Part shown: one piece after another, positions 1-64,000 of the stretch
How the letters are laid out: every line of letters starts with the position of its first letter
How positions within the stretch are numbered: the first letter of the stretch is position 1
Assembly: GCA_963842525.1 (NCBI GenBank)
Contig: CAWJGT010000019.1
Coordinates: forward strand, 192,001 to 256,000
DNA from: an uncultured Holophagales bacterium
GTDB lineage: Bacteria > Acidobacteriota > Thermoanaerobaculia > Multivoradales > UBA5704
Reading direction: 5' to 3'
Length of the DNA: 64,000 nt
The notes under the pieces: generated by a model
The model's input: the letters and a program-made list of their open reading frames with translations, nothing else
What the model was told of the DNA's origin: nothing
Database searches by the model: none
Program-made: the position numbers and the translations under genes

Positions 1-924
1 CAATCCCAGGAGATGGTTCGGCAGGGGGATGCCGGCCAGGCCCACGACCAGAGTCATGGCGCCCAGACGGGTCACTCCGACCTCGCCGAACCGGCGCACG
101 GCGGGGCCGAGCAGCACCGCGCGCATGATCACCGAGACCAGGCCGAAGAAGGGATAGATGAAGCCGATCGTCTCCTTCGTCACTCCGAAGACGTCCTTCA
201 GGTAGAGCGCCAGCACGGTGTTCATGGCCATGAAGCCCATCATGCCGATGGCGTAGATCCAGATCAGCGAGCTCACCGGGCCCGAGGGGTGGCTCAGCAC
301 CTCCCAGAAGGAGCGGAGCAAGGGCTTGCGCGGCGCGGGCGGTGCGGCAGCGTCCGCCGGCTGTACCGCGCGCTGCGTCTCGGGAAGCCAGCGCCAGGCG
401 CAGAGCACGTTCACCATGCACAGGCCCGCGGCGATGAAGCCCGGCGCCTCGTTGCCGAGGCGTGCGGCCAGCGATCCCAGAGCGGGGCCGATCATGACGC
501 CCGCGCTGGTTGCCGCGCTGAGCCACCCCAGCGCCTTGGCCCGCTCCTCGGGCTCCACCGCGTCGGCCACATAGGCCTGCACCACGCCGGTGATCCCTCC
601 GCCGGCGCCCTGCACCAGGCGGGAGAGGAAGAGGATCCAGAGGGCGTGCGCCAGGCCGAAGAGCACGTAGGCGGATGCCGAGAGGAGGAGTCCGATCAGG
701 ATCATCGGCCGGCGGCCATAGCGGTCGGACGACCGGCCCCAGAAGGGCGCCGTGATGAACTGGGCGAAAGCGTAGATCGCGACCAGCAGGCCGAGGACCG
801 TTGCATTGGCGCCCAGGTCCGTGGCGTAGAAGGCCAGGAGGGGCAGGACCATGGTGAAGCCGACCATGTCGACGAACACCGTGGCCATCAGGACCGAGAG
901 CTGCTTCAGCGCACTGGGCTGCAT
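1..924 (-). CDS. MFS transporter, TetA/DHA1-like drug:H+ antiporter (3' end outside the window)
   Basis: Not in the ORF track because no stop lies in the window. Manual translation from ATG 924 gives MQPSALKQLSVLMATVFVDMVGFTMVLPLLAFYATDLGANATVLGLLVAIYAFAQFITAPFWGRSSDRYGRRPMILIG, with MFS motif A (GxxSDRYGRRP) and successive hydrophobic helices. Confidence 0.88.
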   Translation of the reverse strand, partial: MQPSALKQLSVLMATVFVDMVGFTMVLPLLAFYATDLGANATVLGLLVAIYAFAQFITAPFWGRSSDRYGRRPMILIGLLLSASAYVLFGLAHALWILFLSRLVQGAGGGITGVVQAYVADAVEPEERAKALGWLSAATSAGVMIGPALGSLAARLGNEAPGFIAAGLCMVNVLCAWRWLPETQRAVQPADAAAPPAPRKPLLRSFWEVLSHPSGPVSSLIWIYAIGMMGFMAMNTVLALYLKDVFGVTKETIGFIYPFFGLVSVIMRAVLLGPAVRRFGEVGVTRLGAMTLVVGLAGIPLPNHLLGL

Positions 925-931
925 GGATTCC

Positions 932-2604
932 TCAGCGCGCCTCGTCCCCCCGCCCCCACAGCAGGAACGCCGCGGCGCTGGCGGTCATCAGCAGGACGCC
1001 ATAGACCGCCGCCATCCCGAGGTTCTGGAGCCGGAGGCTCGACAGGATCTCGATCGCGATGGGGCGGGTGTCGAAGGTGTAGAGCACGATGGAGGTGACG
1101 AAGTCGCCCAGCGCGGTGATGAAGGCGAGCCCCGCTCCGGCGGCCAGGGCCGGCCGCAGCAGCGGCAGCACCACGCGCCGGAGCCGGCGCCAGCGGTCCG
1201 CCCCCAGCGAGGCCGCAGCCTCCTCGAGCGCCGGATCGAGCCCGCGCAGGCCGGCCAGGGCGCCGCGGCCGGTGAGCGGCAGGCTGCGGACCAGGTAGGC
1301 GAGCGGCAGGATCCACGGCGTGCCGATGAGCACGAAGCGGCCGAGCCAGGGCTGGTTGACGCCAAACGTCGTGGCCAGGGCGAGGGCGAAAACGGTTCCA
1401 GGGATCGCCCAGGGCATGGCGATCAGCCACTCCAGCGGCCCCGACAGCGGCCCTGCGCCGAGCTGCCAGCCGCGCCGCCAGGAACCCCAGAGCGAGGGCC
1501 GCGAGCGTCGAGACGGTCGCCATCCAGAGCGAGTTCACCACCGGCCGCAGCTTCTCCGCCTGCGAGACCAGCGCCTCCCAGTTGCCCAGACGGAGGACCG
1601 GCGGGAACGGCTCGGTCGTCCAGGTGAAGGGAGGGACCAGCGACACCAGGGCCAGCACGGCGTGCGGGAGCAGCAGGATGGCGGCGAGGAGCCAGCCCAG
1701 GAGGCCGGCCGTTGCTCGGGCCAGAGGCGATTTCAGACGCCGCCGGGCCGGCGCGATCCCGCGCACTCCGGTGGCGCCGCCCACTCCAGCGGCTCCAGAT
1801 GCCTGTTCCGTGCGGCGCATGGCCCACAGCCCCAGCAGCGCGAGCGCCGCCAGCATCACCGTCTCGACCTGCGCCAGCCCCAGGTCCCCGTTGAGCTTCG
1901 AGGCGACGATCTGCGTGGTCATCACCCGGAAGCCGCCGCCGAAGAGGTACGGCGCCGAGAACGAGGCCAGCGAGGTCATGAAGGTCAGCAGCGCTGCGCT
2001 GACCAGGGCCGGCCGCAGGAGCGGCAGGGTCACCCGGAAGAGGGTGCGCGACCCGGCCGGCGCCCAGCGACGCCGCGGCTTCCAGCAGAGCCGCGTCGAG
2101 CCGGGCGAGGCCGGCGCGGGTGAAGAGATAGAAGTAGACGTACATCGAGTAGGCGTGGACCAGCAGGATCGCGCCCGGCCCGGCCAGGCGCCACGGCGGC
2201 TGCTCCAGGCCGAGCAGGCCCTGCACCGCCTGCGAAACGAAACCGCTCTCGCCGTAGAGGAAGAGGAAGGCGATCACGCCGACCAGAGGCGGCAGGGCCA
2301 CGGGCAGCGCGGCGACCGCGCCGAGGAGGCGCCGGCCCGGGAACTCGGTCCGCTCGAAGAGGAAGGCCAGGGGGACTCCCACCAGCGCCGCCAGCACCAC
2401 CGAGGCGAAAGAGATCCACAGGCTCCGCCAGAGCGCCAGCCACTCGTCCGGCCGCTGCACGAATTCGGCGAAGTGGCCGGACGTCCAGCCGGCTGGTCCG
2501 CCCAGGGCCTCGATCAGGGTCATCAGCAACGGATAGCCCACCAGCCAGGCGAGGACGAGCGCGACGGCGAGGGCGGCGAGATGGGTCCGTCGCGTCAAAG
2601 TCAC
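932..2604 (-). pseudogene. Fe3+-type (FbpB-like) ABC transporter permease, split by two frameshifts (about 2050 and 1455); real lesion or sequencing error
   Basis: GTG at 2604 overlaps the upstream TGA. Three frames (ORFs 1423..2997, 906..2033, 932..1417) join into one two-domain permease with two EAA motifs, LLEAAASLGA and LEEAAASLGA. Confidence 0.85.
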
Positions 2605-3700
2605 TCTCCGTCTACGCCCCCGGATGCTGCCGGGTTGCGAGAACGGCGGAAGATCCGCGGCGGCAGGCCTCCGGGCACGGGCGCCACGCCGACCTCGTCG
2701 CCCACCGCCGCGGCGGAGGTCGAGGCGCAGAACCTCGACCTCCCCGCCGTTTTCGAGCTGGACCTGATACCAGGTTACCGGCCCGGCATAGCGCCGTCTC
2801 ACCGACCTTCCCGGGGAGCGCCGCGGGGTCTGCGACGGGCCGGAAGGCGAGCGATTCAGGCCGCACCACCAGCTCGACCTCCTCCCCCGGTGCCGTTCCC
2901 GCAAGCTCGGGCGCCGGCTCTCCGCTCCAGCGCACCGCGCCGAGACGGACCGCGCCATCCGGTTCGAGCACTCCAGGCAGTCCGCTCGCCCGGCCAACGA
3001 AGCCGGCCACGAATCGCGTCGCGGGCCGCTCGTAGAGGTCTTCGGGAGTCCCTACCTGGTGCAGCCGGCCTCCTTGAAGCACAGCGACCCGGTCTCCCAG
3101 ATGAAAGGCCTCCTCCTGCTCGTGGGTGACCAGCACGGTCGTGATCCCCACGCGCTCGACGGCCCGCCGCAGCTCGCGGCGCGTCCGTTCGCGCAGCGTG
3201 GGGTCGAGGTTCGACAGCGGCTCGTCGAGCAGCAGCACCCGCGGCTCGGGCGCCAGGGCGCGGGCCAGGGCCACACGCTGCTGCTGGCCGCCCGAGACCT
3301 CGCCGACCCGCCGCCGCTCGAAGCCGGGCAGGTCCACCAGGGCGAGGGCCTCGGCCACGCGCCGCGCGATCTCCACGCGGCCCATCTTCCGGGACGCGAG
3401 GCCGAAGGCGACGTTCTCGCGCACGTCCAGGTGGGGGAAGAGGGCGTAGTGCTGGAAGACCATGCCGAAGTTGCGGCGCTCCGGAGGGACGGCCGTGACG
3501 TCCTCGCCGTCTACGCGGATGTGACCGCGGTCCGGGGTCTCGAACCCGGCGATCAGGCGCAGGGCCGTCGTCTTGCCGCTGCCGCTGGGTCCGAGGAGGG
3601 CGAGGATCTCTCCCCGGTCCACAGCCAGAGAGAGATCGCGGAGGACGGTCTGGCTGCCGAAGCTCTTGTCGAGCCCCTCCAGGATCAGGAACGGAGGCAT
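2601..3700 (-). CDS. ABC transporter ATP-binding protein (FbpC/PotA-like) with C-terminal TOBE region broken by two frameshifts (about 2800 and 2727)
   Basis: Walker A GPSGSGKT, signature VSGGQQQ, Walker B LLLDEP, H-loop VTHEQEEA. The TOBE-like segments RRYAGPVTWYQVQLENGGEVEVL and ASTSAAAVGDEVGV continue in other frames to a TGA at 2601-2603. Confidence 0.88.
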
Positions 3701-3726
3701 GGCAGGAAGACCCTCAGACCCTCAGG

Positions 3727-4761
3727 TCATTCCGCCGCCGCACCCTTGCCGCGGATCGTCCGGTCCCAGGTGGTCATCCACTCCTGGCCGCGCTCCTCGA
3801 TCATCTTCCAGTCGACCGGAGTGGGCTTCATGTCGCGCAGCACCTCGCGCGCCCAGTCGGGAAGCTTCTCCTGCGGCATGTCGGTGCGGGCCGGCAGGCG
3901 GAAGGCTTGGCGGGCGGCGATTTCTTGCCCCTCGGGGCTGCCGACGAAGTCGATGAACCGCTTCGCCTCCTCGGGATGAGGCGCGCCCTTCACCAAGCCG
4001 ATCGAGTCGTCGATGATCGGCGTGCCGCTCACCGGGAAGTGGAAGGCGAGCGGGGAGCCGCGGTGCCGCTGCCACAGGAGATCGGTCAGCTCCCAGATGG
4101 TGATCAATCCCTCCTGACGGTTGAGCTTCTCGATCATCAGGGCGGGCTGCTGCAGGTACTCCTTGGTCTGGGCGTCCAGGCGGCGCAGCCACGTGAAGCC
4201 GCGCTCGGGCGAGCCGGTCTCGGCCACCGACCGCGAGAGGACCATGCCGAAGACGGTCCGCATCGTGCCGCTCGCCAGAGGGTCGCGGATGAGGATCTTC
4301 CCCTTCCACTTCGGATCGAGCAGGTCGTCCCAGTCGCGCGGGGCCTGCTCGGGCTGGACCGCGGCCGAATTGTAGACGAGCACGGGGGCGGTGCGGTACG
4401 AGGCGAAGAACAGATCCTGCGGACCGCGGCTCTCCGGCGGGATGGCGTCAGCCCAACCCGGGCGGTAGGGAGCGAGGAGCCCCTCCTTGGCGCCGCGAGC
4501 GAAGATCGTCTGCGGTCCGCCATACCAGACGTCCGCCTGGGAGTTGGCCTTCTCGGAGCGCACCCGGTCATAGACGTCCTGGGAGCCCATGTCGAGCCAC
4601 CGCACGTCGATCGTGGGATTGCGCGCCTCGTACTCCTTCTCCATCAGGGCCAGCAGGTCGCCGCCGTGCGGCGAATAGACCACCAGAGGCGAGCGGCCGT
4701 CGCCGCAACCCAGAGCCAGAAGAGCCAGGACGGCGCAGAGGAGGAGAGAAGTCGTTCTCAT
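3727..4761 (-). CDS. ABC transporter substrate-binding lipoprotein (AfuA/FbpA-like family)
   Basis: Lipobox LALGC; family-typical segments ADVWYGG and PRDWDDLLDPKWKGKILIRDPLASGT; first gene of the ABC operon. Confidence 0.88.
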   Translation of the reverse strand: MRTTSLLLCAVLALLALGCGDGRSPLVVYSPHGGDLLALMEKEYEARNPTIDVRWLDMGSQDVYDRVRSEKANSQADVWYGGPQTIFARGAKEGLLAPYRPGWADAIPPESRGPQDLFFASYRTAPVLVYNSAAVQPEQAPRDWDDLLDPKWKGKILIRDPLASGTMRTVFGMVLSRSVAETGSPERGFTWLRRLDAQTKEYLQQPALMIEKLNRQEGLITIWELTDLLWQRHRGSPLAFHFPVSGTPIIDDSIGLVKGAPHPEEAKRFIDFVGSPEGQEIAARQAFRLPARTDMPQEKLPDWAREVLRDMKPTPVDWKMIEERGQEWMTTWDRTIRGKGAAAE

Positions 4762-4802
4762 AGTTCAATCCGGAAGCGGGGCGGGTGGCCCCGGGCGGCA
4801 GT

Positions 4803-5015
4803 CTATCCGGTTTGGCGCGCGAGTCGTGCTGCGTACGCCAGCACTGCGAGGATGTCGTCCCGCTCGAGATCCTCATAATCACCAAGAATCTCTTCCACTG
4901 TCATTCCCGAGCCGAGCAACTTGAGGACCATCTCCACCGTATAGCGAAGGCCGCGGATCGTCGGTCTGCCGTGGCAGATATTCGGGTCGATGGTAATCCG
5001 TTGGATCGGTTCCAT
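4803..5015 (-). CDS. DUF433 family protein (putative antitoxin); no adjacent toxin
   Basis: ITIDPNICHGRPTIRGLRYTVEMVLKLLGSGMTVEEILGDYEDLERDDILAVLAYA follows the DUF433 pattern. Confidence 0.9.
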   Translation of the reverse strand: MEPIQRITIDPNICHGRPTIRGLRYTVEMVLKLLGSGMTVEEILGDYEDLERDDILAVLAYAARLARQTG

Positions 5016-5083
5016 GTTCGGATAGCCTCGTCATGAGGCTAGCACGAGCCCGGCTAGGCGTCAGTCCACCCTGGTGTCACGTG

Positions 5084-5330
5084 AGGGCTCCGTCAAAGTC
5101 GTCGTAGCGGGGGCCTCCCTCCGCCCACCCTCACCCCCCGTCCCCCTCTCCCGCCCGCACTCACGCCCACCCAGGAGAGGGGGCGCCACCGCCCAAGGTC
5201 TTGAAAAAAATGAGTGTTGGGGGTTCCCCCTCTCCCGGGAGGATGGGAGTGCGGGTGGGAGAGGGGGCCAGGGGGTGAGGGTCTTGGGGCGGGGGAAAAC
5301 TCCGCCTCCGCCCGACTTTGACGAGTCCCT
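5084..5330. mobile_element. MITE-like nested palindromic element
   Basis: Imperfect 18-bp terminal inverted repeats AGGGCTCCGTCAAAGTCG (5084-5101) and CGACTTTGACGAGTCCCT (5313-5330). GGTGTCACG is repeated directly just outside (5073-5081, 5332-5340). Internal inverted arms CCCTCACCCCC..CCCCCTCTCCC..GGAGAGGGGG lie at 5128-5183 and 5226-5281. Confidence 0.55.
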
Positions 5331-5490
5331 GGGTGTCACGCCTGCTGACTGTCCTTCTGCGCGGCCGGAGCGCCCTGTTGCGGCGCCGAGCGGACCGCGT
5401 TCAGCGACGGCAAGGCCTGGCTCGTCGTGGAGCGCCGCTGCCTGATGGACGGTCTGCCCTGCGGGGCCTCCTGATTGACCTGCTTCGTCG

Positions 5491-5721
5491 ATGAGTGGAC
5501 CCGCAGGTCGCACTGACCATGAGCCGGCGTCGACTGACCGACCCGCAGGTCACACTGTCCACGCACCAGCACCAACTGTCCGACCCGCAACAACAACCGT
5601 CCGACCCGGAGCGTCAACCGTCCGACCTGCAGGGCAGACTGACCACGCAGCAGGGCCAACCGTCCGACCTGCGGGTCACACCGACCACGCGGCAGGTCAG
5701 CTCGACGACGAGCCAGGATCC
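5491..5721. repeat. Degenerate 21-bp tandem array (about 11 units)
   Basis: Nine consecutive units at 5512-5700 start AC(T/C)G(A/T)CC with exact 21-nt spacing; weaker units flank them. Confidence 0.8.
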
Positions 5722-5746
5722 AACATTGCTCGTATAGCCGCCTTCC

Positions 5747-5847
5747 GCCCGGACATGAATGCCCGGGCTAGGAACAGCGCCGGGTGAACCCGGCTTCAAG
5801 CCCCATTCATGGGGCGCTGTTGCCAGCCCGGCGATTCATCGCCGGGC
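5747..5847. repeat. REP/BIME-like cluster of four hairpins
   Basis: GCCCGGACATGAATGCCCGGGC, GCCGGGTGAACCCGGC, GCCCCATTCATGGGGC and GCCCGGCGATTCATCGCCGGGC. The first two loops contain TGAA and the last two TTCA, so the cluster is itself inverted. It abuts the stop of the 5848..6078 gene. Confidence 0.7.
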
Positions 5848-6078
5848 TCACTCGAAGCCACGGAAGAGGTGCTTCCTCACCTCTGACCAGGGAATTCCCT
5901 CGACGGCTCCCGAGTCGAGCGCGTCGATACGCAGGCGGATCTCCGCATCCCAGGCCTCCTCGGCATCCGAGTCCGCCTCTTCGTGCAGGCTCTCGATCAA
6001 GGCTCCGGCGACCGAGGCCCGACCTTTCTCGTCCAGAGTCAGCGCCTGCTTCAAAACGTCTTCAACGGTGGCTCTCAT
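5848..6078 (-). CDS. Putative addiction-module antitoxin (TIGR02574-like); no adjacent RelE/ParE toxin
   Basis: 76 aa; ALTLDEKGRASVAGALIESL...EEAWDAEIRLRIDALDSGAVEGIPWSEV is the family pattern. Confidence 0.85.
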   Translation of the reverse strand: MRATVEDVLKQALTLDEKGRASVAGALIESLHEEADSDAEEAWDAEIRLRIDALDSGAVEGIPWSEVRKHLFRGFE

Positions 6079-6180
6079 ACCCAGGTATTCTACTCTCCCT
6101 CACTCCAGCCGCTCATACGCCAGCACCGTCAGGAACGGCGCAATCTCCCGGGTGGCGCTGGGGAGGCTGATTCGGAAGGA

Positions 6181-6206
6181 GGGGTAGGGGTAGGGGTAGG
6201 GGTAGG
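6181..6206 (+). repeat. (GGGGTA)4 hexamer repeat, G-quadruplex-capable
   Basis: GGGGTAGGGGTAGGGGTAGGGGTAGG in the gap between divergent TA genes. Confidence 0.75.
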
Positions 6207-6273
6207 CATTGCAACTCCGATCCACCGTTCAGGCGTAGAATCCTCTGGAATGACGGACTAGGAGGAACTTGAC

Positions 6274-6558
6274 GTGCATGCCCACAAGCTTCAAATCACC
6301 ATCCCAGAGGAGCCTGACCGCGAAATCGCGGTGCGCCTCCCCGACGACTTCCCCGCCGGGCCTGCTGAGGTGATCGTCTTGGCGGGCCCGCAGAGGCCAG
6401 AACGCGACGCCGATCAACCCTACCAACCTACGGCGGCCGCCCTCGATGATCTGCTCTCGTTCGAAGCCACACCGGAGGAGGAGAAGATTCTGGGAGATTT
6501 CGAATCGTTTCAGAAAGAACATCCATTCCGCCTGAGCAGTCTCGCAGAGGAATCATGA
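6274..6558 (+). CDS. Small acidic protein, probable antitoxin of the downstream PIN toxin
   Basis: AGGAGG RBS before GTG 6274; 94 aa and acidic; ATGA overlap with the PIN gene. Confidence 0.7.
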   Translation: MHAHKLQITIPEEPDREIAVRLPDDFPAGPAEVIVLAGPQRPERDADQPYQPTAAALDDLLSFEATPEEEKILGDFESFQKEHPFRLSSLAEES

Positions 6559-6977
6559 GAGAGCTTCTCCTCGACACCAACACCCTGAGCTACATCCTGA
6601 AGGAGAGACAGCCGGCGGTGGATCGCCTTCGGAAGGCGAGAGACGGAGGATCTCAATTCCTCTTAGCCTCGCCTGTACATTGTGAGCTGAACCGATATCT
6701 TGAACTGAAGGGAGCCCAGCGGCTTATACGCCTCTATCGCCGGCTTGTCGATCCCTGGTTGCGGTGCAACTTGAGTTTCGAGGATTGGGACTCGGCTTCG
6801 CGGCTCTGGGCTGAGCTGCATAGCGGTGGCAGGTCGATCTCGGATTTCGATCTCCTACTCGCTATGCTTGCACGAAAGCACGGCGCTATTCTTGTGACGA
6901 GCAATACTCCGCATTTCGAGGCTTTGGGGATAATCTTGGAAGACTGGACTCAGCCCATAGCACCGTTGGAGGCCTGA
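6555..6977 (+). CDS. vapC: PIN-domain VapC-family toxin (RNase)
   Basis: LLLDTNTLS, SISDFDLLLA and LVTSNTPHF motifs; 140 aa; visibly more AT-rich than the flanks. Confidence 0.88.
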   Translation: MRELLLDTNTLSYILKERQPAVDRLRKARDGGSQFLLASPVHCELNRYLELKGAQRLIRLYRRLVDPWLRCNLSFEDWDSASRLWAELHSGGRSISDFDLLLAMLARKHGAILVTSNTPHFEALGIILEDWTQPIAPLEA

Positions 6978-7065
6978 GTTGGCGACTCTACTCGGTTGGG
7001 TGGCACCTATCAGGCTTGCTCCAGCCGGTAGCGCACCAGCGCACGCAGTTGCTCGGGGCTCCGAC

Positions 7066-7395
7066 TCAAACAGGGATGCCTTCTCGCTCGATGGTCTGGA
7101 CGACAGGCTGCGCACCGAACGGGCCCTGCTCCAGCCCACGACGAGTCGTCACGAGGGTCGAAATCACCCGATCGTTGTCGAATCCGAATTCCCAGGCGAT
7201 TTCGTCGATCCAGCGGCGGAGGGCAGGAGTCAGCTCGGTGACGACGAGGTAGACGTCGAGGTCCGAATCGGGCGTAGCCTCACCTCGGACCCGCGAGCCG
7301 TACACTCGAAAATCTTCGATCTTTACACTTTGCGCGAGGCGCTGCCGCAGCTCCCGGGCGATCTTCCAGTCCGCAGCGTCCATTCCGGCCCTCAT
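7066..7395 (-). CDS. Minimal nucleotidyltransferase (MNT, MntA-like antitoxin); no HEPN partner seen
   Basis: GS-x10-DxD motif YGSRVRGEATPDSDLDV; 109 aa. Confidence 0.85.
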   Translation of the reverse strand: MRAGMDAADWKIARELRQRLAQSVKIEDFRVYGSRVRGEATPDSDLDVYLVVTELTPALRRWIDEIAWEFGFDNDRVISTLVTTRRGLEQGPFGAQPVVQTIEREGIPV

Positions 7396-7484
7396 GACCT
7401 CTCCCGTTCCATCGCCATAGCCTTATTGTACGAGCTTTCTGAGGAGTAGGGACAGGAGGGGTCCGGCGGCCCCCGGAGAGAGGT

Positions 7485-8627
7485 CTACCGGTCGCGCGAG
7501 AAGAGCCCTGGCTGCAGCTCGGCGACCTCGGCCGGGTCGTCGACGGGATCGGCGCCATTGGCCCCGTCGTGGCCGTTCGGGCCGTACGCTTCGGCTTCGC
7601 GGGCTTCGGCGGCGTGGGGATCGATCTCCTGCTCGGGCTCCCGTTCGGACGCGCGCTCGACGACCGGCGGCAGGTAGACGTAGCGGCCCAGGCCGCGGCT
7701 GAAGGCGATGCCGAGGTTGGCGTCGCGGTTCGCCTCGCGGGAGGCCCGGAGCTGGTTGAGCTTCGAGTCGAGGTCGTCGATGAAGTGGAGGACCAGCGCC
7801 TCCGGGGTCATCGGCTCGACCGGCGAGGCGAACTCCTTCTTGCCTTGATGGGAGAGGACCATGTGCTCCAGCAGGAGGCGGAGGTCGTCGGGGAAGCAGT
7901 CAATCGCGGCGCAGCGGTCGCGCAGCAGGTCGCGGCCGATGACCACGTGGCCGACGAGACGCCCTTCCAAGGTGTAGTCATTGGCCGGCATGGCTCCCAG
8001 CTCGCGGAGCTTGCCGAGGTCGTGGAACAGCACCCCGAGGACCACGAGGTCGCGGTCGACGTCGCGGTAGTGCTCGCAGATCTGGACGGCCAGCTCGGCC
8101 ATCGAAACTACGTGCTCCAAGAGGCCGCCGCGGTAGGCGTGGTGCATCGACTTGGCCGCCGGGTGCTCGCGCAGGGGGGCGCCGTGGATGTCCAGGGTCT
8201 CGCGGGCGAGCCGGCGCAGGATCGGACGGTCCACCTTCTCCTCCAGAAGACGGCAGAGTCGCGCCCAGAGATCGGCGATGTCCTCCCGGGTGGACGGAAT
8301 CAGCTTCGACTCGTCGAACCCATAGCCCCGGTCGGCCTCGGTCGTCGGGCGGCAATCGTCGATGCTGAGCTGGAGCTGATCGCGGTAGCTCTTGACCGTC
8401 CCCTTGAAGGCGACGAAGCCGTGGGCGTCGAACTGGCCATGCATCGCGGGGCTGTCCGCCCACACCTTGGCAACGATCGAGCCGCTGGCGTCGGCGAGCT
8501 CCAAGTCCAGGTAGCTCTTGTTGTTGCGGTCCTGGCGCTGCTCTTTCTTGGTGAGCAGCGCGTAGCCCTCGACGCTGTCGCCGCTGGCCCAGTCTCGGAT
8601 CGGGGTGTTGCGTGGAATCCTGCCCAT
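7485..8627 (-). CDS. yhaM: OB-fold plus HD-domain 3'-5' exoribonuclease, YhaM/Cbf1 family
   Basis: N-terminal OB fold (YLDLELADASGSIVAKVW), PAAKSMHHAYRGGLLEH, LFHDLGK, SHQG and IDDLDSK. Start placed at ATG 8627 rather than 8720 because the longer start overlaps the divergent gene. Confidence 0.88.
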   Translation of the reverse strand: MGRIPRNTPIRDWASGDSVEGYALLTKKEQRQDRNNKSYLDLELADASGSIVAKVWADSPAMHGQFDAHGFVAFKGTVKSYRDQLQLSIDDCRPTTEADRGYGFDESKLIPSTREDIADLWARLCRLLEEKVDRPILRRLARETLDIHGAPLREHPAAKSMHHAYRGGLLEHVVSMAELAVQICEHYRDVDRDLVVLGVLFHDLGKLRELGAMPANDYTLEGRLVGHVVIGRDLLRDRCAAIDCFPDDLRLLLEHMVLSHQGKKEFASPVEPMTPEALVLHFIDDLDSKLNQLRASREANRDANLGIAFSRGLGRYVYLPPVVERASEREPEQEIDPHAAEAREAEAYGPNGHDGANGADPVDDPAEVAELQPGLFSRDR

Positions 8628-8662
8628 AGAAACCGCGATCATAGTAGTCTGTCGGACCGCCG

Positions 8663-11302
8663 GTGCCAACCTTTTCCGAACGGACAACAGCAGGCGGGCA
8701 TCATGGCACCGGCCATGCAAATTGCGCTCGCGTGCCCCATCGGAGCCCTATCTTGGCAGCAGCGGTCCTATTCCTCTCCCTCCTCGCCCTGTTCCCGGCC
8801 GGCGCGGCCCTTGCTCAATCGACGCAGGCGTCCCCCCGAGCGTCCAATATTGTGGGCACCGACCCGCTCCTCTGGCCGGAGCCGCAGAGGGCCTTCCTCG
8901 AAGACGGTCCCGGCCTCCTCCTCACGCCGGAGCAGCGCACCGAGCTGCGCTCGCTCGACGAGGCGGGGCGCGACCGATTCATCGAAGACTTCCTGAGCGA
9001 CGACGAGCTGGCCGAGGCGATCACGCGCCGCCGGCATCTCGCCGACAACGACTTCTTCTCGCCTTCGGACGTGCGCTGGCAGATCGTCTTCCTGAACGGC
9101 CCGCCGAAGGAACGCCTGGTGATCGACTGCGGTCAGGCCTTCAAGGCGCTGGAGGTCTGGGCCTATCCCGGAGGGATCGACCGGATGACCGGCCGGCCGG
9201 GAAACCGCGACCTGGTGGTCTACCGCCCTGGTCCGGGGCAGCCGTTCCGGCTCTGGCTCCCCAGCGATTCGAAGCGCGCGCTCTACACCTCCGCGATGGA
9301 GTACTGGCTGGAGCAGTGGGAGGAGCTGCGCGGACGCATCCAGGCCGTGCGCTTCGACCTTCAGACCTGCCGCAAGGCCACGGAGCGGATCGACGAGGCC
9401 ACGGGCGTGCCCGGGCTGACCGGCGCCAGGCCCTACAAGGGCTCCGTGGTCCGACCGATCGACGTCTCGTCGTTTCTCGCGGCGCCGAAGGAGGTGGCCG
9501 ACTGGAAGCGCGAGGCCTTGGCGGTGGAGGCTCCGACCCCACCGCCTGCGTTGACGGTGGAATCGCTCGACCTGCGGTTTCCCGAGCGGGACGGCCAGCG
9601 CCTCCGGATGCGCGCGCTGCTCCAGGTGCCCGTCGAGGGCCTGGAGCTGGTCGAAGAGGGGGCCGACAAGAAGGAGTATGCCCTCACGGTCCAGGGCATG
9701 TTGGAGCAGGGCGGCAAGCCCTTCGAGGAGGTCCGCATCCGCTACCGGCTGCCCGCCCCGCCGCCCGGCGAGCCGCTCACCCTGGCGGTCGACCGCTGGG
9801 TGCGGCCGGACGGGCTGTTCCTGCTGCGGCTCCAGCTCGAGGACGAGACGGGCGGCGGCAAGGCGCGCCTCGCGCGCGGCTTCCGCGTGCCGCGGATGGC
9901 CACGCCTGATCCGATGGCCGCGGGAGTCCCGGGCGGCGAGCTGGTGCCCGACACGATCGGCCAGGGCAAGGACAGCCTGATCCTGCTGCCGCCGCCGGCC
10001 GACGTGGTGCTGGGGCTGTGGCGCGCCGATGCCATCGTCACCGGCCAGCGGATCAAGAAGGTCGTCTTCCTGGTGGACGGCACCGCCCAGCTCACGCGCA
10101 CGTCGGCGCCCTATTCGGCCGAGGTGCGGCTGGCGAAGTTCCCCACCGAGCAGGTGGTGCGGGCGGAGGGCTTCGACGAGAAGGGCGAGCTCGTCGCGGC
10201 CGACGAAGTGATCCTCAACCAGCCGCGCGGCGCGCTCGGCGTCTGGGTCACCGAGCCGCCCAAGGGGGCCAAGGTCGGTGCCCGGACCCTCGTCAAGGCC
10301 GAGGTCATGATCCCGGACGGCCGGCGCATCGAGTCGCTGGACTTCAAGCTCAACGACGAGCAGGTGGCCTCGCTCACCAAGCCGCCCTGGCAGATCGACC
10401 TCGACGTGCCCGCGGGCGACCTGGTCTATGTGACGGTCGCGGCGGTCCTCGACGACGGTACCCGGGCCGAGGCAGTGCGCTATCTGCGCTCGCCAGAATA
10501 CTTCGAGGAGCTGGAGGTCAACCTCGTCGAGCTCTACGTGGCGGTGAACGACCGCTCGGGCCAGGCCGTCCCCGGGCTCACAAAGGACGACTTCGAGGTC
10601 TACGAAGCGGGCAAGCCCCAGGAGATCTCCAAGTTCGAGCTGGTGAGCAACCTGCCGCTCACGGTGGGCATCCTGCTCGACAGCTCGGGCTCCATGGCAG
10701 AGTCGCTGAACCAGGCGCAGGAGGCGGCTTCCGAGTTCCTGCGGCGCGTCATCAAGCCGAAGGACAAGACCTTCGCGGTGAGCTTCTCCAGCCGCACGCG
10801 GCTCGACATGCCGCCGACCGACGACGCCGAGGCGGTGGCCCTCGCCCTCTCCGGCATCCAGGCGGTGGGCGATACGGCGCTCCACGACGCGATCATCCAC
10901 AGCCTCTACTACTTCCGGGGGATGAAGGGGCAGCGCGCGCTGGTCCTGCTGTCGGACGGCGATGACAACGCCAGCTACTTCCCCTACAAGGACGCCCTGG
11001 AGTATTCGCGGCGCAGCGGCGTGGCCATCTACGTGATCGGCTACAACCTGCCGGCCACGGCGATGGGCCTCCGCTCGAAGCTGGGCGAGCTGGCCGAAGC
11101 GACCGGCGGCAAGGTGTTCCTGGCCGACGAAGCCACGGACCTGCCCGGCATCTACGCCCAGATCGAGAAGGAGCTGCGCAGCCGCTATCTGGTGGCCTAC
11201 AACTCGAATGAGACCGGCCAGCCGGGCACGTTCCGCGAGGTGGAGGTCCGGCTCAAGAAGAAGGGGCTGACGACGCGGACGATGCGCGGGTACTACAACT
11301 AG
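8663..11302 (+). CDS. Exported GWxTD-like / Ig-like / VWA domain protein (VWFA-related Acidobacterial type), paralog 1
   Basis: Signal peptide ending ALA-Q; MIDAS DSSGS, GDTALHDA and LSDGDD; VNLVELYVAV..GLTKDDFEVYE linker; C-terminal RGYY. Start codon uncertain. Confidence 0.85.
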   Translation: MPTFSERTTAGGHHGTGHANCARVPHRSPILAAAVLFLSLLALFPAGAALAQSTQASPRASNIVGTDPLLWPEPQRAFLEDGPGLLLTPEQRTELRSLDEAGRDRFIEDFLSDDELAEAITRRRHLADNDFFSPSDVRWQIVFLNGPPKERLVIDCGQAFKALEVWAYPGGIDRMTGRPGNRDLVVYRPGPGQPFRLWLPSDSKRALYTSAMEYWLEQWEELRGRIQAVRFDLQTCRKATERIDEATGVPGLTGARPYKGSVVRPIDVSSFLAAPKEVADWKREALAVEAPTPPPALTVESLDLRFPERDGQRLRMRALLQVPVEGLELVEEGADKKEYALTVQGMLEQGGKPFEEVRIRYRLPAPPPGEPLTLAVDRWVRPDGLFLLRLQLEDETGGGKARLARGFRVPRMATPDPMAAGVPGGELVPDTIGQGKDSLILLPPPADVVLGLWRADAIVTGQRIKKVVFLVDGTAQLTRTSAPYSAEVRLAKFPTEQVVRAEGFDEKGELVAADEVILNQPRGALGVWVTEPPKGAKVGARTLVKAEVMIPDGRRIESLDFKLNDEQVASLTKPPWQIDLDVPAGDLVYVTVAAVLDDGTRAEAVRYLRSPEYFEELEVNLVELYVAVNDRSGQAVPGLTKDDFEVYEAGKPQEISKFELVSNLPLTVGILLDSSGSMAESLNQAQEAASEFLRRVIKPKDKTFAVSFSSRTRLDMPPTDDAEAVALALSGIQAVGDTALHDAIIHSLYYFRGMKGQRALVLLSDGDDNASYFPYKDALEYSRRSGVAIYVIGYNLPATAMGLRSKLGELAEATGGKVFLADEATDLPGIYAQIEKELRSRYLVAYNSNETGQPGTFREVEVRLKKKGLTTRTMRGYYN

Positions 11303-11305
11303 GGA

Positions 11306-11457
11306 GGCCCCTCACCCCCCTGGCCCCCCTCTCCCATCCGCACTCACACCCACCCGGGAGAGGGGGGAAAAGAGGGCGGAAAATACCAGGCCGTCTTCTC
11401 TCCCCTCTCCCGCGGGTCCGGGAGGGCGGATGGGAGAGGGGCCGGGGGTGAGGGGCC
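11306..11457. repeat. Second copy of the nested CCCTCACCCCC/CCCCTCTCCC palindromic element
   Basis: GGCCCCTCACCCCCC...GGGGGTGAGGGGCC outer arms with two inner CCCCTCTCCC..GGGAGAGGGG hairpins; same architecture as 5128-5281. Confidence 0.8.
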
Positions 11458-11487
11458 ACGGAGTCCGGCTCTTCGAAGGAGGTCCGT

Positions 11488-14064
11488 ATGTGGAGATGGT
11501 CGCTCATCGCTTCGGCTGTCCTCCTTCTGACGACTGCCACCCACCCGGCCGCCGCCGCCGGCTCCGACCCGGTCCTCTGGCCCGAGGAGCAGCGGACATT
11601 CCTGGAAGGGCCCGGCCTGCTGCTCTCCGCCGTGCAGCGGCAGGACTTCATCGGCCTTGACGAAGCCGGCCGCACGGCCTTCATCCAGGGCTTCCTCGAC
11701 CGCGACCCGATCCCCGGGACTCCGGCCAACGAGCTGCGCGAAGGGATCGAGCGCCGCCGTCGCCTGGCCGCCCTGGAGCTCTGGTCGGCGCAGGACGTAC
11801 GGGCCAGGCTCCTCTTCCTCCGCGGCCGTCCGGTCGAGAAGCTTGTCGTCGATTGCGGCGCGGTCTACAAGCCGATGGAGGTCTGGAGCTACGGCGCACC
11901 CAATGCCGTCGACCTGGTGCTCTATCAGCCGTCGCCCCGCGAGCACTTCCGCCTCTGGGTGCCGATCGACGCCAAGGCGTCCCTCTACACCTCCGACATG
12001 GCCAACTGGCTCGAGCAATGGCAGCAGATGGAGATCGGGGGCAAGCGGATCGACCGCCGGTTCTGCCCGGACTCGGACCGGGTGGACCGCGCGACGGGCA
12101 TCGACGGCCTCCAGGGCGCTCTGGTGGCCTCGCACAACGCCCGCGCCACTTCGTCCAATGGAGCGGACAGGAAGGGCCGCTTCGGGGAGATCCGCCGGCT
12201 CAGCCCCAAGGACCGTGCGTCCTTCCTGGCGCCGCCCGCGAGCCTGGCCGACTGGGCCCGCGAGGCCGCTGCTACGCCGATGCCCGAGGAGGCCCTGGCG
12301 CTGACCGTGGAGACCTTCGACATGGACTTCCCCGTCCGGACGGGACAGAGGCTGGTCGCCCGTTCGCTGGTCGCCCTGCGGGCGGACGGCGCGCTCGCGG
12401 CCACCGAGGTCGAGGGCAAGCGCCAGGTGCGGCTGGTCGTCGAGGGGCTGATCGAGGAGGGGAGCCAGGTCTTCGAGACGTTCCGGGCACGCTACCGCCT
12501 GCCGCCGCCGGCGGGCGATGGGCCGGTGCCGCTGCTCCTGGAGACGCCGCTCCGCCCCGGCCAGACCTTCCTTGTCCGGCTGCGCGTGCGCGACGAGAGC
12601 AACGGTGCGCAGGCCGTGCTGTCGCACGGCTTCCGGGTGCCGGCCAAGACCGAGACGAAGCTGGCGGTCGGAGCGGTGGCGGCGGCCACCCGGGGCGAGC
12701 TGGTGTCCCTCCTGCCCGGCACCGGCAAGGACCGCCTCATCCTGCTGCCGGCCCTGGGCGAGGTGATGATCGGGACCTGGCGCGCCGAGGTCCTGGTCAG
12801 CGGCCCGCGCATCGCCCGGGTCAACTATCTGGTGGACGGCGAGACGCAGATGACGCGGACCAAGCCGCCCTTTTCCACCGAGCTGCGCCTGGCCGCGTTC
12901 CCCCGCGAGCAGGTGGTGCGGGCCGAGGGCTACGACGAAGCCGGCGAGCTGGTCGCCGCCGACGAGGTCGTCCTCAACCAGGCCCGCGGCACCTTCCGGG
13001 TCCGCATCACCGAACCGGCCCGCGGGATCCGCCTGCGGAGCGGGGACAAGCTGACGGCCCGCGCCGAGGTCGTCGTCCCCGAGGAGCGCCGGGTCCAGAA
13101 GGTCGAATTCCTGGTCAACGACGTGCCGGTCGCGTCGCAGGAGGCCCCGCCCTGGCAGGCCGAGATCCACGTCCCCGACGAAGAGATCGTCCACCTGGCC
13201 GCCGTGGCCTTCCTCGACGACGGCAGCCGGGCCGAGGACCTGCGCTTCCTGCGGGCGCCGGACAACCTGGAAGAGCTCGACGTCAGCCTGGTGGAGCTGT
13301 ACGTCACGGTTACCGACGGCGGAGGCCGCGTGGTGCGCGGGCTGCGCCAGGAGGACTTCCAGGTCCTGGAGTCGGGCCGGCCGCAGGCGCTCTCGCGCTT
13401 CGAGCTGGTGGAAAACCTCCCCCTGACGCTGGGCTTCGCCATCGACACCTCGATCTCGATGGCCTCCTCGCTCATCGAGGCCGAGCGTGCCGCGTCCGGC
13501 TTCCTGCAGGGCATCATGACGCCGCGCGACCGCGCCTTCGCCATCGGCTTCGCGCAGTATCCCTATCTGGTGATGCCGCCCACGGACGACGTCGAGGCCA
13601 TCAGCCAGGCCCTCGCGGGGCTGCGCGCCAACGGTCGCACGGCGGTGTACGACGGCGTCATCACAGGCCTCTATTTCCTGCGCAGCACGCAGGGGCAGCG
13701 CGCGCTCGTGGTGCTGACCGACGGCGACGACAACGCGAGCGGCACGCCCTGGGAGGACACCCTGGAGTACGCCCGCCGGAGCGGCGTGACGATCTTTCCC
13801 GTCGGCCTGAACATCGGCAACCTGGCCCTGGAGGTCCGGAACAAGCTCGGCGACCTGGCCGAAGCCAGCGGCGGCAAAGTCTTCTACATCTCGAAGGCCG
13901 AGGAGCTCACCGGGGTCTACGACGAGATCGAGCAGGAGCTGCGCAGCCGGTATTTCCTCGCCTTCAATTCCGACCGCAAGGCGGACGACCTCGGCTTCCG
14001 GCCGGTGGAGGTCAAGGTCAAGCGCGGCCTCAAGGCACGGACGGCGCGCGGGTACTACCCGTAG
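11488..14064 (+). CDS. Exported GWxTD-like / Ig-like / VWA domain protein, paralog 2
   Basis: GGAGG RBS; signal peptide; colinear with paralog 1 (DPxLWPExQRxFLEGPGLLL, VRAEGxDExGELVAADEVxLNQ); MIDAS DTSIS and LTDGDD. Confidence 0.88.
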   Translation: MWRWSLIASAVLLLTTATHPAAAAGSDPVLWPEEQRTFLEGPGLLLSAVQRQDFIGLDEAGRTAFIQGFLDRDPIPGTPANELREGIERRRRLAALELWSAQDVRARLLFLRGRPVEKLVVDCGAVYKPMEVWSYGAPNAVDLVLYQPSPREHFRLWVPIDAKASLYTSDMANWLEQWQQMEIGGKRIDRRFCPDSDRVDRATGIDGLQGALVASHNARATSSNGADRKGRFGEIRRLSPKDRASFLAPPASLADWAREAAATPMPEEALALTVETFDMDFPVRTGQRLVARSLVALRADGALAATEVEGKRQVRLVVEGLIEEGSQVFETFRARYRLPPPAGDGPVPLLLETPLRPGQTFLVRLRVRDESNGAQAVLSHGFRVPAKTETKLAVGAVAAATRGELVSLLPGTGKDRLILLPALGEVMIGTWRAEVLVSGPRIARVNYLVDGETQMTRTKPPFSTELRLAAFPREQVVRAEGYDEAGELVAADEVVLNQARGTFRVRITEPARGIRLRSGDKLTARAEVVVPEERRVQKVEFLVNDVPVASQEAPPWQAEIHVPDEEIVHLAAVAFLDDGSRAEDLRFLRAPDNLEELDVSLVELYVTVTDGGGRVVRGLRQEDFQVLESGRPQALSRFELVENLPLTLGFAIDTSISMASSLIEAERAASGFLQGIMTPRDRAFAIGFAQYPYLVMPPTDDVEAISQALAGLRANGRTAVYDGVITGLYFLRSTQGQRALVVLTDGDDNASGTPWEDTLEYARRSGVTIFPVGLNIGNLALEVRNKLGDLAEASGGKVFYISKAEELTGVYDEIEQELRSRYFLAFNSDRKADDLGFRPVEVKVKRGLKARTARGYYP

Positions 14065-14074
14065 GACCTCGCGG

Positions 14075-14838
14075 TCACGGTTGCTCGGGAAGCGTCACTT
14101 GCAGGTCGGTCGTCTGGAGCGCGGGCAGGGAGACCGTGGTCAGATAACCCTGCCTACGACCCCCTGCGATGGTGCTTTCGGAAGAGAGGGTAGAGAGGAA
14201 CAGCTCGTAATCGCCAGGGGCCAACCCCGCGAGAACCAGGCGCCCGGCGCCGTCGGTCTCGGAGGAAAGCCCGAGCAGGTGCAGATGGCTGGCGAGGACG
14301 CTTTGCGGCACGATGGTGCCCCCCTGCCGCAGGATCACTCCGGCGTGCGGCAGAGGCTTGCCCGTATCGTCCAAAAGAGTCAGCTCCAGCGCGGCCGGTA
14401 GTTGCGGGCAGTGCAGCGTGGGCGGTGGGATCTCATCCGGCTCGGCAGAAGCGGGCAGATCAAACCAGGAGAGGGGGCAGGCCGGGCCGGAGACGAAAAG
14501 GCGCGGCCGCCCCGGCGGGACCTCCACCACGAAATCGCCATCCGCTTCCGAGCGGGTCTGGGAGAAGAGAAAAGGCCCACGCTCGAGCGAGCCGCCGCCG
14601 CTCCCGATCCAGGCGTTGGGGACCGGGCTTCCACTAGCCGAGAGGACTGTGCCTCGGACAGTTCCCTTGCGCTTCAGGACCAGGGTGACCGGCGCGATGG
14701 GCGTGCCTTCCTCCACCCGTACTTCGATGGATTGAGACTCGCGATAGCCAAGCTTGTTGGCCACCGAGAGCTCCAGTGCCTTCGCCTTGCACCTCGATTT
14801 CGAATCGACTCCTACTTCCTTGAGCCCTGGTATTTTTC
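14075..14838 (-). pseudogene. C-terminal fragment of a carboxypeptidase-regulatory-like (beta-sandwich repeat) protein
   Basis: GTVRGTVLSASGSPVPNAWI..TRSEADGDFVVEV and LLDDTGKPLPHAGV..TDGAGRLVLAGLAPGDYEL repeats. Upstream of about 14840 the frame is only the antisense of the plus-strand gene. Confidence 0.65.
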
Positions 14839-15785
14839 CGGGCGCGCCAAAGCCGAGGCGATCTACCGTTTCGTCCGCGACGAGATCGCCACCGAGGACG
14901 AGCCGGGCATCCTCCCCAAGGAAGGCTCGTCGCTGCAAAAGGTCCTTGCCGAGAGGCGGGGCAACTCCACAGAGAAAGCCCTCCTTCTCGATGGGATGCT
15001 CGAAGCTGTCGGCATCGACGCTCGACTGGCATGGGCCGCCGACCGGCGTCGCGGCCAGATCGACCTGAAGCTCCCCAATCCCGGCTGGTTCGACAGAGCC
15101 CTCGTCATGGCCCTGGTCGACGGCCAGGTCAGCGCCCTCGATCCGTCGGATCGGGCGCTGCCGTTCGGAAAGCTCCAGCATGGCTACGAGGGGACTCCGG
15201 TGCTGGTCCATGACCCCCTACGGCCCAGGCAGGTCATGCTGCCGGAGACGCCGTTCGAGCGAAACGTGAAGAGGGCGGTGCTGGATCTCGCCCTGGACGC
15301 CGGGGGCCGCCTCGCGGGGACCGGCGAGCTCGTGCTCACCGGCCATCCCGCCGGGGAGAGGATCGACTGGAAGGAATGGCTGGGTGAGCGTTATCGAGGC
15401 TTCGAGCTCGCCGGCGTGCAGGTCCAGGAGCTCCCGGACGAGTGGAAGGTCCGCCTCGCCTGGTCGCTCCGGCAGCGGGACGAGGACGTTCTGGGCGATG
15501 AGCTCAGCCTGCAGCCGAGCCTGCCCCTCGGGCCGATGGTCCAGCCGTTCGTGCAGCCGGCCGACAAGCGGCGTTCCGAGGTCCTGTTTCCCTACGGCTT
15601 CGTCGAGGAGGTGGAGCTGCGGCTGCGCTGGCCCGAGGGCTGGAAGATCGAGAGCGTCCCCGGGCGTGGCGAAGCTTGAGAGCTCAGTCGGCGCGCTGGC
15701 CGTGGAGACGGACGCCAAAGAGGCGGAGCGCACACTGGTCTATCGGCGGCGCTTCGAGATGCGCCCCCGGAAGCTCGGCAACCAT
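14838..15785 (+). pseudogene. Fragment of a DUF3857-type transglutaminase-like protein (5'-truncated, frameshift near 15665, 3' end apparently lost)
   Basis: KAEAIYRFVRDEI..VLAERRGNSTEKALLLDGMLEAVGIDARL..LPNPGWFDRALV..LDPSDRALPFG. It continues in another frame as AKLESSVGALAVETDAKEAERTLVYRRRFEM. No plausible start or signal peptide. Confidence 0.65.
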
Positions 15786-15914
15786 CGGGACCTCACAACG
15801 CGCCACACCGGATTTCCAGTCCTGCGGCCTGGCCTCGGACGCACCGCGCCTCCTTTTCCCCTCCCCGCGATAGACTTCCTCCCGATCCGACCGCTGAGGT
15901 CGTGAGGAGCCAGC

Positions 15915-18900
15915 ATGGTGATAGCGGAGGACCGCCAGAAGACCGAGGTCATCGACCGCGTGGCCGAGCGGGCTGCGGAGCTCGCAGGACCCGGCCGGGG
16001 AGACGAAGCGCGGACGTTCGTCCGGCAGTTCTATGAGCACGTGCCTCCGGACGGGGTCGAGGGCGAGGAGCCGGACCGGCTCGCCGAAGCGGCGTTGTCG
16101 TTCCTGGAATTCGCGCGGGAGCGCACGCCGGGCAGCCCGAAGGTCCGGGTCTTCACCCCCCGCCGCGAGGGCGACGGACGCGAGACGCCTCCGACGGTCA
16201 TCGAGACCGTCAACGAGGACATGCGCTTCCTGGTCGACTCGGTGGCCGCCGAGCTCCACACCCGGGGGATCGAGATGCTGCTGGTGACCCACCCGATCCT
16301 CACGGTGGAGCGCGACGCGGGAGGCCGGCTGACCGCGGTGCGCGAGCCCGGCGAGGCCGCCGGCGCGGCGCTGCGGGAGTCGTGGATGCAGGTCCGGATC
16401 GCCCCGCAGCCGGCCGGCCGGCACGAGGAGATCCGCCAGGGGATCGATGTGGTGCTCGCCGCCGTCCGGTCGGTGATCGACGACTGGCAGGCCATGCGCG
16501 ACCGCTGCCATGTGATCGTCGAGGAGCTCGAGCGCAACCCGCCGCTGCTCCCCGCGGGCGAGATCGCCGAGGGCAAGGAGTTCCTCCTCTGGCTGCAGAA
16601 GAAGAGCTTCACCTTCCTCGGCTACCGCGAGTACAGGTTCGAAGGCGAGGGCGCAGGCGCCGTGGCCCGCGTGCTCCCTGAGTCCGGCCTCGGCCTGCTG
16701 CGCGACGAGTCGTTCGTGCTGTTCGACGGCCTGCGCAACCTCGGCAAGCTGCCGGACGACATCCGCGACTTCCTCCGCCGGCCCGTCCTGCTGCGCAGCA
16801 CCAAGAGCAACCGGCTCTCGCCGGTGCACAAGCCGGTGCCGATGGACACCGTGGCGGTCAAGTGCTTCGACGCCGAGGGCCGGGTCACCGGCGAGCGGCT
16901 GTTCATCGGCCTCTTCACCGCCGCGGCGTATGCCGTGAGCCCGCGGACCATCCCGCTGCTGGCGGACAAGATCGAGGCGGTCCTCGACCGCGCCGGGGTG
17001 CCGCCGGACAGCTATGACGGCAAGAACCTGCGCCACATCATCGAGACCTATCCGCGCGACGAGCTGTTCCAGATCTCCCGCGACGACCTGTACCGCAACG
17101 CCATGGGCATCCTGCACCTGCAGGAGCGGCAACGCACGGCCGTGTTCGTGCGGCGCGACCCGTTTCGGCGTTTCGTCGCCTGCCTGGTCTTCCTGCCGCG
17201 CGACCGCTACAACACCGGCCTGCGGGGGCGCATCGAGGAGATCCTGGCCGTGGCCTTCGGCGGCGAGGCGAAGACGGCCCAGACGCAGGTCACCGACTCG
17301 GTCCTCGCCCGCCTCTACATCATCGTCTCGCGCCCGTCGGGACGGGTGCGCGACGTCGACCTGGAGGAGGTCCGGGCCCGCGTGGCCCAGGCGGTCCGCT
17401 CCTGGGCCGACCTTCTCGCGGAGGCGCTCCGCGAGGTCGACGACGAGGAGCGCCGGCTGGGCTTCTTCCAGCGCTATGCGAAGGCGTTCCCCAGAAGCTA
17501 TCAGGACCGCTTCTCGGGCACCGACGCCGTCTTCGACGTCCGCCAGATCGAGGAGGCCCTCGCCACCGACGGCCTGACCCAGAACCTCTACCGCCCGGCC
17601 GGCAGGGAGCCGCACGACCTCAACTTCAAGATCTACGGCAGCATCGAGCCCAAGCCGCTCTCCGACATCCTGCCTATCCTGGAGAACATGGGCGTCAAGG
17701 TCCTCGCGGAGATGCCCTACGAGGTGGCCCTCGACGGCGTGGGCGCGCCGGTCTGGGTCCGCGAGCTCCGCATGGTCAGCGAGGACGGCATGGCCATCGA
17801 CCTCGACTCCGTGCGGGAGGCGTTCCACGAGACCTTCGAGTGCGTCTGGCGGGGGGAGGTCGAGAACGACGGCTTCAACAAGCTCGTCCTGCGCGCCGGC
17901 CTGGTGGCCCGCGAGGTCATGGTCTTGCGCGCTTGCAGCAAGTACCTGCGGCAGGCCACGCCGTTCAGCCAGCCCTATATGGAGCAGGCTCTGGCGTGCA
18001 ACCCGAAGATCGCCCGGCTTCTGCTCGACCTCTTCCTGGCGCGCTTCAACCCGCAGCGGACCGGCGCAGGGAGCGCCGCTGCGAGCGAGGACATCCGTGG
18101 AGAGATCGCCGAGCTGCTCGAAGGGATCAAGGACCTGGACGAGGTCAGGATCCTGGGCCGGTTCCTGAACCTGGTCGAGTCGATGCTGCGCACCAACTAC
18201 TTCCAGGCCGGGGCGGACGGCCGCCATAAGCCCTACCTCGCGCTCAAGCTCGACTCGCGGAAGATCGAGGAGCTGCCGCTGCCGCGGCCGTTCCGCGAGG
18301 TCTTCGTCTACAGCCCGCGCGTCGAGGCGATCCACCTGCGCGGCGGCAAGGTGGCGCGCGGCGGCATCCGCTGGTCCGACCGGCGCGAGGACTTCCGCAC
18401 CGAGGTCCTCGGCCTGCTGAAGACCCAGATGGTCAAGAACGCCGTCATCGTGCCGGTGGGCTCGAAGGGTGGCTTCGTGGTCAAGCGTCCGCCAACGGCC
18501 GGCGGCCGGGAGGCGCTCCAGCAGGAGGGGATCGAGTGCTACAAGACCCTGGTACGTGGTCTTCTCGATCTGACCGACAACCTGAAGGGCGGCAAGGTGG
18601 TGCCGCCGCCGGACGTCGTGCGTTACGACGACAACGACCCCTACCTGGTGGTGGCGGCGGACAAGGGGACGGCGACGTTCTCCGACATCGCCAACGGCAT
18701 CTCGGCCGAATACGGCTTCTGGCTCGACGACGCCTTCGCCTCCGGCGGCTCGGCCGGCTACGACCACAAGGAGATGGCGATCACCTCGCGCGGCGTCTGG
18801 GAGAGCGTCAAGCGCCACTTCCGCGAGCTGGGCAAGGACGTCCAGACCCAGGACTTCACGGTCGTCGGCATCGGCGACATGTCGGGCGACGTGTTCGGCA

Positions 18901-20795
18901 ACGGCATGCTGATGTCGCGGCACATCCGCCTGCTGGCCGCTTTCGACCATCGGCACATCTTCGTCGATCCGAGCCCCGATCCGGCGCGCAGCTTCGAGGA
19001 GAGGCAGCGCCTCTTCCATCTCCCCCGCTCCTCGTGGGCCGACTACGACGCGTCCCTGATCTCCGTGGGAGGCGGCGTCTACGAGCGCGGCGCCCGTTCC
19101 ATCCCGGTGACGCCGCAGATGGCTGGGCTCTTCGGCCTCTCGGTGGAGCAGGTCACGCCGGCCGATCTGATCCATGCCATCCTCCGCTCCCAGGTCGACC
19201 TCCTCTTCTTCGGCGGCATCGGGACGTTCGTCAAGGCGAGCACCGAGAGCCACGCCGACGCCAAGGACCGGACGAACGACGCGTTGCGCGTCGACGGCCG
19301 TGAGCTGCGCACCCGGGTGATCGGCGAGGGGGCCAACCTCGCGATGACCCAACGCGCCCGCATCGAGTACGCCCTCCACGGCGGCCCCGAGGGGTACGGC
19401 GGCCGGCTCAACACCGACTTCATCGACAACTCGGCCGGCGTGGACTGCTCGGACCACGAGGTCAACATCAAGATCCTCCTGAACGAGATTGAACGGCAGG
19501 TCGGCCTGACCCGCGAGGGGCGCAACCAGCTCCTGGTGGAGATGACCGACGAGGTCGCTGCCCTGGTGCTGCGCGACAACTATCTCCAGACGCAGGCGAT
19601 CACGGTGACGCACCAGCTCGGCTACCACCTGCTCGACCGGCATGCCCGTTTCATGCGGGCGCTCGAACGGGAGGGGCGGCTCGACCGGCGGATCGAGTTC
19701 CTGCCGGACGACGAGGAGCTGGCCGACCGCGCGCGGCTGTGCATCGGCTTCACGCGGCCGGAGCTGGCGGTGCTCCTCGCCTACGGCAAGATCGCGCTCA
19801 ACGACGAGCTCCTGAAGTCGGACCTGCCGGACGACCCGTTTATGCAGGAGGACCTGAAGCGCTACTTCCCGACCCGGCTGCGCGAGCGGTTCGCCGGCGA
19901 GATTCCGCAGCACCGCCTGCACCGGGAGATCATCGCGACATCGGTGACCAACAGCATCGTCAACCGTGCCGGCAGCGCCCTCATGCACGAGATCAGGGAG
20001 AAGACCGGCGAGGGGGCCGCCGACATCGCCCGGGCCTACGTCATCACCCGCGACGTCTTCAATCTGCGCCGGCTGTGGGCGGAGATCGAGGCGCTGGACA
20101 ACCAGGCGCCCGCGATGTCGCAGGCCGCCATGCTGACCGAGTGCGGCCGGCTGATCGACCGCGGCGCCACCTGGTTCCTGCGCTTCGGCGACAGGCCCCT
20201 CGACATCGGCTCGCAGATCGACGCGTACAGGCCGGGCGTCCAGGAGGTGGGGGAGCACCTCGAAGAGCTGCTGACATCGGCGAACCGGGCGCAGCTCACC
20301 GCCAGGGCGGCGCAGCTCGAGGGAGTGCCCGCCGGCCTGGCCGTGCGCGTCGCCTCCCTGAACTCCTGGCTGGCCGCGGCGCTGGACATGGTGCGGATCG
20401 CGCGGTCCCGGGGCCTGACGCCGCTGCCTGTGGCCCGGCTCTATTTCACCCTCGGCGACCGTTTCGGCTTCGACCGCCTGCGCGAGATGGCGGCCAAGCT
20501 GTCGACCGACAAGGCGGTCGACAAGCAGGCGGTGTCGGCCATTACCGACGACCTGTCGAGCCTGCAGGGCGAGCTCACGGCGCGGGTGCTGGCGGCGATG
20601 GCGGCGATGGACGACGGCGGTGCCTCGGCGGAGCAGGCGGAGCAGGCGGAGCAGGCGATCGCCGCCTGGGCCGAGCGGCGGCGGGGGGTCGTGAGCCGGG
20701 CCGAGCAGATCCTGGCCGATCTGCGGACCGTCGAGGTGCCCAGTCTGGCCCTGCTGGTGGTCGCCAACCGGGCGCTCAAGGCGATGGCGGAGTGA
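15915..20795 (+). CDS. gdhB: Large NAD-specific glutamate dehydrogenase
   Basis: 1626 aa; [72 protein letters not shown] and [23 protein letters not shown] RBS. Confidence 0.96.
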   Translation: [1626 protein letters not shown]

Positions 20796-21367
20796 GGCCG
20801 GTCGCAGCGGAGCCGGCCGTCTTCCCCTTCCGGCCCTGGGTCCGCAGCACGAGCCGGAGGGCGATGCTCTGGGGGGTGGGAGTGGTGGCCGTGATCGGCG
20901 TGGCGTCCTGGTGGCTCTACGGCGGGGAGAGCCGTGCCTGGGGGCGGGCCTTCGGGGTGCTGCTGGCCTACAGCCTGCTCTTCTTGGCCAGCCTGCTCAA
21001 GATCTGGTGGACGGCGGGGCGGCCGGCGGTGCTGCTGGAGCCCGCCGCCTTCGCCTGGCAGCCGCTCCATACCTTCCGGCCCCGCCGCATCCCCTTCTCC
21101 CGGGTGCTCGCCTGCAACCCGCGGGCGGGCACCGAGGCTCTGCGCTTCGTGGTGGAGGAGGGGCGCGTGGCCCGCGAGCTGTTCCTGAACCTCGCCGTGG
21201 TCAAGGGGCAGCACCGTTTCCTCGAGCTCCTCGAAGAGAGCCTGCGGGCCGCCGGCCTGGAGCCCGTTCCCGGCCGGGAGCACGTCTGGCGGCGTCCCGG
21301 CTGGAGCGATCCGACCGATCCGAGTCATCCGAACGAGCAGATGGTGGAATCCCTGCGGACGGGGTAG
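20792..21367 (+). CDS. Hypothetical membrane protein (two TM helices plus a soluble domain)
   Basis: GTG 20792 overlaps the gdh stop; corresponds to the C-terminal 191 aa of ORF 19739..21367; hydrophobic LWGVGVVAVIGVASWWL and FGVLLAYSLLFLASLL. Confidence 0.7.
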   Translation: MRPVAAEPAVFPFRPWVRSTSRRAMLWGVGVVAVIGVASWWLYGGESRAWGRAFGVLLAYSLLFLASLLKIWWTAGRPAVLLEPAAFAWQPLHTFRPRRIPFSRVLACNPRAGTEALRFVVEEGRVARELFLNLAVVKGQHRFLELLEESLRAAGLEPVPGREHVWRRPGWSDPTDPSHPNEQMVESLRTG

Positions 21368-21585
21368 AATCGCCCGCCCTCCAGGGAGTGTCCCGAAATC
21401 GCATCGACGGACACCTATGGAGGAGAGGTGAGGCTGCCTCGCGCGCCAGGGCAGCTCTGTATTCGTCCCGAGGATCTCGCCGGGCAGGCGGCATGCGGCC
21501 GAGCAGAACCCGCGTAGCGCCGCCGGAGAGCGCAGCCGCGCAACGAGGGCTTATGACCACCCGGGCTCGCCCGGGGGAGGAATTC

Positions 21586-24054
21586 ATGTCGACGATCGCA
21601 CGAACCGTGAGCTCCCTTCGCCCGATCGCCTTCGGGCTCGCCGCCCTGCTGGCGAGCGCACTGCCATCCCTCAGCCAACAGTTGGAGCAGCCGCCGGCCG
21701 AGCCGGTCCCGGCGGCTCCCGAGAGCGAAGCCCCGGCGGCGCAGCAGTCCCCCGCGGCCCGCCCGGTCGACGAGCAGCCTCCTCCCGAGCAGCCGGAGCA
21801 GGACATCCAGAGGCCCCCCGCGGGCCAGCAGCCGCCCGCGGAGACGCCGCAGGGACCGCCGCCCGGCGCGGGGCAACCTCCTCCCGGGGCTCCTCCCGGG
21901 GGCCCTCCCGGAGCGCGCCCCGGCCAGCGGCCTCCCGGGCCGCCGCTGCCGCCGCGGCCCAAGGTGGCGGCGCTCCACATCTCCGAGCCGATCCGTGTCG
22001 ACGGCGTGCTCGACGACGCGGCCTGGCAGCAGGCCGAGCCCGCCAAGAACTTCGTGCAGCGCGAGCCGGTTCCGTTCGCTCCGGCCACCGAGGACACCGA
22101 GGTGCGCGTCGCCTTCACCAACAGCACTCTCTATGTCGCCGTCCGCGCCCTTTCCTCCAAGCCCGAGGCGGTGGTGGCCGACGAGATGCTGCGCGACGGC
22201 GCGCTCTTCCGCGACGACTCGGTGATCATCTTCTTCGACACCTTCAACGACAATCGCAACGCCTTCTGGTTCGAGACCAACGCCAACGGCGCGCGCACCG
22301 ACGCCCTGGTCACCGACGAGGGGCGCGACTTCAACGTGCAGTGGGACGGCGTGTGGGACGTGTCGGCGCGGCGCAACTCCGAGGGCTGGGCGGCCGAGCT
22401 GGCGATCCCGTTCTCGACCCTGCGGTTCGATCCCAACCAGGATACCTGGGGTTTCCAGGTCCGCCGCCTGATCCGCCACAAGAGCGAAGAGGTCTACTGG
22501 GCGTCGATGCCGATCCAGGCCAACCTGTTCCGCGTCTCCCTGGCCGGCGACCTGACCGGCATCCGCGGCCCGGAGCCGGGGCTCAACCTCCGCGTCAAGC
22601 CGTTCGGCATCGGCAAGCAGGCCGAGGTCCCCGTGGGCGGCGGCCGCACGGAGACCGACGAGGACTTCGACGCCGGCATCGACGCCAAGTGGGGGCTCAC
22701 CCGGACGCTGACCCTCGACCTGACCTACAACACCGATTTCGCCGAGACCGAGGTCGACGACCAGCAGATCAACCTGACCCGGTTCGGCCTCTTTTTCCCC
22801 GAGAAGCGCGAGTTCTTTCTGGAGAACGCGGGCATCTTCGAGTTCGGCTTCAACCCGCCGGGCACGCCGCTGCTCAAGCCGTTCTTCTCGCGGAGCCTGG
22901 GGATCGGTCCCTTTGGCGTGGTGGTGCCCATCGACTGGGGCGCCCGGCTGACCGGCCGCGCGGGCCCGTGGAGCATCGGCCTGGTCGACGTGCAGACCGA
23001 GGAGACGCCGATCACCCCCTTCTTCGAGCTGCCCCAGAACAACTGGGGTGCCTTGCGGGTCAAGCGCAACGTCGGCCGGCGCTCGACGCTGGGCATGATC
23101 GCCACCAACCGCGAGGCCGCCGGCGAAGACTACAACCGGGTCTTCGGCTTCGACACCGAGATCCGTCCGACCCAGCGCACGGGATTGAGCGGCTTCTACA
23201 CCCAGAGCGACGGCCCGGGCTCCACCGACGGCGATGAGTGGGCGGGAGGCGCGCGGGCCTTCTATCAGAGCAACATCATGTTTTTGGGGCTGGACGCCGT
23301 GCAGATCGGGGAGGCGTACAACCCCGAGGTCGGATTCCTGCTGCGCAACGCCATCCGCCGCTACGTACCCCGGTTCAGCTACGATCCGCGCCCGAACAAG
23401 AAGGGCATCCTCAGCTTCCACTTCGGCGGCATCGCCGACGTGACCACGGACCTGGACGACCGGACCGAGTCGCGCTACCTGGCGGCGGACGTCTTCGGCC
23501 TCCGCACGTTGCGCGAGGACCAGTTCACGCTCACGGTCGAAAACAGCTTCGAGCGGCTTCCCGGGCCGTTCCCGATCAGCCCCGGCGTGGTCATCCCGGC
23601 GGGGGACTACGACTGGGACAACGTTTCCCTCGGCTTCTCCACCAACAACAGCCGGCGTCTGGCCCTGAACGGGGGCGTGCAGGTCGGCGAGTTCTACGAC
23701 GGCGACACGGTGAACGGCTCCCTCGTCCTCGGCATCCGCGCCAATCGCCATCTGCGCACGGACACCATCTGGGTCCATGCCGACGTCAACCTGCCGCAGG
23801 GCGACTTCACCACCAACGTCATCCGCCAGCGGATCGGCGTCTCGATCACACCGAACCTTTCGACCAACACGTATGTGCAGTACAACGACGCGGCCGAGCT
23901 GCTGTCGCTCAACCTGCGGTTCAACTGGATCTACCGGCCAGGCTCCGATATCTTCCTGATCTTCAACGAGAACTGGAACGCTCCCGGCCTGGACGACCTC
24001 TCCTCGCGGGACCGGGCGGTCACCTTGAAGATGACCTACCTCTTCGAATTCTAG
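21586..24054 (+). CDS. CBM9-like plus DUF5916-type exported, probably outer-membrane beta-barrel protein with Pro/Gln-rich N-terminal linker
   Basis: GGAGG RBS before ATG 21586; signal peptide; IRVDGVLDDAAW, FDTFNDNRNAFWFETN and NTDFAETEVDDQQINLTRFGLFFPEKREFFLEN; C-terminal Phe (YLFEF). Confidence 0.85.
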   Translation: MSTIARTVSSLRPIAFGLAALLASALPSLSQQLEQPPAEPVPAAPESEAPAAQQSPAARPVDEQPPPEQPEQDIQRPPAGQQPPAETPQGPPPGAGQPPPGAPPGGPPGARPGQRPPGPPLPPRPKVAALHISEPIRVDGVLDDAAWQQAEPAKNFVQREPVPFAPATEDTEVRVAFTNSTLYVAVRALSSKPEAVVADEMLRDGALFRDDSVIIFFDTFNDNRNAFWFETNANGARTDALVTDEGRDFNVQWDGVWDVSARRNSEGWAAELAIPFSTLRFDPNQDTWGFQVRRLIRHKSEEVYWASMPIQANLFRVSLAGDLTGIRGPEPGLNLRVKPFGIGKQAEVPVGGGRTETDEDFDAGIDAKWGLTRTLTLDLTYNTDFAETEVDDQQINLTRFGLFFPEKREFFLENAGIFEFGFNPPGTPLLKPFFSRSLGIGPFGVVVPIDWGARLTGRAGPWSIGLVDVQTEETPITPFFELPQNNWGALRVKRNVGRRSTLGMIATNREAAGEDYNRVFGFDTEIRPTQRTGLSGFYTQSDGPGSTDGDEWAGGARAFYQSNIMFLGLDAVQIGEAYNPEVGFLLRNAIRRYVPRFSYDPRPNKKGILSFHFGGIADVTTDLDDRTESRYLAADVFGLRTLREDQFTLTVENSFERLPGPFPISPGVVIPAGDYDWDNVSLGFSTNNSRRLALNGGVQVGEFYDGDTVNGSLVLGIRANRHLRTDTIWVHADVNLPQGDFTTNVIRQRIGVSITPNLSTNTYVQYNDAAELLSLNLRFNWIYRPGSDIFLIFNENWNAPGLDDLSSRDRAVTLKMTYLFEF

Positions 24055-24065
24055 AAGGACTGATA

Positions 24066-24093
24066 GGGGGGAACCGGTGACCCGGTTTCCCCC
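24066..24093 (+). terminator. Strong hairpin, possible terminator between the DUF5916 gene and the NRPS operon
   Basis: GGGGGGAACCGG-TGAC-CCGGTTTCCCCC, 12-bp stem with one G-U pair, 11 nt after the stop; U-tail weak (ATTT). Confidence 0.5.
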
Positions 24094-24221
24094 ATTTCCG
24101 GCACTCCTGCATCAGACGGCCGAGGTCGTGTCCCGGAGCACAGACCGCCGGCGGCGTTCTTAGCGTTTTCAGCTCTCTCCTCGCCGCCGTTCCAATCCCC
24201 AGACCTCCCAGGAGGGCCGGC

Positions 24222-27200
24222 ATGGTTGAGAAGTCCAGGATCCTGGCGGACCTGTCCGCCGACCAGCGGCATGCGTTGCTCGAGCGCCTCCGGGAGAAGA
24301 AGCTCGCGCAGCGCGGCCCGGGGATCCGGCCGCGGCCAGTCGGTCTGCACCCTCTGCCCCTGGCCTTCGCCCAGGAGCGCCTCTGGTTCCTCGACCAGCT
24401 CGAGAAGGGGTCCGCCGCCTACAACCTCCTGTTCGGCGTGCGCTTGACCGGCCGTCTCGACCGCCGCGCGCTGCGGCGGACGCTCGCCGAGCTGGTACGC
24501 CGGCACGAGTCGCTGCGCACCACCTTCGGCCAGCGGGAGGGCAGGCCCTTCCAGGCGGTCGCGCCGCCGGCCGCGCCGCCGCTGCCGTGGATCGACCTCA
24601 GCGGCGTGCCCGCGTCCGCGGGGGAGGCGGAGCTGCTGCGCGTCCTGCGCGACGAGGCGGCGTATCCCTACGACCTGGAGTGCGGCCCGCTGCTGCGCTG
24701 CAAGCTCCTGCGCTTCCGCCCGGACGACCACGCGCTCGCCGTGGCGATGCACCACATCATCTCCGACGGCTGGTCGATGGCGGTCTTCCTGCGCGAGATG
24801 TCGGACCTGTACACCGCCTTTGCCGCCGGCCGGCCGTCGCCGCTGCCCGAGCCGGAGATCCAGTACGCCGACTTCGCGGTCTGGCAGCGGGAGCACCTGA
24901 GCGGCGCGACTCTCGAGACCGAGCTCGCCTGGTGGCGGGAGAGGCTGGCTGGCCTGCCTGTCCTCGAGCTGCCCACCGACCGGCCGCGGCCGGCCCGGCA
25001 GAGCCAGCGCGGCGCCGAGGCCCGGCTGACCCTCGACGCTGCCGTCGCCGGCCGCGTCCACGAGCTGGGGCACCGCGAGGGGGCCACCCCCTTCATGGTC
25101 CTGCTCGCCGTCTGGAAGGCGCTGCTTTTCCGCTCTACAGGGCAGATCGACTTCGCGGTGGGCTCCCCGGTGGCCAACCGCGAGCACGCGGAGGTTGCGG
25201 GCCTGATCGGTTTCTTCGTCAATACCCTGGTGCTGCGCACCGACCTGGCGGGCGGTCCGGGGTTCCGCGAGCTGCTCGGCCGGGTCCGCAGGACGTCGAT
25301 CGCCGCCTACGACCATACGGCGCTGCCGTTCGAGAAGCTGGTCGAGCATCTGCAGCCCGAGCGCTCCGGGGGCAACCCGCTCTTCCAGGTGCTCTGCCAC
25401 ATGCAGAACCAACCCTGGCCGGAGCTGCGGATCGGCGACGTCCGGCTCGCGATCCTCGACCTCGGGACCCAGGTCGCGAAGCTCGACCTGAGCCTGGGCT
25501 GGAGAGAGGAGGACGGGCGGCTCGAAGGCCGGCTGGAGTACGCCACCGACCTCTACGAAACCGCGAGCGTCGAACGTATGCTGCACTGCTACGGGACCCT
25601 CCTCGACGGCGCGCTGGACGACCTGGAGCGGGACGTCACGGAGCTGCCGCTGCTCGACGAGGCCGAGCGGCAGCAGCTCCTCCGCGAGGCGACAGGGCCG
25701 GCGCATGCCCGGCATGCCGGGCAGGACCGGATCGAGGGCCGCTGCATCCACCACCGGATCGAGGAGCACGCGGCGCGGACCCCGGAGGCGCCGGCGGTCG
25801 AGGGCCTGACCTACCGGGAGCTCAACGAACGCGCCAACCGGCTGGCGTGGTGGCTGCGCGCCCAGGGGATCGGCCTCGAGGCGCGGGTCGGCGTGCTCTT
25901 CGAGCGCTCGCCGGAGATGGTGGTGGCGGCGCTCGGGGTGCTCAAGGCCGGGGCAGCCTATGTGCCGCTCGACCCTTCCTATCCGGCGGAGCGCCTCGCT
26001 TTCCTCGCCACCGATTCGCAGGCACGTCTGGGGTCGACGGACAGGCCGGTGATCGTGACGCGCGAGGGGCTGGCCGGTCTTCTGCCGGAAGACCTCGCGC
26101 GCCGGGCGCGGATCGTCCGCCTGGACGCCGATGCCGCCAACGCCGCAGATACCGCGGAGCTGGCCCGGCAGCCTCCCGGCAATCCGCCGCCCCGGGCCAC
26201 GCCGGGCAATCTGGCCTACGTCGTCTACACTTCGGGCTCGACCGGCCAACCCAAGGGCGCGGCGGTTCCGCATGCCGCCCTCTCCCGCCTGGTGGACTGG
26301 TACGCGCAGGCGTTCGGCGCGACGCCGGCCGACCGCGCGAGCTGGATCGCGAGCCCGGCGTTCGACCCCGCGGTGCGGGAGGTCTGGTCGTGCCTCGCCT
26401 GCGGCGCCTGGCTGCGCATCCCGGACGAAGGCGTGCGCTCCGAGCCCGCGCGGCTGGCGGCCTGGCTGGCGGACGAGGGGATCACCCTCACCTACATGCC
26501 GGCGCCGCTCGCCCAGGCGGCGCTGCCCGGCCCCTGGCCGGAGGACCTGCGGTTGCGGGTCTTCACCGTGGGCGGCGACCGCCTGGTCCGCCGCCCGCCG
26601 GCCGGGGCGCCGTTCCAGGTCTACAACCTCTATGGGCCGGCCGAGTGCACCGTGAACGCGACCTGCGGCCGGGTCGAGCCGCACGGGACGGACCTGCCGT
26701 CTCTGGGCGCTCCGATCGCCGGAGCGCGGGTTTACGTGGTGGATCCCTGGGGGGGCCTCACGCCGGCCGGCGTGCCCGGCGAGATCTGGATCGGCGGCTG
26801 GGGAGTCGGCCGCGGCTACCTGGACCGGCCGTCCTGGACGGCCGAACGCTTCGTGCCTGACGCGTTCGGTACTGCCGGAGACACCGCCGGGGAGCGGCTC
26901 TACCGCACCGGCGACCTGGGGCGGCGCCGGCCGGGCGGACCGCTGGAATTCCTCGGCCGCATCGACCATCAGGTGAAAGTCCGCGGCGTCCGGATCGAGC
27001 TGGGCGAGGTCGAGGCGGCCCTGCACGCGCACCCGGGGGTTGCCGCCTGCGCGGTGCTTGTGCGAGACACGTCCCTGGTCGCCTACCTGGTGCCGGCCGA
27101 TGGCGCCGGGCCCAACTCCGCCGATCTCCGCCGTCATCTTGCGAGGCGGCTGCCGGCGGCCATGGTGCCTGCGGCGTTCGTGGTGCTCGATGCCCTGCCG

Positions 27201-30200
27201 CTCAACCCCAACGGCAAGGTGGACCGCCGCGCCCTGGCGCGGCTGGAGCCGCCGGCCGGCGAGGCGCACGCCGCCGCGGGCGCGCACGTGCCGCCGCGCA
27301 CCGCCACCGAGGAGATCCTGGCCGCGGTCTGGGCGGACCTTCTGGGGGTCGAGCGCGTGGGCGCCCACGACGATTTCTTCGCCCTGGGCGGCCACTCCCT
27401 GCTCGGCATCCAGGTCCTGTCGCGCCTGCGCACCCTGTTCGGGGTCGAGCTGCCGGTGCGCGCCCTGTTCGAGGAGCCGGCGCTCGCCGGCTTTGCCGCC
27501 CGGATGGACGCGGTGTTGGCAGGGTTGCACGAGAGCGCCGTCCCCGCGGCAGCCCCTCTTGAGCGGGTGGCCCGGGAGGGACGGCTGCCGCTCTCCTTCG
27601 CCCAGGAGCGGCTCTGGTTCCTCGAGCGGCTCGAGCCGGGCACGGCCTTCTACAACGTCCCCTCCGCCACTCGCTTCCGTGGGCCCCTGGAGGTCGACGT
27701 CCTGCGCCGCGGCTTCGCGGAGCTGGTGTGGCGGCACGAGGCGCTGCGCACCACCTTCGACGAGGAGAACGGCCGGCCCTTCCAGGTCATCGCTCCCGCC
27801 GTTGCCGCCGAGATGCCGTTGATCGACCTGTCGGCTCTACCCGGCCCGCTGTTCGACGCCGAGCTGCTGCGCCAGGCCACCGCCGAGGCGCGGCGCCCGT
27901 TCGACCTGCGGCGCGGTCCGCTCGTCCGCACGTCCCTCTTCCGGCTGGCGCCCCAGGACCACGTCCTGGTGTCGACCCTGCACCACATCGTCTCCGACGG
28001 CTGGTCCATGACCGTCCTGATCCGTGAGATGGCGGCGCTCTACGAGGCCTTCTGCGACGGGCGCCCGTCCCCCCTGCCGGAGCTGCCTGTCCAGTACGCC
28101 GACTACGCCCTCTGGCAACGCGGCTGGCTCCAGGGTGCGGTGCTCGCGGCCGAGATCGAGTGGTGGCGCGCGCGCCTGGCCGGCGTGCCGGCGCTCCAGC
28201 TCCCCACCGACCGGCCGCGCCTGCCGGTCGAGACCTTCCGCGGCCGGCAGCGGCCCGCCGGGATCTCGGCCGAGATGACCGGCGCTCTCCACGAGCTGAG
28301 CCGGCGCGAGGGGGTCACGCTCTTCATGACGCTGCTCGCCGCCTTCCAGACGATGCTCCTGCGCTATAGCGGGCAGACCGACCTGGCGGTGGGCTCGCCG
28401 ATCGCCAACCGCAACCGCAGCGAGACCGAAGGGGTGATCGGCTTCTTCGTCAACACCCTGGTCCTGCGCACCGACCTGTCCTGCGATCCGACCTTCCGTA
28501 AGCTGCTGGCGCGAGTGCGCGAGGTGGCCCTTGGGGCCTACGCGCACGAGAACCTCCCCTTCGAGAAGATCGTCCTGGAGCTCCAGCCGGAGCGCGACAC
28601 GAGCCGCAACCCCCTTTTCCAGGTGATGTGCGTGCTGCAGAATCAGCCCTGGAAAGCGGTGAGGCTGCGGGACCTGGAAATCTCGGGGCTCAGCCTCGAC
28701 ACGGCGACGGCCAAGCTCGACCTGACCCTCTCCTGGAGCACGGCGGGGGACGCTCTCGGCGCTCTCCTGGAGCACAACACCGACCTGTTCGACGATGCCA
28801 CGGCGTGGCGGATGTACGCGTGCTGCGTGGCCGTCCTGCGCGCCGGCGTGGAGGACCCGGACTGCCGGCTCGGCGCCCTGCCCCTCCTCGGCGAGGCCGA
28901 GCGGCGCCAGCTCCTCGCCGAGGCGGCCGGACCGCCCTGTGCCTGGGACGGCCGGTGCGTCCACTACCGGATGGAAGAGCAGGCGGCGCGCTTCCCCGAG
29001 GCTCCGGCGGTGGACGGCCTGACCTACGGAGAGCTCAACGCGCGGGCCAACCGGCTGGCCTGGTGGCTGCGCGCGCAGGGGGCCGGTCCCGAGATGAGGG
29101 TGGCCGTGCTCCTGGAGCGTTCTCCGGCCATGGTGGTGGCCTGGCTGGGCGTGCTCAAGGCGGGCGCGGCGTACGTGCCGCTCGACCCCTTCTATCCGGC
29201 GGACCGCCTCGCCTGGTTCCTCGCCGACTCGCAGGCAGGGGTTGCACGGCCGCTGGTGGTGACCCGCGAGGGGCTGGCCGGGCTCCTGCCCGCCCTGCAG
29301 GAACTGCCGGAAGACACCGTGGGCCGGGCTTGTATCCTCCGCCTGGACGCCGACGCGGACGAGCTGACCCGGTACGGCCCCGGCAACCCTCCGGCCCTGG
29401 CGATGCCGGAAAACCTGGCCTACGTCATCTACACCTCCGGCTCGACCGGCCGGCCGAAGGGCGTGGCCGTCGCCCATTCGACCGTCTCGCGCATGGCCGA
29501 CTGGCACCGCGAGGCGTTCGGCGTCACCCCGGCCGATGTGGCAACCCAGGTCACCAGCCCGGCGTTCGATCCGGCGGTCTGGGAGATCTGGTCCTGCCTG
29601 TGCTGCGGCGCCTCGCTGCGCGTGCCGGACGACGACGTGCGCGCCGCCCCCGCGCGGCTGATCGCCTGGATGGCCGACCAGGGGATCACCTTCGGCTACA
29701 TGCCGACGCCGCTCGCCGAGGCGGCCTTCGCCGTCCAGCCCTGGCCGGCGCACCTGCGCCTGCGGGTCTTCGTGCTCGGCGGCGACCGCCTGCACCGGCG
29801 CCCCGCCGCGGACGTGCCGTTCGCCGTGTACAGCCTCTACGGCGTGACCGAAGGCACGGTGAATTCGGCCGGCGGGCGCGTCGCGCCGCATGGCAGGGAG
29901 CTGCCGTCCATCGGCCGTCCGATCGCGGGGGTGCGGATCCACCTGCTGGACTCGCGGGGGGAGCTGGTCCCTGCCGGCGTGCCCGGCGAGGTCTGGATCG
30001 GCGGCGGGCTCGCGCGCGGCTATCTCGGCCGGCCGGACTGGACCGCCGAGCGCTTCCTGCCGGACCCGTTCAGTGGAGAGCCCGGAGAGCGGCTCTACCG
30101 CACGGGCGACCTGGCGCGGCAGCGGCCGGGCGGGGACCTCGACTTCCTCGGCCGGATCGATCACCAGGTCAAGGTCCGCGGCCTGCGCATCGAGCCGGGG

Positions 30201-33200
30201 GAGGTCGAGGCCGCGCTGCTGGAGCATCCGGGGATCGGCGCCTGCGCGGTCCTCGCGCAGGGGACGCAAGGCCTGGTCGCCTATATGGTGCCGTCCGGGG
30301 AGGTCATTCCGACATCCGCCGAGCTCCGCAGCTTCCTTGCGGCGAAGCTGCCGTCCCCGGTGGTGCCTTCAGCGTTCGTGACGCTCGACGCCCTGCCGCT
30401 CAGCCCCGTCGGCAAGCTGGACCGCCGCGCCCTGGCCGCCCTGGCGCCGCCTGTCGAGGCCTCCGTCGGCGCGCACCTGCCGCCGCGCACCGCCACCGAG
30501 GAGATCGTCGCCGCGGTCTGGGCGGATCTCCTGGACGTCGAGCGCGTGGGCGTGGACGACAACTTCTTTGCGCTCGGCGGCCACTCCCTGCTCGGCATTC
30601 AGATGCTGTCGCGCGTGCGCACCCTGCTGCGGGTCGAGCTGCCGGTGCGCGCCCTGTTCGAGGAGCCGGCGCTCGCGGGCTTCGCTGCCCGCGTGGACTC
30701 GGTATTGGCGGCATCGGCGGCATCGGCGGCATCGCGCGAGGGCGCCGCCGCCCCACCGCCCCCCCTCCAGAGGATCGACCGGCACGGGGACCGGGAGGGC
30801 GGAGGGAGACTGCCGCTCTCCTTCGCCCAGGAGCGGCTCTGGTTCCTCGAGCAGCTCGAGCCGGGAACCGCGTTCTACAACATTCCCTCGGCCACCCGCT
30901 TCAACGGGCCTCTGCGGGTCGGCGTCCTGCGCCGCGGCTTCGCGGAGATCGTGCGCCGCCACGAGTCGCTGCGCACCACGTTCGGCGCGGCGCACGGCCA
31001 GCCCTTCCAGGTCATCGCACCCGACGTTGCCCTGCAGACGCCGGAGATGCCGATGATCGACCTGTCGGCGCTCGACGGCAGGGCACGTGACGCGGAGCTG
31101 CTGCGCCTGGCCACCGACGAGGTGCGGCGCCCGTTCGACCTGCAGCGCGGCCCGCTCGTGCGCGCTCCGCTCTTCCGGCTGGCGGCGTACGACCACGTCC
31201 TGGTGTCGACCCTGCACCACATCATCTCCGACGGCTGGTCGACGACCGTCCTGATCCGCGAGATGGCGGCGCTCTACGAGGCTTTCTCCGCGGGCCGTCC
31301 GTCGCCCCTGCCGGAGCTGCCCATCCAGTATGCCGACTACGCGGTCTGGCAGCGCAGCCACCTCCAGGGCGAGGCGCTCGCGGCCGAGGTTGCCTGGTGG
31401 CGCCGGCGCCTGGCCGGGCTGACGAGCCTCCAGCTCCCGGCCGACCGGCCGCGCCCGCCGGTCGAGACCTTCCGCGGCCGGCGGCGCCCCGCCGGGCTGT
31501 CGGGCGGGCTCACCGGCGCTCTCCACGAGCTGGGCCGCGGCGAGGGGGTCACGCTCTTCATGACTCTGCTCGCGGCCTTCCAGACGATGCTCCTGCGCTA
31601 CAGCGGGCAGACCGATCTGGCGGTGGGCTCGCCGATCGCCAACCGCAACCGCAGCGAGACCGAAGAGGTGATCGGCTTCTTCGCCAACACCCTGGTGCTG
31701 CGCACCGACCTGTCCGGAGATCCGACCTTCCGCGAGCTGCTGGCGCGGGTGCGGGAGGTGACCCTGGGGGCCTACGCGCACGAGAACCTGCCGTTCGAGA
31801 AGATCGTCCTGGAGCTCCAGCCGGAGCGCGACATGAGCCGCAATCCGCTGTTCCAGGTGATGTGCGTGCTGCAGAACCAGCCCTGGAAGGCGGCGCCGCT
31901 GCGCGACCTGGAGATCTCGGGGCTGAGCCTCGATACGGCGACGGCGAAGTTCGACCTGACCCTGTTCTGGCAGGAGACGGGGGGCGTGCTCGGCGCCCTC
32001 CTCGAGCACAACACCGACCTGTTCAACGATGCCACGGCGTGGCGGATGTACGAGCACTGCGTGGCCATCCTGCGCGCCGGCGCGGAAGACCCGGACCGCC
32101 GGGTCGGCGCCCTGCCGCTGCTCGCCGAGGCCGAGCGGCACCAGCTCCTGCGGGAGTGGAGCGAGCCCACCGGCTCAACCGAATGGAAGGGCCGCTGCGT
32201 ACATCATCAGGTGGAGGAGCAGGCTGCTCGCACGCCTGGAAGGGTGGCGGTGATCGACGGCGAGCGGTCGCTGACCTACGCCGGGCTCGACGCCCGGGCC
32301 AACCGCCTGGCGCACGGCCTGCGCCGGCGCGGGGTGGGGCCGGAGTCGCTGGTGGGCATCTGCGTCGAGCGTTCGCTGGAGATGCTGGTCGCCGCCCTGG
32401 CGGTGGCCAAGGCGGGCGGCGCGCTGGTGGCGCTCGATCCGGCCTATCCGCGCGAGCGGCTGGCCACCATCATCGACGACGCCGGCCTCGCCGTGCTGCT
32501 GACCCAGGAGGAGCTGCTCACCAGCTTCCCGGAGCACGAGCACATCGCACTCCTCTATGAGCGCGGGGCCGACCTGTTCCCGGAGGAGAGCGAGAGCACC
32601 CCGGAGCGCGGGGTCGATCTCGACAATCCGATCTATGCCATCTACACCTCGGGCTCGACGGGCCAGCCGAAAGGGATCGTGGTCACCCACCGGGCCTTCT
32701 CCAGCCTGATCGACTGGCAGCTCCGGGCGGCGGACCTGCGGCCGGGAGCGAAGACGGTGGCGCTCTCCACCTTCGGCTTCTGCGTCAGCTTCCAGGAGAT
32801 GTTCTCCTGCTGGTGCTCGGGCGGCACCCTGGTGGTGGCCGACGAGATGACGCGGCGGGATGTCGGCGGTCTGGGCGCCTTCCTGGAGGAGCACGGGATC
32901 GAGCGCCTGCACCTGCCGTTTGCCGCGCTCAAGCATCTGGCAGAGGCGGCGGACCGGGAGCGGCTGCCCGCTGGGCTGCGGGAGGTGATCACGGCGGGCG
33001 AGCAGCTCCAGGTCACGCCGGCGGTGCGGTCGCTCTTCGAGCGGCTGCCCGGGTGCGTCCTGTCGAACCAGTACGGGGCGTCGGAGACGCACGTCATCAG
33101 CGCCCTGACGCTCACCGGGGAGCCCGCGGCCTGGCCGGCCATCCCGCCGGTCGGGCGGCCGGTGGACCGGGTGCGGATCCACCTGCTCGCTCCAGGCCTC

Positions 33201-34043
33201 CAGCCGGTTCCGGTGGGCGTGGCGGGCGAGCTGTATGCAGGGGGCGTCTGCCTGCCGCGGTGTTATCTGAACGACCCTGTGCTGACGGCGCAGAAGCTGG
33301 TGCCCGATCCGTACGGGGCGGAGCCTGGAGCCCGCCTGTATCGCACGGGTGACGCGGCGCGCTACCTCTCCGGCGGCCGGATCGTGTATCATGGCCGCAT
33401 TGACACCCAGGTCAAGGTCCGGGGGTTCCGGATCGAATTGGGTGAGGTGGAGACGGTGCTGGCGCGCCACCCTCGGGTGCGCGACGCCGCGGTGGTAGCA
33501 AAGGCGGCCAAGGCGGACGGTCACCGGCTGGTGGCCTATGTAGTGGCCCATTCGGAGTCGGCGGATTTCGGTGAAATCCGCGCCTACCTCAAGCAGAAGC
33601 TCCCCGAGTTCATGGTTCCGGCGGCGTTCGTCGAGGTGTTGGCGCTACCGCTCAACGCCAACGGCAAGCTCGACCTGACGGCGTTACCCGAGCCGGGCGT
33701 GCAGGCCGCGCGAGCCTATGTGGCGCCGCGCACGGAGATCGAGCAGTTGCTGGTGAAGATCTACGCGGACCTCCTGAAGATCGAGAGAGTAGGGATCCAC
33801 GACAACTTCTTCGAGCTGGGCGGGCACTCCCTGCTGGGCACGCGGCTGATGGCGCAGATCCGGGAGACGGTCGGCATCGACCTCAGGGTGCGGATGCTCT
33901 TCGAGCTCCCGACGGTCGCGGAGATGGGGGAGGCGGTCGCGCAGGCGCTGATGGAGGAGACCGACGACGAGGCGCTGGCGGCGGTGCTGGCGGAGCTCGA
34001 GCGGGAAGAGATGTCCGCAGAGGTTTTGGAGGGGGCTGCATGA
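24222..34043 (+). CDS. NRPS 1: C-A-T, C-A-T, C-A(Pro-clade, D235C)-T
   Basis: Three HHI(I/V)SDGWS condensation motifs, three YTSGSTGxPKG, three GGHSL carrier motifs; GGAGG RBS; no E, MT or TE domain. Confidence 0.96.
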   Translation: MVEKSRILADLSADQRHALLERLREKKLAQRGPGIRPRPVGLHPLPLAFAQERLWFLDQLEKGSAAYNLLFGVRLTGRLDRRALRRTLAELVRRHESLRTTFGQREGRPFQAVAPPAAPPLPWIDLSGVPASAGEAELLRVLRDEAAYPYDLECGPLLRCKLLRFRPDDHALAVAMHHIISDGWSMAVFLREMSDLYTAFAAGRPSPLPEPEIQYADFAVWQREHLSGATLETELAWWRERLAGLPVLELPTDRPRPARQSQRGAEARLTLDAAVAGRVHELGHREGATPFMVLLAVWKALLFRSTGQIDFAVGSPVANREHAEVAGLIGFFVNTLVLRTDLAGGPGFRELLGRVRRTSIAAYDHTALPFEKLVEHLQPERSGGNPLFQVLCHMQNQPWPELRIGDVRLAILDLGTQVAKLDLSLGWREEDGRLEGRLEYATDLYETASVERMLHCYGTLLDGALDDLERDVTELPLLDEAERQQLLREATGPAHARHAGQDRIEGRCIHHRIEEHAARTPEAPAVEGLTYRELNERANRLAWWLRAQGIGLEARVGVLFERSPEMVVAALGVLKAGAAYVPLDPSYPAERLAFLATDSQARLGSTDRPVIVTREGLAGLLPEDLARRARIVRLDADAANAADTAELARQPPGNPPPRATPGNLAYVVYTSGSTGQPKGAAVPHAALSRLVDWYAQAFGATPADRASWIASPAFDPAVREVWSCLACGAWLRIPDEGVRSEPARLAAWLADEGITLTYMPAPLAQAALPGPWPEDLRLRVFTVGGDRLVRRPPAGAPFQVYNLYGPAECTVNATCGRVEPHGTDLPSLGAPIAGARVYVVDPWGGLTPAGVPGEIWIGGWGVGRGYLDRPSWTAERFVPDAFGTAGDTAGERLYRTGDLGRRRPGGPLEFLGRIDHQVKVRGVRIELGEVEAALHAHPGVAACAVLVRDTSLVAYLVPADGAGPNSADLRRHLARRLPAAMVPAAFVVLDALPLNPNGKVDRRALARLEPPAGEAHAAAGAHVPPRTATEEILAAVWADLLGVERVGAHDDFFALGGHSLLGIQVLSRLRTLFGVELPVRALFEEPALAGFAARMDAVLAGLHESAVPAAAPLERVAREGRLPLSFAQERLWFLERLEPGTAFYNVPSATRFRGPLEVDVLRRGFAELVWRHEALRTTFDEENGRPFQVIAPAVAAEMPLIDLSALPGPLFDAELLRQATAEARRPFDLRRGPLVRTSLFRLAPQDHVLVSTLHHIVSDGWSMTVLIREMAALYEAFCDGRPSPLPELPVQYADYALWQRGWLQGAVLAAEIEWWRARLAGVPALQLPTDRPRLPVETFRGRQRPAGISAEMTGALHELSRREGVTLFMTLLAAFQTMLLRYSGQTDLAVGSPIANRNRSETEGVIGFFVNTLVLRTDLSCDPTFRKLLARVREVALGAYAHENLPFEKIVLELQPERDTSRNPLFQVMCVLQNQPWKAVRLRDLEISGLSLDTATAKLDLTLSWSTAGDALGALLEHNTDLFDDATAWRMYACCVAVLRAGVEDPDCRLGALPLLGEAERRQLLAEAAGPPCAWDGRCVHYRMEEQAARFPEAPAVDGLTYGELNARANRLAWWLRAQGAGPEMRVAVLLERSPAMVVAWLGVLKAGAAYVPLDPFYPADRLAWFLADSQAGVARPLVVTREGLAGLLPALQELPEDTVGRACILRLDADADELTRYGPGNPPALAMPENLAYVIYTSGSTGRPKGVAVAHSTVSRMADWHREAFGVTPADVATQVTSPAFDPAVWEIWSCLCCGASLRVPDDDVRAAPARLIAWMADQGITFGYMPTPLAEAAFAVQPWPAHLRLRVFVLGGDRLHRRPAADVPFAVYSLYGVTEGTVNSAGGRVAPHGRELPSIGRPIAGVRIHLLDSRGELVPAGVPGEVWIGGGLARGYLGRPDWTAERFLPDPFSGEPGERLYRTGDLARQRPGGDLDFLGRIDHQVKVRGLRIEPGEVEAALLEHPGIGACAVLAQGTQGLVAYMVPSGEVIPTSAELRSFLAAKLPSPVVPSAFVTLDALPLSPVGKLDRRALAALAPPVEASVGAHLPPRTATEEIVAAVWADLLDVERVGVDDNFFALGGHSLLGIQMLSRVRTLLRVELPVRALFEEPALAGFAARVDSVLAASAASAASREGAAAPPPPLQRIDRHGDREGGGRLPLSFAQERLWFLEQLEPGTAFYNIPSATRFNGPLRVGVLRRGFAEIVRRHESLRTTFGAAHGQPFQVIAPDVALQTPEMPMIDLSALDGRARDAELLRLATDEVRRPFDLQRGPLVRAPLFRLAAYDHVLVSTLHHIISDGWSTTVLIREMAALYEAFSAGRPSPLPELPIQYADYAVWQRSHLQGEALAAEVAWWRRRLAGLTSLQLPADRPRPPVETFRGRRRPAGLSGGLTGALHELGRGEGVTLFMTLLAAFQTMLLRYSGQTDLAVGSPIANRNRSETEEVIGFFANTLVLRTDLSGDPTFRELLARVREVTLGAYAHENLPFEKIVLELQPERDMSRNPLFQVMCVLQNQPWKAAPLRDLEISGLSLDTATAKFDLTLFWQETGGVLGALLEHNTDLFNDATAWRMYEHCVAILRAGAEDPDRRVGALPLLAEAERHQLLREWSEPTGSTEWKGRCVHHQVEEQAARTPGRVAVIDGERSLTYAGLDARANRLAHGLRRRGVGPESLVGICVERSLEMLVAALAVAKAGGALVALDPAYPRERLATIIDDAGLAVLLTQEELLTSFPEHEHIALLYERGADLFPEESESTPERGVDLDNPIYAIYTSGSTGQPKGIVVTHRAFSSLIDWQLRAADLRPGAKTVALSTFGFCVSFQEMFSCWCSGGTLVVADEMTRRDVGGLGAFLEEHGIERLHLPFAALKHLAEAADRERLPAGLREVITAGEQLQVTPAVRSLFERLPGCVLSNQYGASETHVISALTLTGEPAAWPAIPPVGRPVDRVRIHLLAPGLQPVPVGVAGELYAGGVCLPRCYLNDPVLTAQKLVPDPYGAEPGARLYRTGDAARYLSGGRIVYHGRIDTQVKVRGFRIELGEVETVLARHPRVRDAAVVAKAAKADGHRLVAYVVAHSESADFGEIRAYLKQKLPEFMVPAAFVEVLALPLNANGKLDLTALPEPGVQAARAYVAPRTEIEQLLVKIYADLLKIERVGIHDNFFELGGHSLLGTRLMAQIRETVGIDLRVRMLFELPTVAEMGEAVAQALMEETDDEALAAVLAELEREEMSAEVLEGAA

Positions 34044-37000
34044 ACGAGCGAGCCAGGGTCCTGGAGGGTCTGTCCACCGACCAGCGCCATGCGCTGCTCG
34101 AGCGGCTGCGGGAGAAGAAGCTCGCGCAGCGCGGGCCGGGCATCCGGCCGCGGCCGGCCGGTCTGCGCACCTTGCCGCTGTCTTTCGCCCAGGAGCGCCT
34201 CTGGTTCCTCGACCAGCTCGAGAAGGGGTCCGCCACCTACAACCTCCTGTTCGGGGTGCGCCTGACCGGCCGCCTCGACCGCCGTGCCCTGCAGCGCACC
34301 CTGGTCGAGCTGGTGCGCCGCCACGAGTCCCTGCGCACCACCTTCGGCCAGCGGGAGGGCCGGGCCTTCCAGACCATCGCGCCCTCGGCGGCGCCGCCCC
34401 TTCCGTGGATCGACGTCGCCGGTCTGCCGGAGGCCGCGGGCGCGGCGGAGCTGCTGCGCATCCTGCGCGACGAGGCGCTGCTGCCCTTCGACCTGGAGCG
34501 CGGCCCGCTGCTGCGCTGCAAGCTCCTCCGCTTCAGCCCCGAGGACCATGCGCTCGCCGTGGCGATGCACCACATCGTCTCCGACGGCTGGTCGATGGCG
34601 GTCTTCCTGCGCGAGATGTCGGACCTGTATGCCGCCTTTGCCGCCGGCCGGCCTTCGCCGCTGCCGGAGCCGGGGCTCCAGTACGCCGACTTCGCCGTCT
34701 GGCAGCGCGAGCACCTGAGCGGTGCGGCCCTCGACGCCGAGATCGCCTGGTGGCGGCAGCGGCTGGACGGGCTGCCGGTTCTCGAGCTGCCGGTCGACCG
34801 GCCGCGGCCGGCGCGGCAGAGCCACCGCGGCGAGTCGGTGCGGCTGACCCTGGACCCCGCCGTGACCGCGCGCATCTACGCGCTCGGGCATCGCGAGGGG
34901 GCCACCCCGTTCATGATCCTGCTTGCCGTCTGGAAGGCGCTGCTCCTCCGCACCACGGGGCAGACCGACTTCGCGGTGGGCTCCCCGGTGGCCAACCGCG
35001 AGCACGCCGAGATCGCGAACCTGATCGGGTTTTTCGTCAACACGCTGGTGCTGCGCACCGACCTGTCGGGCGGCCCCGGCTTCCGCGCGCTGCTCGGCCG
35101 GGTACGGGCGACGTCGATCGCCGCCTACGACCATGCGGAGCTGCCGTTCGAGAAGCTTGTGGAGCATCTGCAGCCCGAGCGCTCCGGGGGGCGCAATCCG
35201 CTCGTCCAGGTGATCTGCGTGATGCAGAACCATTCCTGGCCGGAGCTGCGGATCGGCGACGTCCAGCTCAAGCTCCTGGAATTCGGGACCCAGATCGCGA
35301 AGTTCAACCTGAGCCTGGGCTGGAGCGAGGAGGACGGCCGGCTCGAGGGCGGGCTGGAGTACGCCACCGACCTCTACGAAGCCGCGACCATCGAGCGCAT
35401 GCTGGGCCACTACCGGATGCTTCTCGACGGCGTGCTCGACGACCTGGAGACGGATGTCACGGAGCTCCCGCTGTTCGCCGCCGCCGAACGGCGGCAGCTC
35501 CTCGGCGAAGCGAGCGGGCCGGCGCATGACCGGCATGCCGGGATCGACGGCCGCTGCATCCACCACCGGATCGAGGAGCAAGCGGCGCGGACGCCCGAGG
35601 CGCCCGCCGTCGAGGACCTGACCTACCGGGAGCTCAACGCGCGCGCCAACCGGCTGGCGTGGTGGCTGCGCGCCCACGGGGTCGGCCCCGAGGCGCGGGT
35701 CGCCGTGCTCTTCGAGCGCTCGCCCGAGATGGTGGTGGCCGCGCTGGGAGCGTTCAAGGCCGGGGCGGCCTATGTGCCGCTCGATCCCACCTACCCGGCG
35801 GAGCGCCTCGGCTTCCTCGCCACCGATTCGCAGGCAGGCGTGGACAGGCCGGTGATCGTGACCCGCGAGGATCTGGTCAGGCTGCTGCCGGAGGAGACGC
35901 AGCAACGGGCGCGGATCATCCGCCTGGACGCCGACGCAGAGGATCTGGCCCGCCAGGAGGCCGGCAATCCGCCGTCCTCCGTCACGCCCGAGAACCTCTG
36001 CTACATCATCTACACCTCGGGATCGACCGGCCGGCCCAAAGGCTCGGCGCTCCCGCATGCCACCCTCTCCCGCCTGGTGGACTGGCACCGCGAGGCGTTC
36101 GGCGTGACGCCGGCCGACCGTGCGAGCTGGATCGCGAGCCCGGCCTTCGACCCCGCGGTGTGGGAGGTCTGGTCGTGCCTCTGCTGTGGCGCCTGGCTGC
36201 GCATCCCGGACGAGCGCGTGCGCTCCGAGCCCGCGCGGCTGGCGGCCTGGCTCGCGGACGAGGGCATCACCTTCGCCTACATGCCGACGCCGCTCGCCGA
36301 GGCGGTGTTCCCCGGGCCCTGGCCGGAGGACCTGCGGCTGCGGGCGCTCACCCTCGGCGGCGACCGCCTGGTGCGCCGGCCTCCCGCCGAGGCGACGTTC
36401 GAGGTCTACAACCTCTACGGGCCGGCCGAGTGCACCGTGAACTCGACCTTCGGCCTGGTCGAGCCGCACGGGACGGACCTGCCCCATCTGGGCACCCCGG
36501 TCGCGGGGGTACGCGTCTACGTGGCCGATCCCTGGGGAAGCCTCGCTCCGGCCGGCATTCCCGGCGAGATCTGGGTCGGCGGCGCCGGGATCGGCCGTGG
36601 TTATCTCGACCGCCCGGTCTGGACGGCCGAGCGCTTCGTGCCCGACGGATTCGGTGATGGAATCGGAGAGAGGCTCTATCGCACCGGCGACCTGGGGCGG
36701 CGCCGGCCGGGCGGGCCCCTCGAATTCCTCGGCCGCATCGACCACCAGGTCAAGATCCGCGGCATCCGGGTGGAGCTGGGCGAGGTCGAGGCGATCCTGC
36801 AGGAGCATCCCGAGGTCGGCACCTGTGTGGTGATTGCACGGCAGGACCGGCCGGGGGACAAGGCCCTGGTGGCGTATCTGACGCGGGCCGAGGGAGTCGC
36901 AGAGGGACCGGATCCGGGCGAGCTCCGCCGCCATCTTGCGACGCGTCTGCCGGCGGCCATGGTGCCCTCTGCGTTCGTCGTGCTCGACGCCCTGCCGCTC

Positions 37001-40000
37001 AACCCCAACGGCAAGGTGGACCGCCGCGCGTTGGCGCGCCTGGAGCCGCCGGCCGACGACGCCCGCGCCTCGTCTGCCGGCGAGCACGTGCCGCCGCGCA
37101 CCGCCACGGAGGAGATCCTCGCCGCCATCTGGGCCGACCTCCTGGGGGTCGAGCGCGTGGGCGTCCACGACAGCTTCTTCGATCTGGGCGGGCACTCGCT
37201 GCTCGGCGTCCAGGTCCTGTCGCGCCTGCGCACCCTGTTCCGGGTCGAGCTGTCCGTCCGCACCCTGTTCGAGGAGCCGACGCTGGAGGGCTTCGCGGCC
37301 CAGGTGGACGCGGCGCTCCGCGCGAGCGCCGGCACCGCGGCGCCGCCGCTTGAGCGGGTGCCCCGTCAGGATCGCCAGAGAGTAGTGCTCTCCTTCGCCC
37401 AGGAGCGGCTCTGGTTCCTGGAGCAGCTCGAGCCGGGGACGGCCTTCTACAACATCCCTGCGGCCACGCGCCTCGCCGGGCCGTTGCGGGTGGACGTCCT
37501 GCGCGGCGGTTTCGCGGAGCTGGTGCGCCGTCACGAGTCGCTGCGTACCACCTTCGGCGAAGAGCACGGCCAGGCCTTCCAGGTCATCGCCCCGGCCGCT
37601 GCCGCGGAAATGCCGTTGATCGACCTGGCCTCGCTGCCGCAGGTACCGGACAACCCGGTGCGTGGCGCCGAGCTGCTGCGCCTGGCCACCGCCGAGGTGC
37701 GGCGCTCGTTCGACCTGCAGCGCGGCCCACTCGTCCGCACGACCCTCTTCCGGGTGACGCCGGAGGACCATGTCCTGGTGTCGACCATGCACCACATCGT
37801 CTCCGACGGCTGGTCGATGACCGTCCTCGTCCGCGAGATGGCGGAGCTCTACGGCGCTTTCGCCGCGGGGCTCCCGTCCCCGCTTCCCGAGCTGCCCATC
37901 CAGTACGCCGACTATGCGGTCTGGCAGCGCAGCTATCTCCAGGGGGTGGTGCTGGAGGCCGAGATCGAATGGTGGCGTGCGCGCCTGGCCGGGGTGCCGG
38001 CGCTTCAGCTCCCCACCGACCGGCCGCGTCCGCCGGTCGAGACCTTCCGCGGCCGGCAGCGCCCCTCGGGGCTGTCGGCCGGGCTCACCGGCGCTCTCCA
38101 GGAGCTGAGCCGCGGCGAGGGCGTGAGCCTCTTCATGACCCTGCTCGCCGCCTTCCAGACGATGCTCTTCCGCTACAGCGGGCAGACCGACCTGGCGGTG
38201 GGCTCGCCGATCGCCAACCGTAACCGCAGCGAGACCGAAGAGGTGATCGGCTTCTTCGCCAACACCCTGGTTTTGCGCACCGACCTGTCCGGTGATCCGA
38301 GCTTCCGCGAGTTGCTGGCGCGGGTGCGGGAGGTGACCCTGGGGGCCTACGCGCACGAGAACCTGCCGTTCGAAAAGATCGTCATGGAGCTCCAGCCGGA
38401 CCGCGACATGAGCCGCAACCCGCTCTTCCAGGCCATGTGCGTGCTGCAGAACCAGCCGTTCAGGGCGGCGCCGCTGCGCGACCTGGAGATCTCGGGGCTG
38501 AGCCTCGATACGGCGACGGCGAAGTTCGACCTGACCCTCTTCTGGCAGGAGACGGGGGGCGTGCTCAGCGCTCTCCTGGAGCACAACACCGACCTGTTCG
38601 ACGACGCCACGGCATGGCGGATGTACGAGCACTGCGTGGCGATCCTGCGTGCCGGCGTCGAGGACCCGGACCAGCGGGTTGGCGCTCTGCCGCTGCTCGC
38701 CGAGGCCGAGCGGCATCAGCTCCTGCGCGAGTGGAGCGGACCCGCAAGCTCGACAGATTGGGCCGGCCGCTGCGTCCATCACCAGGTGGAGGAGCAGGTG
38801 GCGCGCACACCCGGCGGGGTGGCGGTGATCGACGGCGGACGGTCGCTGACCTACGCCGAGCTCCACGCCCGCGCCAACCGCCTGGCGCACGGCCTGCGCC
38901 GGCACGGTGTGGGGCCGGAGTCGCTGGTGGGCATCTGCGTCGAGCGCTCGCTGGAGATGGTCGTGGCGGGCCTGGCGGTGGCGAAGGCGGGCGGCGCCCT
39001 GGTGGCGCTCGATCCGGCCTATCCGCGCGAGCGGCTGGCCACCATCATCGATGACGCGGGCCTCGCCGTGCTGCTGACCCAGGAGGCGCTGCTGGAGAGC
39101 TTCCCCCAGCATGAGCACATCGCCCTCCTCTATGAGCAGGGGGCCGACCTGTTCCCGGAGGAGAGCACGGCGAATCCGGACAGCGGGGTCGACCTCGATC
39201 ATCCCATCTATGCGATCTACACCTCGGGCTCGACGGGGCAGCCGAAGGGGATCGTGGTGACTCACCGCGCGTTCGCCAGCCTGCTCGCCTGGCAACTGGA
39301 TGCGCCGGGCCTGCGTCCGGGGGCGCGGACGGTGGCGCTCTCCACCTTCGGCTTCTGCGTCAGCTTTCAGGAGATGCTCTCCTCCTGGTGCTCGGGCGGC
39401 ACGCTGGTGGTGGCCGACGAGATGACGCGGCGCGACATCCTCGGGCTGGCCTCGTTCCTGGAGGCGTACGGTATCGAGCGGCTGCACCTGCCGTTCGCCG
39501 CGCTCAAGCACCTGGCCGAGGCCTTCTCGGCCCAGACGGCGGGCGGGGGCCTGCTGCCGTCGCGTCTGACCGAGGTGATCACGGCGGGCGAGCAGCTCCA
39601 GGTCACGCCGGCGGTGCGATTGCTGTTCGAGCGCCTGCCCGGATGCGCGCTGTCGAACCAGTACGGTGCGTCGGAGACGCACGTGATCAGCGCTCTGACG
39701 CTCCCGGGCGCGCCCGGGGAGTGGCCGGCGATCCCGCCGGTGGGGCGGCCGGTGGCGCGGGTGCGCATCCACCTGCTCGATGCGGGCCTCCAGCCGGTGC
39801 CGGTCGGTGTGGCCGGCGAGCTCTTCGCGGGAGGCGTCTGCCCGCCGCGATGCTATCTGAACGATCCGGTGCTGACGGCGCAGAAGCTGGTGCCCGATCC
39901 GTACAGCGCGGAGCCCGGGGCGCGTCTCTACCGCACGGGCGACGCGGCGCGCTACCTGGCCGACGGCCGCATCGAGTACTACGGCCGGATCGACACCCAG

Positions 40001-40657
40001 GTGAAGATCCGCGGCTTCCGGATCGAGCTGGGCGAGGTCGAGACCGTGCTGGCTCGCCACCCGCAGGTACGTGACGCCGCCGTTGTCGCCAGGGCGGCCA
40101 AGACGGCAAAGCCGGGCGGGGCGGACGGGCACCGACTCGTCGCCTATGTGGTGCCTCAAACGGAGCCGGCGGATTTCGACGAGATCCGGGCCTACCTCAA
40201 GCAGAAGCTCCCCGAGTTCATGGTGCCGGCGGCGTTCGTCGAGATGCGGGAGCTGCCGCTCAACGCCAACGGCAAGCTCGACCAGGCGGCGCTGCCCGAG
40301 CCGGACCTCCAGACCGTTTCGCGCGCCTATGTGCCGGCGCGCACGGAGGTCGAGCAGCTTCTGGCGGAGATCTACGGGGACCTCCTGAAGGTCGAGAGGG
40401 TGGGGATCCACGACAACTTCTTCGAGCTGGGCGGGCACTCCCTGCTCGGCACACGGCTGATGGCGCAGGTCCGGGAGACCTTCGGCGTCGATCTCAAGGT
40501 GCGGACGCTGTTCGAGATGCCCACGGTTGCGGAGATGTCCGTGGCGATCGCGCAGTCGCTGATGGAGGGGACCGACGACGAGGCGCTGGCGGCGGTGCTG
40601 GCCGAGCTCGAGCAGGACGAGATGCACGCGGAGGCCCTGGAAGGGGAACCGGCATGA
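34040..40657 (+). CDS. NRPS 2: C-A-T, C-A(Pro-clade, D235C)-T
   Basis: ATGA overlap with NRPS 1; two sets of C, A and T core motifs; closely mirrors modules 1 and 3 of NRPS 1. Confidence 0.96.
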   Translation: MNERARVLEGLSTDQRHALLERLREKKLAQRGPGIRPRPAGLRTLPLSFAQERLWFLDQLEKGSATYNLLFGVRLTGRLDRRALQRTLVELVRRHESLRTTFGQREGRAFQTIAPSAAPPLPWIDVAGLPEAAGAAELLRILRDEALLPFDLERGPLLRCKLLRFSPEDHALAVAMHHIVSDGWSMAVFLREMSDLYAAFAAGRPSPLPEPGLQYADFAVWQREHLSGAALDAEIAWWRQRLDGLPVLELPVDRPRPARQSHRGESVRLTLDPAVTARIYALGHREGATPFMILLAVWKALLLRTTGQTDFAVGSPVANREHAEIANLIGFFVNTLVLRTDLSGGPGFRALLGRVRATSIAAYDHAELPFEKLVEHLQPERSGGRNPLVQVICVMQNHSWPELRIGDVQLKLLEFGTQIAKFNLSLGWSEEDGRLEGGLEYATDLYEAATIERMLGHYRMLLDGVLDDLETDVTELPLFAAAERRQLLGEASGPAHDRHAGIDGRCIHHRIEEQAARTPEAPAVEDLTYRELNARANRLAWWLRAHGVGPEARVAVLFERSPEMVVAALGAFKAGAAYVPLDPTYPAERLGFLATDSQAGVDRPVIVTREDLVRLLPEETQQRARIIRLDADAEDLARQEAGNPPSSVTPENLCYIIYTSGSTGRPKGSALPHATLSRLVDWHREAFGVTPADRASWIASPAFDPAVWEVWSCLCCGAWLRIPDERVRSEPARLAAWLADEGITFAYMPTPLAEAVFPGPWPEDLRLRALTLGGDRLVRRPPAEATFEVYNLYGPAECTVNSTFGLVEPHGTDLPHLGTPVAGVRVYVADPWGSLAPAGIPGEIWVGGAGIGRGYLDRPVWTAERFVPDGFGDGIGERLYRTGDLGRRRPGGPLEFLGRIDHQVKIRGIRVELGEVEAILQEHPEVGTCVVIARQDRPGDKALVAYLTRAEGVAEGPDPGELRRHLATRLPAAMVPSAFVVLDALPLNPNGKVDRRALARLEPPADDARASSAGEHVPPRTATEEILAAIWADLLGVERVGVHDSFFDLGGHSLLGVQVLSRLRTLFRVELSVRTLFEEPTLEGFAAQVDAALRASAGTAAPPLERVPRQDRQRVVLSFAQERLWFLEQLEPGTAFYNIPAATRLAGPLRVDVLRGGFAELVRRHESLRTTFGEEHGQAFQVIAPAAAAEMPLIDLASLPQVPDNPVRGAELLRLATAEVRRSFDLQRGPLVRTTLFRVTPEDHVLVSTMHHIVSDGWSMTVLVREMAELYGAFAAGLPSPLPELPIQYADYAVWQRSYLQGVVLEAEIEWWRARLAGVPALQLPTDRPRPPVETFRGRQRPSGLSAGLTGALQELSRGEGVSLFMTLLAAFQTMLFRYSGQTDLAVGSPIANRNRSETEEVIGFFANTLVLRTDLSGDPSFRELLARVREVTLGAYAHENLPFEKIVMELQPDRDMSRNPLFQAMCVLQNQPFRAAPLRDLEISGLSLDTATAKFDLTLFWQETGGVLSALLEHNTDLFDDATAWRMYEHCVAILRAGVEDPDQRVGALPLLAEAERHQLLREWSGPASSTDWAGRCVHHQVEEQVARTPGGVAVIDGGRSLTYAELHARANRLAHGLRRHGVGPESLVGICVERSLEMVVAGLAVAKAGGALVALDPAYPRERLATIIDDAGLAVLLTQEALLESFPQHEHIALLYEQGADLFPEESTANPDSGVDLDHPIYAIYTSGSTGQPKGIVVTHRAFASLLAWQLDAPGLRPGARTVALSTFGFCVSFQEMLSSWCSGGTLVVADEMTRRDILGLASFLEAYGIERLHLPFAALKHLAEAFSAQTAGGGLLPSRLTEVITAGEQLQVTPAVRLLFERLPGCALSNQYGASETHVISALTLPGAPGEWPAIPPVGRPVARVRIHLLDAGLQPVPVGVAGELFAGGVCPPRCYLNDPVLTAQKLVPDPYSAEPGARLYRTGDAARYLADGRIEYYGRIDTQVKIRGFRIELGEVETVLARHPQVRDAAVVARAAKTAKPGGADGHRLVAYVVPQTEPADFDEIRAYLKQKLPEFMVPAAFVEMRELPLNANGKLDQAALPEPDLQTVSRAYVPARTEVEQLLAEIYGDLLKVERVGIHDNFFELGGHSLLGTRLMAQVRETFGVDLKVRTLFEMPTVAEMSVAIAQSLMEGTDDEALAAVLAELEQDEMHAEALEGEPA

Positions 40658-43600
40658 TGGAGAGAGCGAAGGTCCTGGCGGACCTGCCGGCCGGCAAGCG
40701 CGAGGCGCTGCTGCACCTGCTGCGGGAGCGGAAGCTCGCCCAGCGGCGGCCGGAGATCCGGCCCCGCCCGGCGGAGCTCGTCCGCGTGCCGCTGTCCTTC
40801 TCCCAGGAGCGTCTCTGGTTCCTGGAGCAGCTCGAACGCGGGACCGCCACCTACAACCTCCCATACTGCGTACACCTGGCGGGACGCCTCGACCTGGACG
40901 CCCTGCGGCGCACCCTGGCGGAGGTGGTGCGCCGGCACGAGTCGCTGCGCACCACCTTCGGCCAGAGCGAAGGCAGGCCCTTCCAGGCCGTGGGATGCCC
41001 CTGGGCCCCCGCACTGCCGCTGATCGACCTCTCCGCGGTCACCCCCGTCGCCGATATCGCCGACATCGCCAATCACTCCGCCGCGGTGTACACAGCGGAG
41101 CTGCGGCGCCTGTTCGCGCTGCAGGCATGGCAGCCCTTCGATCTGGAGCATGGACCGCTGCTGCGTTGCCAGCTCTTCCGCCTCGGGCCGGAGGACCACG
41201 CCTTCGCCCTGACCATGCACCACATCGTCTCCGACGGCTGGTCCATGACCGTCTTCCTGCGCGAGATCTCGGCGGTCTACAGCGCGTTCTGCGCCGGCCG
41301 GCCCTCGCCGCTGCCGGAGCCGCAGATCCAGTACCCCGACTTCGCCGTCTGGCAGCGGCAGCACCTGAGCGGCGCGGCTCTCGACGCCGCGCTCTCCTGG
41401 TGGCGCGAGCGGCTGGCCGGCGTGCCGGCGCTCGAGCTGCCCACCGACCGGCCGCGGCCGCCCGTCCAGAGCCATCGCGGCGCGGGGTTGCTGCAGACGC
41501 TCGATCCCGCGGTCACGGGCCTCCTGCGCGAGCTCGGCAACCGGCAGGGGGCGACGCCGTTCATGGTCCTGCTGGCTCTCTGGCAGGTGCTGCTCCTCCG
41601 TTACAGCGGCCAGGACGATTTCGCGGTGGGGACCCCGGTGGCCAACCGCGACCACTTCGAGGTCGCGGACCTGATCGGATTCTTCGTCAACACCCTGGCG
41701 CTGCGCACCCGCCTGGCGGGCGGTATCGGCTTCCTCGAGCTCCTCGGCCGGGTGCGCCAGGTGGCCGTCGAGGCCTACGACCACGCCGAGCTGCCGTTCG
41801 AGAAGCTCGTCGAGCATCTCCAGCCCGAGCGGTCGGCGGACCGCAACCCGCTCGTCCAGGTGTTCTGCATGATGCAGACCCAGTCGTGGCCGGACCTCCG
41901 CCTCGGCGATGTCCTGCTCTCCCCGATGGATCTCGGCACCGGAACCTCCAAGTTCGAGCTGAGCCTGGGCTGGACCGAGAACAAGGGGTGCTTCCTCGGC
42001 GCCCTCAACTACAGCACCAACCTGTTCGACCGGGCCACCGCCGAACGCATGCTGCGCCACTACGTGACGCTGGTCGGCTCCGTGCTGGCCGATCCCTACC
42101 GGAGTGTGACGGAGCTCTCTCCTCGACGACGCCGAGCGCCGCGCGCTCCTCGCCGAGGCGGCCGGACCTGCCCTCGATACGACGGCCGGCCGGTGCGTCC
42201 ACCACCGCGTCGAGGAGCACGCGGCGTGTGCTCCCGAGGCTCCCGCGGTGGAGGACCTGACCTACCGCGAGCTCAACGAGCGCGCCAACCGGCTGGCCCG
42301 GTGGCTGCGCTCCCAGAGCATCGGTCCCGAGGCGCGGGTCGGCGTGCTCTTCGAGCGCTCGCCCGAGATGGTGGTGGCCGCGCTGGGTGTGCTCAAGTCG
42401 GGAGCCGCGTACGTGCCGCTCGATCCCTCCTATCCGGCGGACCGTCTCGGGTTCATCCTCGCCGATTCGCAGATGGGAGTGGAGCGGCCCCTGCTGGTGA
42501 CGCGCGAGGGTCTGGTCGGGTTGCTGCCGAAGACATCGGAAGACACCGCGCGCCGGGCGCGGATCGTCTGTCTGGACGCCGACGAGGAGGAGCTGGCGCG
42601 GCAGGACGCCGGGAACCCGCCGGCCCTGGCCGGGCCGGACAACCTGGCTTACGTGATGTACACCTCCGGCTCGACGGGCAGGCCCAAGGGCTCGGCCGTC
42701 ACTCACGCCTGCCTCGCCAACCTGGTGGACTGGCACCGGGAGACGTTCCGCGTAACCCCGGCCGACCGTACGACCCAGGTCGCGAATCCGGCCTTCGATC
42801 CGGTGGTCTGGGAGCTCTGGTCGTGCCTCTCCTGCGGGGCCTGGCTGCGGATCCCGGAAGAGGGTGTGCGCTCCGATCCCGCGCGCTTGGTCGATTGGCT
42901 GGCCGCCGAAGAGATCACCATGAGCTATCTCCCCACGCCCCTGGCGGAGGCGGCGCTGGCTGCCCCATGGCCGGTGGAGATGCGCCTGCGGACGCTCTTC
43001 ACGGGCGGCGACCGCCTGATCCGCCGGCCTCCCGCGGGGGCGGCGTACGAGATGATCAACTGCTACGGGCCGGCGGAGTGCACGGTGATTTCCACGGTGA
43101 GCTGCGTCGAGCCCCCGGGGCAGGGGCAGTTACCGGGGCTGCCGTCCATCGGAACACCCGTCTCCTGCGCTCGGGTCTATCTGGTGGACCTCTGGGGGAA
43201 CCTGGCCCCGGCCGGCGTGCCCGGAGAGGTCTGGATCGGCGGCCGTGGGACAGGGCGGGGCTACCTGGGCCGGCCGGACTGGACCGCCGAGCGCTTCGTG
43301 CCGGACCCGTTTGGCGGATGGAGGGGAGAGCGGTTGTACCGTACCGGCGATCTGGCGCGGCGCCGGCCGGGGGGAGCTCGAGTTCCTCGGGAGGATCGAC
43401 CATCAGGTCAAGGTGCGCGGTATCCGCATCGAGCTGGGAGAGATCGAGGCGGGTCTGCTGGAGCATCCGGAGGTCGGCGGCTGCGCGGTGATCGCGCGGC
43501 AGGACCGGCCTGGGGAGCGGAGCCTGGTGGCCTATGTGGTTCCTTCCGGGGAGGCGGCGGGCGCCGAGTCCGTTTCCGTGGCTCCGAGCCCCGCCGAGCT

Positions 43601-46600
43601 CCGCCGCTTCCTGGCGCAGCGGCTCCCGGCGGCCATGGTGCCCTCCGGCTTCGTGATGCTCGAGGCCCTCCCCTTGAGCCCCAATGGCAAGGTCGACCGC
43701 CGCGCTCTAGCGCGCCGGGAGCCTCCCACCGACGCGGCGCGGGCCTCGGCCGCCTGCGAGCACGTGCCGCCGCGCACCCCCACCCAGGAGATCCTCGCAG
43801 CGGTCTGGTCGGAGCTCCTCGGGGCCGAGCGCGTCGGCGCCAGCGACAGCTTCTTCGAGCTGGGCGGCCACTCCCTGCTCGGCGTCCAGGTCCTGTCGCG
43901 CCTGCGCACCCTGCTGCGGGTCGAGCTGCCGGTCCGCACCCTGTTCGAGGAGCCGACGCTCGAGGGCTTCGCGGCCCGAGTGGACATGGCGCTCCGAGAA
44001 GGAGCTGCGACCGCGGCGCCTCCGCTCCAGCAGGTCCCACGGGAAGAGCACCAAGGGAGATCACCGCTCTCCTTCGCCCAGGAGCGGCTCTGGTTCCTCG
44101 AGCGGCTGCAGCCGGGCACGGCCTTCTACAACATCCCTTCCGCCACGCGCTTCGCGGGGCCGCTGCGGGTCGACGTCCTGCGCCGCGGCTTCGCGGAGCT
44201 GGTGCGCCGCCACGAGTCGCTGCGCACCACCTTCGGCGAGGAGAGCGGCCGGGCCTTCCAGGCCGTCGCGCCCGCTGGCTCCGCCGAGATGCCGTTGATC
44301 GATCTGGCCTCTCTGCCGCAGGCACCGGACAACCCGCTGCGTGAAGCCGAGCTGCTGCGCTGCGCCACCGGCGAGGCGAGGCGCCCCTTCGACCTCCAGC
44401 GCGGCCCGCTCGTCCGCGCGCCGCTCTTCCGGCTCGCGCCGCAGGACCATGTCCTGGTGGCGACCATGCACCACATCGTCTCCGACGGCTGGTCCATGAC
44501 CGTCCTGATCCGCGAGATGGCGACGCTCTACGAGGCGTTCTGCGACGGTCTTCCGTCGCCCCTGCCCGCGCTGCCCGTCCAGTACGCCGACTACGCCGCC
44601 TGGCAGCGCGGCTGGCTCCAGGGAGAGGTGCTTGCGGCCGAGGTCGCGTGGTGGCGCGAGCGCCTGGCCGGGCTGGAGGTCCTCCAGCTCCCGACCGACC
44701 GCCCGCGCCCGCCGGTCGAGACCTTCCGCGGCCGGCAGCGCACCGCCTGGGTCTCGGCCGAGCTCACCCGCGGCCTCCACGAGCTGAGCCGGCGCGAGGG
44801 GGTCAGCCTTTTCATGACCCTGCTCGCCGCCTTCCAGACGCTGCTCTTCCGCTACAGCGGGCAGACCGACCTGCCGGTGGGCTCGCCCATCGCCAACCGC
44901 AACCGCAGCGAGACCGAAGGGGTTATTGGTTTCTTCGTCAACACCCTGGTGCTGCGCACCGACCTGTCCGGCGAGCCGACGTTCCGCGAGCTGCTGGCAC
45001 GGGTGCGGGAGGTGACCCTGGGGGCCTACGCCCACGAGAGCCTCCCCTTCGAGAAGGTCGTCCTGGAGCTCCAGCCGGAGCGCGACATGAGCCGCAACCC
45101 GCTCTTCCAGGTGATGTGCGTGCTGCAGAACCAGCCGCTCAAGGCGACGCCGCTGCGCGGCCTGGAGATCTCGGGGCTCGGCCTCGATACGGCGACGGCG
45201 AAGTTCGACCTGACCCTGGCCTGGAGCGAGGCGGGGGGCGCCCTCGGCGCGCTGCTGGAGCACAACACCGACCTGTTCGACGACGCCACGGCCTGGCGGA
45301 TGTACGAGCACTGCGTCGCCCTCCTCCGCGCCGGCGTGGAGGATCCGGACCGCCGGGTCGGCGCCCTGCCGCTCCTCGGCGAGGCCGAGCGCCGCCAGCT
45401 CCTCGCCGAGGCGGCAGGGCCAAGCTGGAGTGGGGAGGGCGGATGCGTCCACCACCGGGTGGAGGAGCATGCGGCGCGTACCCCCGAATCCCCGGCCGTG
45501 GAAGACCTCACCTACCGGGATCTCAACGAGCGCGCCAACCGGCTGGCCGGGTGGCTGCGCGCGCACGGGGTCGGTCCCGAGGCGCGGGTCGCGGTGCTGC
45601 TGGAGCGCTCGCCGGAGATCGTGGTGGCCGCGCTGGGCGTGCTCAAGGCGGGAGCGGCGTACGTGCCGCTCGACCCCTCCTATCCGGCGGAGCGTCTGGC
45701 CTTCCTCCTGGCCGACTCGCAGGCGGGCCCCAGGGGGATAGACCGGACGGACCGGCCGGTGGTGGTGACGCTCGAGGGATTGACCCGGCTCCTGCCTGAT
45801 CAGACGGCGCGGATCGTCCGCCTTGACGCCGACGCCGGCGAGCTGGCCCGCTACGGCCCCGGCAACCCGCCGCCGTTCGCCGCACCGGATAACCTGGCCT
45901 ACGTGGTCTACACCTCGGGCTCGACCGGCCAGCCCAAGGGCGCAATGGTCTCTCATGCCAATCTCGCTCACCTGGTCGACTGGCACCGGGAGGCGTTCCA
46001 CCTGACTCCGGCCGACCGCACGACCCAGGTCGCCAACCCGGCCTTTGATGCCGCGGTCTGGGAGGTCTGGTCGTGCCTCGCCTGCGGGGCCTGGATGCGC
46101 ATCCCGGAGGAGGCCGTGCGCGCCGACCCCGCGCGTCTGGTCGCCTGGTTGGCCGCCGCGGAGATCACCGTCAGCTTCCTCCCCACGCCGCTGGCCGAAG
46201 CCGCGCTCGCCGCGGTCATCCCGGAATGGCCGGCGGGGATGCGCCTGCGGGCTCTTCTCACCGGAGGCGACCGCCTGGTCCGCCGGCCGCCTGCAGGGGC
46301 GGCCTTCGAAATGATCAACTGCTACGGGCCCGCCGAGGCGGCGGTGGTCTCCACCTGGGGCCGCCTGGCGCCTGATGCGGCAGGAATACCGTCGATCGGT
46401 CTGCCGCTCCCTCGCGCGCGGGTCCATCTCGTCGACCCCTGGGGGGACCTGGCTCCGGCCGGCGTGCCCGGGGAGATCTGGATCGGCGGACGCGGGCTCG
46501 GGCGCGGCTACGTGGGCCGGCCGGACTGGACCGCCGAGCGTTTCATGCCGGACCCGCTCGGCGGCGGACAGGGCGAGAGGCTCTACCGCACCGGCGACCT

Positions 46601-49600
46601 GGCGCGGCGCCGGCCGGGCGGGGAGATCGAGTTCCTCGGGCGCATCGACCAGCAGGTCAAGGTCCGCGGCGTCCGCATCGAGCTGGGAGAGGTGGAGGCG
46701 GCTCTCCTGGAGCATCCGGAGGTCGGCGGCTGTGCCGTGATCCTGCGGCAGGATCGGCCGGGGGAGCGCGGCCTGGTCGCCTACGTGGTGCCGGCGAGCG
46801 CCTCCCTGGTCTCACCCTCCGACCTCCGCCGCTTCCTGGCAGAGAGGCTGCCGGTCGCCCTGGTGCCCTCGGCCTTCGTGGCGCTCGAAGCCCTGCCGCT
46901 CAACCCGAACGGCAAAGTGGACCGCCGCGCCCTGGCGCGTCTGGAGGCGCCCGCCGGCTCCACGTCCGCCGCCGAGCACGTACCGCCGCGCACCGTCACG
47001 GAAGAGATCGTCGCGGCCATCTGGGCCGACCTCCTGGGGGCCGAGCGCGTGGGTATCGACGACGACTTCTTCGCGCTGGGCGGCCACTCGCTGCTGGGGA
47101 TCCAGGTCCTGTCGCGCCTGCGCACCGCCTTCGGCGTGGAGCTGCCGGTGCGCGCGCTCTTCGAGGAGCCGGTGCTCGAGGGCTTCTCGGCTCATATCGA
47201 CGCGACGTTGCGCGACAGCGCCGCCGTTGCGGCGCCACCCCTCGAAAGGACGCCGCGCACGGGGCGGCTGCCGCTCTCCTTCGCCCAGGAGCGGCTCTGG
47301 TTCCTCGAGCAGCTCGAGCCGGGCACGGCCTTCTACAACATTCCCTCCGTCACCCGCTTCCGCGGGCCGCTGCGGGTCGACGTCCTGCGCCGCGGCTTCG
47401 CGGAGATCATGCGCCGCCACGAGTCGCTGCGCACCACCTTCGGCGAGGAGCACGGCCAGGCCTTCCAGGTCATCGTGTCCGAGGTCCCGTCGGAGATGCC
47501 GGTGATCGATCTGGCGGCGCTTCCCGGCACGGCGCGCCTGTCGCGCCTGTCGCAGGATACCGAGCTGCTGCGCCTCGCCACCGGCGAGGTCCGGAGCCCG
47601 TTCGATCTGCAGCGCGGCCGGCTCGTCCGTGCGCTGCTCATCCGCGTGGCGCCGCAGGACCACGTCCTGGTCGCGACCATGCACCACATCATCTCCGATG
47701 GCTGGTCGATGACCGTCCTGATCCGCGAGATGGGCACGCTCTACGAGGCCTTCTCCGGCGAGCGCCCGTCCCCCCTGCCCGAGCTGCCCGTCCAGTACGC
47801 CGACTATGCCGCCTGGCAGCGCGGCTGTCTCCAGGGGGAGGTGCTCGCGGCCGAGGTCGAGTGGTGGCGGGCGCGTCTGACCGGGGTGACAGCGCTCCAG
47901 CTCCCGACCGACCGGCCGCGTCCGCCGGTCGAGACCTTCCGCGGCCGGCAGCGCTCCGTCCGGCTCCCGGCCGAGCTCGCCGGAGCTCTCCACGCGCTGA
48001 GCCGCGGCGAAGGGGTGAGCCTCTTCATGACCCTGCTCGCCGCCTTCCAGACGACGCTCTTCCGCTACAGCGGCCAGACCGATCTGGCGGTGGGCTCGCC
48101 GATCGCCAACCGCAACCGCAGCGAGACCGAAGGGGTCATCGGCTTCTTCGCCAACACCCTGGTGCTACGCACCAACCTGTCCGGCGATCCGACCTTTCGC
48201 GAGGTGCTGGCGCGGGTGCGTGAGGTGACTCTCGGCGCCTACGCCCACGAAAACCTCCCCTTCGAAAAGGTTGTGATGGAGCTCCAGCCGGAGCGCGACA
48301 TGAGCCGCAATCCGCTGTTCCAGGTGATGTGCGTCCTCCAGAACCAGCCGTGGAAGGCGGCGCCGTTGCGCGACCTGGAGATCTCGGGGCTCAGCCTCGA
48401 CACGGCGACGGCGAAGTTCGACCTGACCTTGTTCTGGCAGGAGGTGGGAGGCACCCTCGGCGGACTGCTGGAGCACAACACCGACCTGTTCGACGACGCC
48501 ACGGCGTGGCGGATGTACGAGCACTGCGTGGCCATCCTGCGCGCCGGCGCGCAGGACCCGGACCAGCGGGTCGGCGCTCTGCCGCTGCTCGCCGAGGCCG
48601 AGCGGCACCAGCTCCTGCGCGAGTGGAGCGGGCCGGCCAGCGCGCCAGACTGGGTGGGCCGCTGCATCCATCACCAGGTCGAGGAGCAGGTGGCGCGTAC
48701 GCCCGGGGCCACAGCCGTGATCGACGGCGAGCGGTCGCTGACCTACGCCGAGCTCAACGCCCGGGCCAACCGCTTGGCCCATGGCCTGCGCCGGCGCGGG
48801 GTGGGGCCGGAGTCGTTGGTGGGCATCTGCGTCGAGCGCTCCCTGGAGATGGTGGTGGCAGGCCTGGCGGTGGCCAAAGCGGGCGGCGCGCTGGTCGCGC
48901 TAGACCCGGCCTATCCGCGCGAGCGGCTGGCCACGATCATCGACGACGCGGGCCTGACTGTGCTGTTGACCCAGGAGGCGCTGCTGGAGAGCTTCCCGCA
49001 GCATGCGCACACTGCACTCCTGTATGAGCGGGGGGCCGACCTGTTCCCGGAGGAGAACACGGCCGATCCAGACAGCGGCGTCGATCTGGACAACCCGATC
49101 TATGCCATCTACACGTCGGGCTCGACGGGCCAGCCGAAGGGGATCGTGGTCACCCACCGGGCTTTCTCCAGCCTGCTCGCCTGGCAACTCAACGCGCCAG
49201 GGCTGCGTCCGGGGACGCGGACGGTGGCGTTGTCGACCTTCGGCTTCTGCGTCAGCTTCCAGGAGATGTTCTCCTCCTGGTGCTCGGGCGGCATGCTGGT
49301 GGTGGCCGACGAGATGACACGGCGCGACATCATCGGGCTGGGCGCCTTCCTGGAGGAATACGGCATCGAGCGGTTGCACCTGCCGTTCGCCGCCCTCAAG
49401 CACCTGGCCGAAGCCTTCTCTGGTCAGAACCGACTGCCGTCGCGTCTGACGGAGGTGATCACGGCGGGCGAACAGCTCCAGGTCACGCCGGCGGTCCGGT
49501 CGCTGTTCGAGCGGCTGCCCGGGTGCGCGCTGTCGAACCAGTATGGGGCGTCGGAGACGCACGTGATCAGCGCTCTGACGCTGGCGGGCGCGCCCGCGGA

Positions 49601-50513
49601 GTGGCCGGCGATCCCGCCGGTGGGGCGGCCGGTGGCGCGGGTGCGCATCCACCTGCTCGATCCGGGCCTCCAGCCGGTGCCGGTGTGTGTGGCCGGTGAT
49701 CTCTATGCGGGCGGCGTCTGCCCACCTCGGTGCTATCTGAACGATCCGGTGCTGACGGCGCAGAAGCTGGTGCCCGATCCGTACGGCCTGGAGCCGGGCT
49801 CGCGCCTCTATCGCACCGGCGACGCGGCGCGCCATCTGGCCGACGGCAGCATCGAGTACCACGGCCGGATCGACACCCAGGTGAAGATCCGTGGCTTCCG
49901 GATCGAGCTCGGCGAGGTCGAGACCGTTCTGGCCCGCCAGCCGCGGGTGCGTGATGCTGCCGTGGTGGCAAAGCCGGGCGGTGCGGACGGGCACCGGCTC
50001 GTCGCCTACGTGGTGCCGCAGACGGAGCCGGCGAATTTCGACGAAATCCGGACCTACCTCAAGCAGACGTTGCCCGAGTTCATGGTGCCGTCGGCGTTCG
50101 TCGAGATGCGGGAGCTGCCGCTGAACGCCAACGGCAAGCTCGACCAGGCGGCGCTGCCCGAGCCGGACCCTCAGTTCCTGACGCGGGTCTACGTGGCCCC
50201 GCGCACCCCGGTCGAGGAGACGCTGGCCGGCCTCTACGCGAGCCTGTTGAAGGTCGAGAAGGTGGGGATCTACGACAACTTCTTCGAGCTGGGGGGGCAC
50301 TCCCTGCTCGGCACGCGCCTGATGGCCCAGGTGCGCGAGGTCTTCGGCGTCGAGATCAAGGTGCGGACGCTCTTCGAGGCGCCCACTGTCGCCGATCTGG
50401 CCGTGGCGGTCGCGCGGAAGCTCATGGACGACACCGACGACGAGGCCCTGGCGGCGGTATTCGCCGAGATCGAGCGGGAAGAGATTCTCGCGAGGAGCGA
50501 GGGCCATGGCTGA
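40654..50513 (+). CDS. NRPS 3: C-A-T, C-A(Leu-like)-T, C-A(Pro-clade, D235C)-T, interrupted by two frameshifts (about 42120 and 43372)
   Basis: ORFs 40654..43491, 42248..44344 and 43245..50513 join into one three-module protein. The shifts lie in a CTCTCT run and a G6 run. Confidence 0.9.
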
Positions 50514-53500
50514 GAAGCCCAGACAGCTCGACGGGCTGCCGCCGGAGAAGCTGCAGCGCTTGATCGAGAAGCTCCAGGCCCGGAGGCAGGGGGGGACCAG
50601 CCAAATCCCGCGCCTGCCGCGGGCCGCCGGGAGCAGTGTGCCGCTCTCCTTCGCCCAGGAGCGTCTCTGGTTCCTCGATCGGCTGGAGCCGGGCAACCCG
50701 ACGTTCAACATGCCGGCTGCCGTGGACCTCACGGGCGAGCTGCGCGTGGGAGCGCTCGCCGCCGCGGTCGCCGAATGCATCCGCCGGCACGAGGTCCTGC
50801 ACACCCGTTTCCGGATGGGGCCCGCCGGGCCGGTCCAGGAGGTCGTCCCCGGCGCCAAGGCCGCCGTACCGCTCGTCGACCTCGCCGGGCTGCCGGAGAC
50901 GGCGCGCCTGCGCGAGGCGGACCGGCTGGCGGCGGAGCACGCCCATCGACGGTTCGACCTGGAGCGCCCGCCGCTGCTTGCGGTCCTGCTGGTGCGCCTG
51001 GCGGCGGACCGCCACCGGTTCCTCCAGGTCATGCACCACATCGTCTCCGACGGCTGGTCGCTCGCCATCCTCTTCCGCGAGATCAGCGAGCTGTACATGG
51101 CCTTCGCCGCGGGGCGGCCCTCGCCGCTGCCGGAGCTGCCGATCCAGGTCGCCGACTATGCGGTCTGGGAGCGCCGGACCTTCGCCGCGGCCCAGGACCA
51201 GCAGATCGCCTGGTGGATCGAGCGGCTGCGGGGTGAAATCGCCCCTCTCGACCTGCCCATCGATCGGCCGCGGCCGGCGGTCCAGACCTACCGCGGCGAG
51301 CGGCGCCTGCGCTTCCTCCCGGAGGAGCTGTCCGACCGGCTGCGCACCTTCGGACAGTCTGCCGGCAACGCCACCCTGTTCATGACCCTGCTCGCCGGCG
51401 TCAAGGCGCTGCTCTACCGCTGGAGCGGACAGCACGACGTCGTGGTGGGATCGCCCATCGCCGGCCGGCAGCGGGCCGAGACCGAAGGCCTGATGGGATG
51501 TTTCCTCAACACCCTGGTGCTGCGCACCGATCTCGCGGGCGGCCCTTCCTTCCGCGACTTGGTCGGGCGCATCCGCGAGACCACGCTCGGCGCCTATTCG
51601 CACCAGGACGTGCCGTTCGAGGCGCTGCTCCAGCACCTGCCGGTCGAGCGCGACCTGTCACGGACGCCGCTCTTCCAGGTGCTCTTCAACATGCTCAACT
51701 TCCCGCTGGCGGAGAACCGCCTGCCGGGGTTGACCCTGTCGCCGGTCGGCACCCCCGAGACCCCCTCGAAGTTCGACATGACCTTCTACGTCAGCGACGG
51801 TCCCAAGGGGGTCCTGCTCGACCTCATCTACAACGCCGACCTCTTCGACGCGGTGCGGATGGAGGAGGCACTGGCCCAGATCGAGCTGCTCCTGGCCGAG
51901 GCGCTGGAGCGGCCGGACGAGCCGGTCGAGCGGCTGTCCCTGGTCACCCCCGGCGCACGGGCCGCGCTGCCCGACCCTGAGGAGCCGCTCGACGGCGACT
52001 GGGTGGGGGCCATCCACGAGATCTTCGCCGCACGGGCGCGGAGCGCGCCGGAGCGCACCGCCATCGCCGACCGCCACGGCGCCTGGACCTACGGCGATCT
52101 CCTCGCGGCCAGCCGCGGCATCTCCACCTGGCTCGGCGCGCGCGGGATCGGCCCAGGAGAAGTCGCTGCGGTGTGGGCGCACCGGAGCGCTCCGCTGGCT
52201 CCGGCCGTGCTGGGCATCCTGCGCTCCGGCGCGGCGTTCGCCATGCTCGATCCCGCCTATCCGCCGGCCCGCGTGGTGGACATGCTGGAATTGGCCCGGC
52301 CGGGCGCCCTGGTGCGCCTCTCAGCCGCGGGTCCGCTGCCGGAGGCGGTCGCGGCCTGGGTCGAGGAGGCCGGCTGCGCGGTGCTTGAGCTCGCCGTGGG
52401 CGGCCCTGACGCCACCCTGGAGCTATTCGCCGGCCTGCCGGTCGCGGACGGCCCCAAGGTCGAGGTCGGTCCGCACGACGCGGCCGTGCTCGGCTTCACC
52501 TCCGGCTCCACGGGCAGGCCCAAAGGAATCGTCGGCCGGCACGGGCCGCTGACCCACTTCCTCCCTTGGCAGTGCGAGCGCTTCGGGCTCACCGTGGAGG
52601 ACCGCTTCAGCCTGCTGTCGGGACTGGCCCACGACCCGCTCCAACGCGATCTCTTCACCGCTCTTTTCCTGGGCGCCGCGATCGTCGTCCCGGACCCAGA
52701 AGACATCGGCGTGGCCGGACGGCTGGCGGCCTGGATGGCGCGCGAGCGGGTAACCGTGGCGCACCTGACGCCGGCCATGGCGCAGCTCCTCACCGAGCGG
52801 CCGGCGGGTGGCGCGGAGGTGACCGTCCCCACCCTGCGGCGGGTTCTGCTGGTGGGGGACGTCCTCACCCGGCTCGACGTGGCGCGCATCCGCCGTCTCG
52901 CTCCGCACGTCACCTGCGTCAACCTCTACGGCTCGACCGAGACCCAGCGCGCGGTCGCCTTCCACGAGGTCGAGGAAGCGGGCGCGGGAGAGGGACGGGA
53001 CAAGCAGGTGCTGCCGCTCGGGCGCGGCATGCGCGACATCCAGCTCCTGGTAGTCAACGCCGCGGGGCTCCTCGCCGGCGTCGGCGAGGTCGGCGAGATC
53101 GCCGTGCGCAGCCCGCACCTCGCTCGCGGCTACCTGGGCGACGAGGCTCTGACCGCCGACCGCTTCCGCACCAACCCGTTCACCGGCGCACCGGAGGACC
53201 GCGTCTACCGCACCGGCGACCTCGGTCGCTATCTGCCCAATGGGGAAGTGACATTCGCCGGCCGGGCCGACCTCCAGGTGAAAATCCGCGGCTTCCGCAT
53301 CGAGCCGGGCGAGATCGAGGCGGTGCTCGGCGCGCTGCCGGGGGTGCGCGAGGCGGTCGTCGTGGTCCGCGAGGACCGGGGCGAGAAGCGCTTGGTGGCT
53401 TATGTGGTGCCCGAGCGCGAGGGGGCGGTCGCGGTGGCCACCGTCCGCGAGGCACTGCGCGACCGCCTCCCCGCCTACATGGTGCCGGCTGCGTTCGCCC

Positions 53501-56500
53501 TGCTCGACAGGCTGCCGGTGACCCCCAACGGTAAGATCGATCGCAAGGCCCTGCCCGCGCCCATGGCCGAGACTGCACCGGAGTCGGCCGAGGTCCTGCC
53601 GCAGAGCGAGCTCGAAGAGAGCATCGCCGCGGTCTGGCGCGAGGTCCTGGGCGTCGAGAAGGTCGGTGTGAGCGACAACTTCTTCGACCTGGGCGGGCAT
53701 TCGCTGCTCCTGGTGCGCCTCCACGCGCGGCTCCAGGAGGTCCTGGGGCGCGAGGTCGCCCTGATGGATCTCTTTGCCCACCCCAACGTCCGCGCCCAGG
53801 CCGCGCGTTTCGGCCGCCCTGTGGAGGCACCTCCGCGGCCGGAGGCGCTCGTGCGCCGCCGGATGTCCGCTGCGGGCGCGAGCGGGAAGGTGGCCGTTGT
53901 GGGCATGGCCGGCCGGTTCCCCGGGGCCAAGGACCTAGACCGCTTCTGGCGTAACCTCTGCGACGGCGTCGAGGCGATCTCCTTCTTCTCTGATGAAGAG
54001 CTGATGGCCGGCGGCGCCGATCCGTCGCTGCTCGGCAACCCCAAGTACGTCAAGGCGCGGGGCGTGCTGGCGGACGAGGACCTCTTCGACGCCTCCTTCT
54101 TCGACATCCCGCCGCGGCAGGCCGAGGTGATGGACCCGCAGCTCCGGGTCTTCCTCGAATGCTCCTGGGAAGCCCTGGAGAGCGCCGGCTACGACCCGTC
54201 GCGCTACCCTGGCGCCATCGGCGTCTTCGGCGGCGTCACGATCTCCACCTACCTGCTGAGCAATCTCCTTTCGAACCCGGAGCTGCTCGCGGAGGTGGGC
54301 GTCTACCAGGCGTCGATCGGCACCGACCGCGACTTCCTGACCACCCAGGTCTCCTACAAGCTGGGCCTGCGTGGCCCGAGCCTGGACGTGCAGACCGCCT
54401 GCTCGACCTCGCTCGTGGCGGCCCACCTCGCTTGGCGGCTGCTGCTCGCCGGCGAGTGCGACATGGCGCTGGCGGGCGGCGTCTCGGTCAAGGTGCCTCA
54501 AGTCTCCGGTTACTTCTATCAGGAGGGGGGGCTCGACTCCTCGGACGGCCACTGCCGGACCTTCGACGCCAGGGCCGACGGCTCGGTCTACGGCGGCGGC
54601 GTCGGCCTGGTGGTGCTCAAGCGCCTGGAGGACGCGCTCGCCGACGGCGACACGATCCATGCGGTGATCCTGGGCTCGGCCATCAACAACGACGGCGCGG
54701 CCAAGGTGGGCTATACGGCGCCGAGCATCGAGGCGCAGGCCGAGGTCATCGCCACGGCCCAGGCGGTCGCCGGGGTGGCGCCGGAGTCGATCGGCTATAT
54801 CGAGTGCCACGGTACGGGCACGGCGCTGGGTGATCCAATCGAGGTGGCGGCCCTGACCCGGGCCTTTGGGCCGATCGAGCGCAAGGGCTTCTGCCCGATC
54901 GGCTCGGTGAAGACCAACATCGGCCACCTGGGAGCGGCGGCGGGCGTTGCCGGCCTGATCAAGGCGGTGCTCGCCGTGGAGCACGGGAAGATCCCGCCAA
55001 ACCTCCACTTCACGACGCCGAACCCCAAAATCGATTTTGCGGCCAGCCCGTTCCATGTCAACGTGCGCCTCGCCGATTGGCCGCCCGCGGGGAACAACGG
55101 GGACAATGGCCTGCGGCGGGCCGGCGTCAGCTCCTTCGGCCTCGGCGGCACCAACGCGCACATGGTCCTGGAAGAGCCGCCCGCAGCCGAGCCGTCCGGG
55201 CCGTCGCGCCCCTGGCAGCTCCTCCTCCTCTCGGCCCGTTCCGAGGCGGCGCTCGAAGCGGCGACCGACAACCTCGCCGGCTGGCTGGCGGAGCATCCGG
55301 AGGCGCCGCTCGCCGACGTGGCCTGGACCCTCCAGGCCGGCCGGCGGGCCTTCGCGGTCCGGCGCGCCGTGGTCTGCCGCGATCCTGAGGAGGCTCGGCA
55401 GGCCCTTGCGGAGCGCGATCCGCGGCGGCTCTTGACCGTAGTCCAGGAGCCCGGGAGCCGGCCGGTGGCCTTCCTGCTCGGGGGCGTCGGCGATCACTAC
55501 CCGGGCCTGGCGAAGAGCCTCTACGAAGGCGAGCCGGTTTTCCGGGCGGAGCTCGACCGTTGCGCCGAAGGGCTGCGGCCCGACCTCGGTGGCGACCTGC
55601 GCGAGGTGCTCTTCGAAGGTGAGCGCCGGGGCGACGAAGGTGGCCTCGACCTGCGAAAGATGATGGGCCGCGGCGGCGCGCCGGCTGGACGGCTCCAGCG
55701 TACCTTCTGGGCGCAGCCGGCGGTCTTCACGGTCGAATACGCTCTGGCTCGCCTCTGGATGTCCTGGGGCGTGGTGCCCGAGGCGCTCCTCGGCTACAGC
55801 CTGGGCGAGTACGTGGCGGCCTGCTTGGCGGGGGTCTTCTCCCTGGAGGACGCGCTGCGCCTGGTGGCCGAGCGGGCGCGCCTCCTGGAGGAGCTGCCGG
55901 CTGGGGCCATGCTCGCCGTGCCCTTGCCCGAGGAGGAGATGCGGGTGCGGCTCTCCGGCCAGTTGGACCTTGCTGCCGTCAACGGGCCGCAGCTCACCGT
56001 GGTATCGGGCCTGCCGGAAGAGATCGCGGCTCTGGCCGAGCGCCTGGCCGCGGAGGGGATCCCCTCGCGGCCGGTGCCTACGACTCACGCCTTCCACTCG
56101 CGGCAGATGCGCCCCGCGGCCGACGCGCTCACCGCCCTGGCGCGGCAGATGCGCCTGGCGCCGCCGCGCATCCCGCTCCTGTCGAACGTCACCGGCACCT
56201 GGATGCGGCCGGACGAGGCCATCGATCCCGCCCGCTGGGCGCGCCACCTCTGCGGCACCGTGCGCTTCGCGGACGGCGTCGCGGCCCTCTGGCAGAGCCC
56301 ATCGCGGGTCCTCCTCGAGATCGGACCGGGCAACGGCCTGTCGGCGCTGGCGCTCCAGCACCCGGCGGTGTCTTCCGGCGTAGGAGACCGGGTCGCGGTG
56401 CCGTCGCTCCCCCATGCCCACGACCGCCAGCCGGACCAGGCCTTCCTGCTCGGCGCCCTGGCGCGGCTCTGGCTGGCTGGCGTCGAGGTCGACTGGAGCG

Positions 56501-59500
56501 GCTTCGCGGCCGGCGAGCGCCGGCGGCGCCTGACGCTCCCCACCTATCCTTTCGAGCGCCGCCGGTACTGGGTGGAGGCGCGGCGCGTGGGCGCTCCAGC
56601 CGTACAGAGTGCCGTCGCCGAGCCGGCCGCGCCTGTCGCTCCCACACTGCACGCCCGGCCGGCTCTGCGGCGCGCCCACGTGGCGCCGCGCAATGAGATT
56701 GAGGCGCGGATCGCCGGCTTCATCGAGCGCCTCCTGGGGATCTCAGGTATCGGCGTCCATGACAGTTTCTTCGAGCTGGGCGGCCATTCGTTGCTCGGCA
56801 CCCGGTTGCTCTCCCGCTTGCGCGACGAGCTGGGCGTCGAGCTGCCCATCGAGGACCTCTTCGCGGCGCCCACCGCGGCCGAGCTGGCGGAGAAGGTGGC
56901 GGCACGCTCCTCGGCAGTGCCCACCGTAGCTGCGCCAGGCGCCGTCATCCCGGTATCGCGGAAAGGCGAGCTGCCGCTCTCCTGGGCCCAGGAGCGGATC
57001 TGGTTCCTCGACCTGCTCCAGCCTGGCAGCCCGGCGCACAACATCCCGGCGGCGATCCGCCTAAGCGGTCCGCTCGACCCAGGGGCTCTCGCGGAGGCTC
57101 TGAGGAGGGTGGTGAACCGGCACGAGACGCTGCGCACCACCTTCCCCGAGGTGGACGGCCGGCCCGTCCTGCGCATCGCGCTGCCGAGCGCTTGGCCGTT
57201 GCCCATGATGGATCTGACGGCACTGCCGGCGGACCTCCGCGACGGCGAGGCTCGCCGGCTCGCCCTGGAGGAGCCGCGGCGGCCTTTCGATCTGGCGGCG
57301 GGGCCGCTCCTGCGCACGGTTCTGCTCCGGCTGGACAGCCGGGATCATCTCCTCCTGGCTAACCTGCACCACATCGTCGCCGACGGCTGGTCGCTTGGCG
57401 TCTTCACCGGAGAGATGAGCGCGCTCTATCGCGCCCTGGCTGCGGGAGATGGCTCGCCGCTGCCGGAGCTGCCGGTCCAGTACGTCGACTGGGCCGCCTG
57501 GCAGCGCCGCTGGCTCGACGGTTCCGCGCTCGCCGCGCACCTCGCCTGGTGGAGCGAGCGGCTACGCGCTTTGCCCGTGCTGGAGCTGCCGTCCGACCGG
57601 CCGCGTCCGCCGGTCGAGACTTTCCATGGCGGGCGCAGGTTCTTTGCCTTCCCGGCGGGGCTTCAGACCGCGCTGCGCGATCTATGCCGGGAGCGGGGGG
57701 CGACGCTGTACATGACCCTTCTCGCCGCCTTCGCAACCCTGCTTGGCCGCTGGTCCGGGCAGGAGGACGTCGCGGTGGGCACTCCGATCGCGGGTCGCAC
57801 TCGGGCGGAGGTCGAGGGCTTGATCGGCGTGTTCATCAACACGCTGGTGATGCGTGCCGACCTGTCGGGCGATCCGGCCTTCGAAGAGCTGCTGGCGCGG
57901 GCGCGCGAGACGGCCCTCGGCGCCTACGCGCACCAGGAGATGCCGTTCGAAAGGCTGGTCGAGGAGCTGCGGCCCGAGCGCAGCCTCGGCCATTCGCCGC
58001 TCTTCCAGGTTCTTTTCATTTTGCAGAACACCCCGGCCGACGGGACCGAGGTGGCGGACCTCTCGATCCAGCCGATGGTGGAGGTCTACCACGGCGTCTC
58101 GCGGTTCAACCTGACGCTCTCCTGCACGGAGACGCCGGGCGGGCTGGCGGGCTACCTCGAGTACAAGACGGACCTCGTAGACGCCGCGACGGCGGAGCGC
58201 TGGGTGGGGCACCTCGAGACCCTGCTCGCGGGCGTGGCCGCGGACCCGCGCCGCCGCCTGTCCGAGCTGCCGGTCCTGCCGGAGGCCGAGCGCCGCCAGG
58301 TCCTCCACGCCTGGAACGACACCGCTTTGGAGGTTTCGGAGGCGCCCGTCCACCAGCTCTTCGAAGCCCAGGCGGCGCGCACGCCCACCGCGGTGGCGGC
58401 GGTGTTCGAGGGCGAGAGCCTGACCTACGAGGAGCTGAGCGCCCGGGCCGACCGTCTGGCGCACCGCCTGCGCGTCCTGGGGGTTGGCCCCGAGGTGCTG
58501 GTGGGAGTCGCCCTGGAGCGCTCGCTCGACCTGCCGGTGGCCGTGCTCGGCGTGCTCAAGGCGGGCGGCGCCTACCTGCCGCTCGACCCGGGCTATCCAG
58601 CGGAGCGCCTGGCCTTCATGCTGCGCGACAGCCGCGTCCCGGTGGTCCTCACCCAGAGCCGCCTCGCCGCCGCCCTGCCGGACCACCAGGCCGCCGTCGT
58701 CTTCGTGGATGTCCTTGGTGACCCTGCTGTCCCTGCCGTCCTTGAGCACCCCACTGCCCCCGAGAGCCTCGCTTATGTGATCTACACCTCGGGCTCGACC
58801 GGCCGGCCCAAGGGAGTGCAGGTTTCGCATCGGGCATTGACCAACTTCCTGGTCTCGATGGCCCGCGAGCCCGGCCTGGCGCCGGACGACGTGCTGCTCG
58901 CAGTGACCTCTCTGTCGTTCGACATCGCGGCGCTCGAGCTCTACCTGCCCCTGCTCGTCGGAGCTCGGATCGAGATTGCCTCCGGCCCGGTGGCGGGCGA
59001 CGGCGTGCGCCTCCTCGGGCTGCTGCGGAGCTCCGGGGTCACTGCCGCCCAGGCGACCCCCTCGACCTGGCGGATGCTGCTCGATGCCGGATGGGAGGAC
59101 ACACCCCGGCTACGGCTGGCGCTGGCCGGGGGCGAGGCGCTCACCGGCGACCTGGCCGCGCAGCTCGGCCGCCGCGCGGACGCGCTGTGGAACGTCTACG
59201 GCCCCACCGAAACTGCCGTCTGGTCGACGGTGCTGCGGGTCGAAGGCGCAACCAGCCCTTCGGTCCCGATCGGCCGGCCGATCGCCAACACCCATATCCG
59301 CGTCCTCGACGGCTGGGACGCGCCGGCGCCGGTTGGTGTGCCGGGCGAGCTCGCGATCGGCGGCACGGGCGTGGCGCGCGGCTATCTCGACCGGCCGGAG
59401 CTGACCGCCGAGCGGTTCGTCCCCGATCCGTTCGGCGATCGCCGCGCCGCGCCCGGAGCCCGCCTCTACCGCACCGGCGACCTGGCGCGCTGGCGGCCGG

Positions 59501-62500
59501 ACGGCGTCCTCGAGTTCCTCGGCCGGATCGACCACCAGGTCAAGATCCGCGGCTACCGCATCGAGCTGGGGGAGATCGAGGCCGCTCTCTCTCTGCACCC
59601 GTCGGTGGCGCAGGCCGCGGTGGTGGCGCGCGACGACTGGGGCGATCGGCGGCTGGTGGCCTACGTGGCTCCCTTCGGCGCGCGCGAGCCGGTTGCCGCG
59701 GAGCTGCGCGAATTCCTGCGCGCGCGCCTGCCCGAATACATGGAGCCGGCGGCCTTCGTCGTGCTGCCCGCCCTGCCGCTCACCCCCAACCGGAAGGTGG
59801 ACCGGAAGGCGCTGCCCGCGCCCGAGGCCGCGGCGGCGGCGGCGGGCGCGTTCGTCGGGCCCAGGAGCCCTCTCGAGGAGGTTCTGGTCGAGGTCTGGGC
59901 CGAGGTGCTCCGTCTCGAGCGGGTGGGGATCGACGACGACTTCTTCGCTCTGGGCGGCCACTCCCTGCTCGCCACGCAGGTGGCCTCCCGCATCCAGCGG
60001 GCGCTCGGAGTGGCGCCGCCGGTGCGCTGGCTGTTCGAGCGGCCGACGATCCGCGGGCTGGCCGAGAGGGTGGCCGCGGCGCGCCACGAGGCCGGGCCCC
60101 AGGCGCCGCCCATCCTGCCGGTGCCGCGAGAGGGCGGCCTGCCTCTTTCCTTCGCCCAGCAGCGGCTCTGGTTCCTGGACCGGATGGAGCCCGGGAGCCC
60201 GGCCTACAACCTCAACAGCGCCATCCGCATCCAGGGCCGTCTGGATGCCGCGGCCCTCGTGCGAGCCTTCCAGGAGCTGGTGCGGCGGCACGAGACGCTG
60301 CGCGCGTCCTTCGTCCTGCGCGGCCGCGGCCCGGTCCAGGCGCTCGCGCCGGCGCTCGCCCTGCCGATCTCCGTGGTGGACCTCGGTGCGCTTCCGGAAG
60401 AGGCGCGCGAGGCCGAGGTCCGGGCGCTCGCCGCGGCCGAGAGCCTGCGTTCCTTCGACCTGGGCGTGGCTCCGCTCCTGCGCGTCACGCTGCTGCGCCT
60501 CGGCGGCGCGGACCACGCGGTGTTGCTCACGATGCACCACATCGTCTCCGACGCCTGGTCCATGGGGGTCCTGGTCACCGATCTGGCGCGGATCTACGGC
60601 GCCTTCGCCCACGGCGCCGGCTCGCCCCTGCCTGAGCTGCCGGTCCAGTACGCCGACTTCGCCGTCTGGCAGCGGGAGCATTTGCAGGGCGAGGCCCTGG
60701 AGAGCCAGCTCCGCTACTGGTCTGGCACCCTCGCCGGGGCCCCGGTGCTCGAGCTGCCCACCGACCGGCCACGGCCGGCCCTCCAGAGCTACCGGGGAGC
60801 TGACTTCGCGGCCGGCTTCTCCCCCTCCCTGAGCCGGGAGCTGGCCGACCTCAGCCGGCGCCACGGGGCGACGCCGTTCATGACGCTGCTGGCGGGCTTC
60901 GATCTCCTGCTCTCGCGGTACGCGGGGCAGGAGGACGTCCTCGTGGGCTCGACCATCGCCAACCGCACGCGGCCGGAGCTGGAGGGCCTGATCGGGCTTT
61001 TCGTCAATACCCTGGCCCTGCGGCTCGATCTTGCGGGCGATCCCACGTTCCTCGACGTGCTCTCCCGGGTGCGGGAGCTGACGCTGGGGGCCTATGCCCA
61101 CCAGGACCTGCCGTTCGAGAAGCTGGTGGCCGAGGTCCAGCCGGAACGCGACCTCAGCCGCTCCCCCCTCTTCCAGGTCCTCTTCCAGCTCCAGAATGCC
61201 CCGGCGGGGAGCATCGAGCTGCCGGAGCTCACTCTGACGCCGGTGGCGTCGCCCGGGCAGACCGCCAAGTTCGACCTGGTGGTCAACGTGGTTGCGGCGC
61301 CGCAGGGGCTGTGGTGGCAGTGGAAGCACAACAGCGACCTGTTCGATCGCGCCACCATCGTCCGCATGTCGCGCCACCTCGAGGCGCTGCTGGAGGCGGT
61401 GGCGGCCGGGCCGGGGCGGCTGGTCTCGGAGATCCCGCTGCTCTCCGAGGGCGAGGCGCATCAGCTCCTGGCGGAGTGGGGCGCGGCGCGGCCGGCTTCC
61501 CCGGTCTTCTGCCTGCACGAGCGGTTCGCGGCGCGCGTGGCCGAGGACCCGCAGGGACCGGCGGTGACCTTCGAGGGCGAGACGCTGAGCTACAGCGAGC
61601 TCGACCGCCGGGCCAACCGGCTGGCGCACAGGCTGCGTGCCTGGGGGATCGGCCCCGGCGCTCTGGTGGGTCTGTGCCTGGAGCGTTCGGCCGAGCTGAC
61701 CATGGCCGTTCTGGGCGTGCTCAAGGCCGGGGCGGCCTACGTGCCCATCGATCCGGACTACCCGGGTGAGCGCATCGCCTTCCTGCTCGAGGACAGCCGG
61801 GTGCCGGTGCTGCTGACCCAGAGCTCCCTGGTGGCGAGCCTGCCGGAGGCCTCCTGCCGGAAGGTCTGCCTGGATGGGGAGGACCTCGGAGAGCCGGGGG
61901 CCGGGAGCAAGGAGGGACCGGTCTCGCTCTCCTCGCCCGGGGACCCGGCCTACGTCATCTACACCTCGGGCTCTACCGGCCGGCCCAAGGGCGTGGTGGT
62001 GACCCACGCCAACGTGGCGCGCCTGTTCACGGCCACCGATCCCTGGTTCGGCTTCGGACGGCAGGACGTCTGGACCCTGTTCCACTCCTATGCCTTCGAC
62101 TTCTCGGTCTGGGAGATCTGGGGCGCGCTGCTTCATGGCGGCCGTCTCGTGGTGGTGCCGTATTGGGTCAGCCGCTCGCCGGAGGCCTTCTACGACCTGC
62201 TGCGGCGTGAGCGGGTGACGGTGCTCAACCAGACCCCCTCGGCCTTCCGCCAGCTCCTGTGGGCCGAGGAGGCGGCGCTGCAGGGCCAGGAGCCCGATCT
62301 GGCCCTGCGCTATGTGATCTTCGGCGGTGAGGCGCTGGAGCTTGCCGGCCTGGCCCCCTGGTTCGCCCGCCACGGCGACCGGCGGCCCGAGCTGGTCAAC
62401 ATGTACGGCATCACGGAGACGACCGTCCACGTCACCTGCCGGCCGTTGCGCCGCCAGGATGTCGAAGCGGCCCGCGGCAGCGTGATCGGCCGGGCGATCT

Positions 62501-64000
62501 CGGACCTGGCCCTGCACGTCCTCGATCGGGGTGCCCGTCCGGCGCCCCTCGGTGTGGCGGGGGAGATCTGCGTGGGCGGGGCGGGCCTGGCCCAGGGGTA
62601 CCTCGGCCGGCCCGAGCTGACGGCGGAGCGGTTCGTCCCCGATCCGTTCGGTGGTCTCCGGGGCGAGCCCGGGGCACGGCTCTACCGCTCGGGCGACCTG
62701 GCGCGCCGCCTGCCGGACGGGGAGCTGGAGTACCTGGGGCGCATCGACCACCAGGTCAAGATCCGCGGCTTCCGCATCGAGCTGGGCGAGATCGAGACGG
62801 CCTTGTGCCGGCACCCGGCCGTGCGCGAGGCCGTGGTCCTGGCGCGCGAGGCCGGCGGCGAGAGGCAGCTCGTGGCCTACGTGGTGGCCGATCCGCAGGC
62901 CGAGCCGGGCTTGGGCGAGCTGCGCTCGTTCGCATCCGCCCAGCTTCCCGACTACATGCTCCCGTCCGCCCTCGTAACGCTGCCGTCGCTGCCGCTGACC
63001 GCCCACGGCAAGGTGGACCGCCGGGCTCTGCCCGCGCCCGACCGGGTGCGGCCGGACCGCAAAGGCGAGCGCATGGCGCCGCGCAACGAGATGGAGGCCT
63101 TTCTGGCCGGTCTGTTCCGCGAGTCTCTGGATCTGGAGGAGGTCGGCGTCGACGACGACTTCTTCGAGCTGGGCGGGAACTCGATCTCGGGCGCGATCCT
63201 GATCAACCGCCTCCAGGAGGCGATCTCCGAGATCGTCCAGGTCGTCGTCATCTTCGACGCGCCGACCGTGGCACGGCTCGGCGAATACCTGGTACGGGAG
63301 CATCCTCGGGCGGTGGCGCGCTTCTGGGGCGAAGAGCTGTTGATCGGGACAGGCGGCCCGCAGGCCCGGCGGGTCGACGAGGCTTCGCTCGCGGACCTGC
63401 GCTCGCGCATCCAGCCGCTGGCGCCCCTCCCGCAGACATCGATCGCGAGCAAGAACCCACCGGCCGTCTTCGTGCTGGCGCCGCCGCGCTCGGGCACGAC
63501 GCTGCTGCGGGTCATGCTCGGCGGGCACCCGAAGCTGTTCGCTCCGCCGGAGTTGGAGCTGCTGTCGTTCAACACCCTGGCCGAGCGGCGGGCCGCCTTC
63601 TCCGGCCGCGACAGCTTCTGGCTCGAGGGCGCGGTGCGGGCGGTCATGGAGATCCGCGGCTGCACGGCCGAGGAGGCCAACGCCCTGCTCGACGAGCTGG
63701 AGAGCCGGGGACTGACCACCGCGGAGCTCTATGGACAGATGCAGGGCTGGCTCGGCGAGCGGAGGTTGGTGGACAAGACGCCGTCCTATGCGCTGGACCC
63801 GGCGGTGCTGCGGCGGGCCGAGGAGGTCTTCGACCGGCCGCTGTACATCCACCTGAGCCGGCATCCGCTGGGCATGATCCGCTCCTTCGAGGAGGCCAAG
63901 CTCGACCAGATTTTCTTCCGCCAGGAGCACCCGTACGCGCGGCGCGAGCTGGCGGAGATGATCTGGACGCTGAGCCACGACAACATCGTCGGCTTCCTGC
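50506..64000 (+). CDS. Hybrid NRPS-PKS 4 (runs off the window): C-A(Lys2-like)-T-KS-AT-ACP-C-A(Gly)-T-C-A(Thr)-T-sulfotransferase
   Basis: Absent from the ORF track (no stop). ATG 50506 overlaps the NRPS 3 stop and the frame held at every point I checked to 64000. Motifs: HHIVSDG, HDPLQRD (about 52630), [18 protein letters not shown] (about 54390-54930), [30 protein letters not shown] (Gly code DILQLGVVWK), [18 protein letters not shown] (Thr code DFWNIGMVHK), [13 protein letters not shown] (63481). Confidence 0.95.

Follow-up and report, generated by a model that had tools for sequence, protein, structure and literature searches.

A 64,000-nucleotide stretch of a contig from an uncultured acidobacterium of soil, hereafter the window, contains the first half of a giant hybrid NRPS-PKS assembly line. 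The whole line comprises 24 modules in eight genes, A to H, and spans 84 kb, from window position 24222 to window-equivalent position 108408 (G000:C19:216222-300408). Between 24222 and 64000, all on the plus strand, lie 11 C-A-T modules, one KS-AT-T module and a sulfotransferase (ST) domain severed by the window edge. Seed searches placed 11 C, 11 A and 12 carrier domains and one KS-AT at 24354-63288, the same count of 11 NRPS modules and one PKS module as an earlier note on this DNA had given. The Pfam repertoire of the window ORFs consists of Condensation, AMP-binding, AMP-binding_C, PP-binding, KS, AT and Sulfotransfer_3 only, so E, MT, Cy and TE domains are absent from the window, as had also been claimed; E, MT and Cy exist outside it. 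The description of four coupled genes holds for the start/stop overlaps A/B, B/C and C/D, which are real, but the assembly as given contains five ORFs (24222-34043, 34040-40657, 40654-43491, 43245-50513 and 50506-63999, the last open at its 3' end), with the third gene broken twice.

The organization is that of a type I modular NRPS: C, A and T domains are repeated in module order, HHxxxD[GA] is present in all 20 C domains checked along the line, GG[HNDT]S occurs in all 22 listed T domains and in T17 and T24, and A-domain core motifs are visible in the MAFFT alignment from which the pocket residues were taken. The hybrid character comes from three minimal PKS modules (KS-AT-carrier) joined in frame with the NRPS modules that they separate: one in the window (53887-56895) and two beyond it (window-equivalent 70666-73768 and 81300-84341). 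None of these has a KR, DH or ER, and no KR occurs anywhere in the line. Besides them, maps of the whole line based on Pfam, phmmer and our own HMMs hold two Thr-type modules with an ST, one E domain and one MT inside an A domain. The 11 C domains of the window, putatively all LCL-type as the earlier note had it and compared here within their own line, share 44-85% identity among themselves, all with HHxxxD[GA], and only 23-34% with two DCL-like C domains further downstream. The pocket types named below (Gly-, Thr-, Phe-, Tyr-, Ala- and Ser-type) are what we take the residues to indicate from specificity-code tables, not tool output.

Genes A to C form a periodic block. Gene A (24222-34043; ORF, Pfam and domain searches) encodes three C-A-T modules, 1-3, with the pockets DPRYTGLVN, DPWYVGLVN and CVQHIAQVI, the last of which is denoted P*, and ends in a docking tail. 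Gene B (34040-40657) encodes two C-A-T modules, 4 and 5 (DPWYTGLVN and again CVQHIAQVI), and gene C (40654-50513), which occupies three frames in the assembly, encodes three more, 6-8 (DPWYFGCVI, DAWFLGCVV and CVQHIAQVI). The periodicity proposed in the earlier note is evident, as modules 1-8 read (X X P*)(X P*)(X X P*), and the aligned pockets reproduce its full order, X1-X2-P*-X4-P*-X6-Leu?-P*-acidic?-ketide-Gly-Thr. The N-terminal head and C4 of gene B are near copies of their gene A counterparts (81% identical for the heads, 82% for the C domains), and the block is probably the product of recent tandem duplication.

The P* adenylation domain of module 3 lies at 32214-33269, with further copies at 38789-39859 and 48681-49739. 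Comparison with proline A domains bears out the view that it belongs to the proline clade as a branch without the Asp. Proline-activating A domains (DVQF[IV]A[HQ]VV) are its nearest relatives, at 48-51% identity; P* shares pocket positions 236, 239, 299, 301 and 330 with them, and its core motifs are intact. The difference is at Asp235, which binds the amino or imino group in proline-specific domains and is replaced by Cys in all nine P* members seen (the three window copies and six others), with His or Tyr at 278. On these alignments, P* is a real, conserved acidobacterial clade. Keto-acid A domains are reported typically to have Asp235 replaced and the other pocket residues unchanged (PMC10949194). 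P* is like them in this replacement; its line lacks a KR.

Gene D (50506-64000 in the window, its first 4498 aa, modules 9-12) extends as far as module 17, near window-equivalent 81300, as expected from the earlier judgement that the line is cut on the right. The A domain of module 9 (52030-53136; pocket DPRHLVLRA) is Lys2 (alpha-aminoadipate reductase)-like, scoring 517 bits with TIGR03443 versus 360 with the generic model, and in each of the genome's two giant lines a PKS module comes directly after an A domain of this type. Here it is the minimal module 10 (53887-56895), with a KS at 53887-55011, an AT at 55471-56487 that carries GYSLG and HAFH motifs, and an ACP at 56710-56895. Two C-A-T modules follow, module 11 (56971-60069) with the Gly-type pocket DILQLGVVW and module 12 (60139-63288) with the Thr-type pocket DFWNIGMVH; the carrier of the latter (63100-63288) has GGNS in place of GGHS. 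Directly after T12, at aa 4319 of the last window ORF, begins the Pfam match to the ST domain (63436-64000, in full to about 64314). T12, ST and C13, which starts at 64381, share one open frame. The ST had previously been viewed as part of an unusual C-terminal segment, with a product ending in a sulfated or eliminated group. Both ideas fall, because the ST lies between T12 and C13 and is followed by twelve modules and a second Thr-ST.

Past the window, with gene boundaries D/E, F/G and G/H read from translations, the order after module 9 and the KS-AT-ACP of module 10 is Gly, Thr-ST, Phe-type, Tyr-type, KS-AT-ACP, Thr-ST, Ala-type and KS-AT-ACP. Next come three modules with the pocket DALDLGSVT, the third with an E domain, followed by a Ser-type pair in which the later module carries an MT within its A domain. 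The line closes with a protein that joins a Cy / degenerate A / T unit to an EntS/Mef-like MFS exporter. The N-terminus of this protein, gene H, is a Cy domain with the DxxxxD motif as DCLLVDG, and its PDB matches include EpoB (5t7z, E 2e-57), BmdB (1.7e-49) and Irp2 (Irp2/HMWP2; 5.8e-46). Motifs A3, A4, A5 and A7 are gone from its partner A domain, which makes normal Cy-module activity doubtful; a paralogous terminal protein conserves the degenerate A domain, which argues that it has kept a role. No cluster with the same module order was found in 60 related genomes or in the literature searched, and the cluster is, as the earlier note had it, an orphan whose layout has no characterised product. 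Overall, the observations of that note held up, and its interpretation did so in part.

Both copies of the ST domain, the second at window-equivalent 77003-78085 and also with a C domain next, are full-length PF13469 matches and are 87% identical to each other. They are of the CurM/OLS type, with PDB matches to CurM ST (4gbm, E 2.3e-69) and OLS ST (4gox, E 8.9e-60). The stretches PRSG(T/S)TLLR, PPEL and RHP align with CurM; the CurM-alignable PAPS-binding stretches are one of 13 residues and RHP. Acidobacteriota MAGs supplied 52 of the 53 related loci that we compared, and all were chosen for containing an ST. The A domain directly upstream of the T-ST pair is Thr-type in 32 cases, Tyr-type in 13 and Ser-type in 10 (55/58), counts that overstate the statistical weight because kin among the loci are not independent. 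In the genome studied here, four of five T-ST pairs have such a pocket ahead of them and 34 of the 38 Thr/Ser/Tyr-type modules are without an ST, so the ST is selective. A quick tree places the Tyr-linked STs in one clade (support 99) and most Thr-linked STs, including both copies of this line, in another (support 94), and the residue labels clustered on it in none of 200 shuffles. Judging by this tree, ST phylogeny tracks residue type. The carriers follow a similar rule: GGNS occurs in 66/74 carriers that directly precede an ST versus 4/140 others, 117 of which have GGHS. GGNS is present in T12 and T16; T13 has it too, yet no ST comes after it.

We interpret these patterns as probably, though by no means certainly, indicating in-line O-sulfation of carrier-bound hydroxy residues. 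Each ST would take a Thr or peptidyl-Thr thioester from its own specialised GGNS carrier, sulfate from PAPS would pass to the beta-hydroxyl, at either the aminoacyl or the peptidyl stage, and the next C domain would hand the chain on. Used colinearly, as we infer, the line would make a peptide-polyketide of about 23 units, containing two O-sulfo-threonines as well as three beta-keto units, and the fused MFS would export it. Start and release are likewise conjectural. No loading module or TE was found in the line or beside the cluster (Pfam scans, flanks), and no recognisable starter C occurs in the line; in a comparison confined to the line itself, C1 shares 82% identity with C4, an elongation domain, and 67% with C6, a resemblance that speaks against a dedicated starter type. 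The precursor, starter, release and PAPS-supply genes that the earlier note hoped to find beyond 64000 were not found beside the cluster, and an APS kinase domain is encoded in a 656-aa ORF on another contig, C24.

Alternatively, the Thr sulfate may be a leaving group only, installed by CurM logic within an NRPS and lost afterwards, so that none would be in the final product at those positions. This could occur through alpha,beta-elimination to dehydrobutyrine or through intramolecular displacement; at module 16, the active methylene of the module 15 beta-keto-amide could attack, closing a five-membered lactam. We consider this route unlikely, but it has points in its favour. CurM-type STs, including the closest solved relatives, CurM ST and OLS ST, are known to install leaving groups on carrier-bound beta-hydroxyacyl chains, and for this reason elimination is still plausible where the residue is Thr or Ser. 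A thioester of threonine already counts as a beta-hydroxyacyl thioester, the STs of this line belong to the Thr clade, which includes terminal T-ST-TE forms, and the module just ahead of module 16 is a KS-AT-ACP, which leaves a beta-keto group. Arguing for retention of the sulfate, the same ST family serves Tyr modules (13/58), where elimination is impossible for a phenolic sulfate, and the TE behind a terminal ST is of the ordinary NRPS type, CurM TE being absent among the 40 PDB matches listed. Furthermore, the C domains behind the ST are of no distinct type (C13 and C17 share 78-80% identity with C14, whose upstream module is Phe-type and lacks an ST), and no extra eliminating domain lies between the end of the ST at about 64314 and the start of C13. 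A broader scheme would join leaving groups that yield dehydro-amino acids or rings (for example, the module 16 gamma-lactam) with P* placing a hydroxy, keto or imino acid, rather than an amino acid, periodically along the chain, and with docking ends whose interchange could allow variable repeat numbers. We regard this combination as doubtful, and if it were true, a leaving-group route to dehydro residues or rings, not known to have been described for NRPSs, would be spread over dozens of acidobacterial lines. That the ST is instead a terminal off-loading segment, with a product ending sulfated or eliminated as in the ACP-ST-TE of CurM, seems extremely improbable. It is the last domain visible within the window, and three related loci (L018, L021 and L043) do have terminal T-ST-TE forms, but here, barring a chimeric join in contig C19 at that point, the same frame runs from the ST into C13 and the second ST is internal as well.

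Two further alternatives concern the line as a whole. Subunits A, B and C could be used in a non-colinear or iterative manner, giving a product family with variable (X)n-P* repeats before subunit D. Since the heads of A and B and the tails of A, B and C are near copies (81% identity over 42 aa for heads A/B, 79% over 33 aa for tails A/B), chains ending in P* could return to subunit A or skip a subunit. The genome has no other heads or tails of this kind, C1, with HHIISDG intact, closely resembles C4, the acceptor of a P*-ending donor, and neither a loading module nor another partner was found for head A. Counter to this, recent duplication alone accounts for the similarity, the genome is 96% complete and a partner for head A could be unassembled, and initiation would remain unexplained; we think iterative use very unlikely. 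The other alternative is that the cluster is decaying or dead. There are five frame breaks of 1-2 nt in 84 kb, two in gene C, two in gene D and one in gene F. The first (42115-42124, f0 to f1) lies in a CT run between C6 and A6, and the second (43369-43374, f1 to f2) in a G6 run inside A6, after the YRTGD motif. If these were real mutations, the line would be dead, with no full-length product, and the unpartnered N-terminal C domain of gene A and the degenerate terminal A domain would be in keeping with that. However, domain motifs are intact in the shifted frame on either side of every break, and the breaks are located in short runs. In a rough scan of the whole genome, 88 C/A domains were split between frames, spread over 21 of 26 NRPS/PKS regions (1.21 Mb), which makes the breaks a property of the assembly rather than of the cluster, although the scan used a different criterion that scored this cluster 0, and the rates are not directly comparable. 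Domain matches are likewise fragmented in related long-read-style MAG loci (L013, L055 and L058), and the degenerate A domain is, as noted, conserved in a paralog. The breaks are therefore probably assembly errors, and a dead cluster is distinctly unlikely.

To our knowledge, sulfated nonribosomal peptides are rare and the Acidobacteriota have almost no characterised natural products. The in-line sulfation that we favour resembles the ACP-ST-TE of CurM (curacin A) and OLS in that a homologous ST comes directly after a carrier and would find a beta-hydroxyl on the thioester bound there. In those systems the carrier belongs to a KR-containing PKS module, the beta-hydroxyacyl-ACP comes from KS-AT-KR and a dedicated TE hydrolyses and decarboxylates. 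Here, in contrast, the carrier is that of an NRPS module, C-A(Thr-type)-T, in a line without a KR, both STs lead into C domains, and relatives of this ST also serve Tyr and Ser modules. Sulfazecin biosynthesis (SulN/SulM) offers another likeness, as an NRPS-bound intermediate is sulfonated before release. There, a free-standing, trans-acting sulfotransferase N-sulfonates a carrier-bound peptide, coupled to beta-lactam formation by the TE, whereas the ST here is fused into the line and would act on a hydroxyl. The cyanopeptolin synthetase OciA of Planktothrix has sulfotransferase and glyceric-acid loading domains inside an NRPS (PMC2533009). Compared by architecture alone, it shares an NRPS-integrated ST that acts on a carrier-bound hydroxy unit; the OciA ST is reported to lie beside an N-terminal loading domain and to modify the starter side chain, whereas the STs here are internal, repeated and tied to Thr modules, and Pfam scans of the whole line show no glyceric-acid loading domain. 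Large clusters have been described from uncultured soil Acidobacteria, Ca. Angelobacter and Ca. Eelbacter, whose NRPS/PKS content reaches hundreds of kb, some clusters exceeding 100 kb and the longest ORFs measuring 24 kb (PMC9723581). These belong to subgroups 1 and 4, whereas the genome here is of a Thermoanaerobaculia-type genus, and the text on them contains no word starting with 'sulfo'. The present genome is also very NRPS-rich, with about 1.2 Mb of NRPS/PKS regions in a rough scan.

An elongation-module ST with its own carrier subtype would join E, MT and Ox as a class of in-line NRPS tailoring domain. It also suggests a genome-mining rule, in which a GGNS carrier followed by an ST predicts O-sulfo-Thr, -Ser or -Tyr. 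This rule covers dozens of lines in uncultured soil Acidobacteriota and predicts polyanionic peptide-polyketides that standard prediction tools would draw sulfate-free. Two defined biochemical puzzles also emerge: a proline-clade A domain with Asp235 changed to Cys, and a terminal Cy / dead-A / T-exporter fusion in a line that has no TE.

The NRPS-PKS assembly line that begins at window position 24222 is a real finding and an orphan, and it is much larger than it appeared in the earlier note, which covered it only as far as 64000. The last open reading frame of the window stays open beyond that point, and domain matches reach window-equivalent position 108408 (window numbering extended along the same contig of a 9.95-Mb genome in 34 contigs). 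The claim that the cluster was incomplete on the right is thus borne out. Two features are of chief note: an in-line sulfotransferase (ST) with a dedicated carrier type, and an Asp-less adenylation (A) domain of the proline clade, here P*.

Within the window the line occupies five long plus-strand open reading frames (24222-34043, 34040-40657, 40654-43491, 43245-50513 and 50506-63999, the last with no stop before the window ends). Pfam scans of these frames returned only Condensation, AMP-binding, AMP-binding_C, PP-binding, KS, AT and Sulfotransfer_3 types, in agreement with the earlier statement that the window holds no epimerisation (E), methyltransferase, heterocyclisation (Cy) or thioesterase (TE) domain. 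With domains of the window itself as seeds, searches counted 11 condensation (C), 11 A and 12 carrier (T) domains and one KS-AT, matching the 11 NRPS modules and one PKS module previously read. The proposed arrangement of four coupled genes fits only in part, as the third is not a single open reading frame in the present assembly. Module M6 is spread over three frames: 0 for C6, 1 for A6, and 2 for the end of A6 together with T6; the breaks fall at about 42115-42124 (a CT run) and at 43369-43374 (a run of six G), and conserved domain sequence runs on through both in translation. Three further breaks lie outside the window, inside AT15 (window-equivalent ~72700), before T17 (~80990) and inside the E domain (~94950). 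In a rough scan of the whole genome, HMMs derived from the cluster found 88 frame-split C or A domains in 21 of 26 NRPS/PKS regions of at least 9 kb, which shows such breaks to be a general feature of the assembly; its split criterion gave 0 for the present cluster against five breaks by eye, so the two figures are not comparable rates. The five breaks of the line are very probably assembly indels.

The nine variable Stachelhaus positions were taken from an alignment of all 21 A domains in the line, using sequence landmarks (FD of A4, x-x-T-P-S, GGE, NxYGPTE). We regard this rule as validated, since it yields textbook codes for a number of modules and, in unrelated proteins, the beta-Ala code VDWVVSLAD. 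Substrate names are presumed from code tables and are not tool output. The pockets read DPRYTGLVN (M1), DPWYVGLVN (M2), DPWYTGLVN (M4), DPWYFGCVI (M6), DAWFLGCVV (M7), CVQHIAQVI (M3, M5 and M8), DPRHLVLRA (M9), DILQLGVVW (M11, Gly-type) and DFWNIGMVH (M12, Thr-type). They reproduce the colinear string X1-X2-P*-X4-P*-X6-Leu?-P*-acidic-ketide-Gly-Thr of the earlier note, and its guess of an acidic residue at M9 gains some support from that A domain's higher score against the Lys2 model TIGR03443 (517 bits) than against the generic A-domain model (360 bits). All three AT domains of the line carry GYSLG and HAFH. In AT10 (55471-56487) and AT18 (outside the window), GYSLG stands as the active-site motif in place of the usual GHSxG, with HAFH present; HAFH is a marker of malonyl specificity.

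The ST had been read as a C-terminal segment, a position that the sequence past 64000 rules out, since frame and modules carry on. In M12 the order is C-A(Thr)-T-ST, and its ST piece (63289-64380) matches PF13469 over the full length. It is followed by M13 (DAWTVAAVC, Phe-type), M14 (DASTVAAVC, Tyr-type), M15 (KS-AT-T), M16 (C-A(DFWNIGMVH)-T-ST, ST at window-equivalent 77003-78085) and M17 (DLFNNALTY, Ala-type), after which a 40-aa tail leads to the stop of gene D at ~81300. Gene E opens with a KS (M18) followed by M19, and gene F holds M20, M21 and a closing E domain with HHLVGDG and EGHGRE; the pocket is DALDLGSVT in M19, M20 and M21 alike. Gene G opens with a DCL-like C domain, 29-34% identical to other C domains, and comprises two Ser-type modules, M22 (DVWHMSLVD) and M23 (DVWHFSLVD), the latter with a methyltransferase inserted in its A domain. 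T22 (in the T22 + C23 region, window-equivalent 98645-100261) reads GGDS, the carrier motif usual ahead of E domains. C23 is a divergent DCL-like domain (23-27% identity to the LCL group) with no E domain ahead of it, and may be a dual E/C or modifying C domain before the Ser-methyltransferase module. The GTG start of gene H overlaps the gene G stop. Pfam scans of the whole line found no TE, ketoreductase (KR) or loading module.

Gene H encodes an N-terminal Cy domain (DCLLVDG; PDB match to EpoB Cy at 2e-57, also to BmdB and Irp2), an A domain that has lost motifs A3, A4, A5 and A7, a T domain and an MFS transporter of the EntS/Mef type (contig positions 295402-300408, window-equivalent 103402-108408). 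A full-length paralogue with 37-41% identity and an even more eroded A domain lies at 354786-359400 of contig C34 of the same genome. Because this paralogue ends a second giant line, we regard the Cy/degenerate A/T/MFS protein as a conserved terminal device, with a putative role in release or export. Neither giant line ending in it has a TE. The C34 line also shares a block with the present one: P* ... DPRH-type A, KS-AT-T, Gly, Ser/Thr-ST. Most MFS proteins of 60 relatives stand alone, in open frames of ~450-550 aa. The earlier note proposed a look beyond 64000 for precursor, starter, release and PAPS-supply genes; Pfam scans on both sides found none beside the cluster, where the flanking frames are not biosynthetic. 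Upstream are an NAD-glutamate dehydrogenase, a DUF5916/CBM9 protein, VWA proteins, a transglutaminase-like protein, an ABC transporter and others; downstream are NYN, HD, Wzt-type ABC and other frames, or frames without a Pfam match. The dehydrogenase, just upstream at window 15915-20795, is an intact 1626-aa NAD-specific enzyme of the large bacterial type (PF05088, 854 bits) with no evident link to the cluster.

The cluster would work like other modular NRPS-PKS systems. Its ST belongs by sequence to the family of the CurM and OLS STs, the best PDB matches (4gbm, E = 2.3e-69; 4gox, 8.9e-60); tyrosylprotein sulfotransferases come next at 4e-6. The alignment with CurM shares the PRSGxTLLR, PPEL and RHP stretches. 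In the off-loading by CurM and OLS, a KR-made substrate precedes the ST and a TE follows it, whereas neither is present here. A search taking one genome per species found 53 loci with close ST relatives (55-70% identity), 52 in Acidobacteriota MAGs (Thermoanaerobaculia, Holophagales, Blastocatellia) and one in a Rokubacteria MAG. The order C-A-T-ST-C recurs among them, up to three in a row, and three loci (L018, L021 and L043) end in T-ST-TE. These ends, A(Thr)-T-ST-TE, follow CurM in domain order, but with an amino-acid module and a TE of the ordinary NRPS type; the ST spans 10001-11077, 10001-11071 and 10001-11128, respectively, with the tail reaching ~11890, 11884 and 11959. No CurM-type TE was found behind the terminal ST: the TE of these lines looks like ordinary NRPS TEs, and its 40 PDB matches do not include that of CurM. 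The present genome has 16 PF13469 matches, seven of them in open frames of 1887-8098 aa, and an APS kinase domain on contig C24 suggests that PAPS can be made.

Three regularities bear on what the ST does. In the related loci, intact A domains directly before T-ST are Thr-type in 32 of 58 cases, Tyr-type in 13, Ser-type in 10 and other in three, and in the present genome four of five such domains have a Thr/Ser/Tyr-type pocket. The converse fails: 34 of 38 Thr/Ser/Tyr-type modules in this genome lack an ST, which overturned an early impression, from ~8 of 108 non-ST modules near STs, that hydroxy-residue modules without an ST are rare. A quick IQ-TREE phylogeny of 70 ST domains gathers the Tyr-linked STs in one clade (12 Tyr and one unassigned, support 99) and most Ser-linked STs in two, while a large clade with support 94 contains 28 Thr-linked STs, including both of the present line (87% identical to each other). 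Residue labels require 19 changes on the tree, against a mean of 34.6 for shuffled labels and with none of 200 shuffles as low; kin share labels, so that this describes clustering and not independent events. Finally, carriers directly before an ST read GGNS in 66 of 74 cases in the related loci, whereas other carriers there read GGNS in four of 140 and GGHS in 117. T12 and T16 follow this pattern with GGNS.

Taken jointly, the residue, tree and carrier rules indicate that the ST would act in cis: its target would be the hydroxyl of whichever residue is loaded on its own carrier, with which it is co-adapted. Retention of the sulfate is favoured by the Tyr clade and by the ordinary TE, and we consider it the reasonably probable outcome. 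Because of the CurM ancestry, elimination is kept in view for Thr and Ser, and a sulfate that is eliminated or displaced seems unlikely. An earlier example of an ST fused into an NRPS is cyanopeptolin OciA, where the ST is paired with a glyceric-acid starter (PMC2533009); the STs of the present line stand behind amino-acid modules. T13 (window-equivalent 67291-67479, gene D) also reads GGNS with no ST behind it, and identity among C13, C14 and C17 is 78-80%; module 13 may descend from a Thr-ST module whose ST was lost. The unassigned pocket DIWEITADD precedes T-ST in two independent places, contig C3 of this genome (minus strand, script coordinate 566723) and the related locus L049, which may point to an additional hydroxylated substrate for this family of STs.

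The Asp-less proline-clade module of the earlier note is not an alignment artefact. P* domains form a clade of nine members with at least 66% identity, all with CVQHIAQV[IV] (one Tyr278 and one Met299 variant): three in the present line, one in the C34 line and five in other acidobacterial proteins. Their core motifs are intact, and their nearest relatives outside the clade (48-51% identity; myxobacteria, cyanobacteria and others) have canonical proline pockets, DVQF[IV]A[HQ]VV. At least 12 of 60 other genomes have P*-type domains, singly and in other module contexts; the threefold periodic use is peculiar to the present line. In keto-acid A domains, as described in PMC10949194, Asp235 is replaced and the remaining pocket kept. 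By that rule a proline-shaped non-amino acid would be the obvious guess for the P* substrate. Against this guess, the line has no KR, and the C domains ahead of P* are 80-85% identical to those ahead of ordinary modules.

Duplication is evident in the first genes. The A domains of M1, M2, M4, M6 and M7 are paralogues at 69-80% identity that turn up, among 61 genomes, in this line alone (E <= 1e-140), and the C domains fall into two groups, C1, C4 and C6 (67-82%) and C2, C3, C5, C7 and C8 (80-85%). The N-terminal heads of genes A and B are near copies, as are the C-terminal tails of A, B and C, with no other copies of these docking ends in the genome. At its start, gene A has a docking head and a C domain of the elongation type. 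Only the tails of A, B and C are visible as partners for this head; a search by docking tail for a missing upstream partner gave no genes beyond these three. The head could hint at iterative use of the subunits. We favour instead the view that it is left over from duplication, in which case C1 would be idle or would take an acyl donor. An orthologous cluster was not found in 60 relatives, and M1-type A domains (E <= 1e-140) are confined to the present cluster among 61 genomes.

A literature search with most subscription journals outside its coverage returned no description of this cluster, in line with its earlier designation as an orphan, or of an in-line ST behind amino-acid modules. On in-line NRPS sulfotransferases, acidobacterial sulfated peptides, Asp235-less A domains and acidobacterial NRPS expression, the sole precedents that it yielded were cyanopeptolin, CurM/OLS and sulfazecin. 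The genome as a whole is exceptionally rich in NRPS/PKS machinery: the cluster-built HMMs hit 402 C, 389 A, 342 T, 50 KS and 10 ST domains, and the 26 regions, each of at least 9 kb, total 1.21 Mb, or ~12% of 9.95 Mb, a far larger amount than the 300-400 kb of NRPS/PKS sequence given for Ca. Angelobacter and Ca. Eelbacter in PMC9723581. Examples include C34:237374-357887, C9:1528283-1624846 and, on the contig of the present cluster, C19:448878-513230.

What the first reader, a model, noticed from the sequence alone, without database searches (positions are those of the whole stretch)
32190..50160. Three proline-clade A domains with the invariant Asp235 replaced by Cys
Seen: the last A domain of NRPS 1, 2 and 3 reads [11 protein letters not shown] where FDVSxQE is expected (TGC at 32781, 39356 and 49248). 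Each also has altered A5 ([11 protein letters not shown]), A6 (GGVC(L/P)PRCYL instead of GxGLARGYL) and A7 (YRTGDA), yet keeps the P-loop and the A10 lysine. My manual code is CVQHIAQVIK, against DVQ(F/L)IAHVVK for Pro. Established: Asp235 (GrsA numbering) binds the alpha-ammonium and is lost in A domains for hydroxy, keto and aryl acids. Three copies rule out a sequencing error. Inference: a proline-derived pocket adapted to a monomer without a charged alpha-amine, such as a hydroxy acid, an oxidised or unsaturated proline analogue, or an N-N or N-O heterocycle, inserted every second or third position.
Basis: partly seen in the sequence, partly recalled or inferred. Interest (0 to 1): 0.9.

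Follow-up and report, generated by a model that had tools for sequence, protein, structure and literature searches.

The report
Proline-type NRPS adenylation domains with Cys235
Three peptide-synthetase loading domains descended from proline-loading domains carry a cysteine where nearly all such domains have the aspartate that holds the amino group. The same change is conserved in a small group of soil Acidobacteriota, which points to an as yet unidentified building block.

Summary
[11 protein letters not shown] occurs three times (Cys codons at 32781, 39356 and 49248), and an alignment to a solved structure places the Cys on the Asp235 column. The ten-residue code is CVQHIAQVIK.

It is neither an error nor a one-off. 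The same code, CVQ[H/Y]xAQV[I/V]K, is found in 20 distinct domains. These form one clade (support 1.0) nested among proline-code domains. Named records place them only in Acidobacteriota metagenome genomes, at 51-76% identity. All 20 keep every catalytic motif, so the domain is probably active.

The changes specific to the clade lie around the alpha-amine site (S233G, D235C, P325A) and in the pocket (F278H/Y).

No A* module has a ketoreductase. The condensation domains in front of A* are 80-84% identical to those in front of ordinary amino-acid modules. No accessory gene is shared between clusters.

The substrate cannot be decided by computation. My best reading is a proline-like monomer whose alpha-nitrogen is not bound as an ammonium. 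A small hydroxy acid and plain proline remain rivals. I found no publication of this code or motif. I class it as a new variant of a known kind.

The parts
24222..34043 (+). NRPS 1 (3273 aa): C-A-T, C-A-T, C-A*-T. The first two A codes are DPRMTGLVNK and DPWMVGLVNK.
   Evidence: ORF list, translation, Pfam, domain map, codes
32322..33818 (+). A* domain 1, code CVQHIAQVIK. Cys235 codon TGC at 32781-32783; His278 codon at 32910-32912.
34040..40657 (+). NRPS 2 (2205 aa): C-A(DPWMTGLVNK)-T, C-A*-T.
38897..40429 (+). A* domain 2, used as the reference in all analyses, code CVQHIAQVIK. Cys235 codon at 39356-39358; His278 codon at 39485-39487.
40654..50513 (+). NRPS 3: C-A(DPWYFGCVI., broken by two frameshifts near 42092-42117 and 43371)-T, C-A(DAWLLGCVVK)-T, C-A*-T.
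48789..50291 (+). A* domain 3, code CVQHIAQVIK. Cys235 codon at 49248-49250; His278 codon at 49377-49379.
30807..32150 (+). Condensation domain in front of A* 1. HHIISDGWS is intact and the N-terminal motif is [10 protein letters not shown].
37379..38725 (+). Condensation domain in front of A* 2.
47265..48617 (+). Condensation domain in front of A* 3.
33729..33938 (+). Carrier (T) domain after A* 1, followed by a short acidic C-terminal tail. No ketoreductase or epimerase lies between A* and T.
40340..40549 (+). Carrier (T) domain after A* 2.
50202..50411 (+). Carrier (T) domain after A* 3.
50506..64000 (+). Start of NRPS/PKS 4, which runs to C19:266619 outside the window (8037 aa). Order: C-A(DPRHLVLRAK)-T-KS-AT-T-C-A(Gly code)-T-C-A(Thr code)-T-sulfotransferase... 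The same cluster continues to about C19:300411.

Best explanation
A* is a catalytically active adenylation domain that evolved from a proline-loading domain. Its alpha-nitrogen binding site has been rebuilt (S233G, D235C, P325A) and one pocket wall has been made polar (F278 to His, or Tyr in two members). I infer that it adenylates a compact, proline-shaped monomer whose alpha-nitrogen is weakly basic or neutral and loads it on its own carrier domain. Candidates are a cyclic imino or enamino acid, a hydrazino or N-O ring acid, or a thia- or oxa-proline. An ordinary L-donor-type condensation domain then joins the monomer by an amide bond. What is shown: the ancestry, the position of the Cys, the conservation of the pocket and of all catalytic motifs, the absence of a ketoreductase, and the ordinary condensation domains. 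What is inferred: that the substrate differs from proline, and that its alpha-substituent is a non-cationic nitrogen rather than a hydroxyl.
For: The Cys lies on the Asp235 column. In the own genome, 215 of 224 full A domains have Asp, 4 have Cys, 3 have Asn and 2 have Ala. Among 1180 A domains of 271 related proteins, 1160 have Asp and 13 have Cys, and all 13 carry the code CVQ[H/Y]xAQVxK. The 20 distinct A* sequences form one clade with support 1.0, nested among DVQF... codes. They keep V236 and Q239, which PMC12283262 reports (passage) as frequent among the 71 characterised Pro domains it examined (25 signatures, n = 59). The pocket code is unchanged between members that are only 51-54% identical overall (L014 and L015). 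All catalytic residues of A3, A5, A7, A8 and A10 are invariant in 20 of 20. By contrast, a Gly235 proline-code domain in P0245 has also lost its P-loop. The clade-specific changes sit at 233, 235, 325 and 278. The own genome also has 9 ordinary proline-code domains, so a second, conserved form suggests a second substrate. The condensation domains in front of A* are 80-84% identical to those in front of Asp235 modules, including a Leu-like one, with HHxxxDG intact. That favours an amine-type acceptor. Published passages state that Asp235 is replaced in hydroxy-, keto- and aryl-acid domains (PMC11253843; PMC13643306).
Against: No substrate was tested or modelled. The structure tools here return no coordinates, so pocket geometry is taken from the GrsA literature only. 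The published proline analogues I could check keep Asp: the azetidine carboxylate codes DVQCLSEVTK and DMQLVSQQVK (passage of PMC12283262). From recall, pipecolate and piperazate domains also keep Asp. No precursor-making gene is shared by the flanks of the C19 and C34 clusters, by two clusters of a same-family genome, or within 10 kb of A* in 12 other loci. An exotic monomer would therefore need genes elsewhere. No ordinary proline code was seen among about 109 other A domains (my tally) in A*-bearing assembly lines. That would also fit A* simply standing in for proline. The similarity of the condensation domains could reflect recombination within the cluster rather than shared chemistry.
Confidence: 0.42

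Rival explanations
1. A* loads plain L-proline. The Cys, perhaps as a thiolate or through the backbone carbonyls at 324 and 330, is enough to hold the secondary amine. On this reading the clade is just a lineage-specific version of a proline domain.
For: The pocket code is otherwise a proline code (V236, Q239, I299, A301, Q322, V330). The condensation domains are ordinary. No precursor gene is conserved near the clusters. No ordinary proline-code domain was seen in the sequenced parts of A*-bearing assembly lines (0 of about 109 other domains by my tally). McyG shows that an Asp at this position is not strictly required to bind an amino acid (passage of PMC11253843).
Against: The own genome keeps 9 canonical Asp235 proline-code domains beside 5 A* copies. 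Four positions around the amine site and pocket changed together and then stayed fixed over 51-76% identity. Neutral drift would not do this. F278 to His or Tyr introduces a polar group that proline does not need.
Confidence: 0.25
2. A* loads a small alpha-hydroxy acid directly, such as lactate, glycolate or 2-hydroxybutyrate. The upstream condensation domain then forms an ester, so the product is a depsipeptide with an ester at every second or third position. A keto acid with reduction in trans is a less likely variant.
For: Hydroxy-acid domains carry a small neutral residue at 235 (Ala in engineered TycA, Gly in EnSyn A1). Keto-acid domains replace both Asp235 and the A5 proline, and LgrA P483A gains keto-acid activity (passages of PMC11253843). 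A* has both D235C and P325A (19 of 20 Ala, 1 Ser). Such acids are primary metabolites, which fits the lack of precursor genes.
Against: No ketoreductase is present in any A* module: 3 here and 12 loci, all C-A*-T. That argues against keto acids. The condensation domains in front of A* are 80-84% identical to those serving amino-acid modules. The rest of the proline pocket is kept intact, which an acyclic acid would not require. P325 is absent in 46 of 317 Asp235 domains, so it is not diagnostic.
Confidence: 0.2
3. A* is catalytically dead or purely structural. Its carrier domain is either loaded in trans or skipped.
For: Loss of Asp235 is often read as loss of amino-acid binding. Several NRPS genes of this assembly carry frameshifts.
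Against: All catalytic motifs are invariant in 20 of 20 clade members, and the pocket code is conserved. A truly decayed Gly235 relative (P0245) has also lost its P-loop. The frameshifts lie outside the three A* domains of the window.
Confidence: 0.08
4. The Cys codon is an assembly or sequencing artefact.
For: The assembly shows indel-like frameshifts, one of them at a run of six G.
Against: The change is a substitution, not an indel. It is present in five copies in this genome, in a same-family genome (3 copies), in 12 loci of named metagenome genomes, and in further database proteins.
Confidence: 0.01

Closest known systems
Proline-activating NRPS A domains (codes DVQ[F/L]IAHVVK and relatives; in this genome DVQFVAQV.K, DVQFIAHVVK)
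   Same: Same clade in the tree. Same V236 and Q239, I/V299, A301, Q/H322 and V330, the same SETHV stretch in A5, the same domain length and the same module layout C-A-T.
   Different: Asp235 is Cys, Ser233 is Gly, Phe278 is His or Tyr, and the A5 Pro is Ala. GELx[L/I/V] is GELxA. A10 reads PLNANGKLD instead of PLTPSGKVD.
Alpha-keto-acid-selecting A domains of depsipeptide synthetases (StsA/CesA type; known to me here only through passages of PMC11253843 and PMC13643306)
   Same: Asp235 is replaced by an uncharged residue, and the proline of the A5 YGPxE motif is replaced.
   Different: Those domains carry Ile or another hydrophobic residue at 235 and Met at the A5 position. They sit in A-KR-T modules and are not of proline ancestry. 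A* modules have no ketoreductase.
Alpha-hydroxy-acid A domains (EnSyn A1; engineered TycA for phenyllactate, PDB 7YWK; passages of PMC11253843)
   Same: A small neutral residue at position 235. Binding relies on backbone carbonyls near A5.
   Different: Those have Gly or Ala rather than Cys, and they are fungal or engineered. No natural bacterial member with a proline-type pocket is described in the passages I read.
McyG A domain (Val at the 235 position; passage of PMC11253843)
   Same: It shows that an A domain can work without the Asp.
   Different: It is a loading-module domain for phenylpropanoid-type starters with an unrelated pocket. It is not an elongation module.

Membership tests
NRPS adenylation domain (ANL superfamily, PF00501 + PF13193) | Pfam AMP-binding and AMP-binding_C matches above the curated cut-off | tested here: met
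   Three AMP-binding stretches in P0001 and two each in P0002 and P0003, with E-values from 1e-149 to 1e-224.
NRPS adenylation domain (ANL superfamily, PF00501 + PF13193) | Catalytic core motifs: A3 P-loop, A5 Glu, A7 YxTGD, A8 GRxDxQVKxRG, A10 Lys | tested here: met
   Invariant in 20 of 20 A* clade members.
Canonical alpha-amino-acid A domain | Asp at GrsA position 235, which binds the alpha-ammonium | tested here: not met
   Cys in all three window domains and in 20 of 20 clade members.
Canonical alpha-amino-acid A domain | Lys at position 517 | tested here: met
   NGK is present in 20 of 20.
Proline-specific A domain clade | Val236 and Gln239, and phylogenetic placement with proline codes | tested here: met
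   The code is CVQ.... The clade is nested among DVQF... codes, with clade support 1.0 and the enclosing node at 0.85. PMC12283262 passage.
Proline-specific A domain clade | Activates L-proline | not testable with these tools
   This needs an enzyme assay.
Alpha-keto-acid A domain (depsipeptide synthetase type) | Hydrophobic residue in place of Asp235 | tested here: inconclusive
   Cys is uncharged but is not the Ile, Val or Met class described in the literature.
Alpha-keto-acid A domain (depsipeptide synthetase type) | A5 proline replaced | tested here: met
   Ala in 19 of 20 and Ser in 1 of 20. However, 46 of 317 Asp235 domains also lack this Pro, so the feature is weak.
Alpha-keto-acid A domain (depsipeptide synthetase type) | Ketoreductase domain in the same module | tested here: not met
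   The layout is C-A*-T with no gap larger than 150 aa in the three window modules, and C-A-T in 12 other loci.
Beta-amino-acid A domains (codes starting VD) | Asp shifted to position 236 | tested here: not met
   Position 236 is Val. True VD... codes were recovered elsewhere by the same extraction.
Aryl-acid A domains (DhbE type) | Asn235 and the aryl-type A5 motif | tested here: not met
   A5 is [10 protein letters not shown], the amino-acid type. Motif as given in a PMC11253843 passage.

The most novel reading that the evidence does not exclude
A* defines a new substrate class for elongation-module A domains: a five-membered ring acid whose alpha-nitrogen is sp2 or otherwise non-basic. One example is delta-1-pyrroline-2-carboxylate, the imino or 'keto-acid' form of proline, which would be acylated through its enamine tautomer to give dehydroproline residues. 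Another is an N-N or N-O ring acid. On this reading, Cys235 and His/Tyr278 replace the salt bridge with neutral hydrogen bonds. Soil Acidobacteriota would then make peptides with a backbone unit not yet seen in nonribosomal peptides.
Probability: 0.25. Interest if true: 0.8.

Novelty: new variant of a known kind. Interest (0 to 1): 0.6.

Why it matters
Asp235 is the most conserved specificity residue of NRPS A domains. A 2026 preprint (passage) puts it at about 92% of sequences. Prediction tools treat its loss as a sign of a non-amino-acid substrate. This case is a natural, conserved and apparently active clade in which a proline pocket lost the Asp to Cys, inside ordinary elongation modules. 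It comes from uncultured, NRPS-rich Acidobacteriota; this genome alone has at least 224 full A domains in 9.95 Mb. If the substrate is new, it adds a building block and a new code entry for genome mining. If the substrate is proline, it shows that the Asp is dispensable for a secondary amine, which matters for A-domain engineering. Either answer can be reached with a simple didomain assay.

Tried and rejected
The exhaustive representative search with the A* domain ranked giant NRPSs by the summed score of many A domains. Only 3 of its 150 listed proteins carry the motif, so it gave no census of the clade.

Sequencing runs: no RNA holder was listed. Six soil-metagenome runs hold small shares, at most 0.13 of sampled words. 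Laying four of them gave only fragments. Depth at the Cys codon 39356 was close to zero, and no piece bridged either frameshift site. This says nothing for or against the finding.

I searched for a shared accessory gene that could make the monomer.
- Flanks of the C19 and C34 clusters share only one 33-residue match.
- Twelve loci are NRPS from end to end.
- Flanks and gaps of two clusters of a same-family genome share nothing relevant with G000.
- One gap there encodes a MacB-type permease and a flavin amine oxidase. The oxidase has a twin-arginine-like leader and no close homologue in G000; the best phmmer E-value was 5e-9, on an unrelated contig position. I rejected it as a conserved partner.
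- Two tblastn runs for that oxidase returned nothing.

I considered the A5 Pro-to-Ala change as a keto-acid marker and rejected it as non-diagnostic. I considered the A6 cysteines as a possible metal site and rejected that because they are not conserved.

I did not run structure prediction. The tool returns no coordinates, so it could not show pocket geometry.

Literature searches:
- The code string gave 0 papers.
- For the motif, D235C or Cys235, the motif string had no occurrence in the 15 listed papers, and none of those 15 (of 119) was about A domains.
- Asp235 plus cysteine plus adenylation gave 5 papers, none reporting a Cys235 domain in the passages I read.
- Thermoanaerobaculia plus nonribosomal gave 2 papers, seen as listing only.
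- The Holophagae/Acanthopleuribacter search was seen as listing only.
- The Acidobacteria plus Stachelhaus search was seen as listing only, apart from the papers read.
- Alonzo et al. 2020 is not held. I know it only through the review's passages.

Supplementary tables were not opened because they are closed. Tables S2 and S11 of PMC12283262 list the proline signatures and could hold a non-Asp code I could not see.

Full report
**The observation.** A degenerate pattern for FGFCVSFQE hits the window three times, at 32772, 39347 and 49239, and nowhere in 100 shuffles. The long + strand ORFs 24222-34043, 34040-40657 and 43245-50513 translate to multi-module NRPSs. Pfam sees only Condensation, AMP-binding, AMP-binding_C and PP-binding in them. 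The last A domain of each protein reads [11 protein letters not shown] ... [13 protein letters not shown] ... GGVC(L/P)PRCYL ... YRTGDA ... A HMMER alignment to solved structures puts the Cys opposite the Asp of the FDxS motif in both A domains of linear gramicidin synthetase.

**The code and its check.** I took the ten code columns from an alignment anchored on the second A* domain, which gave CVQHIAQVIK. The same columns give ordinary codes for the other domains of the genome. One is DAWTVAAVCK, which matches 8 of the 10 GrsA residues listed in the review PMC11253843. The column assignment therefore holds, including position 278.

**How unusual it is.**
- The window is C19:192001-256000 of a 9.95-Mb, 34-contig genome.
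- Of its 224 full-length A domains, 215 have Asp at 235, 4 have Cys, 3 have Asn and 2 have Ala. The four Cys domains are the three in the window and one on contig C34.
- A pattern scan found a fifth A* copy on C14. It is broken over several frames.
- Among 1180 full A domains in the 271 proteins returned by the two protein searches, 1160 have Asp, 13 have Cys, 6 have Val and 1 has Gly. All 13 Cys domains read CVQ[H/Y]xAQVxK. The six Val domains have VD... or VS... codes.
- The Gly case (P0245) has also lost its P-loop and looks decayed.

**Relatives.**
- A scan of one genome per prokaryotic species returned 31 loci. Twelve of them (L005-L015 and L028) carry CVQH[I/M]AQV[I/V]K, at 51-76% identity to the query.
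- All twelve are metagenome-assembled genomes named Thermoanaerobaculia, Thermoanaerobaculum, Holophagales, Holophagae or Acidobacteriota. The other 19 loci carry ordinary Asp codes or gave no full A-domain code.
- The 90%-clustered protein database adds P0004, P0010, P0015, P0059, P0060 and P0119.
- In a sample of 401 genomes of the window's phylum, the DNA motif occurs in 3: the own genome, one of two other genomes of the same family, and one more distant genome. The clade is therefore real but patchy.

**Ancestry.** In a FastTree of 342 distinct A domains, the 20 distinct A* sequences are monophyletic with support 1.0. Every enclosing node up to 42 tips holds almost only DVQF... codes, two other Asp codes aside. 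The 342 comprise the own genome, selected database proteins and the fetched loci. PMC12283262 reports Val236 and Gln239 as frequent among the 71 characterised proline domains it examined (25 signatures, n = 59; passage). A* keeps both.

**What changed.** I compared the 20 A* sequences with 21 proline-code relatives.
- Fixed or nearly fixed changes in A*: S233G (20/20), D235C (20/20), F278H (18) or F278Y (2), V282A, Q285K, and P325A (19) or P325S (1).
- GELx[L/I/V] becomes GELxA (20/20), and A10 PLTPSGKVD becomes PLNANGKLD.
- According to the GrsA structure as summarised in the review, position 235 and the backbone around 324-330 hold the alpha-amino group. Three of the changes therefore ring that site, and a fourth makes a pocket wall polar.
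YRTGD is simply the normal A7. Neither is a clade feature.
- All catalytic residues of A3, A5, A7, A8 and A10 are invariant in 20 of 20. That argues for an active enzyme under selection.

**Module context.**
- In the window and in the twelve loci, every A* sits in a plain C-A*-T module. There is no ketoreductase, so the keto-acid route of depsipeptide synthetases is unlikely. The review and the 2026 dolastatin 15 paper describe that route as loss of Asp235 plus a KR.
- The review also notes that keto-acid domains replace the A5 proline and that LgrA P483A gains keto-acid activity. A* has that change too. In my set, however, 46 of 317 Asp235 domains also lack the proline (Thr-code domains have Ile, Cys-code domains have Ala), so it is weak evidence.
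- The condensation domains in front of the three A* domains are 82-85% identical to each other. They are 80-84% identical to those in front of two Asp235 modules of the same proteins, with HHxxxDG intact and only 14 consistently different columns.
- By their [10 protein letters not shown] start, they and the domains after A* are of the type that takes L-donors. That motif reading is from recall. This favours amide chemistry with an amine-type acceptor, although recombination within the cluster could give the same picture.

**Supply of the monomer.**
- The cluster runs from C19:216222 to about C19:300411. Its flanks hold a large NAD-glutamate dehydrogenase and a CBM9/DUF5916 protein upstream, and nothing telling downstream.
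- The flanks of the C19 and C34 clusters share no gene. Nor do the flanks and gaps of two A*-bearing clusters in the same-family genome G365. A flavin amine oxidase found there has an export signal and no G000 counterpart.
- A* is preceded and followed by many different codes: Gln, Val, Ala and Ser types before it, and Thr, Val and Ala types after it.
- It therefore behaves like a general building block drawn from the cell's own metabolism or from genes elsewhere.
- Among about 109 other A domains (my tally) in A*-bearing assembly lines, I saw no ordinary proline code. I count this as mild support for A* taking proline's place, either with proline itself or with something made from it.

**Verdict.** The sequence facts are solid. 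The function is not settled.
- A proline-shaped monomer with a non-cationic alpha-nitrogen, joined by an amide: 0.42.
- Plain proline: 0.25.
- A small hydroxy acid, or less likely a keto acid: 0.20.
- A dead domain: 0.08.
- An artefact: 0.01.

No paper in the searchable library holds the code or the motif, and all named carriers are uncultured. Supplementary tables and non-open journals could not be checked. I class it as a new variant of a known kind. Its interest is moderate to high, because one didomain assay would decide between the readings.

Noticed in passing
window 42092-42117 and about 43371 (a run of six G); also C19:264692-266619 and C19:272889-273076, and C14:99230-100731: NRPS 3 is split over three frames inside its first A domain (code DPWYFGCVI.). 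The NRPS4/5 and NRPS5/6 junctions and the fifth A* copy on C14 also change frame. These are either indel errors of the assembly or decaying genes.
   Followed up: partly
window about 63460-64000 and onward (NRPS4 residues 4319-4592); L002 (NRPS5 residues 903-1175); G365 C1 at 91630, 595529, 611387 and 626951: Sulfotransferase domains are embedded after the carrier domain of Ser- or Thr-code modules, in 6 of 6 cases seen. This suggests on-line O-sulfation of Ser/Thr, either kept in the product or used as a leaving group to make dehydro residues.
   Followed up: partly
window 25857, 29070, 35669 (A domains of NRPS 1 and 2) and 42092-43375: There is a family of A domains with codes DPRMTGLVNK, DPWMVGLVNK, DPWMTGLVNK and DPWYFGCVI. 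that I cannot assign to a substrate. They alternate with A* in the first three proteins.
   Followed up: no
G000 C3:1563518, C9:1375362, C9:1571949: Three A domains have Asn at position 235 in otherwise ordinary Gly-type (NILQLG[LV][VI]WK) and Leu-type (NAWLLGHVVK) codes. G365 has NLWFLGIVVK between its two A* modules. This is a second kind of Asp235 loss in the same organisms.
   Followed up: no
L004:143-5812 (C19:294742-300411): The last protein of the cluster is a C-A-T unit fused to a major-facilitator transporter domain (MFS_1, residues 1449-1788).
   Followed up: no
whole genome G000: There are at least 224 full A domains (320 A-domain hits) in 9.95 Mb, spread over 10 contigs. This is an exceptionally NRPS-rich genome.
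   Followed up: partly
window 8663-11302 and 11488-14064; 15915-20795; 20911-24054: Upstream of the cluster lie two paralogous VWA plus Big_7 proteins, a 1626-aa NAD-specific glutamate dehydrogenase, and a CBM9/DUF5916 protein. I found no evident link to the NRPS.
   Followed up: no
P0245 residues about 4950-5548: This is a proline-code domain with Gly at 235 (GVQFITQVVK) whose P-loop is degenerate. It is an example of what a decayed relative looks like.
   Followed up: partly

Follow-up and report, generated by a model that had tools for sequence, protein, structure and literature searches.

A CurM-type sulfotransferase domain inside threonine modules of peptide assembly lines from uncultured Acidobacteriota

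What could a sulfotransferase do in the interior of a nonribosomal peptide assembly line, immediately behind a module that selects threonine? The question is raised by a gene at the 3' end of a 64,000-nucleotide stretch of DNA from an uncultured Holophagales bacterium (hereinafter, the window; contig CAWJGT010000019.1, positions 192,001 to 256,000). A single open reading frame, 50506..63999(+), which is open at the 3' end of the window, encodes the threonine adenylation (A) domain, the carrier (PCP) and the sulfotransferase domain (ST); the peptide strings and the in-frame arrangement of these three domains reported in the initial annotation all fall within it. According to tiled Pfam scans, the domain order of the gene is C-A-PCP / KS-AT-ACP / C-A-PCP / C-A(Thr)-PCP-ST, where C is the condensation domain, and the gene runs on past the window. 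The relevant features are as follows.

50506..64000, + strand: 5' part of the megasynthase gene carrying the ST (open reading frame listing and tiled Pfam scans)
60133..61470, + strand: Condensation domain of the threonine module (Pfam Condensation, E 2.5e-108; tile window:60043-61482, residues 31-476)
61525..63012, + strand: adenylation domain with the code DFWNIGMVHK, threonine (Pfam AMP-binding and AMP-binding_C; code by alignment)
63106..63291, + strand: carrier (PCP) with the GGNS motif (Pfam PP-binding, E 1.7e-11)
63292..63435, + strand: linker between carrier and ST, belonging to the ST cassette that is absent from the next module (BLASTP)
63436..64000, + strand: CurM-type ST, first ~188 of ~293 residues (Sulfotransfer_3, 4gbm and 4gox matches, AF2 model)

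The phosphopantetheine serine codon of the GGNS carrier is 63181-63183, and the code of the A domain is listed among those of threonine/Dhb-activating domains in a published compilation (PMC12283262). By alignment to 4gbm, the ST extends from 63436 to 64314 (window numbering continued), with about two thirds of it within the window and ~314 nt past its end. Reading past 64000, we found, directly after the ST, an ordinary C domain with the motif HHIVSDG, followed by more NRPS and PKS modules (Pfam); the megasynthase frame is open for 8037 aa, but the sequence after approximately aa 7393 looks out of frame. The assembly line comprises ~25 NRPS/PKS modules, the Thr-ST module is internal, and the tiled Pfam scans revealed no TE in any part of the cluster. 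A second ST of the same line (ST2) lies 13.7 kb downstream of the one in the window (ST1), and the genome contains seven PCP-ST-C units in total; in the same cluster, three further modules with such codes, one for Tyr and two for Ser, lack an ST. The cluster is interrupted by at least three frame breaks and so may be non-functional as assembled.

By both sequence and fold, the domain is a carrier-linked sulfotransferase of the CurM/OLS type, and chance resemblance is ruled out. The Pfam model Sulfotransfer_3 matches it from position 63460 onward with E 2.1e-28 (100.5 bits; cut-off, 27), the CurM ST (4gbm) matches across query residues 20-312 with E 1.8e-69, and the olefin synthase (OLS) ST (4gox) with E 6.8e-60. 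The AF2 model of the domain (pLDDT 85.4, pTM 0.87) retrieves the same two structures at ranks 1 and 2 of a Foldseek search (4gbm, TM 0.84/0.91, rmsd 2.6; 4gox, TM 0.81/0.91), so that all these searches bear out the original assignment of a CurM/OLS-type, PAPS-dependent sulfotransferase after the threonine module. The next-best matches, the tyrosylprotein sulfotransferases TPST1/2 (TM ~0.59, E ~3e-06), are likewise PAPS-using peptide O-sulfotransferases, but their similarity to the ST is only distant, and, as free enzymes, they take ribosomal proteins as substrates.

The ST contains the strings PRSGTT and [11 protein letters not shown], and the PPE, DK and RHP..S motifs are conserved as well; we take PRSGxT to be the 5'-phosphosulfate loop and R...S to be the 3'-phosphate motif of the PAPS-binding site. 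The loss of downstream or 3'-phosphate-binding residues, which the initial annotation had named as fatal to its proposal, was looked for and did not emerge: the RHP...S motif lies inside the window, and the C-terminal third of the domain is intact beyond it. The positions that serve PAPS binding and, as proposed, catalysis are conserved in 105-109 of 109 family members and in all seven paralogues of the genome. For the R, S, G, T, R and S of the PAPS motifs, the one deviation among the paralogues is a single PRSG loop with Ala instead of Ser, the same exception as the lone Ala among the 109 relatives. The Glu proposed as the catalytic base and the DK-motif Lys, reportedly Glu60 and Lys133 of CurM (McCarthy et al. 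2012), align to 4gbm and are present in 109/109 and 108/109 relatives, respectively, although the Glu tally for the loci is to some extent built in, because this residue was part of one of the two patterns used in the search. Two residues past the Glu, the ST reads ELE where CurM and OLS read ELH, and this position is occupied by Glu in 7/7 paralogues and, among 122 STs of metagenome proteins, in 118 (Gln in 2, unread in 2). The His of ELH is presumably His62 in CurM numbering. Judging from the conserved positions and the model, the domain looks intact and catalytic.

The choice of substrate appears to follow from the company that the domain keeps. Of 80 A domains immediately upstream of an ST in the related loci, 76 are coded for Thr (52), Ser (12) or a Tyr-type residue (12); among the 100 assessable ones with no ST, only 9 are (Fisher p 5e-35). 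These loci are akin and partly overlapping, such that the counts are not independent events. Within the genome itself, such codes are found in 4/5 A domains before an ST and in 21/165 without one (p 0.002). One of the four exceptions among the 80 has the code DLKNFGTDVK, near homoserine codes, and one Hpg-like module also carries an ST; DASTVAAVCK we take to be a Tyr code, and no paper giving the Tyr-type, Hpg and DIWE codes was found in open-access full texts and bioRxiv. Modules downstream of an ST do not obey the Thr/Ser/Tyr rule, with other codes in 57 of 81. In a second set, comprising 120 metagenome proteins of 544-2000 aa, the A domain upstream could be read for 62 STs; for 22 of these STs its code is unassigned, most such codes reading DG[FL]FHGE[IV]WK, and 17 of these 22 sit in ST-TE modules.

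The phylogenetic tree of the STs follows the substrate, and the Tyr-associated STs comprise a single clade with a support of 100; the clade-specific positions are H26N, D54N, D152E and I154V. The carriers are distinctive as well: those before an ST have GGNS in 68 and GGSS in 10 of 85 cases and hardly ever the usual GGHS, which is found in 207 of the 242 other carriers. Furthermore, in the module that follows the ST of the window, the carrier (74% identity) and the post-ST linker (70%) are homologous, but the A code is Phe-like and an ST is missing; in BLASTP comparison of the two modules, the ~310-325 aa from just past the carrier to just before the post-ST linker have no counterpart in this next module. 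The link to A codes for hydroxy amino acids suggests, indirectly, that the ST may sulfonate a carrier-bound hydroxyl, and this link, together with the dedicated carrier type and the clean absence of the ST from the module with the Phe-like A code, fits a domain whose target would be the amino acid of the module to which it belongs. We propose that the unit A(hydroxy amino acid)-PCP(GG[N/S/D]S)-ST can move as a cassette, one that is widespread in uncultured Acidobacteriota.

A scan of species genomes yielded 553 matching stretches, and the best 80 of the 553 come almost entirely from Acidobacteriota records; among the candidates examined, at least 1195 metagenome proteins match at E<=1e-20. Two or more STs are present in 24 of the 76 related loci, and Tyr-ST modules adjoin Ser/Thr-ST modules within one enzyme, for example, in the orders Thr-Thr-Tyr and Ser-Tyr-Tyr. 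The Protein Atlas yielded only generic Sulfotransfer_3 clusters, and no paper reporting an ST domain within an amino-acid module of an NRPS came up among open-access full texts and bioRxiv preprints.

The C domains that receive the chain from the ST do not stand out among their homologs. A tree of 281 C domains includes 46 located behind a Thr-ST, and these require 24 label changes and form no separate clade; compared with the other C domains of the set, those after an ST show no column with a residue-frequency difference above 0.35 and no enrichment in Arg/Lys. A signature of a dehydrating or sulfate-binding subtype in the post-ST C domains was rejected on these grounds. As for the supply of sulfate, the genome encodes, on another contig, a fused ATP sulfurylase/APS kinase, its sole full APS kinase match, which could provide PAPS. 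A tblastn search with this protein found nothing in the 76 related loci, and neither the upstream nor the downstream neighbours of the cluster include genes for PAPS, sulfatase or sulfate transport. The upstream neighbours encode VWA/Big_7, transglutaminase-like, NAD-GDH and CBM9/DUF5916 proteins, and the downstream ones NYN, ABC/Wzt ATPase, GWxTD, AAA/R3H, DUF4097 and KS-like proteins and a histidine kinase.

The STs of CurM (curacin A) and of the olefin synthase (4GBM, 4GOX) have the same fold, belong to the same family, share the PRSG(S/T)T, PPE, DK and RHP..S positions and are likewise fused directly after a carrier. However, they sit after the ACP of a PKS module (KR-ACP, with a beta-hydroxyacyl chain), with a dedicated TE behind them that takes off sulfate and CO2, whereas the ST described here sits after C-A(Thr)-PCP and is followed by a C domain. 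SulN of sulfazecin biosynthesis, which reportedly N-sulfonates carrier-bound diaminopropionate before release and is said to be coupled to a beta-lactam-forming TE, offers a parallel, namely, an NRPS-tethered amino acid as the target of sulfonation, but it is, reportedly, free-standing, whereas here the domain is fused, its likely target is a hydroxyl, and a C domain comes next. There are also cyanobacterial precedents. AerB, whose first module is OMT-FkbH-PCP-ST and whose second module loads Ile, is described as adding sulfate to glycerate on the carrier, and the glycerate is still sulfated in suomilide and varlaxin (PMC10143770); OciA of the oci cluster (cyanopeptolin-1138, oscillapeptin E) is assigned an S domain (PMC2533009). 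OciA and AerB, too, have an ST inside an NRPS, after a carrier, that acts on a tethered beta-hydroxyl and is described as leaving the sulfate ester on the product, and AerB, like the present enzyme, passes the chain from PCP-ST to a further module (PMC2533009, PMC10143770). In contrast, these are starter modules with glycerate supplied via an FkbH-type domain, whereas the Thr-ST module is an internal elongation module, its amino acid is selected by an A domain, and there can be several such modules per enzyme.

By analogy with the FkbH-PCP-ST modules of cyanobacteria, the carrier-bound threonine may be O-sulfated and the sulfate may stay, a reading to which we give about an even chance. L-threonine would be loaded onto the GGNS carrier by the A domain, as its code indicates; the fused CurM-type domain, going by homology and context, would bind PAPS and sulfonate the beta-hydroxyl of the tethered threonine, presented as an aminoacyl or peptidyl thioester; and the next, ordinary-looking C domain would, in keeping with the observed domain order, hand the chain to the module for an aromatic residue. 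The sulfate ester would most likely be kept, and the product would then have O-sulfo-threonine at two positions (ST1 and ST2). That the sulfate is probably retained is suggested by the Tyr-ST modules that adjoin Ser/Thr-ST modules in the same enzymes, since a phenolic sulfate cannot eliminate, by the post-ST C domains, which are neither a special clade nor signature-bearing, and by the glycerate of AerB, described as staying sulfated; that is, retention probably holds, by analogy and on the strength of the Tyr modules. What counts against it is that the closest solved relatives, the STs of CurM and OLS, install sulfate as a leaving group. A beta-sulfate beside a thioester is, chemically, prone to elimination. 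The proposal as a whole is also weakened by the modules of this cluster that have a Tyr or Ser code but lack an ST, by the unassigned codes in the second protein set, by the kinship of the loci counted, by the frame breaks and by the absence of PAPS, sulfatase or sulfate-transport genes next to the cluster.

Conceivably, the sulfate is a traceless leaving group, with elimination, spontaneous or in the downstream C domain, yielding dehydrobutyrine, or displacement within the chain yielding an oxazoline, aziridine or beta-lactam-type ring, and the product is sulfate-free; we regard this as possible but doubtful. The L-Thr beta-carbon has the same kind of secondary beta-hydroxyl beside a thioester as the substrates of CurM and OLS, Thr and Ser are the commonest partners of the ST (64/80), and, by the titles of the entries, the sulfotransferase-fold retinol dehydratase 1x8j and LGS1 22ga drive dehydration or ring closure. 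However, Tyr-type modules (12/80) and one Hpg-like module, in which elimination is impossible, have the same domain, the post-ST C domains lack specialisation and, to our knowledge, known Dhb and Dha residues come from modules with the same codes but without an ST. The literature bears on this in both directions: the nearest characterised relatives, the STs of CurM and OLS, are presented as activating the beta-hydroxyl for elimination (PMC11730487), whereas Thr/Dhb and Ser/Dha codes are grouped together (PMC12283262) and the cyanobacterial PCP-ST modules are described as retaining a beta-sulfate on thioester-bound glycerate (PMC10143770). Tentatively, the ST-C pair could be a new route to dehydrobutyrine and dehydroalanine, or to an oxazoline, aziridine or beta-lactam ring, during the next condensation, with the Tyr-clade STs a later, sulfate-keeping offshoot; this is, in our view, the less probable course.

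It is rather unlikely that the ST is inactive or structural, or that its target is a different hydroxyl on the chain or, in trans, the product after release: the replacement of CurM His62 by Glu and the frame breaks in the cluster point that way, but the residues for PAPS binding and catalysis, kept by 105-109 of the 109 members, speak for activity, and the A-code link, the dedicated carrier and the precise loss of the ST at the Phe-like module fit selection for action on the module's own residue. Finally, the product that the initial annotation preferred, a C-terminal propenyl enamide formed when a CurM-type TE releases the sulfated threonine by decarboxylative elimination, has next to no chance of being correct, for, notwithstanding the homology to the CurM ST, the occurrence of ST followed by TE in 9 of 99 assessable relatives and the existence of many C-A-PCP-ST-TE proteins, the module here is internal and a C domain comes next, which excludes this product at the locus, and the post-ST TE of the one relative tested is of the ordinary NRPS type (best match 4zxh at 3.6e-32; ordinary NRPS/FAS TEs, and no CurM TE, among the 47 matches). 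The reading past 64000 that the annotation had suggested thus told against elimination with release, no CurM-type TE being there, and, through the C domain, in favour of internal sulfation or dehydration, such that its two alternatives, retained Thr-O-sulfate and dehydrobutyrine, remain.

Carrier-linked sulfotransferases are already known at polyketide termini (curacin, olefin synthases) and in the glycerate starter modules of a few cyanobacterial peptides. What is new, as read from the sequences, is the apparent use of the same domain as a standard, movable part of amino-acid elongation modules, with its own carrier type and a Thr/Ser/Tyr-type rule. The ST described here is a member of a large, uncharacterised sulfotransferase family, found in soil Acidobacteria, that probably makes sulfated peptides. 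If the sulfate leaves, these modules would represent a new route to dehydro-amino acids. If it stays, these soil bacteria would make peptides with one or, in some cases, several sulfates, a large class that has so far gone unseen and that current structure-prediction tools would miss.

The threonine module at the end of the window lies in a forward-strand reading frame (50506..63999) that is still open at the window end, and tiled Pfam scans resolve it into the following features, in window numbering.

60133-61470, forward strand, condensation (C) domain
61525-63012, forward strand, adenylation (A) domain
63106-63291, forward strand, carrier (PCP), with the GGNS serine codon at 63181-63183
63460 onwards, forward strand, Sulfotransfer_3 match within the CurM-type sulfotransferase (ST) domain, which ends at ~64314

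At its ten specificity positions the A domain has DFWNIGMVHK, a code listed for threonine/Dhb-activating domains in PMC12283262. All the peptide strings quoted in the initial annotation are present in the translation of this frame, and its identification of a CurM-like ST held: the region matches Sulfotransfer_3 (E = 2.1e-28) and, in a search of solved structures, the curacin CurM ST (4gbm, E = 1.8e-69, query residues 20-312) and an olefin synthase ST (4gox, E = 6.8e-60), the next matches being tyrosylprotein sulfotransferases at only ~3e-06. An AlphaFold2 model made from 56 family members (pLDDT 85.4, pTM 0.87) has 4gbm as its top structural match (TM 0.84/0.91, rmsd 2.6, 38% identity), with 4gox also among the best. 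Conservation extends to 105-109 of 109 relatives at PRSG(S/T)T, at the Glu in PPE, at the Lys in DK, at RHP...S and in the RMTDG/GDVKF loop; we take the roles of these residues to be those described for the CurM ST structure. The seven ST paralogs of this genome show no variation there beyond one Ser-to-Ala replacement in PRSG and changes at the S/T site of PRSG(S/T)T, a site variable across the whole family. There is one systematic difference: the His located two residues past the Glu in CurM and the olefin synthases is Glu in the window ST, in 7/7 paralogs and in 118 of 122 STs from metagenome proteins, the 109/109 count among the related loci being partly built in, as PPELEL was included in one of the two patterns used for the scan. 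The sole low-confidence stretch of the model, residues 244-266 (~64135-64203 in window numbering, past the window), contains the invariant RMTDG...GDVKF and is probably a mobile active-site flap, which we take the matching part of the CurM ST to be. Judging from these conserved residues and the predicted fold, the domain looks functional.

The initial annotation had preferred thioesterase (TE)-driven release of a C-terminal propenyl enamide. The sequence past 64000 in the source assembly (G000, 9.95 Mb, 34 contigs; the window is G000:C19:192001-256000) refutes this at the window locus. Directly after the window copy, ST1, and in the same frame comes a C domain with MHHIVSDG, not a TE; the order onward is C-A-PCP, C-A-PCP, KS-AT-ACP (a polyketide module), C-A(Thr)-PCP-ST2, C-A, KS-AT-ACP and more NRPS modules, and ST2 is 89% identical to ST1. 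Near C19:300,400 the assembly line closes on an MFS transporter, into which the final PCP continues in one open frame (L011:15983-18409, a locus of this genome), and neither a TE nor a reductase release domain was found anywhere in the cluster. Because domains continue past ST1, its module is internal and the propenyl enamide is excluded at this locus. Counted from window 24222, the cluster comprises ~25 modules, three of which are KS-AT-ACP modules without KR, DH or ER.

53887-56890, in window numbering, first KS-AT-ACP module
L010:748-3766 (a downstream locus of the same contig), second KS-AT-ACP module
L010:11322-14345, third KS-AT-ACP module

Each has a CurL-like/RhiE-like KS-AT linker and is placed among NRPS modules; the three would hand beta-keto units straight to a C domain. 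The code CVQHIAQVIK occurs in three A domains (starting at window 31902, 38477 and 48369); the usual Asp235 is missing from it, which points to a substrate that has no free alpha-amino group. Three more have the code DP[RW]xxGLVNK. As assembled, the cluster contains at least three frame breaks, and one NRPS module, at window 40654-44344, is divided among three reading frames.

Frame of 40654-43491, C domain
Frame of 42248-44344, A core at ~42254-43267 (AMP-binding, E = 1.8e-72)
Frame of 43245-50513, C-terminal part of the A domain and PCP

This split is due to indels introduced in assembly or else to decay of the gene. In the second KS-AT-ACP module, a frame shift interrupts the AT domain near C19:264,690 (L010:2640-2720; 72,690 in window numbering), at a site with no homopolymer run; past it, the correct reading continues in a different frame. 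No genes for PAPS supply, sulfatase or sulfate transport adjoin the cluster; a fused ATP sulfurylase/APS kinase (PAPS synthase) is encoded elsewhere in the genome.

Seven STs, with 60-100% identity, were detected in this genome by tblastn, and a C domain comes after every one of them. The codes upstream of them are as follows.

Thr codes, three STs
DFWSVGMVHK, a Thr variant, one ST
DVWHISLVDK, predicted as serine in PMC12964202, two STs
DIWEITADDK, one ST

One Thr-coded ST belongs to a C-PCP(GGNS)-ST module that has no A domain of its own (L012:8000-9600; C19 ~501,500-503,100) and immediately follows a complete Thr module; the A domain of the latter may load both carriers. The seventh ST (L015, G000:C3:1424936-1437949, minus strand), with the code DIWEITADDK as at L077:10001 of a related locus, lies one module before a terminal TE in an NRPS that also has a methyltransferase domain. 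The genome also holds three distant sulfotransferase-like matches, 26-27% identical to the ST (C3:1479309-1479911, C4:255242-256033 and C23:94117-94755). Scanning one genome per species by pattern gave 591 stretches; 553 were confirmed as relatives, and the best 80 of these yielded 76 loci with 110 ST hits, 106 of them distinct. Going by record titles, the loci are nearly all from Acidobacteriota (mostly Thermoanaerobaculia, some Pyrinomonadaceae, one Holophagales), the exceptions being two Herpetosiphonaceae and one record labelled only 'uncultured bacterium'. The 106 distinct STs are followed by a C domain in 90 cases and by a TE in nine, the contig end being too close for seven. The one TE tested (L080) has ordinary NRPS/FAS thioesterase matches (best 4zxh, 3.6e-32), and none of the 47 hits it gives (E<=0.01) is the CurM TE. 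Pyrinomonadaceae and other Acidobacteriota commonly have C-A-PCP-ST-TE, both as terminal modules (L080, L079, L064, L041, L069, L082, L090, L063 and L066) and as stand-alone proteins of ~1,700 aa (e.g. P0041), and many of the A domains upstream have the code DG[FL]FHGE[IV]WK.

The substrates predicted from the A-domain codes point to a hydroxyl-bearing residue in most ST modules. Eighty STs of the related loci have an A domain upstream in the same frame.

Thr codes, 52
Ser codes, 12
DAST[VI]AA[VI]CK, 12
Other codes, 4 (DLKNFGTDVK, DLDSCGFISK, DIWEITADDK, DIFHFGLILK)

We take DASTVAAVCK to be a tyrosine code (no paper with this code was found among open-access papers and bioRxiv) and DIFHFGLILK to be similar to hydroxyphenylglycine codes. 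DLKNFGTDVK differs little from DLKNVGSDVK and DLKNLGTDVK, two homoserine codes given in PMC12283262. Among 100 assessable A domains of the same loci that lack a following ST, just nine have Ser or Thr codes; in the source genome, these codes were found in 4/5 ST-linked vs 21/165 other A domains, and 54 and 71 A domains, respectively, were set aside as too close to an ORF end. The Fisher p values of 5e-35 (loci) and 0.002 (own genome) overstate independence, since the loci are related to one another and some of their sequence overlaps. The rule is absent from the module that follows the ST, where 57 of 81 cases have other codes. A second set, made up of the 120 best-matching metagenome proteins between 544 and 2000 aa in length, with a readable upstream A domain for 62 STs (Thr 28, Ser 8, Tyr-type 4, other 22), weakens the rule for terminal modules: 17 of the 22 other codes, mostly DG[FL]FHGE[IV]WK, are in ST-TE modules. 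The ST-C modules, the kind found in the window, obey it in 63/66 cases in the loci and 10/12 in the second set.

In a tree of 109 STs, substrate labels cluster far above shuffled labels, and the Tyr-associated STs (11 Tyr and two without an assigned code) form a single clade with a support of 100, nested among Ser- and Thr-associated STs; the ST-TE members are dispersed, one being sister to an ST-C member from the same locus. The carriers preceding STs in the loci have GGNS in 68 of 85 cases (GGSS 10, GGDS 5, GGHS 2), against GGHS in 207 of 242 other carriers; in the metagenome set, the ST-linked carriers are GGDS 54, GGNS 34, GGSS 12 and GGHS 1 (14 of 122 unreadable), so the general trait is the missing usual His rather than Asn itself. 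The module after ST1 (L009:17295-17795) has a carrier 74% identical to that of ST1, also GGNS, and a linker into the C domain 70% identical to the post-ST linker; with both linker stubs kept, the ~310-325-residue ST cassette absent and a Phe-like A code (DAWTVAAVCK), this looks like precise loss or gain of the cassette.

The ST would perform PAPS-dependent O-sulfonation of carrier-bound Thr, and the sulfation would be selective because one Tyr-code and two Ser-code modules of the same cluster lack an ST. Our favored reading, held with middling confidence, is that the sulfate is retained on the residue, since the same domain serves Tyr-type modules, in which elimination is impossible, and these adjoin Ser/Thr-ST modules within the same enzymes (Thr-Thr-Tyr in L029 and L042, Ser-Tyr-Tyr in L081); at least two STs occur in 24 of the 76 loci, usually one module (~4.1 kb) apart. 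The downstream C domains, being unremarkable, also argue for retention: in a tree of 281 C domains those after STs form no clade (the 46 following Thr-ST need 24 label changes), and no alignment column separates them from the others (maximum frequency difference 0.35, maximum Arg/Lys gain 0.19). By analogy, cyanobacterial AerB (OMT-FkbH-PCP-ST; PMC10143770) and the oci S domain (PMC2533009) are reported to sulfate carrier-bound glycerate and to leave the sulfate in the product. The alternative, that the sulfate is a leaving group en route to dehydrobutyrine or a ring, is possible but less likely. In its favor, the closest solved relatives use sulfate in exactly this manner (chemistry in PMC11730487), a beta-sulfate adjoining a thioester is labile, and other sulfotransferase-fold enzymes power dehydration or ring closure, judging by the structure titles of 1x8j and 22ga.

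Within open-access papers and bioRxiv, the scope covered, we found no description of an in-line ST in an amino-acid elongation module; in-line STs appear in that literature only in PKS termini and cyanobacterial glycerate starter modules. As a tailoring cassette, the PCP-linked ST is real and common but uncharacterised and, within the literature covered, the amino-acid elongation module is a new setting for an in-line ST.
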